Shown: positions 1 through 32,000 of the stretch, one piece after another
How the letters are laid out: every line of letters starts with the position of its first letter
How positions within the stretch are numbered: position 1 is the first letter of the stretch
Assembly: GCA_020632335.1 (NCBI GenBank)
Contig: JACKFV010000001.1
Span: forward strand, 570,001 to 602,000
Direction of reading: 5' to 3'
From: Candidatus Saccharimonadota bacterium
GTDB taxonomy: Bacteria; Patescibacteriota; Gracilibacteria; UBA4473
Length of the DNA stretch: 32,000 nt
Translations under genes and position numbers: made by a program
The notes under the pieces: generated by a model
Told to the model about the DNA's origin: nothing
Databases searched by the model: none
The model's input: only the letters and a program-made list of their open reading frames with translations

Positions 1-1295
1 TGGCGTATCTGGCGCTGGGTTGGCAGGTCTATAGTGCCGCTGGGGTTCAGCCCCATGTGCTGCTGGTACTGCTGCAGTGCGGCCTTGGTGAGCGGGCCGA
101 AGTAGCCCGTGGTTTGTGTGTGGTACCCCTGGGTGATGAGGAAGCGCTGCAGGCGCTGGGTGTGGGGGCTGGTGTCTCCTACCGCGAGGAAGAGCGGCAG
201 CACGGGCCCGGGGTCTGTGGCGGAGAGTACTGGCTGCTGGGTATCGAGTGGGTAGAGTTCTGGGTAGGGGGAGGCGCTCAGCAGGGCATTTACGCGGGCG
301 GTGGTGCGTGGGCCGAGGCGCCCGGCGCCCTGGTCATAGGGGCTGGCGATGATGTGCTCGCGCAGCTGAAAGGCCGTGAGGGCGGCTTTGGTATCACTCC
401 CGAAGTAGCCCGTGGGTGCACGCGATAGCAGTTCCTCACGCTGCAGCAGCTGCTGGAGGTGGTAGACGTCGGTACTATAGCTGCCCTCGTCCAGCTCACT
501 GGTGAACTGCCATCCCTCCCAGAGCTCTGCAAAGGCCGCTGCCACCGCATGCTGGGTGACTACCTGCTGCAGCTTTGCCCTACTGGCGGGGCCCATTCTC
601 CCCGCGCCCAGGCTCTCGGGCCCCTCCACTACGTAGTAGTCCCGCTGGAAGGAGAGCACTGCGGCACGGGTCTCCTCGGTGTAGTGGGTACTCCCCGCGC
701 CGTTATAGAACCCCAGGTACCCCAGCGCTGCGTGCAGGTCCTCCACTGTGGGGGCTGTATCGCCCAGCTGCAGGTCATGCGGTAGGTTGACGAGAAAGGG
801 CAGGTGCAGCGTCTGCATGATGTCGCCCGTGGTGCTGAAGTTCACACTGCTGGCCACGGTACCCGGTGGGTGGAGCGTTACCTCGGTTTGGGTCATGCCC
901 CACTGCAGTGCCCGCTGGAGCCCCTCCTCACCATAGCCCGTCCAGACATCCAGCCGTGGGTACTGCCACTGCGGTCGCACTCCAGCATCTACGATGGCGC
1001 CACCGCGGTCGTGCACCGTCCCACAGCCAAAACCCGGTATGCACACCTGCGTCCCGAAGGGGATATGCCCCGGGGCGGCCAGCATGCCGGGGTAGACTTT
1101 GGTTCCGTCAGCGCCCTGCAGGCCTTCGCCATTGAGGATGAGATCGGTCTCATAACTGCCCGTGGCATAAAAGCTCTGCCCCGGGAGCGGGCTGTAGTAG
1201 CCGGTGATGAGGTAGGTATGCGTGCCGTAGAGGCTCTCCTCGGCCCCTGCCACAGGGGGGAGCAGCGCTAGCGTGAGGAGGAGAAGGCGCTTCAT
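1..1295 (-). CDS. Secreted 3D-domain (MltA/YuiC-like) cell-wall protein with three PG_binding_1-like repeats; 3' end runs off the window
   Basis: Absent from the ORF track because it has no stop in the window. My minus-strand translation from ATG 1295..1293 stays open to position 3. It reads MKRLLLLTLALLPPVAGAEE (signal peptide), then GADGTKVYPGMLAAPGHIPFGTQVCIPGFGCGTVHDRGGAIV (3D-domain-like), then three repeats of the type GDTAPTVEDLHAALGYLGFY..TRAAVLSFQRD. Its start forms an ATGA overlap with the upstream ORF stop. Confidence 0.75.
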   Translation of the reverse strand, partial: MKRLLLLTLALLPPVAGAEESLYGTHTYLITGYYSPLPGQSFYATGSYETDLILNGEGLQGADGTKVYPGMLAAPGHIPFGTQVCIPGFGCGTVHDRGGAIVDAGVRPQWQYPRLDVWTGYGEEGLQRALQWGMTQTEVTLHPPGTVASSVNFSTTGDIMQTLHLPFLVNLPHDLQLGDTAPTVEDLHAALGYLGFYNGAGSTHYTEETRAAVLSFQRDYYVVEGPESLGAGRMGPASRAKLQQVVTQHAVAAAFAELWEGWQFTSELDEGSYSTDVYHLQQLLQREELLSRAPTGYFGSDTKAALTAFQLREHIIASPYDQGAGRLGPRTTARVNALLSASPYPELYPLDTQQPVLSATDPGPVLPLFLAVGDTSPHTQRLQRFLITQGYHTQTTGYFGPLTKAALQQYQQHMGLNPSGTIDLPTQRQIR

Positions 1296-1711
1296 TGCAG
1301 GTCGGTGATGTCGCGTACGGGGCCCCGGGTAGCCTGCTGGGTGAGCTTCTCCAGTTGCTCGGCCATGGCGGCTTGGCGCTCTTTGGCACGGTCTTGAGCG
1401 CTGGATATGGTGCGCGTGGCCCAGAGCTGCACCCCCCAGTAGAGCAAAAAAAACACCCCCAGCGTACCGAAGAAATAGTACCAGTCGTGCTGCGGCGTGA
1501 AGAGAATCACTACCCCCGCGGTGATGAGCCCGATGATGAGCAGCAGCGGGATGGCCAGCCAGCCAAACTGCCGCACGGCATAGGCTGCTGCGAGTCGGCG
1601 CTTAGCGGCTGGGGGGAGGGACTGGTCAGTGAAGGCCATAAACCCGGTGAGGATCTCCTGCTGCGCGCTGCTGCGGTTCTCGGCCTTGAGGTACTGGAGG
1701 AAAGAGAGCAT
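1292..1711 (-). CDS. Small two-TM membrane protein with charged C-terminal tail (hypothetical; holin-like topology)
   Basis: 139-aa ORF. Hydrophobic helices WLAIPLLLIIGLITAGVVILF and YYFFGTLGVFFLLYWGVQLW are followed by a charged tail, DRAKERQAAMAEQLEKL. The stop overlaps the downstream start (ATGA). A -10-like TAGAGT lies 6 nt before the ATG. Confidence 0.6.
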   Translation of the reverse strand: MLSFLQYLKAENRSSAQQEILTGFMAFTDQSLPPAAKRRLAAAYAVRQFGWLAIPLLLIIGLITAGVVILFTPQHDWYYFFGTLGVFFLLYWGVQLWATRTISSAQDRAKERQAAMAEQLEKLTQQATRGPVRDITDLQ

Positions 1712-1717
1712 GGCGTC

Positions 1718-1745
1718 ACTCTAGCGCTCTTGGGGAGAAATTGAA
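1718..1745 (-). promoter_or_regulatory. Leaderless-type promoter of the 2-TM protein / 3D-domain operon
   Basis: TTCAAT-N16-TAGAGT, then 6 nt, then ATG at 1711. Confidence 0.45.
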
Positions 1746-1755
1746 CACGAGTTGC

Positions 1756-1783
1756 TTGACAAGGGATATAAAAGTGATACGGT
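1756..1783 (+). promoter_or_regulatory. Promoter-like element for the candidate upstream-of-dnaE RNA
   Basis: TTGACA-N16-TACGGT. Confidence 0.3.
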
Positions 1784-1789
1784 GTAGGC

Positions 1790-1996
1790 GTTGTTTTACG
1801 GCTCGGCTAAAAGCTAAAAATAGTGGGATGGGGTAGGTTTACTCGTAATACTATGCTGTATACCGTAAAACACAATCGTTTGTATTGCTAATTCTGTTCG
1901 TGAATAAATAAGATTGTATATTTCAAAAAAGTGTAATTATTTTCGTTCGCAGTACAAACACAAAGGGGGCTATCTGCAAAGGTAGCCTCTTTTTTC
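1790..1996 (+). ncRNA. Possible ~200-nt sRNA or leader-like transcript in the AT-rich island upstream of dnaE
   Basis: TTGACA-N16-TACGGT at 1756..1783. A perfect 9-bp stem GUUUUACGG/CCGUAAAAC pairs 1793-1801 with 1863-1871. A plus-strand hairpin with a T6 run lies at 1965..1995. The dnaE promoter lies downstream of that terminator. No ORF longer than 12 aa is present. Confidence 0.3.
1965..1996 (+). terminator. Intrinsic terminator-like hairpin plus T-run
   Basis: The sequence gggggcta(tctgcaaagg)tagcctct forms an 8-bp stem including 2 G-U pairs, followed by tttttt. No protein gene lies upstream on this strand. Confidence 0.45.
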
Positions 1997-2008
1997 CTGT
2001 GCTCGGGG

Positions 2009-2036
2009 TTGGCAAAGCGGTTACCGTCACTAGACT
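2009..2036 (+). promoter_or_regulatory. Leaderless-type dnaE promoter
   Basis: TTGGCA-N16-TAGACT, then 6 nt (ggtgct), then ATG at 2043. Confidence 0.55.
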
Positions 2037-2042
2037 GGTGCT

Positions 2043-5000
2043 ATGCCACGCGCTGCCCATTATGTGAACCTCCACACACACTCGCACTACAGTTTCCTCC
2101 GCAGCTGTAGCACCCCCAGGGCCCTGCTGGAGCGGGCAAAGGAGCTGGAGATGACGCACCTGGCGCTGACGGATGCTGATGGCGGCTATGGGCTTATTGA
2201 CTTCTACCAGGCGGCGAAGAAGTTGGGGATCCGGCCCATCCTGGGGGCAGAGATGCCCATCGCGGCCGAGAGCCGGTACGAGCAGCGCCAGGGGATAGAC
2301 GGGACGGAGGGGCACATAGTGCTGCTGGCGCGGGACGCCACTGGTTATCAGCACCTGCTGGAGCTCATCACCCGGGCGCATCTGGAGGGGTATTTTCATC
2401 AGCCACGGCTGGATATGGCGCTGCTGCGGGAGTACGGTGAGGGGCTCACGGTGCTGACGGGCAGCCACCGGGGGGAGTTCTACCGTCGCCTGCATGGCCA
2501 GGGGGAGGACGCTGCGCGGGGGTTTCTTGCCCAGTTGCAGGGCGCTGTAGGGGCCGAGAATGTCTATGGGGAGCTGGTGGCCAGAGCCCTCCCGGCGTGT
2601 GAGGAGCTTAATCGCTTCTTGCTGCAGCTGCCGGGGGAGTTGCCGCTGGTGGTCACGGGGGATACGCACTACGCGCTGGAGAACCAGGCCGATGCTTGTG
2701 AGGCGCTGACCTGCATCGCTAGTAATGAGCTGCTGGCCAGTCCTCATCGGCAAAAGACCAGCCAAGACGCCCACCTGAAGAGCACTGCGGAGATCTTCGC
2801 TGCGCTGCCCTATGTGCCGGAGCAGACGCTCACCCGCGCGCTGGAGCAGACGCTCACCATCGCCAGCAGTACTGCTGTGGAGCTAGATTTCTCGCAGATG
2901 TACTTCCCGCATGTGGATTTGCCCGAGGGGGTGACGGCCGAGCAGCAGCTGCGTACGCTCTGTGAGCGGGCCATTGCCAGCCACTATGACGGGAGCGATA
3001 CCACCAGTACAGCGCCCCTCACAGCCATACGTGAGCGACTGGACTATGAGCTGGGGGTGATAGGCGAGATGGGCTTCAGCGCTTACTTCCTTATTGTGGA
3101 GGATTTCATCCGTTATGCCAAGCACCAAGGGATTGCCGTGGGGCCAGGGCGGGGGAGCGCGGCGGGGAGCATTGTCTCCTACCTGTTGGACATCACCACG
3201 CTGGACCCACTCTACTATGAGCTCCTCTTCGAGCGCTTCCTCAACCCCGAGCGGGTGACCATGCCGGATATCGACATTGATTTCTCTGACGAGCGCCGGC
3301 ATGAGGTCATGCACGACTACCTCATCGAGCGCTATGGGCAGGACTACGTCAGCCAGGTGTGTACCTTTGGGCGGCTCAGTGCTAAGGCCGCGCTGAAGGA
3401 CATCGGGCGGGTGATGGGCATTCCCTTCGCACAGATGAACGAGATCACCAAGGTGCTGCCCACCCTGGGGCTGCAGCTGAGCGACGCGCTGGATATAGAG
3501 GCCTTTAAGCGCTTCTATGACGCTAGCCCTGCTCTGCAGAAGGTCTATGAACTGGCCCTGCAGGTGGAGGGGTGCATCCGTCAGCTGGGGGTGCATGCCT
3601 GTGCGGTCATCATCGCGCCGGACCCTATGCGCCGCTATACGCCGCTGCAGCGCTCGCCCAGTGACCCGAATATCCTCATCACGCAGTATGACTACTACAA
3701 GCTGGAGGATATGGGCATGCTGAAGATGGACTTCCTCGGGCTGAAGAACCTGAGCGTGATAGAGAAGACGCTGCTGCATATAGAGCACACCACGGGCGAG
3801 GTGATAGACATGACGCGCATCCCTACTGGTGATCCGGCAGTCTTCGCCATGCTGACCGAGGGGCATACGGTGGGGGTATTCCAGTTTGAGGCGCCGCACC
3901 TGAAGCGTATCTTCCGGGACCTGCGGCCCGACAGCTTTGAGGACCTTATTGCCGTCAATGCGCTGAATCGCCCCGGGCCGCTGAAGTTCGTCCCGGATTA
4001 CATCAAGCGCAAGCATGGTGAGGAAGAGATTCCCTACCCCAACCCCCTCTTCGAGCCTATCCTCCAGAAGACCTACGGCATTGCTATCTATCAGGAGCAG
4101 ATACTGGAGATAGCGCGGCAATACGCGGGGTTTACGCTGGGGGCTGCGGATATCCTCCGCCGAGCGATTGGGAAGAAAAAGGCCGAGCTGCTGGCTGAGC
4201 AACGGGAGAAATTCATCAACGGTGCGGAGCGCATGGGCCACAGCCGGGAGATGAGCGCGGGGCTCTTTGACGACTGGATAGTGCCCTTTGCGAGCTATGG
4301 GTTTAACCGCTCCCACAGTGCGTGCTATGCCAGGATAGGCTATGAGACGGCGTGGCTGAAGGCTCACTACCCGGTGGAATTCATGGCCGCGATGATGACC
4401 ACCGACCGCGACAATAATGACCGTATTGTCTTTGAGATGCATGAGTGCCAGCAGCGGGGCATCACGGTGCTGCCACCGGACGTGAATAGCTCTGGGGGGG
4501 ACTTCACCGTAGCGGAGCACAAGGGCGAACGGGTGATCCGCTTTGGCCTCACGGCGATAAAGGGCCTGGGCCCTGAGACCGCGGCGATGATAGAGACCGA
4601 GCGAGAACGCCATGGGGCGTATACCGACATCGCGGATTTTGCTCGGCGAGTGCCACAGAAAGTACTGAATAAAAAGACCCTGGAGGCGCTCATCTGGAGT
4701 GGCGCGCTGGATACTTTTGCTCGGCGGGGCACGCTGGCACACGGAGTGGGGGAGATCCTCAGCTATGCAAAGCAGCACCACACCGCGGCCGAGACGGGCC
4801 AGGGGGGGCTCTTTGACCTCCTCGAGGAGAGTCCCATCGCTGCGCTGGAGCTGCCCGAGCGCGAGGCTACGCAACAGCAGGTGCTGGCGGGCGAGAAGCA
4901 GACCCTGGGCATGTATGTGAGTGATCACCCACTGCGGGGGTATGAGGACTACTTCACCCAGCACGGCACGCTGATAGCCGAGATCACTGCGCCGGAGGAG

Positions 5001-5621
5001 AGTGCTAAGCGCAAAGACGTGCCGGTAGAGACGATCCATGGCATCATCACTGCGGTGCGGCACCTGACCACCAAGGGCGGCGATGCCATGGCTATCCTCA
5101 CGCTGGAGGACATGAGCGGCAGCATAGAGGTGCCGGTATTCCCCCGGGTGTATGCCGCCAGCAACGGGAGCGCCCTGGAGGCCGGGCAACTGCTGCAGGT
5201 GCTGGGCAAGGCCAATGAGCGTGATGGGAGCACGGGGTTCATTGCTGAGAGCCTCAAGGTGGGGAGCCTGGAGGCGCTGAAAGGGCACAAAGTGGCGAGG
5301 GCAGCAGAGCCACAGCCTCTTGAAAAAACGCCCCCAGAGGGTGCCACTGCGCAGACAGCTGATGAAAAATCAGGTAGTACGGAGGCGCTCCCACAGCCAG
5401 AGACGCTCGTGGTCCTCATACCCGAGAGTGCTAGTAGAGAGGCCTGCATAGCGCTGAGCGAGTACCTGAAGACACTAGAGTCCTCTCCAGCGAGTCATGC
5501 CCCACAGCAAGCAGTAGAGCTGCACCACGCGGGGCGAGTGCAACGCTTGTCCTATACCATTGTGCCGGCTAGGGGGCCCGTGCTGGAGCGCCTCCGGGGG
5601 TGGTTTGAGGAGGGAAATTAG
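2043..5621 (+). CDS. dnaE: DNA polymerase III alpha subunit
   Basis: 1192-aa ORF. N-terminal PHP motif HLHTHSHYSFL. Polymerase core motifs GPGRGSAAGS and MPDIDIDF. A C-terminal OB region is followed by a low-complexity tail. Confidence 0.97.
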   Translation: MPRAAHYVNLHTHSHYSFLRSCSTPRALLERAKELEMTHLALTDADGGYGLIDFYQAAKKLGIRPILGAEMPIAAESRYEQRQGIDGTEGHIVLLARDATGYQHLLELITRAHLEGYFHQPRLDMALLREYGEGLTVLTGSHRGEFYRRLHGQGEDAARGFLAQLQGAVGAENVYGELVARALPACEELNRFLLQLPGELPLVVTGDTHYALENQADACEALTCIASNELLASPHRQKTSQDAHLKSTAEIFAALPYVPEQTLTRALEQTLTIASSTAVELDFSQMYFPHVDLPEGVTAEQQLRTLCERAIASHYDGSDTTSTAPLTAIRERLDYELGVIGEMGFSAYFLIVEDFIRYAKHQGIAVGPGRGSAAGSIVSYLLDITTLDPLYYELLFERFLNPERVTMPDIDIDFSDERRHEVMHDYLIERYGQDYVSQVCTFGRLSAKAALKDIGRVMGIPFAQMNEITKVLPTLGLQLSDALDIEAFKRFYDASPALQKVYELALQVEGCIRQLGVHACAVIIAPDPMRRYTPLQRSPSDPNILITQYDYYKLEDMGMLKMDFLGLKNLSVIEKTLLHIEHTTGEVIDMTRIPTGDPAVFAMLTEGHTVGVFQFEAPHLKRIFRDLRPDSFEDLIAVNALNRPGPLKFVPDYIKRKHGEEEIPYPNPLFEPILQKTYGIAIYQEQILEIARQYAGFTLGAADILRRAIGKKKAELLAEQREKFINGAERMGHSREMSAGLFDDWIVPFASYGFNRSHSACYARIGYETAWLKAHYPVEFMAAMMTTDRDNNDRIVFEMHECQQRGITVLPPDVNSSGGDFTVAEHKGERVIRFGLTAIKGLGPETAAMIETERERHGAYTDIADFARRVPQKVLNKKTLEALIWSGALDTFARRGTLAHGVGEILSYAKQHHTAAETGQGGLFDLLEESPIAALELPEREATQQQVLAGEKQTLGMYVSDHPLRGYEDYFTQHGTLIAEITAPEESAKRKDVPVETIHGIITAVRHLTTKGGDAMAILTLEDMSGSIEVPVFPRVYAASNGSALEAGQLLQVLGKANERDGSTGFIAESLKVGSLEALKGHKVARAAEPQPLEKTPPEGATAQTADEKSGSTEALPQPETLVVLIPESASREACIALSEYLKTLESSPASHAPQQAVELHHAGRVQRLSYTIVPARGPVLERLRGWFEEGN

Positions 5622-6325
5622 CCCTCCAGCCAGTGTGCCCGGCGGGTGAGCGCGTCCTCTGCGGCGGAGATCTGCGCGGTTTTCTTGCTATTGCCGGTGC
5701 CGGTCCCCACCTGCTGTTCGTTCAGGTAGGCCCCCACAGTGAAGATTTTCTCGTGGTCCAGGCCCTCCTCCTGCAGCACCTCGTAGTGTGGGGTGACCGA
5801 CACATGCGCCTGCGCTAGCTCCTGGAAGTGGCTCTTGGCGTCTATATGCAGCCCCTGGTCGATGATATCGTCGATGTTGCTCAGCACCCACTGGTGGATG
5901 AAATCTCGCGCTATCATCATGCCCTTGCTGAGGTAAATAGCCCCGATGAATGCCTCCACCACGTTGGCCAGCAGGTAGTCCTTCTCGGCGCCTCCACTGG
6001 CGCGCTCGCCACGGCTGAGGATGAGGTAGTCCCCCAGGCCGAGCGTACGGGCCACAGCGGCTAGGTGCAGGCGGTTGACTACAGAGCTGCGGTAGTTGGT
6101 CATCTCGCCCTCGGGGGCATCGGGGTAGCGGTGGTAGAGGAATTCGGTGGTCACCAGCTCCAGCACGGCGTCACCCAGGAATTCTAGCCGCTCATTATGC
6201 TTACGGCTAGAGCGCTGCTTCTCGTTCAGCACGCTGCGGTGAGTGAAGGCCTCGGTCATCAGCGCGTCGTTGCTGATGGTAAAGCCCAGCTGGGTATAGA
6301 GCGGCGTGTAGTCATTTACCTGCAT
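5618..6325 (-). CDS. rnc: Ribonuclease III
   Basis: 235 aa. RNase III signature NERLEFLGDAVLELV and a C-terminal dsRBD-like region. Its stop overlaps the dnaE stop by 4 nt (convergent). Confidence 0.95.
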   Translation of the reverse strand: MQVNDYTPLYTQLGFTISNDALMTEAFTHRSVLNEKQRSSRKHNERLEFLGDAVLELVTTEFLYHRYPDAPEGEMTNYRSSVVNRLHLAAVARTLGLGDYLILSRGERASGGAEKDYLLANVVEAFIGAIYLSKGMMIARDFIHQWVLSNIDDIIDQGLHIDAKSHFQELAQAHVSVTPHYEVLQEEGLDHEKIFTVGAYLNEQQVGTGTGNSKKTAQISAAEDALTRRAHWLEG

Positions 6326-6334
6326 AGGGGGTGG

Positions 6335-6808
6335 TTAGGCGGTGGGGTCTTCTGTTACTTCGGGCTCGTCTGGCTCCTTGGTGGCGGTGTCAGTGCTCTT
6401 GCCGATGTTGGCGCGGAAGCTATCCAGCACGCCATTCACAAACGACGCTGACTTCACCTCACCGTAGTCCTTGGCGATCTCGATGTACTCGTTGATCACC
6501 ACGAGTGCGGGGGTCTCCATATACTTCATCTCGGTGAGGCCACACAGCAGTATGGCGCGGTTGATGGGCGCTATTTTCTCGAAGCTAAACTGCGACGCGT
6601 AGGCTCGTAGTACCACTCGCATCTTCTTGTAGTGCTGCAGCGTGAGGGTATAGAGCTGGTGCGCGAAGACGCTCTGCTTGCCCTCATTCACACACGCCAC
6701 CACGTGCTGATAGCACTCCTCGGGCGCCACGGTCTCCTCCCGCTGGGTATACGCAAAGAGCGCCTGCATAGCAATGATTCTGCTTCTGCGACGCATGGAA
6801 TTGCTCAT
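6335..6808 (-). CDS. nusB: Transcription antitermination factor NusB
   Basis: 157 aa. N-terminus RRRSRIIAMQALFAY and overall helical NusB-like pattern. Lies directly upstream of rnc on the same strand. Confidence 0.88.
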   Translation of the reverse strand: MSNSMRRRSRIIAMQALFAYTQREETVAPEECYQHVVACVNEGKQSVFAHQLYTLTLQHYKKMRVVLRAYASQFSFEKIAPINRAILLCGLTEMKYMETPALVVINEYIEIAKDYGEVKSASFVNGVLDSFRANIGKSTDTATKEPDEPEVTEDPTA

Positions 6809-6865
6809 TCGTTGGTGTCAATAGCTCTTATACTTTACCGTATTTCTGCACTGGTTGCAATGGTT

Positions 6866-7111
6866 TTAGGCGCTGATCTGCGTGCGTTGGGCATCGCGCT
6901 TGCTGGCGCGGGTCTCGTAGACCTGGCGGCCGTTGTACTGCCCGCAAGCCATGCAGCTGAAGTGCGCGCGTTTTTTCTCGCCACAGCTGGGGCAGGAGTG
7001 CAGCTGCAGTGCCTTCTCCCACTTGGTGCGGAGGGTATAGGCCCACTTGCTGCGCCGCGAACGGCTGGAGCTGGGGCACTGTTTCTTGGAAGGTACTGGT
7101 TTCTTAGACAT
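6866..7111 (-). CDS. rpmF: Ribosomal protein L32
   Basis: Internal start of track ORF 6866..7186: MSKKPVPSKK..SRSRRSKW...CPSCGEKKRAHFSCMACG (L32 zinc-ribbon pattern). TTGCCA-N16-TAGTGT lies upstream, inside the extended ORF, which argues for the 7111 start. Confidence 0.85.
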   Translation of the reverse strand: MSKKPVPSKKQCPSSSRSRRSKWAYTLRTKWEKALQLHSCPSCGEKKRAHFSCMACGQYNGRQVYETRASKRDAQRTQISA

Positions 7112-7137
7112 AAAGCAGGGGCGCGAGAACGTTGGGC

Positions 7138-7165
7138 ACACTACTATACAGGGCGTATTTGGCAA
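7138..7165 (-). promoter_or_regulatory. rpmF promoter
   Basis: TTGCCA-N16-TAGTGT, followed by a 26-nt CU-rich leader to ATG 7111. Confidence 0.45.
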
Positions 7166-7219
7166 GTTTTTTTCCGGCTTTCCCACTCCGAATAGAAAAA
7201 ATGCTGCAGCGTGGGGGGA

Positions 7220-7666
7220 TTACGCTACAGCATGCTCTGTCCGGGAGGGAGGACAGAATTCATAATTATCATCGGTCATGATAGGGTTCCTCGGGAGGAG
7301 CCTATCGGTGACCTCGAGTAGCTGGAGGTGTACTTCCCACGCGGCAGCGCGGTAGTGGTAGAGCTGGCCAAAGAGCCTGCTCAGAATGCTATACGCGCTG
7401 ATGAGCTGCGGCAGTGCCCCGGCAGTAGCCAGGGCGGCGGCCATAGCATCACAGTGGTGCTGCGCTGTGCGGAGAGTTGCCCATACCTGCGGGTAGGGGT
7501 CTCTGGCTGAGAGCGTCACGGTGCCGCGCTCTACCAGTAGCCACGAGAGCTTGGTCTCGAGCTGTTTGCGCTGTGCTGCTGGTGCGAACGTTGGGAGTGC
7601 CTCCAGGATTTGAAAGATACTGTGCAGAGCCTCTTGACTCTGTTGGGAGATATCACTCTTATACAT
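7220..7666 (-). CDS. Hypothetical helical protein, first gene of the rpmF-nusB-rnc strand block
   Basis: 148-aa ORF with GC-rich codon pattern like its neighbours. A good promoter, TTGACA-N16-TATACT, lies 18 nt upstream. I recognise no family. Confidence 0.55.
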   Translation of the reverse strand: MYKSDISQQSQEALHSIFQILEALPTFAPAAQRKQLETKLSWLLVERGTVTLSARDPYPQVWATLRTAQHHCDAMAAALATAGALPQLISAYSILSRLFGQLYHYRAAAWEVHLQLLEVTDRLLPRNPIMTDDNYEFCPPSRTEHAVA

Positions 7667-7684
7667 ATCTGCTCTATTTTTCCC

Positions 7685-7712
7685 AGTATATGATGTGCAT
7701 AGGGTGTGTCAA
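7685..7712 (-). promoter_or_regulatory. Promoter of hypothetical gene 7220..7666
   Basis: TTGACA-N16-TATACT, 18 nt before ATG 7666. Confidence 0.55.
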
Positions 7713-7799
7713 AAAACAATATGCTTTTTGGCATCGCAAGAGAAAATCACTCGCCAAGTGTGGGAGATTATTACAGTGGTTGTACTTATAGATACCCCT

Positions 7800-8201
7800 A
7801 TGATGAAAGGATTACAGTCGTTTTTGCTCCGCGGGAATGTAGTGGATATGGCCGTGGGGGTCGTCATCGGTGCGGCATTTGGGAAGATCGTGACCTCGCT
7901 GGTGGAGGACGTGCTCATGCCCGTGATAGGCTACTACCTGGGGGGGGCGAGCTTTGAGAATCTCTTTGTGGTGCTGGGGGGAGGCAGCTATGAGAGTCTG
8001 CAGGCGGCCAGAGACGCTGGTGCGGCGGTGCTGGCGTATGGGAGTTTTCTCAACACGGTGGTGGATTTTCTCATCTTGGGGACGTCTGTCTATGTGGCGA
8101 TACGGGCTTTTGAGCTGCTCCAGAAGAAGAAAGAAGCTGCTCCTGCTGGCCCCACTACCGAGGCCCTGCTGACCGACATCCGCGACCTACTGCAGCGATA
8201 G
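7800..8201 (+). CDS. mscL: Large-conductance mechanosensitive channel
   Basis: Internal start MMKGLQSFLLRGNVVDMAVGVVIGAAFGKIV... is a canonical MscL N-terminus. The extended track ORF from 7695 has no MscL-like sequence. Confidence 0.9.
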   Translation: MMKGLQSFLLRGNVVDMAVGVVIGAAFGKIVTSLVEDVLMPVIGYYLGGASFENLFVVLGGGSYESLQAARDAGAAVLAYGSFLNTVVDFLILGTSVYVAIRAFELLQKKKEAAPAGPTTEALLTDIRDLLQR

Positions 8202-8253
8202 GGCTTGTGCTGGGGGAGGATTGGGCTAGGGTGGGGGTAGGTATCCCCTTACC

Positions 8254-8619
8254 ATGACGCTGCTGCAGTCCATTACCGCGCTCTATAAGCTGGTGCAAGA
8301 CGGCCGAGATATGGAGGCCCTCGATACCTACTATGCCGATGAGGTGGTCATCACCGAGGGGGATGGTGCGGTCCGCCACGGCAAAGAAGCCCAGCGGGCA
8401 GCTATGGAGGCGTTCTCAGCTGGGGTGACCACCCACGATATGCGGGTGCTGGTCCTCACCGCAAATGAGCAGACGGGCCACACGGCGGTAGAGGTGGAGT
8501 GGGACGCCACATGGGGAGAGGCCGGGCGCGCCACCATGCGTGAGGTGGGGGTGCAGCAGTGGCAGGATGGGAAGATCATCGCTGAGCGTTTCTACTACGA
8601 TACGCGGAATATGAGCTAG
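8254..8619 (+). CDS. SnoaL-like / NTF2-fold protein
   Basis: 121 aa. The pattern LYKLVQDG..EALDTYYADEVV...VQQWQDGKIIAERFYYD is typical of NTF2/SnoaL-like small proteins. Confidence 0.65.
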   Translation: MTLLQSITALYKLVQDGRDMEALDTYYADEVVITEGDGAVRHGKEAQRAAMEAFSAGVTTHDMRVLVLTANEQTGHTAVEVEWDATWGEAGRATMREVGVQQWQDGKIIAERFYYDTRNMS

Positions 8620-8641
8620 CTGAGGTTGCACTGAGGGGCTG

Positions 8642-9670
8642 CTAGAGTACTTCCCAGTAGCTCACGCTGGCGATGAGGGCCTGCCCGTGGGCTTGTGGGT
8701 GGGTGTCGTCGCTCAGCACCAGGGTATTCTCCCCACGCTGTAGTGCCGGGAAGCCGCTACTCTGCGGGTGGAGGAGCTCTGGCCGCGGCGTACCATTGAG
8801 CAGTACGGTGCCGGTATCCCCCAGGATGCTGAGGGTGTCGGTGGGGCCCATGGCGTGCTGGAGCTGCACAAAGTCTCCACTCTCCAGGTGGCTTATGGTC
8901 AGGTGCCCGCCTACACTGTAGCTATGCTGGTAGCCAGGGGCGTGCGGCGGGAGGCTCTGGGGGCAGACCCATGTGGGGTCTACGGTGATGGTGATACTGA
9001 GAGGTAAGCGGAGGGCACTGCTGCAGTGCTCTATGGTGATGGTGAGCGGATTCCAGACGTCGCTATACTGCGCGACGGAGAGAGGGCGCGGCTGCCCAGT
9101 ATCCTCGGCCGAGAGCTGCAAACCGCCTACAGAGCCCTCACGCAGGGTAGTGGTGATGGGGTTTTCTCCCACATATATAGCGGGGTTACAGGTGCTCAGC
9201 GTCACCGAGAAGGGCGTCAGACAGGGGGTCAGCTGGTCGATGACGGGGAGGAAATCCTGCACCCGGGCCTGGCAGTGGAGGTGCCTGCCGCGGTGGTCCT
9301 CCCACTGGAGCGTACGGGTGCCGTCATCCAACAGAGAGGGCACTGCCACCACTGAGAAGAGCGCATGCAGGTGCGCCATGCCAGCCTCTTGCCCCTGGGG
9401 GTCGTGGCTGCGTAGCTGGCCGTGGAGGGTGATGGTACGCTCGGCCAATGACGCAGGGCCAAAGTGACTCCCGTGCGTGAGCAGCGCGTCGCTCCCGGGG
9501 GTGTGGAGGTGCACGCGGTGGGGGTCAAACCCCGTGAGCGCAATGGCATAGCTGCCCTCTTCTCTGGTAATAAAGGCCTCGGTGCTGGTGTTGCAGGGGC
9601 TGTCTCCTTCTACTGTGCAGGGGGTCTGGAGGAGCTGCCCGTCAAATCGAAGCGAAGAGAGAAGGTACAT
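8642..9670 (-). CDS. Phage distal tail protein (Dit / Sipho_tail family)-like protein
   Basis: 342 aa. The N-domain pattern RTITLHGQLRS....HLHALFSV...TLQWEDHRGRHLHCQARV....PFSVTLSTCNPAIY matches the consensus layout of siphovirus tail-component proteins as I remember it. The C-terminal half LTISHLESGDFVQL...TLSILGDTGTVLLNGTP...FPALQRGENTLVLS resembles the second Dit domain. No search was run. Confidence 0.55.
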   Translation of the reverse strand: MYLLSSLRFDGQLLQTPCTVEGDSPCNTSTEAFITREEGSYAIALTGFDPHRVHLHTPGSDALLTHGSHFGPASLAERTITLHGQLRSHDPQGQEAGMAHLHALFSVVAVPSLLDDGTRTLQWEDHRGRHLHCQARVQDFLPVIDQLTPCLTPFSVTLSTCNPAIYVGENPITTTLREGSVGGLQLSAEDTGQPRPLSVAQYSDVWNPLTITIEHCSSALRLPLSITITVDPTWVCPQSLPPHAPGYQHSYSVGGHLTISHLESGDFVQLQHAMGPTDTLSILGDTGTVLLNGTPRPELLHPQSSGFPALQRGENTLVLSDDTHPQAHGQALIASVSYWEVL

Positions 9671-9690
9671 AGCGCGGAGAAAGTGCTACC

Positions 9691-9696
9691 AGTATA
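9691..9696 (-). promoter_or_regulatory. -10-like TATACT box upstream of the Dit-like gene (no clear -35)
   Basis: TATACT, then 20 nt, then ATG at 9670. Confidence 0.3.
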
Positions 9697-9797
9697 GTCT
9701 GGCGGGGATGGAGAACCTCACTTTTTCCTTAATGGAAATGATAATAATAAAAAGTCAAGAGGGAATGCGCTTGCTCTTTTATTTGCAGCATTTTGAT

Positions 9798-9825
9798 TTG
9801 ACACAGCCTATGGCGCCAATACTAT
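9798..9825 (+). promoter_or_regulatory. infA / ribosomal operon promoter
   Basis: TTGACA-N16-TACTAT, with a 26-nt leader to ATG 9852. Confidence 0.55.
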
Positions 9826-9851
9826 CGCGGGGCTTTTACATCTAAACGTGT

Positions 9852-10154
9852 ATGCCTTCTCATGACAATAATGTTCGGGTCCACGGTGAGGTCCTCAGAC
9901 CCTGTGGCTCCGGGCAATATGACGTCAGGCTCACCGGGCGGCAGATCATCGGGAATCGGGTAACCGACGACATCGTAGATGAGCTGCTGGTGGGGTATGA
10001 GATTAAGGCGTCTCCGGCAGGCAAACTCTCGGTCTACAACATCAAGATCGTGGAGGGTGATGAGGTCATTGTGGCGCTCAGCCCGGAAAATATCGCGTTT
10101 GGACGTATTGTGCGCCGTCTGCGGACAGATGACCACTCCTCCCACCGTAACTAA
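9852..10154 (+). CDS. infA: Translation initiation factor IF-1 with an internal insertion and C-terminal tail
   Basis: 100 aa. It aligns by eye to E. coli IF-1 (VRVHGEVLRP..YDVRL and KLSVYNIKIVEGDEVIVALSPENIAFGRIVRRL). About 18 extra residues, RQIIGNRVTDDIVDELLV, sit in the loop after beta-2. It occupies the first position of the rpmJ-rpsM operon. Confidence 0.85.
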   Translation: MPSHDNNVRVHGEVLRPCGSGQYDVRLTGRQIIGNRVTDDIVDELLVGYEIKASPAGKLSVYNIKIVEGDEVIVALSPENIAFGRIVRRLRTDDHSSHRN

Positions 10155-10160
10155 TCTCTT

Positions 10161-10334
10161 ATGAAAGTTCGTGCCTCAGTAAAGCCGGTATGTAAGCACT
10201 GCTACATCGTACGACGTGGCGGGCGGGTGTTTAACTTCTGCAGTGACCCGCGCAATGCCGGGCGGCACAAACAAGCCCAGAAGCGCGGTGTGCGCCTCAC
10301 CCCTAAGTTCCAGACCTACCGAACCACTGCTTAA
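10161..10334 (+). CDS. rpmJ: Ribosomal protein L36 (with C-terminal extension)
   Basis: Below the ORF-track size cutoff; my own translation is [57 protein letters not shown]. The first roughly 43 aa match the L36 zinc-ribbon pattern. Confidence 0.85.
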
Positions 10335-10344
10335 TTCTCTCCTT

Positions 10345-10716
10345 ATGCGTATTGCTGGCACGCTCATCCCTACCGAAAAGCGCCTCATCATTGCCCTCAC
10401 TTATGTGCATGGCATTGGGCCCAAACTCTCTGCGGACGTCTGCACCGCCACGGGCATAGACCCCAGCACGCGCGTGAAGGACCTCACGCCTGAGCAGCAA
10501 GACGCCATACTGGACGCCGTACAGGGCTATACACTGGAGTCTGACCTGCGCCGAGAACTTTCTCAGGATATCAAACGCCTGCAAGACATCGGTAGCTACC
10601 GTGGGTATCGGCATCGTCGTCGGCTGCCAGTGCGTGGTCAGCGGACGAAAACCAACGCCCGTACGCGTAAAGGGCGTGGTGCGGCCATCGCTGGTAAGAA
10701 GAAAGTCACCAAGTAA
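10345..10716 (+). CDS. rpsM: Ribosomal protein S13
   Basis: Internal start [26 protein letters not shown]... ends in ...[14 protein letters not shown]. The track ORF from 10216 overlaps rpmJ and is an artefactual extension. Confidence 0.95.
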
Positions 10717-10728
10717 CCCCTCCCTCCT

Positions 10729-11109
10729 ATGGCAGAAGTGAAGAAAAAACGAGTCAAGAAGCAGTTCCAGGACGGCGTTGTGGCCGTGTGTGCTGCGTAC
10801 AATAACACCATTGTGACGCTCTCAGACCCCGACGGCAACGTGCTGGGGTGGGCCAGCCCCGGGCGTATGGGGTTCAAGGGGGCTCGCCAAGCAACGCCCT
10901 ACGCCGCGCAGGTGAGTGGGGAGAACGTGGCCGAACAGGCCCAGACCTATGGCATGACGAGCGTTAAAGTGGTGATCAAGGGCCCCGGCCCAGGGCGTGA
11001 GCAAGCCGTGCGTGGCCTCATTAATGGGGGCCTGGATATTTCTCAGATTATTGACCGGACGCGCCTGCCACATGGTGGTTGCCGCGTACGACGCCAGCGC
11101 AAAGTATAA
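10729..11109 (+). CDS. rpsK: Ribosomal protein S11
   Basis: 126 aa. Contains NNTIVTLSDPDGNVLGWAS.G..GFKGARQATPYAAQ and a C-terminal PHGGCR.RR.RKV. Confidence 0.95.
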   Translation: MAEVKKKRVKKQFQDGVVAVCAAYNNTIVTLSDPDGNVLGWASPGRMGFKGARQATPYAAQVSGENVAEQAQTYGMTSVKVVIKGPGPGREQAVRGLINGGLDISQIIDRTRLPHGGCRVRRQRKV

Positions 11110-11121
11110 CCTCTCTTTCTT

Positions 11122-11736
11122 ATGCGATACACCGGACCCAAAGCCCGACTCTGCCGACGTGAGAAGCAAAACCTCTTCTCTTCACCCAAGTATGCCAAGA
11201 TCATGGCCAAGCGTAGCCCCCGCCTGGGTATGCACGGCGACAAACGCCCGGGCAAGATGAGCGAGTTTGCTCGTCAGCTGCGCGAAAAACAAAAGGGCCG
11301 CTACATGTATGGCCTGAGCGAAAAACAGTTCAAGAAGTACTACTCGCAGGCTACCCGTATGCACGGGGTGACGGGCGAGGAAATGTTCAAGCTAATGGAG
11401 CGCCGGCTGGATAATGCTATCTTCCGCGCTGGCCTGGCGATGACGCGTATGCAGTCGCGGCAGTTTGCGTCTCATGGACTCTTTACGGTCAATGGCCGAC
11501 GGGTGGACGTGCCCAGCTACCAGCTGCGTGAGGGCGACGTGGTGGAGGTCCGCCAGGCCAAGAAGGACAGCCCTATCTTCCGGCAGATCCGCGAAGAGCT
11601 GGAGAACTACACCCCACCTAGCTGGCTGCAGGTAGATACCCGCAAGCTCTCTTTCACGGTGACGGCCCTGCCCGACGCCGACCATATCGACACCGTCATT
11701 GACAACCAACTCATCGTGGAGTTCTACTCTCGATAG
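11122..11736 (+). CDS. rpsD: Ribosomal protein S4
   Basis: 204 aa. The N-terminus MRYTGPKARLCRRE and the S4 RNA-binding domain GLFTVNGRRVDVPSYQLREGDVVEV are recognisable. Confidence 0.95.
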   Translation: MRYTGPKARLCRREKQNLFSSPKYAKIMAKRSPRLGMHGDKRPGKMSEFARQLREKQKGRYMYGLSEKQFKKYYSQATRMHGVTGEEMFKLMERRLDNAIFRAGLAMTRMQSRQFASHGLFTVNGRRVDVPSYQLREGDVVEVRQAKKDSPIFRQIREELENYTPPSWLQVDTRKLSFTVTALPDADHIDTVIDNQLIVEFYSR

Positions 11737-11790
11737 TCCTGTGCGTGGGGTCTTTCTTCTTTACACACACTTTCTCTAGTCCTCCTCCAG

Positions 11791-12792
11791 ATGCACATTA
11801 TCCACGAAACCATTGGCGCGCCTCATCTGAAGCTTAAAGCAAAAAATAAGGAGGCCGCGAGTATCGAAATGCATCCGCTGCCACAGGGCTTTGGGAATAC
11901 CATTGGGAATGCCATGCGCCGTGTGCTCTACAGCAGCCTGCCAGGTACCGCCGTGACGGCCTACAAGATAGAGGGCAAGACTCACGAGTACGACACGCTC
12001 GAGGGGGTGAAGGAAACGCTCTTTGATATTGGCCTGAATCTCCGCTCTCTCCGGCTGCGCAAGAATAGTAAGGGCAGCGCTGAGCTGGAGGTGAAGCTGA
12101 CGAAGACAGGCGTAGTGACGGCAGCAGACATCAAGACAACGTCTGACGTGGAGATCCTCGACCCGACGCAAGTCATCATGACCTGTGACGGGCTGAGCAC
12201 CAAGCAGAAAATGTTCATCCGTGTGGAGAAGGGCGTGGGGTCTCGTATGACTTCTACTGAGCTCAGCCGCGAAGAAGACGACCCCGAGTACATCCTACTG
12301 GACGCGATATTCTCGCCGCTGACGCAGGTTTCCTACACCGTGGAGCCTGCCCGGGTGGGCGACCAGACGAACCTCGATAAGCTGGTGCTGTCGCTGGAGA
12401 CCAACGGTTCCATCACCGCGGAGGACGCCATTGGCTTTGCCGCGCAGGTGCTGGAGAGTTATTTTTCTCTCTTCCGCAATGAAGCCGCGTATAGCGATGA
12501 TGACTTCACTACCAGCTTTGACGAGTTGAAGAAGCAGCGTGAAGCCGAGGAACTGGCTGCTAGCCAGGCCGCGGAGACCAGTTTCACGCCGATAGACATT
12601 CTCGGGCTTAGCCAGCGCACGCTCAATGCCCTGGTGAATGGCGGGGTCACCAGCGTCGAGCAGCTCACCAGTATGACCATGACACAGCTCATGCAGCTCA
12701 GAGGCTTTGGCCAAAAAGCCAAGGTAGAACTGGACGAAGTGCTGGGGGCTCGTGGCTATGCCCTGGGGAAGCGCCCGTCGAAGAACGCCTAA
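11791..12792 (+). CDS. rpoA: DNA-directed RNA polymerase alpha subunit
   Basis: 333 aa. The N-terminal domain has GFGNTIGNAMRRVLYSSLPGTAVTAYKIEG. The C-terminal domain has LGLSQRTLNALVNGGVTSVEQL. Confidence 0.95.
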   Translation: MHIIHETIGAPHLKLKAKNKEAASIEMHPLPQGFGNTIGNAMRRVLYSSLPGTAVTAYKIEGKTHEYDTLEGVKETLFDIGLNLRSLRLRKNSKGSAELEVKLTKTGVVTAADIKTTSDVEILDPTQVIMTCDGLSTKQKMFIRVEKGVGSRMTSTELSREEDDPEYILLDAIFSPLTQVSYTVEPARVGDQTNLDKLVLSLETNGSITAEDAIGFAAQVLESYFSLFRNEAAYSDDDFTTSFDELKKQREAEELAASQAAETSFTPIDILGLSQRTLNALVNGGVTSVEQLTSMTMTQLMQLRGFGQKAKVELDEVLGARGYALGKRPSKNA

Positions 12793-12867
12793 ATCCCCTT
12801 TACAACTGAAGATTTATTGGTAGATATACACCGCATTGATACCCTCCCTTCCTAATTTGCCCGCGCT

Positions 12868-13221
12868 ATGCGACACAGAGTCCAGAAGATCAAGCTCAAT
12901 AAACCACGAGATCACCGCTATGCGATGGTGCGAAACCTGCTGACAAGCCTCTTTGCCGAAGGGCAGATCAAGACCACCGATGCCAAGGCTACGGTCGTGA
13001 AGGCCGAGGCCGAGAAGCTCATCACCGCGGTGCGACGCAGTAGCGATGCGCATAATAAGATCCGTACCCTGCAGCAGACCCTCTATACCGAGGACGCGCA
13101 GCGAAGGGCTATGGACTACATTGCTATCGCGCCGCAGAGTGGTGCAGTGCGCTGCACGAAGTGTGGTCATCGGGCGGGCGACAGCGCGCTGCTCTCGCAT
13201 GTAGAACTCATTAACGCCTAA
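12868..13221 (+). CDS. rplQ: Ribosomal protein L17
   Basis: 117 aa. MRHRVQKIKLNKPRDHRYAMVRNLLTSLFAEGQIKTT is a typical L17 N-terminus. Confidence 0.9.
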   Translation: MRHRVQKIKLNKPRDHRYAMVRNLLTSLFAEGQIKTTDAKATVVKAEAEKLITAVRRSSDAHNKIRTLQQTLYTEDAQRRAMDYIAIAPQSGAVRCTKCGHRAGDSALLSHVELINA

Positions 13222-13225
13222 GCCC

Positions 13226-13669
13226 ATGATGTCGAAAACTACCCTCCGACAGAACGTCACCGCCGCAGACCGAGCCTGGTTTGTAATAGATGCCAACGGG
13301 CAGAACCTGGGGAAAGTGGCCGTGCTGGCTGCTACTCACCTGCGGGGACGTCACCGGGCTGACTATACCCCCCATGTAGACGGCGGCGACAATGTGGTTA
13401 TCCTCAACGCCGAGCGTGTGGCCGTGAGTGGGGATAAGGAGATCACCAAGCTCTACCGTACCCACAGCCGCTACATCGGGAATATGAAGACCCAGACCCT
13501 GCAAGAGGTGCGGGCTAAGACCCCTGAGCGGATCTTGGAGATGGCCGTGAAGGGCATGCTCCCGAAAAACAAACTGCGCCCCGAGCAACTCCGTCGCCTG
13601 AAAATCGTGGTGGGGAGCGAGAATCCTCATGCCGGGCAGCAACCCACCGTACTGACCGTTACTTACTAA
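13226..13669 (+). CDS. rplM: Ribosomal protein L13
   Basis: 147 aa. Contains RAWFVIDANGQNLGKVAVLAATHLRGRH and MLPKNKL. Confidence 0.95.
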   Translation: MMSKTTLRQNVTAADRAWFVIDANGQNLGKVAVLAATHLRGRHRADYTPHVDGGDNVVILNAERVAVSGDKEITKLYRTHSRYIGNMKTQTLQEVRAKTPERILEMAVKGMLPKNKLRPEQLRRLKIVVGSENPHAGQQPTVLTVTY

Positions 13670-13679
13670 ATCTTTTTCT

Positions 13680-14078
13680 ATGGCAAAAGGCGCCTACTAC
13701 TACGCTATCGGACGACGCAAAACCGCACGGGCCACCGTCAGGCTCTACCCTTCTGGCAAGGGCGACATGACGGTCAATGGCGTGCCGCTGCGCCAGTGGG
13801 CTGACACTCGTGGGCACCAGCTGCTGAGCCAGCAGGCACTGGAGGTCCTGGGCCGCAAAGCCGACTATGACGTAGAAGTACGCGTGAGTGGCGGGGGCAA
13901 GATGGCACAGGCTGACAGCATTCGCCTGGGTATTGCCCGCGCGCTGTATAAGAGTGACCAGACGCTGAAGCCGCAGCTCAAGGCCGAGAGTCTGCTCACC
14001 CGGGATCCTCGGAGTAAAGAGCGGAAAAAACCAGGGCTCAAGAGGGCTCGTCGGGCACCACAGTTCTCCAAACGTTAG
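13680..14078 (+). CDS. rpsI: Ribosomal protein S9
   Basis: 132 aa. The C-terminus TRDPRSKERKKPGLKRARRAPQFSKR is the S9 signature. Confidence 0.95.
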   Translation: MAKGAYYYAIGRRKTARATVRLYPSGKGDMTVNGVPLRQWADTRGHQLLSQQALEVLGRKADYDVEVRVSGGGKMAQADSIRLGIARALYKSDQTLKPQLKAESLLTRDPRSKERKKPGLKRARRAPQFSKR

Positions 14079-14108
14079 GAGAGCGGTGCTATTGGTTACC
14101 TCGAGAAG

Positions 14109-14136
14109 AAGCCTCACTATGCTGTGGGGCTTTTTT
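14109..14136 (+). terminator. Intrinsic terminator of the ribosomal operon (after rpsI)
   Basis: The stem aagcctcac / gtggggctt has 9 bp including one G-U, with a 6-nt loop tatgct. It is followed by tttttt, 31 nt after the rpsI stop. Confidence 0.75.
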
Positions 14137-14167
14137 CGTATGGGACTAGAAAAGAAAAAATAGAGAC

Positions 14168-14205
14168 AAAAAAAAGCGCTTTCTATATTCTTATGCAGAA
14201 AGCGC
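14168..14205 (-). terminator. Intrinsic terminator (minus strand) ending the candidate sRNA
   Basis: Perfect 9-bp stem gcgctttct/agaaagcgc with a 12-nt loop. An A8 run on the plus strand gives U8 on the minus strand. Confidence 0.75.
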
Positions 14206-14417
14206 ATTAGAAGAATGGATCAGTTGGCGACCTACTACTCAAAGTACATAGCGACTGAACCAATTCTTCTGATACTACCTACACCGGGTATGGGCAGTAT
14301 GAGAAGAACTCCTCCAGCAACGTGCATTACTCACGCAAGACAGTGCCTTACTGATACCTTAATGAACATTGCCGGGTAGCTGACAGCTATGGAGTCCATG
14401 CTCAGCTACACACTTGC
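14168..14417 (-). ncRNA. Candidate ~250-nt structured sRNA (promoter- and terminator-bounded, AT-rich island after rpsI/tagA-like)
   Basis: Minus-strand TTGACA-N17-TATAAA at 14452..14424. The predicted RNA starts with an 8-bp hairpin GUAGCUGA/UCAGCUAC and contains CUGGAGGAG. Three mutually complementary UUCUUCU/AGAAGAA segments are present. It ends in a perfect 9-bp hairpin GCGCUUUCU/AGAAAGCGC followed by U8 (14205..14168). Only ORFs of 30 aa or fewer occur on this strand. Confidence 0.45.
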
Positions 14418-14423
14418 TCTCTC

Positions 14424-14452
14424 TTTATATTCGCTTTGACGGTGCGTGTCAA
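14424..14452 (-). promoter_or_regulatory. Near-consensus promoter of candidate sRNA (overlaps the stop codon of the tagA-like gene)
   Basis: TTGACA-N17-TATAAA. The TGA stop at 14451..14449 lies inside the -35 hexamer. Confidence 0.6.
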
Positions 14453-15195
14453 GTATTTTTTTGTAGCTTTTCTCGGAGGGAGAGTAGCGGGAAGCGAATA
14501 ACGGCATTGACGATGCGTTGCCAGCGGTGGGGCTGCTGGTAGAGGCGATAGAGCCACTCCAGGCCGAGGGATTGGAGGGCTTGTGGAGCGCGAGGTATGG
14601 CCCCTGCCCAGAAGTCCACCGTACCGCCAAAGCCCCCCGCTATGCGCAGAGAGGGGCAACGCGAGAGGTAGTCTAGGCAGCGGAGGTGCTGTGCGGGTGT
14701 GGGGTAGCAGACCAGCAGTACGTCGGGTGCCAGAGCGATGATATCCTCATAGACGGTGTTCCTGTCTCCTCCACGGTGCCCCACAATGCGCAGAGAGGGG
14801 TAGCGCTCCTGCAGCGCCTGTACCGCGCGTGCGTTGACGTCTTCCGCTCCACCGAGGAGATAGAGGCTGCGGCCGGTTTGCTCGGCTGTGTGGCAGAGCA
14901 TCTCAGCCACCTCTACCCCCGGGATGCGCTCGATGCGCGTGCCAGAGAGCGACCAGGCGAGGTATTGTATCCCCGCGCCATCGCAGATGTTGCACCACGA
15001 CTGCTGCAGTATGGCCTTAAATGCCGTGTCCTCAGTACTGCGGACGAGAAACTCGGGGTTGAGGGTAATGAGGTGCCGGGCATGTGGGTCCTGGGGGATG
15101 GTGGGGCTGGTGAGCCGCTGGGTGAGCGCTTCTTGCAGCTGGGCCCTGCTATAGCGGTGCACGGGGACGCCGAGAATGGCCAGAGTACGGGGCAT
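14449..15195 (-). CDS. WecB/TagA/CpsF-family glycosyltransferase (ManNAc-transferase-like, wall-polymer linkage unit)
   Basis: 248 aa. Contains ILGVPV, LNPEF, DGAGI, ERIPGVEV and GGFGGTVDFWAGAIPRAPQALQSLGLEWLYRLYQQPHRW, the family signature as I remember it. Confidence 0.85.
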   Translation of the reverse strand: MPRTLAILGVPVHRYSRAQLQEALTQRLTSPTIPQDPHARHLITLNPEFLVRSTEDTAFKAILQQSWCNICDGAGIQYLAWSLSGTRIERIPGVEVAEMLCHTAEQTGRSLYLLGGAEDVNARAVQALQERYPSLRIVGHRGGDRNTVYEDIIALAPDVLLVCYPTPAQHLRCLDYLSRCPSLRIAGGFGGTVDFWAGAIPRAPQALQSLGLEWLYRLYQQPHRWQRIVNAVIRFPLLSLREKLQKNT

Positions 15196-15201
15196 GGTGT
15201 T

Positions 15202-15229
15202 AGTCTAGCGCTCTGCTGGGTTCTGGCTA
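15202..15229 (-). promoter_or_regulatory. Leaderless-type promoter of the tagA-like gene
   Basis: TAGCCA-N16-TAGACT, then 6 nt, then ATG at 15195. Confidence 0.5.
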
Positions 15230-15233
15230 GAGT
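15228..15233 (+). promoter_or_regulatory. -10 box of a leaderless-type promoter for the RNHCP gene
   Basis: TAGAGT, then 6 nt (ggggct), then ATG at 15240. It overlaps the -35 of the divergent promoter. Confidence 0.35.
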
Positions 15234-15239
15234 GGGGCT

Positions 15240-15551
15240 ATGAGCCAGCGGTTTCTTGTCCGGAATGAGGGGTTTACCTGCGTTATGTGCGGCGCGGAGA
15301 ACGGCCCAGCGGTGGGCACCTGCCGTGACCACTGCACGGAGTGTCTGGTGAGCCTGCATGTGGATCTCTCGCCTGGGGACCGTGCCAACCCCTGCCGGGG
15401 CATCCTGCAGCCCATAGGGGTGACCTGGCGAGGGGGGAGTATGGAGAGAATCCGCTACCAGTGCCAGCGCTGCCGGGCATTGCACGTTAACCGCATTGCG
15501 GAGGATGACTGCCGGCAGGCACTGCTGGCGCTGGCGGTGGAGCAGGGTTAG
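15240..15551 (+). CDS. RNHCP domain protein (Cys-rich zinc-ribbon-like)
   Basis: 103 aa. FTCVMCG....CRDHCTECLVSLHVDLSPGDRANPCRGILQP matches the RNHCP-domain layout (RNHCP replaced by RDHCT). Confidence 0.7.
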   Translation: MSQRFLVRNEGFTCVMCGAENGPAVGTCRDHCTECLVSLHVDLSPGDRANPCRGILQPIGVTWRGGSMERIRYQCQRCRALHVNRIAEDDCRQALLALAVEQG

Positions 15552-15922
15552 TTCCAGATGTCGCTGCTGTCTAGGTCGATGATATCGCCGCTCTGCTTGG
15601 CTTCCTCGGCTTCCCGGATCTTTTGCTGCACGCTCTGCCTTTCCTCGGCCATGCGCAGCGCTTCCTCGGTGCTTATCTCCCCCACGGCGGCCTGGGTCTC
15701 TCCCTGCTTCTCCTGCTCCAGTATCTGCTGGAGTTTGGCTACTTGCTCTTGTTTCATCACCCGGATGAGGTTAAACCAGTACTGGCGCTCGGCGTCGTTC
15801 ATCGCACGAGAGCGGATGATGAGCTGCACCAGCCGTGGGTTACTCTCCAGCAGCTGTGGGTCTATAGAGAAATCAGCGGTGCTCTTGCCAGATGGCGTAC
15901 GGAGCGAGGCGAGATCAGCCAT
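15548..15922 (-). CDS. Hypothetical acidic coiled-coil protein
   Basis: 124 aa. Contains MNDAERQYWFNLIRVMKQEQVAKLQQILEQEKQ. Leaderless-type promoter TTGACC-N17-TATACT-N6-ATG. Its stop overlaps the RNHCP gene end. Confidence 0.6.
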   Translation of the reverse strand: MADLASLRTPSGKSTADFSIDPQLLESNPRLVQLIIRSRAMNDAERQYWFNLIRVMKQEQVAKLQQILEQEKQGETQAAVGEISTEEALRMAEERQSVQQKIREAEEAKQSGDIIDLDSSDIWN

Positions 15923-15928
15923 AGTGCC

Positions 15929-15957
15929 AGTATAGGGGGTTTGCAGCGTGGGGTCAA
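15929..15957 (-). promoter_or_regulatory. Leaderless-type promoter of the coiled-coil protein gene
   Basis: TTGACC-N17-TATACT, then 6 nt, then ATG at 15922. Confidence 0.55.
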
Positions 15958-15980
15958 TCAGAGCCGTGGGGGCAGGAGAG

Positions 15981-15986
15981 TATACT
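15981..15986 (+). promoter_or_regulatory. -10-like TATACT box upstream of the portal-like gene (no clear -35)
   Basis: TATACT, then 19 nt (gccggcgtaatctcctcct), then ATG at 16006. Confidence 0.3.
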
Positions 15987-16005
15987 GCCGGCGTAATCTC
16001 CTCCT

Positions 16006-16233
16006 ATGCTCCCGCACCTTTGTCCTCGGCTCCAGCGCGACCACCGCTATCGGGCGCGCATGCTGCGTATGGCACGGGGGGAATTTGGCGATTTTTTTGA
16101 CACCACCCTGGTGGCAGATTCCCTGGCGAGTTCGCCGCTGTTTCCTCGGCTGGAGGCGATTTTGCGCCGGAAGAAACAAGACGTACACCGGGCATTTCTT
16201 CCTCTGTTTTCTAACTACTTTCAGGCGTATTAG
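16006..16233 (+). CDS. N-terminal fragment of phage portal-like gene (ends at in-frame TAG 16231..16233)
   Basis: 75-aa ORF in the same frame (frame 1) as ORF 16243..17319, separated from it only by TAG plus 3 codons. The ATG sits in the same CU-rich context (taatctcctcctATG) as the ribosomal genes. Combined length of about 437 aa would be portal-sized. Confidence 0.4.
   Translation: MLPHLCPRLQRDHRYRARMLRMARGEFGDFFDTTLVADSLASSPLFPRLEAILRRKKQDVHRAFLPLFSNYFQAY
16231..16233 (+). other. In-frame amber (TAG) codon splitting the portal-like reading frame
   Basis: Codons read ...ttt cag gcg tat TAG cgc atc atc GTG agt ttt..., with the same frame on both sides. Confidence 0.9.
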
Positions 16234-16242
16234 CGCATCATC

Positions 16243-17319
16243 GTGAGTTTTACGCTGGGGGCTCCTCTGGTGCCACTGCTGGAGGATCACGCCGAGAAGC
16301 CCTTCACCCAGTGGCTGGCGGCCCATAGTATGCAAGACGTGCTGGAGGCGCAGCTGCGCGACACCGTGGCCGGAGGCATGGTGGGGATGCGCCTGCGGTG
16401 GGAGGGGGAGGAGATTGTCCCAGAGCCCTTCAGTGCGGAGCAGTACTACCCCGCACGCCACCTGCTGTATGGGTATGACGCCGCGGAGGCCTGTCTACTC
16501 TGGCAGCGGGAGCACGAGAATGGTCAGCTGGGGCACTACCTTATGCACTACGCCGCGGAGGAGACGGGCTATCACCTCCACTATGGTGATGTGCAGCTGG
16601 GGGAGCAGGGGCAGTGCCAGGCGCCTGTGCCGCTGCACCGTGAGGAGAAGCCCTACCCCGTACTGCCGCTGGTGGTGATGCATAACCTCAGTACGGATGC
16701 CTATGGCCTGGGGGTGAGTAGCTTTACGCATGGGGTGGGGCTGGTGCAGGCCATTGCGCTGCTGGAGACCATTGCACTGATAGAGATCCAGAGCCACTTC
16801 ATGAGTAAATTGGCTATCCCCATGACGCACATCCACCATGTGCAGCGGATGGAGAAACTGAGTGAGGGTGGAGGGTTTGACCCCAGCTATTACATCTTCC
16901 CGGATGATGGGAGCATCCCCCAGTATGTGCAGAAGGACAACGCTTTCTTTACCCCGCTGTTTGACCTCATCGCTACGCTGAAGCAGGAGCTCAGTCTGCA
17001 GTGGGGGGTGCCGCTCAGCCTGCTGATGCGAGAGACCACCGGCACCGAGAAAGTCGAGCTGAGCCAGGTGCGTCGGCGGCCATTTGTGCAGATGATCCGC
17101 CAGTACCAGCGGCGGGTGCAGCGCTATCTCACGCAGATGGCTGGGGTGTACTACCGTCTGCTGGGGTACGAGGAAACCCCCGTGTTGCGCTGGCAGTGGG
17201 GGGAGGTGCTGGCGCCGGATAGTTATAAGGAGACCGAACGTATCCTCAGCCAGCTGGAGGCCGGGGTGATATCGAAGACCGAGGCGCGGCAGCTACTGGG
17301 TATGGAGGGGCAGGCCTAG
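16243..17319 (+). CDS. Phage portal protein-like (main body and C-terminus)
   Basis: 358-aa ORF with a GTG start per the track. The C-terminal layout LSLQWGVPLSLLMRETTG...RWQWGEVLAPDSYKETERILSQLEAGVISKTEARQLLGMEG resembles portal (SPP1 gp6 / HK97-type) wing and crown regions. No search was run. Confidence 0.6.
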   Translation: MSFTLGAPLVPLLEDHAEKPFTQWLAAHSMQDVLEAQLRDTVAGGMVGMRLRWEGEEIVPEPFSAEQYYPARHLLYGYDAAEACLLWQREHENGQLGHYLMHYAAEETGYHLHYGDVQLGEQGQCQAPVPLHREEKPYPVLPLVVMHNLSTDAYGLGVSSFTHGVGLVQAIALLETIALIEIQSHFMSKLAIPMTHIHHVQRMEKLSEGGGFDPSYYIFPDDGSIPQYVQKDNAFFTPLFDLIATLKQELSLQWGVPLSLLMRETTGTEKVELSQVRRRPFVQMIRQYQRRVQRYLTQMAGVYYRLLGYEETPVLRWQWGEVLAPDSYKETERILSQLEAGVISKTEARQLLGMEGQA

Positions 17320-17356
17320 CCCTGCGGCCGTTGCGGCCAGGAGGTGAGACGAGAAA

Positions 17357-17381
17357 GGCTCCCGCTGTGGGGGCTTTTTTT
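17357..17381 (+). terminator. Intrinsic terminator after the portal-like gene
   Basis: The sequence ggctccc(gctgt)gggggct forms a 7-bp stem including 2 G-U pairs. It is followed by ttttttt, about 40 nt after the TAG stop. It lies between convergent genes. Confidence 0.6.
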
Positions 17382-17384
17382 GTA

Positions 17385-18092
17385 CTAGGCCAGAGGGAGC
17401 ACGAGCACGGCCTGCGCGCCGCCACTGGGCTTATTACTCAGGCTGAAGCTGCCATGATGGATGCGGGCTATTTTATCCACAATGCTGAGCCCCAGGCCAC
17501 TACCGGCGGTGTCCTCCAGCGGTTTGCCCAGGTGGGCGAGTACGGCATCGGGGACGCCAGGGCCGTTATCTTCTATGATGATGGTGATCTGCCGTGGGTC
17601 GCGCCGTATGGTGAGGGTGATGGTACTGCCCGCGGGGGTATAGGTAGCGGCGTTGTGTAGCAAGATGCTCAGCGCTTCGATGATGAGATCTTTGACCACC
17701 ACAGCCACGGCGGGAGCGGTGCTGGTGCGGTCGTGGTAGAGGAAGGTATGGCGGGAGTCTTGCCCCTGGGTACTGGCATAGAGGTCTTTACACAGCAGGT
17801 CTATCTCGATGTGCTGGCGTTCGTAGTGCACGTCGTGGTTCAGTGACGAGAGGAACATCATGCGTGAGAGCATGTGGCTGATGGTCTTGCACTGCTCTTG
17901 GATGCTCTCTTGGCGCTCTGCAGTGGGGTCTTCTCTATATCGGTTGACGTTGAAGAAGAGGCCAATGAGTGGATTCTTCAGCTGGTGCGTACACAGCCGG
18001 AAGAGCGAGGTTTGCTCCTCCAGCTGCTCCATCAGGCGCTTATTATCCTGCAGGAGGCGTTGGTACTCTTGAGCGAGGGCGTTCATCTGCAT
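17385..18092 (-). CDS. Soluble sensor histidine kinase (HisKA + HATPase_c, no TM or sensor domain, no adjacent response regulator)
   Basis: 235 aa. H-box CTHQLKNPL, N-box LLHNAATYTP, G1 IEDNGPGVP, G2 GSGLGLSIV. An N-terminal coiled coil is the only other region. Confidence 0.85.
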   Translation of the reverse strand: MQMNALAQEYQRLLQDNKRLMEQLEEQTSLFRLCTHQLKNPLIGLFFNVNRYREDPTAERQESIQEQCKTISHMLSRMMFLSSLNHDVHYERQHIEIDLLCKDLYASTQGQDSRHTFLYHDRTSTAPAVAVVVKDLIIEALSILLHNAATYTPAGSTITLTIRRDPRQITIIIEDNGPGVPDAVLAHLGKPLEDTAGSGLGLSIVDKIARIHHGSFSLSNKPSGGAQAVLVLPLA

Positions 18093-18098
18093 ACCCCT

Positions 18099-18127
18099 AT
18101 GCTAGCGTCTGTGCTCACGGTGGTCGA
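18099..18127 (-). promoter_or_regulatory. Leaderless-type promoter of the histidine kinase gene
   Basis: TCGACC-N17-TAGCAT, then 6 nt, then ATG at 18092. Confidence 0.45.
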
Positions 18128-18147
18128 GCCATAATCTGCTAAAACTT

Positions 18148-18552
18148 TCATGAAGTTTCCAGAGCGGCTCTGATGCGCTCTTGCATAGCGGTGAGCTCCT
18201 CAGGGGTGGCGTCATGGGATGGGTGGTGGAGGGCCTCTCCGCTGGAGGCCGGAATGAGGTGGTAGTGCGCGTGGGGCACGTCAAAACCCTGGACCATACT
18301 GGCGATGCGCTGGGCTCCGGTAGCGAGCAGGAGTGCGGGGCTGAGCAGCTTAGCGGTGCGGAAGATGGCGCTGTAGTAGGGCTCTGGTACGTCGTAGAGG
18401 TGGTCGACCTCACACCGGGGGATGACCAGCGTATGCCCCGGGGTGATGGGCGAGCGGTCGAGGAAGGCCACGGTATAGTCGTCTTGGTACACGATGGCGG
18501 CGGGGATTTCTCCCGCGATGATACGGCTGAAGATACTGGGCATATGCTGCAT
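18148..18552 (-). CDS. HIT-family nucleotide hydrolase
   Basis: 134 aa. CIF-like SIFSRIIAGEIPAAIVYQDD and histidine triad HAHYHLIP. Confidence 0.9.
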   Translation of the reverse strand: MQHMPSIFSRIIAGEIPAAIVYQDDYTVAFLDRSPITPGHTLVIPRCEVDHLYDVPEPYYSAIFRTAKLLSPALLLATGAQRIASMVQGFDVPHAHYHLIPASSGEALHHPSHDATPEELTAMQERIRAALETS

Positions 18553-18558
18553 ACTCTC

Positions 18559-18586
18559 TTTGTACTGGGGTTTTGTCTCTTGGCAA
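18559..18586 (-). promoter_or_regulatory. Leaderless-type promoter of the HIT gene
   Basis: TTGCCA-N16-TACAAA, then 6 nt, then ATG at 18552. Confidence 0.5.
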
Positions 18587-18608
18587 CTCTCTGGCTACCC
18601 TGTAGTAT
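18580..18608 (+). promoter_or_regulatory. Leaderless-type promoter of the PfkB kinase gene
   Basis: TTGGCA-N17-TAGTAT, then 6 nt, then ATG at 18615. Its -35 shares the palindromic TTGGCAA with the divergent HIT promoter. Confidence 0.5.
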
Positions 18609-18614
18609 AGAGCC

Positions 18615-19658
18615 ATGATGGACGTGCTTTCTATCGGTTCGCTCACGGTAGATACCTTCTACTGGGGCGCAGACCTCCACCACACGGTAGAGCAGGTGAA
18701 CCCCGAGGAGCGTGCCTTTGTGCTGCCGGTGGGGGGCAAGATAGGTATAGAGCGGGTATACGAGTTCTGTGGTGGGGGCGCGGCTAATACCAGCATCGGC
18801 TTTGCCAAGCTCGGGCTGCGAGCGGGGGTGCTCAGCAGCATTGGTGAGGATCATCACGGGCACTTCATCACCCGCACGCTGGACCACTATGGCATAGACC
18901 AGACCTGCCTGCAGCGTGTGCCGGGGGGGAGCTCCAGCCAGAGTGTGGTGCTGATGGCCGAGGACGGGGGCCGCACGGTGCTCCACCACAAGATGGAGAG
19001 CCCGCCGGAGGCGTCGCTTTTCCCTCCGGAGACCGCTATGCGCTGTGTGTACCTGGGCCACGTGCGGGAGGAATCGGAGGGGCTCATCCCTCGGGTAGTG
19101 GCCTGGAAGCAGCAATATGAGGGGATCCTGGGGTGGAATCCGGGCTCTACTCAGCTGCGTAAGGGCTGGGAACACTGGCAGGAGATCCTCCGCCACACAG
19201 ATGTGCTCATTCTGAATGTAGAAGAGCTCGAGCAGCTCACGCGGATGAAGGCTCCTGTGGTGGGCGCCTCTGTGCTGCTGGAGGAGATAGAGCTGCTCAC
19301 CGTGCCAGATGGGCGGCCCGCCACAGTACTACGCGACGTACGGGCTATGGCAGCGCTGCTGCTGGGGCAGGGGCTGGGGGCGCTGCTGGTGACGGATGGT
19401 GGTGCTGGCGCGCAGCTCTATACCGCGGCGGGAGCGGCCTGCTATGCCCCCGGTACGAGCCAGCCGCCGGTGAGCACCCTGGGCGCGGGTGACAGCTGCA
19501 GTGTGGGGTATATAGCCGCGCTGCTGCACGGAGAGCCCCCTGCCATGGCGATGCGCTGGGCGGCGATAAATGCCGCGGGTACGGTACAGATCTTTGGGGC
19601 GCAGGAGGGGCAGCGCACGCTGGAGGAGATGAGGGCGCTCACCGGTGCGTCACTGTAG
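18615..19658 (+). CDS. PfkB-family carbohydrate kinase
   Basis: 347 aa. Contains GGGAANTSIGFAKLGL and the C-terminal GAGDSCSVGYIAALL motif. Confidence 0.85.
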   Translation: MMDVLSIGSLTVDTFYWGADLHHTVEQVNPEERAFVLPVGGKIGIERVYEFCGGGAANTSIGFAKLGLRAGVLSSIGEDHHGHFITRTLDHYGIDQTCLQRVPGGSSSQSVVLMAEDGGRTVLHHKMESPPEASLFPPETAMRCVYLGHVREESEGLIPRVVAWKQQYEGILGWNPGSTQLRKGWEHWQEILRHTDVLILNVEELEQLTRMKAPVVGASVLLEEIELLTVPDGRPATVLRDVRAMAALLLGQGLGALLVTDGGAGAQLYTAAGAACYAPGTSQPPVSTLGAGDSCSVGYIAALLHGEPPAMAMRWAAINAAGTVQIFGAQEGQRTLEEMRALTGASL

Positions 19659-19664
19659 GGGAGG

Positions 19665-20606
19665 CTAGAGCATCCCGGCGACTTTGCCCACAAAGGCCAC
19701 ATACAGCACCAGCAGCGCGGCGCCCTCCAGCAGGGGGACTTTGCGGTCCCACATGACGAAGATAAACGCGATGGTAGCCAGCAGGAAGAAGGGAATCCCG
19801 ATGGCAAGCGCGGTAGGAGACGTCGTCACGGTGCCCAGCAGCGCCGGTATGGGCACTACCATGAGGAGGTTGAAGATATTGGACCCAAAGACATTCCCCA
19901 GCGCTATACCCGTCTGCCCGCGGTGGCTGGCCTGCACACTCACGATGATCTCCGGTAGACTGGTGCCCACCGCTACCAGCAGCATGGTGAGCGTCTCAGA
20001 GGCGATGCCCAACAGCCCGCTGAGCGTCTGCAGGGCGTCTACGGTGAACTTCCCGCCGAGGAAAATCCCTACGCAGGAGCCGATGAGAATGAGTACGGTG
20101 CTGGGTTCTATGCGGTTGTGGGTCTCTACGTTCTCAAAGTCCTCCGACACACTGGTGAGCGTATAGGCCAAGAAAAACCCAAAGAACACCAGGCTCAGCA
20201 GGGCCTCCCATAGGCTGAAGCTCCCGTCCATAATGAAGATAACAAAGAGCCCCGAGCTAATGACCATGAAGGGTACGTCGATGTCGACAATGTCTTTCTC
20301 CAGCATCAGCCGGCGCGAGACAATCGCCGAGATACCCACCACCAGCAAGCAGTTGGCGATGTTACTCCCGATGACGTTATCTATCGCAAAGGACTGCATA
20401 GCTGGGTCGCCCTGCAGGGTGGCAATGGTGGAGGTAATGAGCTCTGGCAGACTGGTGCCGATGCTGGTGATGAGCGCGCCGATGAGGAAGCTGCTCAGCC
20501 CGATAGACCGCCCGATGCGCTCTGCGGCGGCGGTGAACCAGTCGGCGCTCTTCAGCAGTAGCCCCAGTGCTGCGATGAAGATGCCCGTCCAGAGGAGAAT
20601 TAGCAT
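19665..20606 (-). CDS. Ca2+/cation antiporter (CaCA, YrbG-like)
   Basis: 313 aa, polytopic. Duplicated alpha-repeat motifs GTSLPELITS and GTSLPEIIVS, plus GNVFGSNIFNLL. Confidence 0.9.
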   Translation of the reverse strand: MLILLWTGIFIAALGLLLKSADWFTAAAERIGRSIGLSSFLIGALITSIGTSLPELITSTIATLQGDPAMQSFAIDNVIGSNIANCLLVVGISAIVSRRLMLEKDIVDIDVPFMVISSGLFVIFIMDGSFSLWEALLSLVFFGFFLAYTLTSVSEDFENVETHNRIEPSTVLILIGSCVGIFLGGKFTVDALQTLSGLLGIASETLTMLLVAVGTSLPEIIVSVQASHRGQTGIALGNVFGSNIFNLLMVVPIPALLGTVTTSPTALAIGIPFFLLATIAFIFVMWDRKVPLLEGAALLVLYVAFVGKVAGML

Positions 20607-20613
20607 GCCCTGC

Positions 20614-20641
20614 AGTCTAAGCCCCAGAGGCGGTAGAGCAA
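20614..20641 (-). promoter_or_regulatory. Leaderless-type promoter of the CaCA exchanger gene
   Basis: TTGCTC-N16-TAGACT, then 7 nt, then ATG at 20606. Confidence 0.45.
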
Positions 20642-20648
20642 GCGCTTC

Positions 20649-20657
20649 TGCTACAAT
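20649..20657 (+). promoter_or_regulatory. Extended -10 (TGcTACAAT) upstream of the Tal-like gene
   Basis: TGcTACAAT, then 23 nt (CU-rich), then ATG at 20681. No -35 is recognisable. Confidence 0.4.
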
Positions 20658-20680
20658 GGGCCTAGTTTTCTCCCCCTGGC

Positions 20681-21727
20681 ATGCTCACGCTTCACCTCCT
20701 CAACGCCCAGCTGCAGCCCACTCGCACGCTGCCCATTACCCGTATGCAGCTGCGGGAGGGGCTGCATGGGGAGCTGAGCGGGAGCGTGACGGTGCCGCTG
20801 CATGCCTGCACAGGGGACGCACCAGCGCCCGTGACGGCGCTCTGGCAGCCGGTGCGGGTTCTCTATAGGGCCAGTACTAGCCCCCAGGCGGAGGAGCTCT
20901 GCACGGGGTTTCTCACCCAGGTGGTGGCCAGTAGTGAGGGGCTGACGCTCTCTCTCATCGGGCTGCCTGGCTATCTGCAGCGCTGTGTGGTGCCCGTGGG
21001 GGCGGTGGGGGAGCAACCCCTGCGGGAGCGACTCCAGCAGCTGTGGACGCAGATAACGCAGATGCTGCCCACCGTGCTCCGCTTGCAGAGCGATATAGAG
21101 GCCCTCAGTACCAGCACCGTGTACCCCGGCATGAGCCTCTGGGACGTTATCATCCCCTGGCTGCAGGTGGGGGCGGTACTGCGTATGCATCTGCCGGATA
21201 TCTCCCTCTGGCAGACGCCACCACTGCTACAGTGCCCGGGGCTGCGGTTCTCGGGCATGAGCGCCGGGGGGGACACCCTCACTTTTCCTATCACTCGGCA
21301 GAGTGACGCGCTGCTGGCGGCCAACTACGCTGTGGTACAGGGGGATAGCTCGCTCTACCGTACGGCGGGGCTGAGCCCGCTGCTGCTGCCGCTGGGGGCC
21401 TTCTGGCGGATAACGGGCACGGGGCAGCTGCCCCAGCAGGCCGAGGCGCTGCTGACCCCCCGCCTGGAGCCCACGCGCAGCACTACCGTTACCCTCCACC
21501 CCCATCAGCTCCCCCAGCACTACCCGGTGGGGGCGGTGACGTCTTTCTCGCTGCGGACGGGCTGGGAGGGACTCACGGCGGAGGAGCGGGTGACCATCAC
21601 GGAGCGGACGCTCACGCTGCGGGAGACGGGGCTGACGACTACCCTCACCCTGGTACCACAGGGGACGGTACCACTGCTGGAGGCTTCTCTGGAGGCCAGA
21701 CTGCGTGTGGTGGAGGGGAGTTCTTGA
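20681..21727 (+). CDS. Phage tail hub / Tal N-terminal (Prophage_tail, gp27-like)-like protein
   Basis: 348 aa. The layout LHLLNAQLQPTRTLP.ITRMQLREGLHGELSGSVTVPLH ... SLWDVIIPWLQVGAVLRMH ... GLRFSGMSAGGDTLTFPITRQSDALLAANYAVVQG resembles the structural N-terminal part of siphovirus tail-associated (Tal) proteins. There is no enzymatic C-terminal domain. By-eye call only. Confidence 0.45.
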   Translation: MLTLHLLNAQLQPTRTLPITRMQLREGLHGELSGSVTVPLHACTGDAPAPVTALWQPVRVLYRASTSPQAEELCTGFLTQVVASSEGLTLSLIGLPGYLQRCVVPVGAVGEQPLRERLQQLWTQITQMLPTVLRLQSDIEALSTSTVYPGMSLWDVIIPWLQVGAVLRMHLPDISLWQTPPLLQCPGLRFSGMSAGGDTLTFPITRQSDALLAANYAVVQGDSSLYRTAGLSPLLLPLGAFWRITGTGQLPQQAEALLTPRLEPTRSTTVTLHPHQLPQHYPVGAVTSFSLRTGWEGLTAEERVTITERTLTLRETGLTTTLTLVPQGTVPLLEASLEARLRVVEGSS

Positions 21728-21759
21728 GATTTTCGCTTTGTGCAGCGCCTAGTGGTGGC

Positions 21760-21765
21760 TATACT
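21760..21765 (+). promoter_or_regulatory. -10 box of a leaderless-type recJ promoter
   Basis: TATACT, then 6 nt (ggaggc), then ATG at 21772. Confidence 0.45.
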
Positions 21766-21771
21766 GGAGGC

Positions 21772-23454
21772 ATGACCCCCACCCACAGCGGCAAGACCTG
21801 GGCCAGCGCGGCGCCCCTTATCCAGCTCTCTGAGCTCCATACCGTGCTGCAGGAGAAGTACCACCTCACGAATCCTGCAGCGGTGCGCAGCTATTGCAGT
21901 CCTTCTCTGGGGGACCTGCACAGCCCGTGGACTATGGCGGATATGGACAGTGCCGTGCAGCGCATCACTACTGCTATAGAGCGCCAGGAGCGGATCATGG
22001 TATATGGGGATTTCGACACCGATGGGATCATGAGCACCGTACAGCTCTATGATGGTTTGCGGACGCTGGGGGCGGCGGTCAGCTACCGCATCCCCCACCG
22101 GGTGGCGCATAGCCATGGCCTGCACTATGACCTGCTCGACGAGATTATCAGTAAGGAGGTGAAGCTGCTCATCACCTGTGACTGCGGGAGTAACGACGCG
22201 GCTGAGGTGGCCTACATAGCGGAGCGAGGCATAGACGTCATCATCACAGACCACCACCACCCGGACCCGGCTCGTCGGCCTGTGGCGGCTACCGCTATGG
22301 TGAACCCGCACCAGCCCCACTGCGCCTACCCGTATAAGCATCTCTCGGGTAGCGCGGTGGCGTTTAAGCTGCTCTCAGCGCTGGGGGAGAGGCTGCTCAG
22401 TGACCAAGACGAACTGGCCGAGTACCTCACCCGCTACCTGGAGCCCTGCGCCATAGGCATCATCGCAGACTGTATGCCGCTGACGGGAGAGAACCGCACG
22501 CTGAGCATCGGTGGCCTGAGCCTCATGCAGCAGAGCCAGTGGGAGGTGATAGAGGAGATACTGCTGCTGACCAATACTCACCCAGAGACGATAGACGAGG
22601 ACACGGTGCGATTCCAGATAGCGCCACGGCTGAATGCTGCTAGCCGCCTGGGGGACGTCTACACGGCGGTCAAGGCCTTCACGGATACCGGTGAAACCAT
22701 GCGCCGGGCGCTGTCGCAGCTGGATACCTGGAACGAGCAGCGCAAACGCCTGACCGACATCGCGCTTACCCAGTCGTTCAGCCAGGTGGTGCCGGGGGCT
22801 CCGTGGCAGCTGCTGGTGCACGAGGAGTGGATCCCGGGGATTCTCGGGCTCATTGCCAGTAAGCAGAGCGAGCGGCTGCAGGTGCCGGTCATCGCCTGCC
22901 GGCTGAATGAAGACGGTACGGTACAGGCCAGCTGCCGTGCGCCGGAGGGGTACAGCATCATCGCCGCGCTGCAGACGTGCCCGGGGTTCTTTACTCGTGT
23001 GGGGGGGCATGCGGGGGCTGCAGGATTCCAGACCACCCGTGGCCAGCTGGACGCTATAGAGCAGGCGCTGCAGGGCTACTTTGCCGCGTATACACCCCCA
23101 CCGCTTACTCAGGCGGTAGACGGTATCCTCCCCGCCACGCTGCTGACGGTGTCCCTCCTGCCCCTGCTGCGGGAGTACCAGCCTTTTGGCCTGGGGGCTG
23201 CGGCGCCACAGTGGCTCTTGCCCGGGTGCCAGGTGCTGGCCACGCAGCTTATGGGGAGTGATAAAACCCACCTGAAAGTCACGGTGCTGTATGACGGGGT
23301 GGAGAGAGAGCTGCTGCACTTCTTTGGCCGAGATGACGAGGGGCAGTTCCCCCCGGGGAGCGAGAAAGACATGCTGGTGACGGTGGGGCGCAGTAGCTTC
23401 CGGGGGGAGGAGCGGCTGGCGCTGTACCTGGTGGACTGGCGAGAGGGGACGTAA
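21772..23454 (+). CDS. recJ: Single-stranded-DNA-specific exonuclease RecJ
   Basis: DHH motifs DFDTDGI, ITCDCG and ITDHHHP, plus a DHHA1-like GGHAGAAG. I prefer ATG 21772 over the track's TTG at 21724 because TATACT lies exactly 6 nt upstream, matching the window's leaderless pattern. Confidence 0.92.
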   Translation: MTPTHSGKTWASAAPLIQLSELHTVLQEKYHLTNPAAVRSYCSPSLGDLHSPWTMADMDSAVQRITTAIERQERIMVYGDFDTDGIMSTVQLYDGLRTLGAAVSYRIPHRVAHSHGLHYDLLDEIISKEVKLLITCDCGSNDAAEVAYIAERGIDVIITDHHHPDPARRPVAATAMVNPHQPHCAYPYKHLSGSAVAFKLLSALGERLLSDQDELAEYLTRYLEPCAIGIIADCMPLTGENRTLSIGGLSLMQQSQWEVIEEILLLTNTHPETIDEDTVRFQIAPRLNAASRLGDVYTAVKAFTDTGETMRRALSQLDTWNEQRKRLTDIALTQSFSQVVPGAPWQLLVHEEWIPGILGLIASKQSERLQVPVIACRLNEDGTVQASCRAPEGYSIIAALQTCPGFFTRVGGHAGAAGFQTTRGQLDAIEQALQGYFAAYTPPPLTQAVDGILPATLLTVSLLPLLREYQPFGLGAAAPQWLLPGCQVLATQLMGSDKTHLKVTVLYDGVERELLHFFGRDDEGQFPPGSEKDMLVTVGRSSFRGEERLALYLVDWREGT

Positions 23455-23482
23455 AAATACCGGGGAGTTTATCCACCGGTAT
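23452..23482 (-). terminator. Hairpin plus short U-run after the PBP / small-ORF unit
   Basis: Perfect 7-bp stem ataccgg/ccggtat with a 12-nt loop. Only UUUU follows on the minus strand, so it is weak to moderate. Confidence 0.4.
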
Positions 23483-23624
23483 GGGGAGAAGGGTCTTCTG
23501 GCTCTTCTAGATATGGTTCTAGATAGGAGAATCCCCCTCGGTAACGGGCGCAAAAATCTTCGTCATTAGCTACATTTGTTCGTAGTGCTGCTAGTGTTTC
23601 CAATAATTCTTTCATTTTTTTCAT
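23469..23624 (-). CDS. Possible 51-aa small protein downstream of the PBP gene
   Basis: Below the track cutoff; my translation is MKKMKELLETLAALRTNVANDEDFCARYRGGFSYLEPYLEEPEDPSPHTGG. It lies between the PBP stop and a minus-strand hairpin followed by a U-run. No family recognised, so it could be non-coding. Confidence 0.25.
   Translation of the reverse strand: MKKMKELLETLAALRTNVANDEDFCARYRGGFSYLEPYLEEPEDPSPHTGG
23505..23525. repeat. Tandem 9-mer TTCTAGATA x2 (3-nt spacer), each containing the palindrome TCTAGA
   Basis: The sequence ttctagata tgg ttctagata encodes YLEPYLE if the small minus-strand ORF is real. Otherwise it is a possible dimer-binding site. Confidence 0.5.
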
Positions 23625-23684
23625 AATTTTTTTCGTAATACAATATTTCTTCCACCCTCTTTTTTATGAGTGTTTTGTCAATAG

Positions 23685-26105
23685 TTACTCTCGAGAAAAT
23701 CCTCCCGCAGACGTATTCAGCAGTTCACGACTGGGAGTCAGCCGGCCATTACGCAGCTCCACTGCGGGCGTGGTCTCCTCACTGGCTGACCGCAGAGGGA
23801 CGCTGCTGGGCACCGCTTCGGAGCTCTGCATCTCTCGCCCTAGGGCCTCCCGGGTGGGGATGCGCGCTGCGCTCGGCTCGGTGACGGTGGGCGTAGGGGG
23901 GGATTCTACCGGAGAGCTACTGCGGACACTCCTGGTGGTGGCGGTGCCCTGGTAGGCGCCGCGGTAGGACTGCCCCAGCAGATAGGGGTAGAAGCCGCCT
24001 TCGGTCTTCTCCTGGCCGTTATTCAGCGGCAGGGTGTAGGTCTTCTGCAAGTCCGCCCCCACGGCGTGGGAGATACCGTCTGTCATGGTCACGCCCTCTG
24101 GCATGCGGAACCCCGTATACGCATGCGGGTAGACGCTATAGAAGGTCCGCACTACCTCCTGCCAGATGTCCCCCAGGCTCAGCGCCGCAAAGGCCCCCTC
24201 CTTCAGCGCGCTGCCGTCGGTGTTGCCTCCCCAGAGCAAGAAGGTATGCGTGGGCGTCCAGCTGATGATGAGGTTATCCACCGGGCGTAGCTGGCCGTCG
24301 ATGCGCTTGGTGCTGGTGCCGGTCTTCACGGCCATGTTGTAGTCTGGCACGGTGACTTTCTCGCCCCATATCCCGGGGGAGCGCAGGCGCGTGTCGCTCA
24401 GCATATCGCTCATGAGGAAGGCCGTGACGGGGTCATAGTCGCGCACTTGGCTGCTCTGGCAGGGGTTTGCTATTGCTTCCCCGGTGAGGGTTTCGGCCTC
24501 CAGCAGCGGGCACAGCGGTCGCCACTGCGCGCTCCCCAGTGTGGCCATGGCACTGGCAAAATCCTGCAGCCGTAGTGGTACCGTCCCCAGGCTGATCGTC
24601 CAGCCGAACTGGTGCTCGGGGTAGCTGGTGTTGATATCCAGCCCGAAGTGCTCGTCGAGGTAGCTTCGCACCGCTGCCTCGCCTCCGGCCATATACACGG
24701 CCTTGGCGGCTGGTACATTCCGGCTCCAGCTCAGTGCCTGTCGCAGTGCCATATTGCCGCTGTAGGTCCCGTCAGAGTTCTGTACCGAGCGCTTATCTCC
24801 TCGGAAGATAACGGGCAAGTCCGGCACCAGCGTACTGGGGCTATAGCCCTGCTGCAGCGCCGCGGCGTATACCAGGGGTTTGATGGCTGACCCGGGCTGC
24901 CGACGCGATGTCAGCATATTCACCTGGCCGGCTATGTCCTCATTCCAGAAGGCCTTGGACCCAATGTACACAATGGGCGAGCGCGTGCTATTCTCGAGGA
25001 TGAGCAGGCTGACGTTCTCGATGCCCCAGTCGGTATAGAGCTGTGCGGTGTGCTGGGTCAGCAGGTTATAGAAGTAGCGCTGCAGCGGCGCCGAGACCGT
25101 AGTGCGTACGCGCAGACCCCCCGGGTACTGCTTACGGGTGATGCCCTGCTCCAGCAGCCAGCGCTTGACGTACTCCTGCCAGTGCTGGAAGAGATCCCGC
25201 GTGTAGGGCCTGCGTGGCGGCAGGGTGATGTCTCCTAGTGCTGCCCAGGTCTTGCTGGTGCGGCTGAGCGGCCAGCGGTAGTGCGCCGCGGTACGCAGCA
25301 GCACGGTCTCTATCCGGCTGAGGGTGTAGTCCGTATGCGTGAAGGGCGTGCAGCTGTACTGCAGCGCCTGGCTCTCGTCGGTGCAGCCACCCAGCCAGTC
25401 GGCCACCACGGGCGATCGCAGGGCTTCATTGGGGTTTTGCGGAATGGTACTGAGCACCAGCGCCTCAGCGTCACTCAGCTGCTTGGGGGAGCGCGAGAAG
25501 TAGGTCTCGGCGGCGGCCTTCACGCCATAGATCTGCCCGCCATAGGGCGCTACATTCAGGTACATCTCGAGGATATCGTGCTTGGAGTGGGTGGATTCTA
25601 TCCCCAGCGCGATCACCACTTCTCGCAGTTTCCGCTCCAGCGACCGCTCGTCGGTGAGGAACATCTTGCGCGCCAGCTGCTGGGTGATGGTACTGGCCCC
25701 CTCGCTGATGCCCCCGGAGAGGTAATTAGTCACCGCGGCCCGCGCTATACCAATGGGGTCAAACCCCGGATGAACATAGAACCGTTTGTCCTCGGCCTGT
25801 ACGGTGAACTGCAAGAGCGACTCGGGCAGCTGCTCCAGGTCTATCCACTCGCGGTTGGCGTCGGTCACCTGGCGGTAGATTTCTTCCCCGAAGGTATCGG
25901 TAATGATGACCGGGTACTGCATATCGGTGCGGTCTAGCAGCTGCCCCCGGACGAAATCCTCCATAAAGTACCACACAAAGCCCGCTACCGTCAGCACCCC
26001 CAGTAGCAGCATGATGAGCCCGAAAATCAGCAGCCCCCGCACAGCCCGCCACCCCCACCACAGGGGGCGTGTAGCACAGAGAGCATCGTGGTCGAGGACT
26101 TGCAT
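23685..26105 (-). CDS. Class A penicillin-binding protein (transglycosylase/transpeptidase, PBP1A-type)
   Basis: Glycosyltransferase motif EDKRFYVHPGFD. Transpeptidase motifs SAIKP (SxxK), SWSRN (SxN) and KTGTS. An N-terminal TM helix is present. I chose the start at MQVLDHD (26105); the track extension to 26273 crosses a terminator and abuts the capsid gene. Confidence 0.92.
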   Translation of the reverse strand: MQVLDHDALCATRPLWWGWRAVRGLLIFGLIMLLLGVLTVAGFVWYFMEDFVRGQLLDRTDMQYPVIITDTFGEEIYRQVTDANREWIDLEQLPESLLQFTVQAEDKRFYVHPGFDPIGIARAAVTNYLSGGISEGASTITQQLARKMFLTDERSLERKLREVVIALGIESTHSKHDILEMYLNVAPYGGQIYGVKAAAETYFSRSPKQLSDAEALVLSTIPQNPNEALRSPVVADWLGGCTDESQALQYSCTPFTHTDYTLSRIETVLLRTAAHYRWPLSRTSKTWAALGDITLPPRRPYTRDLFQHWQEYVKRWLLEQGITRKQYPGGLRVRTTVSAPLQRYFYNLLTQHTAQLYTDWGIENVSLLILENSTRSPIVYIGSKAFWNEDIAGQVNMLTSRRQPGSAIKPLVYAAALQQGYSPSTLVPDLPVIFRGDKRSVQNSDGTYSGNMALRQALSWSRNVPAAKAVYMAGGEAAVRSYLDEHFGLDINTSYPEHQFGWTISLGTVPLRLQDFASAMATLGSAQWRPLCPLLEAETLTGEAIANPCQSSQVRDYDPVTAFLMSDMLSDTRLRSPGIWGEKVTVPDYNMAVKTGTSTKRIDGQLRPVDNLIISWTPTHTFLLWGGNTDGSALKEGAFAALSLGDIWQEVVRTFYSVYPHAYTGFRMPEGVTMTDGISHAVGADLQKTYTLPLNNGQEKTEGGFYPYLLGQSYRGAYQGTATTRSVRSSSPVESPPTPTVTEPSAARIPTREALGREMQSSEAVPSSVPLRSASEETTPAVELRNGRLTPSRELLNTSAGGFSRE

Positions 26106-26114
26106 ACAGCCACT

Positions 26115-26142
26115 ACGGTAGAGAAATGTTGTCGAGAGGCAA
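26115..26142 (-). promoter_or_regulatory. PBP gene promoter (very short leader)
   Basis: TTGCCT-N16-TACCGT, then 9 nt, then ATG at 26105. Confidence 0.4.
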
Positions 26143-26216
26143 TACTTCGGGGCTTGCTTTGTTCTCTTTTTTCGTCTGGTGTGGGTATAGTGTATGCTGC
26201 GCTGACGAACTATAGT

Positions 26217-26241
26217 AAAAAACCCCACCGCGGTGGTGGGG
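26217..26241 (-). terminator. Intrinsic terminator immediately after the capsid-like gene
   Basis: On the minus strand, CCCCACC(accgc)GGUGGGG is followed by UUUUUU, about 30 nt after the stop at 26273. Confidence 0.75.
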
Positions 26242-26272
26242 TTTCTCTGGCGTGGGGGAAGGGCGCTCAGCA

Positions 26273-27322
26273 CTAGAGGGTGAAGACCTGCTGGCTCACG
26301 AAGGCCTGTGGCCGGGCAAACACCGGCGCGCCGTAGTAGGAGACGAAGTAGGCGTCTCGGCGGGGGTTATCGGCTGTGAGGATCTGGAAGTAGCGGCCGT
26401 AGGTCTCGCAGCTGCGGTCGTCTATATTGCGCGCGTCATAGCGGAGCACCGGGCTACAGCTGCCGTGCTGGCCCATCACTACCACCTGCCCGTCGGGGAT
26501 GAAGCGTACCGTACTCCCGCTCCCATCGGTATAGAAGCCGTCATACACGTGCAGCTCCATCCCCATGAGCGTCCCCATAGATTCGCCACGCAGGGTGTAG
26601 TCGCACAGGCAGTTGCCCAGGCTCTCGCGGACTTGGTCGGTCTGCAGGAGCGTACTGAAGGTCAGCTGATTCATGAGGATCTTGCTGGCCCGCATGCCGG
26701 TATCTCGCAGCGCTAGCTTCATTCGCTCTATGTCCTCTATGGGGTGGGCGGTGGCCACGGCGGTCCATTGGTCGCCCGCTACCAGGGGGCTGAGCACCTG
26801 CGTGCCGGTCTCCACCGTGTGGGTGCCGCCATTCTGGCTGGTGTAGGTGATGGTGCCGAAGACCCCCTCCCAGAAGGGTTTCTCGAGGAAGAGCAGCTGG
26901 CGGTCAGCCATAGCCTTCACGATGTGCTCGATGAGGTCTACCGCGCGTTCTTCCTCGGCGTGGCTGCAGCTGGGCGACTGCGCATTGCACACCACGCGTA
27001 GCTCATCAGCGTGCAGGGTGCGGGTTTCTTTGTACCCCACCAGGCCGAATTCCTGGCTCTCGGGGGTGACGCGCAGTTCTATCTCGTTACCCTGGGAGTT
27101 GTCGTCTACTATAGAGGGCACCCCGCTGCTCTGCTGGTACTGCAGGAGCGTGGCGTAGAGGTGGTCGGTTTTCTTGGGCGCGCCCATCAGCTGTATGCCC
27201 AGGTAGTCACTAGCGGAGGAATTGCTCAGCCCATCATAGAGCGCGCTGGCACAGTCGGGCTCCAGCAGCTGCGCCAGGCCACACTGGTGCACGATGCCGG
27301 AGAGAGTAGGGGAGGGAGTCAT
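26273..27322 (-). CDS. Phage major capsid protein, lambda gpE family-like (HK97 fold)
   Basis: 349 aa. By eye it runs parallel to lambda gpE along its C-terminal two thirds. GDQWTAVATAHPIEDIERMKLALRDTGMRASKILMNQLTF corresponds to TEWSKRD..YDPTDDIEAY. ELHVYDGFYTDGSGSTVRFIPDGQVVVMG corresponds to VAIVVYSGQYVENGVKKNFLPDNTMVLGN. YFQILTADNPRRDAYFVSYYGAPVFARPQAFVSQQV corresponds to YPKNWVTTGDPAREFTMIQSAPLMLLADPDEFVSVQL. Confidence 0.7.
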   Translation of the reverse strand: MTPSPTLSGIVHQCGLAQLLEPDCASALYDGLSNSSASDYLGIQLMGAPKKTDHLYATLLQYQQSSGVPSIVDDNSQGNEIELRVTPESQEFGLVGYKETRTLHADELRVVCNAQSPSCSHAEEERAVDLIEHIVKAMADRQLLFLEKPFWEGVFGTITYTSQNGGTHTVETGTQVLSPLVAGDQWTAVATAHPIEDIERMKLALRDTGMRASKILMNQLTFSTLLQTDQVRESLGNCLCDYTLRGESMGTLMGMELHVYDGFYTDGSGSTVRFIPDGQVVVMGQHGSCSPVLRYDARNIDDRSCETYGRYFQILTADNPRRDAYFVSYYGAPVFARPQAFVSQQVFTL

Positions 27323-27344
27323 AGCGAGGGGAAAAGTCGCCCCT

Positions 27345-27350
27345 AGTATA
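27345..27350 (-). promoter_or_regulatory. Proximal -10-like TATACT box in the capsid-gene leader
   Basis: TATACT, then 22 nt, then ATG at 27322. No -35 is recognisable. Confidence 0.3.
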
Positions 27351-27384
27351 CCCTGGCGTGCTCTGTCACGGGCAGACGAAAGAG

Positions 27385-27411
27385 AGGCGTTGTAACATAG
27401 TCACAACGCCT
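27385..27411 (-). promoter_or_regulatory. Perfect 9-bp hairpin in the capsid-gene 5' leader
   Basis: The stem aggcgttgt / acaacgcct has a 9-nt loop. No U-run follows on either strand, so it is not a terminator. Confidence 0.5.
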
Positions 27412-27513
27412 AGGTGAGAGAGCTTTACAGGGGTGTTGTATCTAGAAATAAATATCTCCGGATGCGCTCTAGGGTGAGTAAAGCGGCGAATGTATTACTC
27501 TCTACCTGTTTTT

Positions 27514-27542
27514 ATTATATACCCTACAATATTGACTGTCAA
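27514..27542 (-). promoter_or_regulatory. Perfect consensus sigma70-type promoter facing the capsid-like gene
   Basis: TTGACA-N17-TATAAT read on the minus strand (-35 at 27542..27537, -10 at 27519..27514). It lies about 190 nt upstream of ATG 27322 and directly after terminator 27552..27585. Confidence 0.65.
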
Positions 27543-27551
27543 GTAGTGGAT

Positions 27552-27585
27552 AAAAAAATCCGCACTGCGCATGCAATGCGGATTT
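27552..27585 (-). terminator. Intrinsic terminator (ends candidate sRNA and any hisS read-through)
   Basis: On the minus strand, AAAUCCGCA(uugcaugcgcag)UGCGGAUUU is followed by further U residues. Confidence 0.75.
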
Positions 27586-27768
27586 CCCAGACAGCTTCTA
27601 TCCGCCAAGTGCGCTGCTGGGGGGCTAGTGGTCAGATTTAAAATTAGCTGGGAGGAGATGGGAAAATATGGAGGAGAAGGACCACTACTAGCCGTTGTTC
27701 TTGTTTTAATACATTTTGACAAAAATCCCTAAAATTTCAATTTATGTTTCCCCAGAATACTCAAGAAC
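27552..27768 (-). ncRNA. Candidate ~215-nt structured sRNA between hisS and the capsid-gene promoter, with a CU-rich 46-nt loop
   Basis: Minus-strand TTGACA-N16-TACAGT at 27802..27775. The 5' stem is GUUCUUG/CAAGAAC (27768-27762 with 27703-27697). An 11-bp stem (27693-27680 with 27633-27623) encloses CUUCUCCUCCAUAUUUUCCCAUCUCCUCCCAGC.... A third stem pairs 27622-27614 with 27595-27586. The terminator is AAAUCCGCA/UGCGGAUUU followed by a U-run. No credible ORF is present. Confidence 0.5.
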
Positions 27769-27774
27769 ACGGAT

Positions 27775-27802
27775 ACTGTAATAGATAGAGCAACCGTGTC
27801 AA
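27775..27802 (-). promoter_or_regulatory. Promoter of candidate sRNA, 3 nt after the hisS stop
   Basis: TTGACA-N16-TACAGT. Confidence 0.6.
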
Positions 27803-27805
27803 GCC

Positions 27806-29113
27806 CTAAGCATGCCCGAGGAATTCCAGCGTAGTATCCAGTGGTTTGTCGACGGTCAGCAGGGAATCGAGGTGCTCCAATAGCCGCTCCCGAGGGATCT
27901 CCTCACTGCGGCCACGCTTCATCTCTCGTAGGAGTACGGTGCCGTTTTCTACCTCTGTATCGCCCAGCAGCAGCGTATACGGCACTCGGAATTTCTGCGC
28001 GCGCTGCAGCTGCTCTATCATGCTGGTGTTGCCCATAGCCCCCACCGCATGCAGGCCGTGCTCCCGCAGCTGCACCAGCAGTGGCAGGGCGTGGCGCTTG
28101 GCCTCATTACCCGTAGCGGCCACGAATATCTGAATATATCCCTTCTTGGGCACGGCTACTTTCTTCTCCAGCATGAGGTCAATCGTGCGCTCCATCCCGC
28201 ACTGGAAGCCCGCTCCCCCCAGACCCTGCCCCCCCAGCTGCTCGATGAGCCCGTCATACCGCCCCCCCACGAGGATCTTCTGCCGGGTGCCGGTCTTGCG
28301 GAATTCAAACACAGTGTGATTGTAGTACTCCACCGGGCGCACCAGCGTGGGGTCCAGCGTGTAGGGGATCTCGAACATCTCCAGGTAGCGCCGCATCTGC
28401 TCGTAGAGGTCGCGGCTCTTCTTACTGAGGAAATCCAGCATCTTGGGTGCCATCTGCAGGAGGATCTCCTCGTCCTCGCTCTTGGGGTCCAGCAGCTGCA
28501 GGTAGCGTCTTTGCTGCAGCATCTCACGGCTGCCGGGGGTCAGCGCGCGCTCCTTACCGGTGTAGAAGTTCTGCAGCGCCTCAAAGTACTTTACTCGGTC
28601 CTCGTGGCTCCCCAGGGTGTTGATCCGCAGTTCCACCAGATCTCGTACGCTGAGGTCCCGAAGGATACGGTGCCCCAGGTAGATCAGCTGCGCGTCTATG
28701 GCGGGGTCGGTCTCGCCCAGTACCTCGCCGCCAAACTGCCAGAACTCCCGTTTGGTGCCGCTCTTCAGCCGCTGGTAGCGCCACACGCGGTCGATGTAAT
28801 AGAGCTCTTGTGGCAGCGCCTGCTCGTCCATATGGTGCTCGATGAAGCTGCGCACAATGCCCGGCGTTATCTCTGGCCGCAGGCTGAGGCTGCGTCCGCG
28901 GGGGTCAGTGAAGGTGTAGAGCTCCGAGCTGATGATCTTGGTGTCCAGCCCCAGGGCCTGCTCGTAGAGCGCGGTTTCCTCAAAGGCCGGCACCGCTATC
29001 CGCTGGAACCCTGCCTGCCGGAAGCGGTAGCGCACGACCTTCGTGATGAAATTGAAGTAGTCGTGGTCCGCCGGGAGGATGTCGCTCGTGCCTTGAGGAG
29101 AAGTAAACGCCAT
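27806..29113 (-). CDS. hisS: Histidyl-tRNA synthetase
   Basis: Class II motifs including WRYQRLKSGTKREFWQFGGEVLG and GGRYDGL. I chose the start at MAFTSPQGTSDILP (29113); the track start at 29158 is a TTG lying upstream of the predicted -10. Confidence 0.93.
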   Translation of the reverse strand: MAFTSPQGTSDILPADHDYFNFITKVVRYRFRQAGFQRIAVPAFEETALYEQALGLDTKIISSELYTFTDPRGRSLSLRPEITPGIVRSFIEHHMDEQALPQELYYIDRVWRYQRLKSGTKREFWQFGGEVLGETDPAIDAQLIYLGHRILRDLSVRDLVELRINTLGSHEDRVKYFEALQNFYTGKERALTPGSREMLQQRRYLQLLDPKSEDEEILLQMAPKMLDFLSKKSRDLYEQMRRYLEMFEIPYTLDPTLVRPVEYYNHTVFEFRKTGTRQKILVGGRYDGLIEQLGGQGLGGAGFQCGMERTIDLMLEKKVAVPKKGYIQIFVAATGNEAKRHALPLLVQLREHGLHAVGAMGNTSMIEQLQRAQKFRVPYTLLLGDTEVENGTVLLREMKRGRSEEIPRERLLEHLDSLLTVDKPLDTTLEFLGHA

Positions 29114-29123
29114 GGATACCCCC

Positions 29124-29152
29124 AGTATAGAACCCCAGGGCAGCGCTGTAAA
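29124..29152 (-). promoter_or_regulatory. hisS promoter (very short leader)
   Basis: TTTACA-N17-TATACT, then 10 nt, then ATG at 29113. Confidence 0.5.
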
Positions 29153-29156
29153 CCAC

Positions 29157-29189
29157 AAAAAAAAGCCCTCGGCATAGAGCTAAGGGGCT
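29157..29189 (-). terminator. Terminator-like hairpin plus U8 after the secreted beta-rich protein gene
   Basis: On the minus strand, AGCCCC..(14-nt loop)..GGGCU is followed by UUUUUUUU. The stem is only 5-6 bp. Confidence 0.5.
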
Positions 29190-29216
29190 TTGTGAGGGTG
29201 CTTGGCGGGGTGGTTG

Positions 29217-29699
29217 TTAATTGTATTTTTTGAGGAAGGCCATAATCACGCCTCCTCCAACGTTATGGGCCTGGAATGGGTCTCGTAACCCCGTCCCATA
29301 ATACGCAAAGAGCCATGCATTGGGCGTCACCTGGAGTTCCAGGTTAAGGTCCAACGCGGGCGTCTGGAATTTGCTATCTGTTGAAAAGAACAAATACAGA
29401 TCCAGATCCTTCTTCTCTGTCAAGAAGTAGCCCTGACTGCAAATGAAGCGTCTGGCCGTGAGGTTATACCCCACGACGTTATAGCCCCAGTTGTACTCGA
29501 AGCTATGGGCTACTATCAGTGCCGCCACGGTGGCAAATGAGGAGTCCCTCGCCAGATCCACCGAGAAGTTCGGCACCACGAACATTCCAGCCGCCAGAGA
29601 AACTCTCGGTGCTGGCATAGTCTCAATAGTCTGGGCCTGCACAGACCCCAGAAAGAAACTCAGTAGCAGTAGGATGCTAGCCATCATTTTGTGTACCAT
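29217..29699 (-). CDS. Secreted beta-strand-rich hypothetical protein
   Basis: 160 aa. Signal peptide MMASILLLLSFFLGSVQAQT, then alternating hydrophobic pattern. Visibly lower GC than its neighbours. Has its own terminator downstream. Confidence 0.55.
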   Translation of the reverse strand: MVHKMMASILLLLSFFLGSVQAQTIETMPAPRVSLAAGMFVVPNFSVDLARDSSFATVAALIVAHSFEYNWGYNVVGYNLTARRFICSQGYFLTEKKDLDLYLFFSTDSKFQTPALDLNLELQVTPNAWLFAYYGTGLRDPFQAHNVGGGVIMAFLKKYN

Positions 29700-29898
29700 A
29701 AGGCATCAATTTTTGAAGTGAAAAAATGCCACGGTACTGACCCGCAGTACACAGGCATTTCTTCACACCATAAGGCCCTATGGCGCTCCACCAAGCTATG
29801 AAAGAACCGGTAGAGCCTCCACACAAGCGGTGAAAAGCTACGGTATTCTTTTTAGCACATACAAAATATGTTATCAATACATTACAAAACAATAACAG

Positions 29899-29924
29899 AA
29901 AAAAGCCAAGGCATTGCGTTGGCT
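29899..29924 (-). terminator. Intrinsic terminator after the lipoprotein gene
   Basis: On the minus strand, AGCCAA(cgcaaugcc)UUGGCU is followed by UUUUU. Confidence 0.6.
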
Positions 29925-29953
29925 TCTCTGGTGGAGGGTATCGTTGTGCAGCA

Positions 29954-30682
29954 CTACTGCGCAGCCTCGACAGTCTCGGTTGTGGTTTCTGCTGTGGTGG
30001 CAGCTTCATCTGTGGTCATCTTCACCGCCTCTTCCACCAGCTCTGGAGCCACTTCTTCTACTTCTCCCAGTGTTTCCAGGCGTTCCAGCTGCCCCAGCTG
30101 TGGCATATCCGCTATGGTGATGCTGCTGAGGAAGCTCATAAAGGCCTCATTCCCCAGTGCGTCACGGCTACTCTCCAGCTGGTTGATGGTGTAGGCCATA
30201 CCATTGGCGTCCGTCAGATAGCTGGCCATAGCCGCTGGCACGCCGTCTTGCGTGATGTCCGCGGTGATCTTAATCACCTCCATACCGTTATCCAGCGTGA
30301 GTTCCTCACTGGTGGTGTCCTCCGTAGCCGAGAAATTCCCCGCCACGTAGGCCGCTACTTCCTCCACGGTGCTGGCTCCGGGCACATAGGGCAGCGCGCC
30401 GATGCGGAAGTTAGACCCCTCCGCCCCCGTACAGGTAACGTAATACCCCCGCAGGTCATCGCCCACGCGCTCACAGTCATACCCTGCCGGAGCGGTGTAG
30501 GTCAGGCTCTCGGTGATGTCTGGCACCTTGTAGATCTCCACGTCTGCTGGGAGGGGAGTGTCGTCAGTGGCTTCGGTAGTTGTGTCGGTGACGGGGGCCG
30601 CGTCATCGGTATCTTGTCGTCCCCAGCAAGCCGTGAGGAAGACCGGAACCAAGAGCAGTGCCAAGAGATGGGAGTATTTCAT
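29954..30682 (-). CDS. Acidic lipoprotein (hypothetical)
   Basis: 242 aa. Lipobox LLVPVFLTAC, with Thr/Asp/Glu-rich termini. A terminator hairpin lies about 30 nt after the stop. Confidence 0.7.
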   Translation of the reverse strand: MKYSHLLALLLVPVFLTACWGRQDTDDAAPVTDTTTEATDDTPLPADVEIYKVPDITESLTYTAPAGYDCERVGDDLRGYYVTCTGAEGSNFRIGALPYVPGASTVEEVAAYVAGNFSATEDTTSEELTLDNGMEVIKITADITQDGVPAAMASYLTDANGMAYTINQLESSRDALGNEAFMSFLSSITIADMPQLGQLERLETLGEVEEVAPELVEEAVKMTTDEAATTAETTTETVEAAQ

Positions 30683-30709
30683 GAGAAGAAGAGAGAAAAG
30701 AGAAGTCTC

Positions 30710-31411
30710 CTAGAGGGAGCGTTTACGGAAGTACATATAGAGCAGCCCCAGCACCACGATGCCTCCCACCAGGTACCAGGTAGTGTTATTCCGCATCAGA
30801 TAGGTGGTGGCCACCTCACCGGCGCTGTCAGGGCCATAGCCGCTGATGTAAAAGCGCTCGTCATTCGGCGTCGGGAAGGCCATACCCTCAGGGCTTTTCA
30901 GCGGCTGGCCAAAGTTATTCACCACCGCCTGGAGGATATCGTCCTTCCGGTAGCCCATGATGACGTCTCGGTTCGCGATGATATTAGTGGGCACAGCGAT
31001 GTCGGTATCCTTAATACCCGGGGCAAACTGCTTGACGCGATCACGGAACTGGCTGGCATTCTCGCTACTAGATCCTACCTCCCAATAGGCAAATTCCACG
31101 TCTGGGTAGGTTGCTTCCAGCGTCGGCATGAGTTCGGCCAGCTGCTGCTGACAGTGCGGGCAGGTAGAGAGATGGTACATCTCAAAGCGCTTGACCACCG
31201 GTGTTGTGTCCTCGGGTGTCGTCGCTGCAGCGGTGGTCACTGCTGCTGTGGGTGTAGGAGTAGTAGGCGCTTCCGTCGCTGTAGGGGCGCTAGTCACCAC
31301 CGGCGCCGCAAACTCCACTGTGGTGCTGGTTTCCGTCTGCGCCTGGGCCGTCAGGTGCACTACTCCGCCCAGCAGCACCGTCATGAGTCCGATAAAGACG
31401 TATTTTCGCAT
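30710..31411 (-). CDS. Membrane-anchored thioredoxin-fold (DsbA/thiol-disulfide oxidoreductase-like) protein
   Basis: Signal peptide MRKYVFIGLMTVLLGGVVHLTAQA, T/A/P-rich linker, CxxC motif STCPHCQQQ, and a C-terminal TM WYLVGGIVVLGLLYMYF. I chose the start at 31411 on the basis of CATACT-N7-ATG. Confidence 0.72.
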   Translation of the reverse strand: MRKYVFIGLMTVLLGGVVHLTAQAQTETSTTVEFAAPVVTSAPTATEAPTTPTPTAAVTTAAATTPEDTTPVVKRFEMYHLSTCPHCQQQLAELMPTLEATYPDVEFAYWEVGSSSENASQFRDRVKQFAPGIKDTDIAVPTNIIANRDVIMGYRKDDILQAVVNNFGQPLKSPEGMAFPTPNDERFYISGYGPDSAGEVATTYLMRNNTTWYLVGGIVVLGLLYMYFRKRSL

Positions 31412-31418
31412 GGTATGC

Positions 31419-31446
31419 AGTATGGACGCTCGAGCCAGCTTGTCTA
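31419..31446 (-). promoter_or_regulatory. Leaderless-type promoter of the thioredoxin-like gene
   Basis: TAGACA-N16-CATACT, then 7 nt, then ATG at 31411. Confidence 0.4.
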
Positions 31447-31501
31447 GCGAAACCTCCAGACAGTCTCTTGACAATAGTGAGCGTCTGTGTTTTTTGGCAT
31501 G

Positions 31502-31529
31502 TTGCCAAGGGGGTGCGCATCACTACAGT
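31502..31529 (+). promoter_or_regulatory. Leaderless-type promoter of the HTTM gene
   Basis: TTGCCA-N16-TACAGT, then 7 nt, then ATG at 31537. Confidence 0.5.
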
Positions 31530-31536
31530 GGCAGAT

Positions 31537-32000
31537 ATGCAGCGCTCTTTCCTCTGGCAGACCGTCCTCCAGTACCTTACCCGGCCCTTCCGGCTGAGCA
31601 GCGCGGGGCTGCTTATTCTCCGTGTGGGGGTGGGGCTGCTGCTGGTGCTGGACTGCCTCCGGCGCCTGCCCTATGCCGAGGCGTGGCTGAGTGACACCGG
31701 GGTGCTGCCACGCGACGCCATGGTGCAGCTGACGGGCGGGCTGTGGTCGTGGAGTGTCTTCTCGGTCAGCGGGGGCACGTGGTGGGCCGTAGCGCTGCTG
31801 CTGGCGGGGGTGGTGACGGGGGCGTTGATGGCGGTGGGGTACCGGACGCGCCTGATGAGCGTGCTGGCCTTTGTGCTGATTAACTCGCTGGATGTGCGTA
31901 ATCCGCTCCTCAGCAGTGGTGCGGATCTCCTCCTACGGCTGGCCAGTACCTGGGCCATGCTGCTGCCGCTGGGGAGGGTGTCCTCGCTGGATCTCGCCTT
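31537..32000 (+). CDS. HTTM (vitamin K-dependent gamma-carboxylase-like) domain membrane protein, 5' part; runs off the window
   Basis: Absent from the track (no stop in the window). My translation is MQRSFLWQTVLQYLTRPFRLSSAGLLILRVGVGLLLVLDCLRRLPYAEAWLSDTGVLP...GYRTRLMSVLAFVLINSLDVRNPLL..GADLLLRLASTWAMLLPLGRVSSLD, which has the HTTM layout. Preceded by TTGCCA-N16-TACAGT-N7-ATG. Confidence 0.7.
   Translation, partial: MQRSFLWQTVLQYLTRPFRLSSAGLLILRVGVGLLLVLDCLRRLPYAEAWLSDTGVLPRDAMVQLTGGLWSWSVFSVSGGTWWAVALLLAGVVTGALMAVGYRTRLMSVLAFVLINSLDVRNPLLSSGADLLLRLASTWAMLLPLGRVSSLDLA

Follow-up and report, generated by a model that had tools for sequence, protein, structure and literature searches.

In this work, we ask how genes for parts of a phage particle came to lie one by one among the core genes of a bacterial chromosome, and whether a decaying prophage or an old domesticated phage better explains them. 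The question is raised by a stretch of 32,000 nucleotides, analysed over its whole length and called here the window, in which a first-pass annotation had recognized four full-length ORFs of phage structural type: a major capsid protein (MCP), a portal, a siphovirus distal tail protein (Dit) and a Tal/gp27-like tail hub. The profile-HMM searches that it proposed bore out two of the four, MCP and Dit, in both Pfam and PHROG; the portal ORF, in contrast, proved to be split by a TAG codon and to match portal profiles weakly and below threshold, while the fourth ORF, supposed to be the tail hub, was left unmatched. The genes, as they can now be described, are the following:

8642..9670, minus strand: Dit gene; 342 aa, intact; PF22768, phrog_5577, AF2 model with Foldseek matches; 19 homologue clusters
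16006..16233, plus strand: N-terminal fragment of the portal-like gene; 75 codons, ending at the TAG; GC3 0.63, below the rest of the gene
16243..17319, plus strand: portal-like ORF; 358 aa, NCBI H6771_02740, hypothetical; weak portal matches
20681..21727, plus strand: fourth ORF; 348 aa, NCBI H6771_02765, hypothetical; GC3 0.83, RSCU r 0.86
26273..27322, minus strand: MCP gene, lambda gpE family; 349 aa, intact; PF03864 and phrog_29

Identity of the four genes

MCP and Dit are bona fide virion genes, intact, solitary and host-like in composition. MCP matches PF03864 (Phage_cap_E) over practically the full profile, positions 47-326 of 329, and well above the curated threshold (E-value 3.6e-17; 62.9 bits, cut-off 22.9), and the PHROG profile scan assigns it to the major head protein family phrog_29 at 1e-19. 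An identical NCBI entry, located on a 630,865-bp contig, is named 'major capsid protein [Candidatus Peribacteria bacterium]'. Dit matches PF22768 (SPP1_Dit) at 2.7e-9 (37.5 bits, cut-off 25) and the minor tail protein family phrog_5577 at 5e-7; all 15 aligned homologues match SPP1_Dit, and 4 of them Sipho_tail (PF05709). Structural comparison, also proposed at the outset, agrees with this assignment: the AF2 model (pLDDT 77.8) has the Dit fold, with an N-terminal ring domain and a C-terminal domain, and its top Foldseek matches are the solved Dit structures of monocin, NF5, Douge, SPP1 (gp19.1), TP901-1 and 80alpha, with a TM of 0.77 to SPP1 gp19.1 and E-values from 5e-12 to 4e-8 for the other five.

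The portal-like ORF, 16006-17319, is interrupted by an in-frame TAG at 16231-16233 (codon 76), leaving 75 and 358 aa; the same TAG is carried by an independent Logan short-read assembly (contig L006). In this genome the TAG splits or inactivates the portal, for which reason a particle may be incomplete here; alternatively, translation may re-initiate at a GTG 9 nt past the stop and so yield the 358-aa product. The matches of the 358-aa ORF are weak and sub-threshold, but concordant and collinear: phrog_3753 at 0.002 and phrog_533 at 0.003. PF04860 is matched at 0.14 (11.7 bits, cut-off 39.1), and tblastn puts Proteus phage portal proteins on top, only at an E-value of 0.1. Homologues were found in no database searched, IMG/VR included.

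The fourth ORF looks like a real coding ORF (GC3 0.83), but its assignment as a Tal/gp27-like hub finds no support in homology. No family is significantly matched in Pfam, PHROG or NCBIfam, the best being phrog_1885 at 0.029; no match was found in PDB or phage sequences, and no homologue among 5.8 billion proteins or in IMG/VR. The ORF lies 11 kb away from Dit and on the other strand, and its single-sequence AF2 model (pLDDT 32) is unusable. Its sole tie to the other three genes is the promoter and leader that all four have in common, described below. Searches of PDB by sequence yielded nothing useful for any of the four proteins.

Genomic setting and transcription signals

The four genes had been described as separated by housekeeping genes, and Pfam confirms this: between them lie dnaE, rnc, nusB, mscL, the infA-rpsM-rpsK-rpsD-rpoA-rplQ-rplM-rpsI genes and WecG, as well as genes for a histidine kinase, HIT, PfkB, a Na/Ca exchanger, recJ, PBP1A and hisS. 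Likewise, their GC3 and codon usage are indistinguishable from those of their neighbours. As previously noted, neither integrase nor terminase genes are present among the scanned ORFs of the window, and a repeat search of the same 32 kb revealed neither att-like nor IS repeats. The 32 kb likewise lack genes for a protease or scaffold, an adaptor, a tail tube, a tape measure and lysis, and none of 10 other window ORFs matches a structural PHROG family. Four small plus-strand ORFs at 57-1744, considered as head-tail adaptor genes, are antisense artefacts of minus-strand genes, which encode a PG_binding_1 protein (a weak, sub-threshold 3D match) and a membrane protein.

An integrated prophage is expected to be contiguous, flanked by an integrase or att sites and foreign in composition; here, core operons separate the genes and codon usage is host-like, in keeping with the original view that this is not a decaying prophage of the usual kind. 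Nor is the window a chimeric assembly, a point on which a check had been advised: Logan/ENA contigs match positions 7729-9099, 15534-17772 and 19038-22184 at 99.9-100%, and the junctions mscL-SnoaL-Dit, coiled-coil-portal-kinase and exchanger-ORF-recJ are all reproduced by these independent short-read assemblies. Neither MCP nor RecJ led to a close relative in scans of genome collections; for RecJ, the top match reached 32%, in Anaerolineales.

All four genes start in the same way, with a TAYAMT box, 19-23 nt of CU-rich sequence and the ATG, an arrangement seen at none of 30 other gene starts in the window. The window contains 5 occurrences of the pattern where 0.10 would be expected, and 4 of these coincide with the first ATG of one of the four genes; the comparison with the 30 other starts gives a Fisher p-value of 2e-5, optimistic as are all p-values for this motif, which was defined after viewing the four genes. 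The upstream regions of Dit and MCP are the most alike of 406 pairs. The signals found are:

9671..9703, minus strand: Dit promoter and leader; GCCAGAC-TATACT, 20 nt CU-rich, ATG
15981..16005, plus strand: promoter and leader of the portal-like gene; TATACT, 19 nt CU-rich, ATG at 16006
17347..17385, plus strand: terminator 3' of the portal-like gene, in common with the convergent histidine kinase gene; hairpin and U7
20652..20680, plus strand: promoter and leader of the fourth ORF; TACAAT, 23 nt CU-rich, ATG
26211..26247, minus strand: intrinsic terminator directly 3' of the MCP gene; 13-bp stem and U6, dG -21 kcal/mol, z -4.3
27323..27357, minus strand: MCP proximal promoter and leader; GCCAGGG-TATACT, 22 nt CU-rich, ATG
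27385..27542, minus strand: consensus promoter TTGACA-17-TATAAT (27542-27514), then a structured RNA closing with a 12-bp hairpin (27411-27385)

The claim that several of the genes have transcription signals of their own holds for MCP and the portal-like gene, each of which has its own terminator and forms its own transcription unit. MCP is flanked by hisS and PBP1A, and terminators part it from each; the 71-nt stretch after the portal-like gene (17318-17388) has a dG of -35.4 kcal/mol and a z of -3.7. The structured RNA upstream of MCP, for which no match was found in Rfam, is possibly an sRNA or a long leader. Two apparent overlapping operons, MCP-PBP1A and fourth ORF-recJ, are artefacts of the longest-ORF convention: a terminator precedes the start of PBP1A at 26104, and a TATACT box of its own that of recJ at 21772.

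Homologues in two divergent genomes

Only two homologue clusters of MCP were found among 5.8 billion proteins, from samples 3300012936/ERZ27251039 and ERZ22157849, and these same two samples also yielded P0007 and P0008, the closest two of the Dit homologues. The corresponding genomes, here A and B, are divergent (GC about 0.48 and 0.34, respectively) and are compared below with the window genome, W; the contigs of A, and those of B, were assigned to one organism by sample, GC and coverage only. In both samples MCP and Dit are found on different contigs, as full-length ORFs with no frameshifts, each alone among core genes (RNase Y, def, ABC ATPase, pilC, dprA, alaS-like, UvrD-like, murG), and a related leader precedes them in A and B as well. 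The MCP of the window aligns over its full length with both homologues, with identities of 54.5% for W-A and 47.2% for W-B, and 54.5% between A and B; for Dit, the corresponding figures are 39.5, 32.4 and 37.5%. Synonymous sites are saturated (pS 0.78-0.99), with dN of 0.41-0.89, and dN/dS is for this reason not computable. GC3 follows each host: 0.78-0.83 in W, 0.51-0.54 in A and 0.18-0.24 in B. Vertical inheritance and purifying selection in the host lineage, as expected of a gene-transfer agent (GTA), may be suggested by the co-occurrence in three genomes, the parallel divergence and the host-matched GC3, although dS is saturated. Long residence and selective retention, as first proposed, are supported by the co-occurrence in A and B, the solitary full-length ORFs, the host-matched GC3 and the common promoter and leader.

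In organism A, MCP is paired with a gene for a gpD-like decoration protein, of which no remnant was found upstream of MCP in the window. Next to this pair lie three serine recombinases, all of them large, and a defence island of low GC, and recombinases in this position fit the remnant of an integrated element.

Relatives of the MCP and Dit subfamilies are absent from IMG/VR, and only distant ones are present in INPHARED; a metagenome scan with the MCP alignment recovered only the already known contig, and literature searches met with no account of such genes in Peribacteria or other CPR bacteria. Two more distant Dit homologues (L016 and L019) have giant proteins and lectin-domain proteins (F5_F8_type_C, H_lectin) as neighbours, and none of the 43 neighbours of these and of a third homologue (L017) matches a structural PHROG family. 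Two genes near Dit in L017 have homologues in the Dit neighbourhood of L016, resembling fragments of a module that once existed.

Origin and possible role of the genes

The explanation that we favour, with a confidence midway between doubt and assurance, is that siphovirus-type phage genes entered this lineage long ago and are now kept as chromosomal genes like any other, each transcribed separately and dispersed between core genes. The set probably consists of long-resident, selected and co-regulated virion genes, and the overall picture points to an old domesticated phage over a decaying prophage. Purifying selection would maintain the genes, whose expression would be coordinated. As the genes cannot be excised or packaged together, the encoded proteins would work in trans and build, wholly or in part, a phage-like particle that serves the cell itself; this particle may be GTA-like or otherwise domesticated. 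A GTA-like particle remains conjectural: of the head, portal, terminase and tail genes that a DNA-packaging particle requires, the 32 kb contain MCP, Dit and the broken portal-like gene alone, and both the portal stop and the lack of a terminase in this stretch count against it. The weak homology of the portal and the fourth ORF without homology are points against the favoured explanation itself, and the divergence under selection could have taken place in phages instead of cells. A bolder version, rather doubtful at present, is that a whole tailed-phage virion set has been domesticated in a Peribacteria-like ultra-small lineage as dispersed single-gene units under a common-promoter regulon, still making particles, GTA-like or for contact with host cells, as a bacterial counterpart of polydnavirus genes.

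The same genes might be functionless survivors of one siphovirus prophage, integrated here and then scattered and mostly removed by inversions and deletions. The premature stop of the portal-like gene and the lower GC3 of its N-terminal fragment would suit such wreckage, as would the small number of virion genes left, all within 19 kb, the recombinases and defence island beside the gpD-like/MCP pair of organism A, and the module-like genes shared by L016 and L017. We consider it unlikely, however: MCP and Dit are intact and solitary in three genomes, at GC3 values from 0.2 to 0.8 and with saturated synonymous sites, a divergence that neutral ORFs would not outlast, least of all in genomes as small as about 1.2 Mb (PMC4736985). 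Moreover, composition is fully ameliorated, private promoters and terminators occur together with a common leader motif, and essential operons lie between the genes. An artefact, either a chimeric assembly or bin joining phage and host DNA or a set of chance profile matches, is scarcely credible: the source is indeed a metagenome-assembled genome, the portal call is weak and the 'Tal' call lacks support, but the three junctions recur in independent assemblies, codon usage is the same as the host's, and the matches of MCP and Dit are far above chance.

Capsid and Dit could also have been recruited for different jobs in the cell, for instance the capsid as a shell or compartment and Dit as a ring at the surface or for adhesion, with no joint particle. 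HK97-fold proteins have become encapsulins, which provides a precedent; the portal is broken here, and distant Dit homologues are found among giant and lectin-domain proteins, with no structural PHROG family among the 43 neighbours scanned. This too we regard as improbable, as both genes are present in each of the three genomes and their divergence is parallel, their upstream regions are the most similar in the window, the decoration gene still accompanies MCP in organism A, and no cargo-like gene adjoins MCP. Far less probable is a scattered F-type tailocin, a tail-only bacteriocin, beside which the capsid and portal genes would be unrelated leftovers. Although the structure closest to the Dit model is that of the Dit protein of monocin, which is such a tailocin, phage Dit proteins are matched about as well; the neighbourhood of Dit has no gene for a tube, a tape measure, receptor binding or lysis, and the capsid gene, at 47-55% identity, is more conserved than any of the others and starts with the same promoter and leader as Dit.

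The domesticated phage particles known in bacteria, such as GTAs, tailocins and contractile injection systems, are encoded by gene clusters, and it is for clusters that genome-mining tools search. If, as in the favoured explanation, dispersed virion genes can stay retained and co-regulated, systems of this kind would be systematically missed. It would also follow that very small, cell-dependent CPR genomes devote coding capacity to phage-derived machinery, possibly for exchanging DNA or for making contact with hosts. With the promoter and leader motif as a handle, remaining members can be sought genome-wide, and the question of a dispersed-particle regulon becomes directly testable.

Among known systems, RcGTA of Rhodobacter capsulatus and other Alphaproteobacteria is alike in its phage-derived head and tail genes, kept by the host and host-like in composition, and in having a few accessory loci outside the main cluster; its vertical inheritance, host control and lack of self-mobilisation would probably be shared as well. 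In contrast, the roughly 15 structural genes of RcGTA form one contiguous cluster that includes terminase, portal, protease and an HK97-type capsid (PF05065), whereas in the window the genes that can be recognised occur singly, with core genes on either side; the capsid belongs to the lambda gpE type, the portal-like gene is broken by a stop codon, and a terminase was not seen. Prophage remnants, whether cryptic or defective, share with the window an incomplete virion set, no integrase or terminase nearby and one nonsense-mutated gene, but are normally contiguous, compositionally distinct and lineage-specific; the window genes are dispersed, ameliorated, provided with host-type signals of their own and conserved in three divergent genomes.

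Tailocins of the F type (monocin of Listeria, pyocin F) have a siphovirus-type Dit, but their genes form one cluster, which lacks head genes and contains those for tube, tape measure, receptor binding and lysis; none of the latter was seen in the window, where a capsid gene is present instead. The polydnavirus (bracovirus) genes of parasitoid wasps are a functional analogy only, being scattered, unpackageable, active in trans and under shared regulation; they are eukaryotic, nudivirus-derived and evolutionarily unrelated, and particles are shown there, while here genes alone are read. Encapsulins, finally, are also encoded by a solitary cellular gene for an HK97-fold shell protein; unlike them, MCP belongs to the phage capsid E family (PF03864), adjoins no cargo gene and has a gpD-like companion in organism A.

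Capsid and distal tail genes among housekeeping genes

The window lies within a 630,865-bp contig labelled Candidatus Peribacteria bacterium by NCBI. The first-pass annotation, made from the sequence alone, had proposed that it carries dispersed, domesticated virion genes of a GTA-like system; the four candidates are the following.

8642-9670, minus strand: gene for a siphovirus-type distal tail protein (Dit)
16006-17319, plus strand: portal-like gene
20681-21727, plus strand: fourth ORF, labelled Tal/gp27 in the first-pass annotation
26273-27322, minus strand: gene for a major capsid protein (MCP) of the lambda gpE type

The capsid assignment holds over the full length of the protein (PF03864, 3.6e-17; phrog_29, 1e-19), its phage relatives being distant, at 25-30% identity. 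The Dit assignment is likewise borne out (PF22768, 2.7e-9; phrog_5577, 5e-7): an exhaustive HMMER search returned 19 homologue clusters, and all 15 aligned homologues match SPP1_Dit, 4 of them matching Sipho_tail. The AlphaFold model derived from the homologue alignment (pLDDT 77.8) matches the solved Dit structures of monocin, NF5, Douge, SPP1 (TM 0.77), TP901-1 and 80alpha.

The portal-like gene had been described as a full-length ORF, which it is not: because of an in-frame TAG at codon 76, also present in independent short-read assemblies, the region consists of two ORFs, 16006-16233 (75 aa) and 16243-17319 (358 aa). Its similarity to portals is below threshold, and is collinear in three families; weak tblastn matches fall on phage portal proteins in 10 cases out of 12, all the best ones included. 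For the fourth ORF, which has a good coding signature, the Tal/gp27 label found no support: neither a relative nor a family could be detected, and the single-sequence AlphaFold model was unusable. Homologues of the portal-like and fourth ORFs were not found in the databases searched. Proteins of the NCBI record are 100% identical to the MCP (annotated there as 'major capsid protein'), the portal-like ORF (H6771_02740) and the fourth ORF (H6771_02765).

The housekeeping genes named in the first-pass annotation were confirmed by Pfam.

Housekeeping genes of the window
Group 1: dnaE, rnc, nusB, mscL, SnoaL-like gene
Group 2: infA-rpsM-rpsK-rpsD-rpoA-rplQ-rplM-rpsI
Group 3: WecG/TagA glycosyltransferase, RNHCP protein, histidine kinase, HIT, PfkB
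Group 4: Na/Ca exchanger, recJ, class A PBP, hisS

As had been noted, the four genes are host-like in composition, with GC, GC3 and codon usage all inside the range of their neighbours. A scan of the other ORFs of the window turned up neither integrase nor terminase, and a repeat search no att-like repeats, again as claimed. The same searches found no other phage family and no IS repeats; tRNA genes and Rfam matches are also absent from the window. Both a decaying prophage in one block and a chimeric assembly can be ruled out. Window positions 7729-9099, 15534-17772 and 19038-22184, the junctions included, are matched at 99.9-100% by assemblies made independently from short reads (Logan SRR12358675/6, a project on activated sludge or wastewater, and one ENA contig).

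Relatives in two other organisms and shared start signals

Searching among 5.8 billion proteins yielded only two homologue clusters for the MCP, at 55% and 47% identity, corresponding to organism A (JGI 3300012936 and ENA ERZ27251039) and organism B (ENA ERZ22157849). It is in these very samples that the two closest Dit homologues occur, on contigs separate from those of the MCP. In A, the MCP gene is preceded by a gpD-like decoration gene (phrog_49, 4e-4; PF02924, 0.005), the pair being flanked by three serine recombinases on one side and by pilC and dprA on the other, while Dit neighbours RNase Y, ABC ATPase, def, LGT and pilin genes. In B, the neighbours of the MCP gene are def, an M23 peptidase gene and one further gene; Dit is flanked by alaS-like and UvrD-like genes and by murG. 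The B contigs have equal GC (0.34-0.35) and coverage (2.6-2.9x), and core genes on the A contigs share a GC of about 0.5; we infer that the MCP and Dit contigs of A, and likewise those of B, belong to one organism each.

Among the window organism (W), A and B, pairwise identities are 54.5, 54.5 and 47.2% for the MCP and 39.5, 37.5 and 32.4% for Dit, with equal rank order for both proteins. All copies are full length; synonymous sites are saturated, dN is 0.41-0.89, and GC3 tracks the host, from about 0.2 to about 0.8. IMG/VR contains no relatives of either subfamily.

Signals of their own had been claimed for several of the genes, and were indeed recognized. The MCP gene is a separate unit, with a strong intrinsic terminator directly 3' of it and the PBP1A start only at 26104; a terminator also follows the portal-like gene. 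All four genes share one start layout: first a box, TATACT or TACAAT, then 19-23 nt with a CU-rich end, and then the first ATG of the ORF. The window contains five copies of the corresponding pattern (TAYAMT, CU-rich leader, ATG), where dinucleotide shuffles predict 0.10; four of them fall on the start codons of the four genes, and 30 other gene starts have none (Fisher 2e-5). These figures are indicative only, because the motif was defined after inspection. When the 40 nt upstream of genes are compared, Dit and MCP form the most similar of 406 pairs, and the pairs of MCP with the fourth ORF and with the portal-like gene also fall within the top eight; GCCAGNNTATACT is found in the window only at the Dit and MCP genes. 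A related box and an RGCR..TTT leader precede the gpD/MCP and Dit homologues of A and B.

Host genes carry the box and the CU-rich leader separately, not combined. TATACT lies 6-12 nt before the ATG of recJ (21772), hisS (29113) and a 124-aa coiled-coil gene (15548-15922), as in leaderless mRNAs, and ribosomal protein genes (rpsK, rpsD, rpoA, rplQ and rpsI starts) have CU-rich leaders in place of a Shine-Dalgarno sequence. Translation initiation in W looks unusual.

Probable retention of the genes by selection

The best-supported reading is that these are long-resident, dispersed, siphovirus-derived virion genes, kept by selection and probably co-regulated. Neutral remnants of a prophage are an unlikely explanation: in small genomes, the genes have stayed conserved over a divergence at which synonymous sites are saturated. 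Head and tail genes have been co-retained in three divergent genomes, an argument that MCP and Dit may still act together in some particle; that the capsid and Dit were each exapted separately is considered improbable. We regard a scattered tailocin as very improbable and give hardly any weight to an artefact.

Three observations speak against a working GTA-like particle in W: the stop in the portal gene, a window without terminase or other virion genes, and the failure to find homologues of the portal-like and fourth ORFs. The gene transfer agent is the closest functional model, of which the W set is at most a candidate member. Known GTAs have their structural genes in one cluster. The polydnavirus genes of wasps are similarly dispersed, a likeness by analogy only. 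Full-text literature searches for such genes, in Peribacteria or elsewhere in the Candidate Phyla Radiation, brought up no report.

Distant Dit homologues and other observations

Dit homologues at about 33% identity were found on two further contigs, L016 and L019 (NCBI GCA_020631075.1 and GCA_020629095.1). Almost no gene around them has a Pfam or PHROG match, and none belongs to a recognisable phage family; proteins of >1300 and >1900 aa and proteins with F5_F8_type_C and H_lectin domains are encoded there. These regions may represent either a cell-surface system or a divergent module of phage tail genes. Two adjacent genes of no known family lie near Dit both in L016 (2061-3157, plus strand; 224 and 136 aa) and in an unrelated contig, L017 (7223-8367, minus strand; 241 and 119 aa), and are homologous at E 3e-6 and 8e-6. 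The pair, of which the window has no homologue, may also belong to the phage-derived set.

On the gpD-like/MCP contig of A (L001, 1-9146), a low-GC island (0.30-0.39), containing a type IIG restriction-modification gene and encoding an 851-aa AAA_21 protein, adjoins the pair; the three large serine recombinase genes that come next are paralogous, with mutual identity up to 71%.

The fifth instance of the start pattern (23637-23884, plus strand) precedes an ORF of 72 aa on the strand opposite the PBP1A gene, overlapping its 3' end; this may be a genuine small gene or an antisense transcript, or have arisen by chance. In window 27385-27542 (minus strand), upstream of the proximal promoter of the MCP gene and just past the hisS terminator, a perfect TTGACA-17-TATAAT promoter would produce an RNA of about 120-185 nt, strongly structured (z -3.9), ending in a 12-bp hairpin and without a match in Rfam; it could be a new small RNA or a regulatory leader.

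Four plus-strand ORFs at window 57-1744 (108-155 aa, GC1 about 0.8) were rejected as antisense artefacts. The real genes there, on the minus strand, encode a 139-aa membrane protein and a secreted one that has three PG_binding_1 domains and matches the 3D domain weakly, below threshold; the gene for the latter runs past the start of the window. Long spurious ORFs also lie antisense to PfkB (18102-19196, minus strand, 364 aa) and recJ (22375-23553, minus strand, 392 aa); they are typical of high GC3, and gene calling by longest ORF is easily misled by them in the W genome.

Sequence identical to window 8118-8672 was found in a further independent metagenome (L021; ENA ERZ28655329, WANG18-1 SAMN08389179), and the organism-B Dit locus is present again in a wastewater contig (L023; ERZ964752): W and B recur in wastewater-type samples.

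Follow-up and report, generated by a model that had tools for sequence, protein, structure and literature searches.

An intact lambda-type capsid gene as a putative separate host-type transcription unit among core genes of a bacterial chromosome

The window, by which we mean the whole 32-kb stretch of DNA analysed, carries on its minus strand a gene for a major capsid protein that is flanked by hisS and by the gene of a class A penicillin-binding protein, and that has its own set of transcription signals. The features of this region are the following.

23685-26105, minus strand: class A penicillin-binding protein (PBP1A) gene, downstream neighbour of the capsid gene
26217-26244, minus strand: intrinsic terminator T2, 10-bp stem with a 7-bp GC core, 5-nt loop, U6 run
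26273-27322, minus strand: major capsid protein gene, 349 aa, lambda gpE type, predicted HK97 fold, full length
27320-27358, minus strand: capsid proximal block, CGCCAGGG-TATACT-N22-ATG, a putative promoter P2 without -35 element and with a short pyrimidine-rich leader
27385-27411, minus strand: leader hairpin, a near-perfect palindrome, AGGCGTTGTGAC-TAT-GTTACAACGCCT, 12 bp, with a weak U tract behind it
27323-27507, minus strand: predicted leader of the P1 transcript, 185 nt, with a closed 5′ domain (27507-27412) followed by the hairpin
27514-27542, minus strand: promoter P1, perfect sigma-70 consensus, predicted start ~27507
27552-27585, minus strand: intrinsic terminator T1, an inverted repeat with 13-bp stem, 4-nt loop and U7
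27806-29113, minus strand: hisS, upstream neighbour of the capsid gene, with its own terminator-promoter pair

A perfect consensus promoter had been claimed ahead of the capsid gene, and P1, of sigma-70 type, indeed reads TTGACA (27542-27537)-N17-TATAAT (27519-27514) on the minus strand. It had also been called the only perfect consensus promoter of the window; we found this single perfect match in the 32 kb, considering both strands, and none of 100 shuffles gave any. The runner-up promoter-like site, at 7712-7685, scored 11/12. T1, the strong terminator said to lie just before P1, ends 9 nt ahead of it and closes the hisS unit 220 nt past the hisS stop; its arms (27585-27573 and 27568-27556) fold with -22 kcal/mol (z = -3.4). 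The terminator described behind the capsid stop, with a 7-bp GC core and a U6 run, is likewise present ~30 nt past the TAG stop, and in T2 the GC core is lengthened by A-U pairs (arms 26244-26235 and 26229-26220; fold -21 kcal/mol, z = -4.7). The capsid gene thus lies, as the original prediction held, in an insulated monocistronic arrangement, between two strong terminators and with a perfect host-type promoter ahead, and this layout is most naturally taken as a stand-alone unit that the host polymerase transcribes. The layout is not exclusive to the capsid gene: hisS is arranged likewise, with a terminator at 29181-29164, TTTACA-17-TATACT at 29152-29124 and its ATG at 29113. A separate promoter of the PBP gene, which had been proposed too, was not evident by consensus, the best candidate (~TTACTA-18-TACACT) being under the scan threshold. 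As listed, the PBP1A ORF overlaps the stop of the capsid gene; its true start is likely the in-frame ATG at 26105. Judged from the quality of the promoter alone, expression of the capsid gene might be very high.

The ORF at 26273-27322 matched the Pfam family PF03864 with 62.9 bits (cut-off 22.9; E = 3.6e-17; residues 72-343), which was its only Pfam match, and PHROG 29 (major head protein) with E = 1.1e-19. An AlphaFold model based on a 24-sequence alignment had a pLDDT of 88.5 and a pTM of 0.85, and its best match by Foldseek was lambda gpE (8k39; E = 4e-17), with 339 alignment columns against the 340-residue chain and 19% identity. The model matched the capsid proteins of lambda (gpE), YSD1, Chi and P23-45 over the full length, encapsulins appearing from rank 38 down, and a search of BFVD put tailed-phage capsid proteins on top as well. 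As modelled, the product of this ORF is a complete HK97 fold, with N-arm, E-loop, spine helix, P domain and A domain. The base composition of the gene by codon position is like that of host genes, and no head-morphogenesis module surrounds it, its neighbours being hisS and PBP1A. The idea of a capsid homologue was right in that a complete capsid-fold gene lies outside any prophage, between these two genes, but the gene is not a lone homologue, and the window holds further phage-like genes and a related upstream block.

8642-9670, minus strand: Dit-like (distal tail) gene, 342 aa, diverging from the infA-rpmJ-rpsM operon
9668-9704, minus strand: Dit-like proximal block, CGCCAGAC-TATACT-N20-ATG, matching the capsid proximal block
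16006-17319, plus strand: portal-like gene with an in-frame TAG at 16231-16233, giving a 75-codon N-terminal part and a 358-codon part
20681-21727, plus strand: 348 aa, on weak evidence a possible gene for a minor tail protein, with a stop that overlaps the listed recJ start

The Dit-like protein matched PF22768 (E = 2.7e-9) and PHROG 5577 (minor tail; 5e-7), and it aligned over its full length with the product of the gene after the tape-measure gene in the phage contig L007 (25% identity, E = 1e-24); its identity to the homologue in contig L005 was 26%. Both the Dit-like and the capsid ORFs are full length, have no frameshifts and are host-like in codon-position composition. The portal-like gene lies 9 kb from the capsid gene on the opposite strand and has a TATACT box of its own (15981-15986) and, at ~17357-17382, a terminator-like hairpin with T7. 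Its residues 155-355 were 34% identical (E = 3e-33) to the gene in portal position of the phage contig L010, in whose head module the capsid protein is also related to that of the window, and four further portal matches were weak and colinear. Sequence and profile searches of the PDB with the portal-like protein gave no portal match, and its single-sequence AlphaFold model (pLDDT 37) was unusable. We considered a reassigned stop codon as the explanation of the in-frame TAG and discarded it, since 16 of the 32-33 called genes end in TAG. The gene at 20681-21727 probably encodes a minor tail protein, on weak sequence similarity: its product matched a 357-aa protein of L005 with E = 3e-4 to 3e-3, this protein in turn matched, at 5e-15, the gene that follows Dit in L007, and both the window protein and the L005 protein matched PHROG 1885 (minor tail). 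Word-indexed searches with the portal-like and minor-tail-like proteins found no sequence other than the queries. Relatives of the Dit-like and portal-like genes are found in canonical siphovirus modules together with capsid proteins related to that of the window, while in the window these two genes, the minor-tail-like gene and the capsid gene each stand apart, amid housekeeping genes.

The core genes in the window are dnaE, rnc, nusB, rpmF, mscL, rpsM-rpsK-rpsD-rpoA-rplQ, rplM-rpsI, recJ, PBP1A and hisS; infA and rpmJ, upstream of rpsM, were read by eye from the sequence. A huge phage instead of a cell as the source of the DNA is ruled out by the complete operons rpsM-rpsK-rpsD-rpoA-rplQ and rplM-rpsI together with dnaE, nusB, rnc, PBP1A and mscL. 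No integrase, repressor, replication or tRNA genes were found in the 32-kb window, nor any genes for a large terminase, tail tube, tape measure, protease or scaffold. A prophage or cryptic prophage block was rejected, the phage-like genes being split by ribosomal-protein operons and other core genes and no tRNA gene being present, and so was a capsid-forming satellite of the cf-PICI type, there being no integrase, replication or packaging genes near the capsid gene. The sole flanking repeat is an 11/13 match, probably due to chance. A decoration gene, searched for with tblastn and with an HMM of those of four relatives, was absent from the window and from contigs L003 and L005, and a 160-aa ORF upstream of hisS, considered as a candidate, proved unrelated. 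Next to the capsid gene we found no cargo gene, the flanks being hisS and PBP1A beyond the terminators, and recognised no defence genes.

The capsid family is very rare, with five relatives at a minimum of 33% identity among billions of proteins, so few that vertical retention and repeated capture are not separable; the lineage of the gene is, to this extent, poorly sampled. Scans of the GTDB representative genomes with the capsid alignment and with HisS gave no match, a scan of JGI metagenomes for relatives gave nothing beyond one contig already known, and one of IMG/VR gave nothing. The nearest relatives (55% and 47% identity) are in cellular contexts, alone or with a decoration-like gene only, and each of them closes a short unit that has a promoter-like site and a terminator-like hairpin; the one on L003 is a truly lone capsid gene, between def and another cellular gene. 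In four relatives a decoration gene lies directly upstream of the capsid gene. Contig L005 also has its capsid, Dit, connector and minor-tail homologues out of canonical order, and distant relatives (26-34%) are in canonical colinear phage modules. Relatives from genomes of 35-60% G+C have the same capsid length and 57-72% mean column identity.

With the predicted start at ~27507, the leader up to the ATG at 27322 has the length that had been claimed, 185 nt, and its fold beats those of all 200 shuffles (z = -3.6). The perfect 9-bp hairpin described in it is present at 27411-27385, with nine perfect Watson-Crick pairs from the base, but it is longer than claimed, having 12 bp with one G.U pair; it folds with -17.7 kcal/mol (z = -6.5). 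This palindrome is unique in the window, its centre is ~60 nt upstream of the putative P2 start, and it did not recur before the other phage-like genes of the window, where we looked for it. The Rfam search gave no match for the whole window at gathering scores, nor for 27250-27850 at permissive E-values. Conservation of the leader had been named as a check of the original prediction, and here the outcome went against it: a long leader is not common to the few, distant relatives (47-55% protein identity). In one capsid relative the leader is ~25-30 nt, and in others a decoration-like gene is directly upstream instead. We also considered that the long leader hides the start codon; the mean unpaired probability was 0.54, versus 0.61 in the short P2 transcript, and as this is no clear difference in the access to the start codon we make no claim of translational control.

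The second box that had been pointed out, TATACT at 27350-27345, is indeed 22 nt ahead of the capsid ATG. The 39 nt before this ATG and those before the Dit-like ATG are identical in 30 positions (77%), and this pair was the top scorer among 496 pairs of upstream regions; CGCCAGnnTATACT was found before the capsid and Dit-like genes only. Part of the shared block reflects habits that are genome-wide, precisely TATACT -10 boxes, pyrimidine-rich leaders and cgctATG starts. When the same upstream-pair test was applied to L005, its phage-like genes had no shared block, the top pairs there being from an unrelated small-gene family. It had been said that phage late regulators are not required for this gene. 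This holds only for P1, as P2 lacks a -35 element and has a block shared with the Dit-like gene, which hints at a regulator-dependent promoter.

At least three phage-particle genes stand singly among core genes, which suggests that an old phage gene set was broken up and kept by the cell. We put at about even the chances that the capsid gene is a retained piece of such a set, of a GTA-like or defective phage that was broken up, and that the host polymerase transcribes it. We have shown the sequence features and the fold and, for the other genes, their homology and their scattering. In the corresponding scheme T1 would end the hisS transcript, and the host sigma-70 polymerase would start at P1 (~27507), read through the leader and the capsid ORF and stop at T2. 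A second start may lie ~15 nt ahead of the capsid ATG, probably from the proximal TATACT box, and P2, having no -35 element and a block in common with the Dit-like gene, may tie the capsid gene to the other particle genes. Translation would proceed from the pyrimidine-rich start context without Shine-Dalgarno sequence that is general in this genome, and the extra consensus promoter P1 would answer to the high dose needed of the most abundant virion protein. The capsid gene would be a member of a siphovirus-derived structural set with the portal-like gene, the Dit-like gene and probably a minor tail gene. From the features described we infer the actual transcription starts, any co-regulation, particle formation and any function. 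Several results count against the reading as a retained set: no large terminase, tube, tape measure, protease, scaffold or decoration gene is in the window, the in-frame stop of the portal-like gene fits decay rather than use, the minor-tail assignment is weak, the upstream block owes part of its likeness to genome-wide habits and has no counterpart in L005, and the leader is not conserved among the few relatives.

A stronger version, which we consider rather unlikely, is that phage-like particles are made from a fully dispersed set, each virion gene being an independent host-type unit among core genes, as a bacterial equivalent to the scattered bracovirus genes. Promoter strength would then set the dosage of the subunits, the capsid gene having the consensus P1. 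The shared proximal element CGCCAG-NN-TATACT would mediate co-induction, and the TAG of the portal-like gene would be either an error of the assembly or a codon that is read through. Domesticated phage particles such as GTAs and tailocins are known as compact gene clusters. If true, capsid, portal-like and tail genes as single units between ribosomal and other essential operons would represent a far later stage in the assimilation of viral genes by a host than described in bacteria, and a natural test of how the ratios of virion subunits are kept without a phage operon, where promoter strength would take the place of translational coupling. An intact lambda-type capsid gene with a perfect promoter, in a lineage with so few known relatives, would be well suited as a candidate for exaptation of a capsid even if the set decays.

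We compared the locus with known systems. With lambda gpE (PF03864, Phage_cap_E; PDB 8k39, 7vi9, 7sj5) the capsid protein shares the Pfam family, a similar length (349 versus ~341 aa) and a full-length alignment of the predicted structure, lambda gpE being the best structural match; moreover, a gpD-like decoration gene is directly upstream in capsid relatives, as in lambda. It differs from gpE in being 19% identical, in lying outside a head module, in having its own sigma-70 promoter and terminators and in having no decoration gene. RcGTA, the gene transfer agent of Rhodobacter capsulatus, has a contiguous head-tail cluster of ~15 kb and a few extra loci. GTAs with multi-locus 'genomes', RcGTA among them, have been described (PMC5026251), and GTAs are classed as viriforms (PMC9662315); the RcGTA capsid is in PF05065 (PMC8346489). 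The window has in common with GTAs and viriforms that tailed-phage structural genes lie amid core genes, without integration or replication modules in 32 kb. As in RcGTA, these genes are fixed in a cellular chromosome with no integration or replication genes nearby, they are spread over more than one locus and they would be host-controlled. Unlike in RcGTA, ribosomal and other core genes come between the capsid gene, the portal-like gene and the Dit-like gene, each of which forms a unit of its own; the window shows no terminase gene, and the portal-like gene has an in-frame stop.

Encapsulins fall into four families (PF04454; Family 2; Family 3, PF05065-like; PF08967), and PF03864 is not among them (PMC8346489). 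The capsid gene resembles them as an HK97-fold shell protein gene in a cellular genome, outside a prophage and with a host-type promoter, but it belongs to another Pfam family, has no adjacent cargo gene or partner with a targeting peptide, and has portal-like and tail-like homologues in its region. With cryptic or defective prophages the window shares phage-derived structural genes without a complete phage and, in the portal-like gene, an interrupted gene; it differs in having no contiguous block, integrase, att repeats or flanking tRNA, its genes being interleaved with essential operons, host-like in composition and provided with their own promoters and terminators. In polydnaviriforms (bracoviruses) virion genes are scattered in wasp genomes as independent host-regulated units; they are nudivirus-derived and their particles are proven. 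The likeness to the window would be functional only, by analogy, in scattered host-regulated virion genes rather than a viral genome, while the bracovirus system is eukaryotic and there is no homology, and any particles would be hypothetical here.

Among the alternatives to a retained set, we considered that the phage-like genes are relics of an old prophage that was broken by rearrangement and is decaying, the intact capsid gene being useless and its promoter a leftover or a chance gain. The in-frame stop inside the portal-like gene, the absence of decoration, scaffold, terminase, tube and tape-measure genes from the window and the rarity of the family, of which only five relatives reach 33% identity among billions of proteins, all go in this direction. 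We nevertheless regard the relics as rather unlikely: the capsid and Dit-like ORFs are full length, free of frameshifts and host-like in codon-position composition, relatives across 35-60% G+C keep their length and 57-72% mean column identity, a 12/12 promoter exactly between a terminator and a gene is unlikely by chance, and every relative found in a cellular setting has retained a terminator-like hairpin as well as a promoter-like site. That the capsid protein alone was co-opted, independently of the tail and portal homologues, as a non-viral shell or encapsulin-like nanocompartment or in another structural role, seems to us very unlikely. A stand-alone unit with a strong host-type promoter, a complete HK97 fold, a relative (L003) that is a truly lone gene and the absence of a decoration gene from the window would suit such a role; on the other hand, there is no adjacent cargo gene, the neighbours hisS and PBP1A are cut off by terminators, PF03864 is outside the encapsulin families (PMC8346489), encapsulin structures rank far below phage capsids, and the upstream block is common to the Dit-like gene. 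Moreover, the region still holds a portal-like and a Dit-like gene that belong to the same type of phage. The nanocompartment that the original prediction had entertained fits poorly with a window with Dit-like, portal-like and probably minor-tail-like genes, without a cargo gene and with a capsid of PF03864, which is not an encapsulin family; it is the other phage-particle genes that argue against a capsid co-opted alone for this purpose.

Least probable of all, and purely speculative, is an anti-phage role, in which a resident divergent capsid protein, perhaps with the portal-like and Dit-like proteins, would poison or divert the assembly of related siphoviruses. Metagenomic phages with the same types of capsid, portal and Dit do exist, and single structural genes under host-type promoters would be suitable, but no defence genes were recognised beside the capsid gene, and we know of no defence system built on resident structural proteins. 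The last alternative concerns P1, which might mainly make a small RNA of ~125 nt (27507 to ~27380) with its 3′ end at the leader hairpin, while most of the capsid mRNA would come from P2. The 5′ domain and the hairpin form a closed, stable fold, the scan flagged the hairpin as terminator-like, and a 185-nt leader is atypical in a genome whose other genes have very short leaders or none. We judge this quite unlikely, given that the tract behind the hairpin (CUCUUUCGUC) is weak versus the U6-U7 runs of T1 and T2 and that a match in Rfam is absent. A small RNA from P1 would, in any case, be compatible with the capsid gene itself being a retained piece of a broken-up particle gene set.

The 349-aa product of the capsid gene (26273-27322, minus strand) scored 62.9 bits for Pfam Phage_cap_E (cut-off 22.9) and also matched PHROG 29, major head protein. 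An AlphaFold model obtained with 24 homologues as input was confident (pLDDT 88.5, pTM 0.85). Its best match among solved structures was lambda gpE (E = 4e-17, 339 alignment columns for a 340-residue chain), the further nearest ones being the capsid proteins of YSD1, Chi and P23-45; encapsulin shells appeared only from rank 38 onward, and a search of predicted viral structures agreed with this outcome. The product is a full-length lambda-type capsid protein and not a fragment. The G+C content of the gene by codon position (0.62, 0.43 and 0.83) resembles that of host genes.

Besides the capsid gene, three further phage-particle homologues were found in the window:
8642-9670, minus strand: Dit-like gene (distal tail protein homologue), 342 aa, with a siphovirus Dit C-terminal domain (E = 2.7e-9)
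16006-17319, plus strand: portal-like gene, with one in-frame TAG at 16231-16233
20681-21727, plus strand: minor-tail-like gene, 348 aa

The Dit-like protein aligned over its full length (25% identity, E = 1e-24) with the product of the gene after the tape-measure gene of phage contig L007. Over its C-terminal 200 residues the portal-like protein shared 34% identity (E = 3e-33) with the product of the first gene of phage contig L010; this gene occupies the portal position, two genes ahead of a Phage_min_cap2 head-morphogenesis gene. Two portal PHROGs as well as Pfam Phage_portal gave weak, colinear matches, and tblastn against 2.3 Gb of phage genomes gave 11 weak matches, all 10 of those listed lying on annotated portal genes. 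The portal-like gene has its own TATACT box and terminator-like hairpin; the TAG divides its ORF into parts of 75 and 358 codons, and pseudogene, assembly error and read-through are candidate readings. The minor-tail-like protein showed weak similarity to a protein of 357 aa encoded on L005 (a contig with a capsid relative), and that protein in turn matches the gene following Dit in L007; both proteins match one common minor-tail PHROG, and we tentatively regard the window protein, from these similarities, as a minor tail protein. The TGA stop of its gene overlaps with the TTG listed as the recJ start, and the two genes may therefore be co-transcribed. Both L007 and L010 represent canonical head-tail modules of siphoviruses, with capsid proteins (P0007 and P0009) that are 26-27% identical to that of the window. 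The capsid, portal-like and Dit-like genes of the window therefore originate from one type of phage.

The window is core bacterial chromosome. It contains dnaE, rnc, nusB, rpmF, mscL, recJ, the class A PBP gene and hisS, the operons rpsM-rpsK-rpsD-rpoA-rplQ and rplM-rpsI, and genes for a WecG-type transferase and a histidine kinase; infA and rpmJ were read by eye upstream of rpsM. The capsid, portal-like and Dit-like genes are 6-17 kb apart and on both strands, with ribosomal-protein operons and other housekeeping genes between them, and this scattering of single genes among essential operons is unusual. The Dit-like gene stands alone, divergent from the infA-rpmJ-rpsM ribosomal operon and 17 kb from the capsid gene. 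Neither integrase, terminase or tRNA genes nor a contiguous phage block were found in the 32-kb window, nor did the arrangement pass as a prophage or a satellite island. At 3-1601 (minus strand), running off the window, a large protein with three PG_binding_1 repeats and matches to phage endolysin PHROGs is encoded; it might be a phage-derived hydrolase of the cell wall.

Relatives of the capsid protein are very rare: among 5.8 billion proteins, a word-indexed search returned two, and an exhaustive HMMER scan, run on 1.8 billion cluster representatives, returned four (P0003-P0006, 33-47% identity). Together with P0002, five relatives reach at least 33% identity, all others being at or below 30%. 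In a neighbour-joining tree the window protein grouped with P0002 and P0003, with P0004-P0006 as sister group and then clear phage clades; the clade of the window protein is almost unsampled. The contexts of four of these relatives were as follows:
P0002: 55% identity to the window protein, contig G+C 41%
P0003: 47% identity, contig G+C 35%, lone gene by def and an M23 peptidase gene
P0005: 33% identity, contig G+C 43%, 18.8-kb contig, of which L005 is 14.2 kb
P0006: 34% identity, contig G+C 48%, colinear phage-type module

The gene before that of P0002 encodes 157 aa and has a weak lambda gpD-like (HDPD) match; the pair lies beside tRNA-Ser, with a T2SSF gene and dprA on the opposite side. 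In the marine relative (L001 1-9420 and L002), the decoration-like and capsid genes adjoin tRNA-Ser, and across the tRNA gene there are genes for three serine recombinases, an AAA_21 ATPase and a methyltransferase; this side resembles an integrated island that borders on the capsid unit. On the P0005 contig, capsid, Dit, connector and minor-tail homologues are in non-canonical order, interspersed with genes for an NhaA antiporter, an LPXTG protein and small unknown proteins. A family of small genes there (141-189 aa; L005 5875-9110 and 11142-12088, minus strand), on the strand opposite to the phage-like genes, has strongly similar upstream sequences, e.g. ...ATATGCGGACAAAAAC... The decoration-like gene directly 5′ of the capsid gene is kept in L001, L004, L006, L007 and L010 and absent from the window and L003. 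Wherever the context is cellular, a short unit ends with the capsid gene, which has a promoter-like site 5′ and a terminator-like hairpin 3′ of it.

We consider that the chances are about even that the capsid gene is a retained member of a siphovirus-derived gene set that has been fragmented and scattered and is GTA-like or else in late decay. As in gene transfer agents (GTAs; PMC5026251), phage structural genes are fixed in the chromosome at several loci; however, the capsid family is another one, the scattering reaches single genes, packaging genes are not visible in the window and the portal-like gene is interrupted. The main alternative is that the capsid gene is a functionless relic. A lone capsid or nanocompartment, the latter one of the possibilities raised in the original prediction, is not favoured. 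By sequence as well as by structure the protein belongs to the lambda gpE family; its gene is outside any head module. An encapsulin (PMC8346489) was rejected since the protein belongs to the wrong family, no cargo gene lies by the capsid gene, and portal-like and tail homologues are present in the window. The other part of that proposal, a stand-alone capsid unit transcribed by host polymerase, is the natural reading.

The elements of this unit, all on the minus strand, were the following:
27585-27552: T1, upstream terminator, 13-bp hairpin and U7 run (-22 kcal/mol, z = -3.4)
27542-27537 and 27519-27514: P1, perfect sigma-70 consensus promoter, TTGACA and TATAAT with a 17-nt spacer
27411-27385: leader hairpin, 12 bp including one G.U pair (z = -6.5)
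27350-27345: second box, TATACT, 22 nt 5′ of the capsid ATG (27322)
26244-26217: T2, downstream terminator, GC-rich hairpin and U6 run (-21 kcal/mol, z = -4.7), 3′ of the ORF end at 26273

These agree with the strong terminator, promoter, hairpin-bearing leader of about 185 nt, TATACT box and hairpin with U6 that had been predicted. P1 is indeed the only perfect consensus in the 32-kb window (the runner-up scores 11/12), such a site occurring in 0 of 100 dinucleotide-preserving shuffles, and lies 9 nt downstream of T1. A predicted start near 27507 gives a 185-nt leader, which folds better than 200 of 200 shuffles (z = -3.6). The PBP gene had been credited with its own promoter, but a consensus one is not evident in the sequence. 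Two terminators and an own promoter would insulate the capsid gene; however, hisS, upstream, shows the same order of terminator, promoter and gene, insulation thus being a trait of the genome and not one special to the capsid gene.

Shine-Dalgarno sequences are lacking across the genes of the window. In their place, almost all genes have before the ATG a pyrimidine-rich tract, CCUCC-like and of the same sense as the usual anti-SD (e.g. 10715-10728, 11108-11121 and 11777-11790). Many genes (dnaE, wecG, the RNHCP gene, pfkB, the Na/Ca exchanger gene, the kinase gene and hisS) have a TAnAcT -10 box 6-10 nt 5′ of the ATG, mostly with a recognisable -35 element, which implies effectively leaderless mRNAs. 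Against these short or absent leaders, that of P1 is atypically long and structured.

The capsid gene has a second candidate promoter, P2, namely the proximal TATACT box without an acceptable -35 element. Its putative start would leave ~15 nt of leader, including the pyrimidine-rich tract typical of this genome. From CGCCAG to the ATG, 30 of 39 nt (77%) are shared by the capsid and Dit-like genes, the only two in the window preceded by CGCCAG-NN-TATACT. Apart from itself, the capsid block matches the Dit upstream region best, both strands considered, and this pair ranks first of 496 upstream-region pairs (score 29 vs 24 for the second). A -10-like box that lacks a -35 element also precedes the portal-like and minor-tail-like genes, 19-23 nt from the ATG. 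P2-type promoters may be regulator-dependent and common to the particle genes, and P1 would add strong constitutive or separately controlled transcription of the capsid gene, presumably the one particle product required in hundreds of copies. The leader palindrome has no second copy in the window; its centre precedes the putative P2 start by ~60 nt, so it could be a DNA binding site or an RNA hairpin that stabilises or attenuates. Predicted start-codon accessibility differed little between the long and short transcripts.

The 220-nt spacer between the hisS stop and T1 (27586-27805, minus strand, 43% G+C) contains two promoter-like sites (27802-27775 and 27740-27713) as well as a pair of pyrimidine-rich boxes at 27680-27651, CCTTCTCCTCC and CCATCTCCTCC, which are 19 nt apart. 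The spacer might represent a long 3′ UTR, or else a small RNA with its end at T1. The entire terminator-promoter-capsid-terminator cassette is enclosed by a 13-nt direct repeat with two mismatches, TTGTTCTCTTTTT and TTGTTCTTGTTTT (11/13 identical; 26159-26171 and 27695-27707); it is probably due to chance, though it could be an insertion scar. Among the stop codons of the 33 called genes there are 3 TGA, 16 TAG and 14 TAA, while TGA is the most frequent of the three trinucleotides overall in this genome of 60% G+C, which suggests that TGA is avoided as a stop codon.
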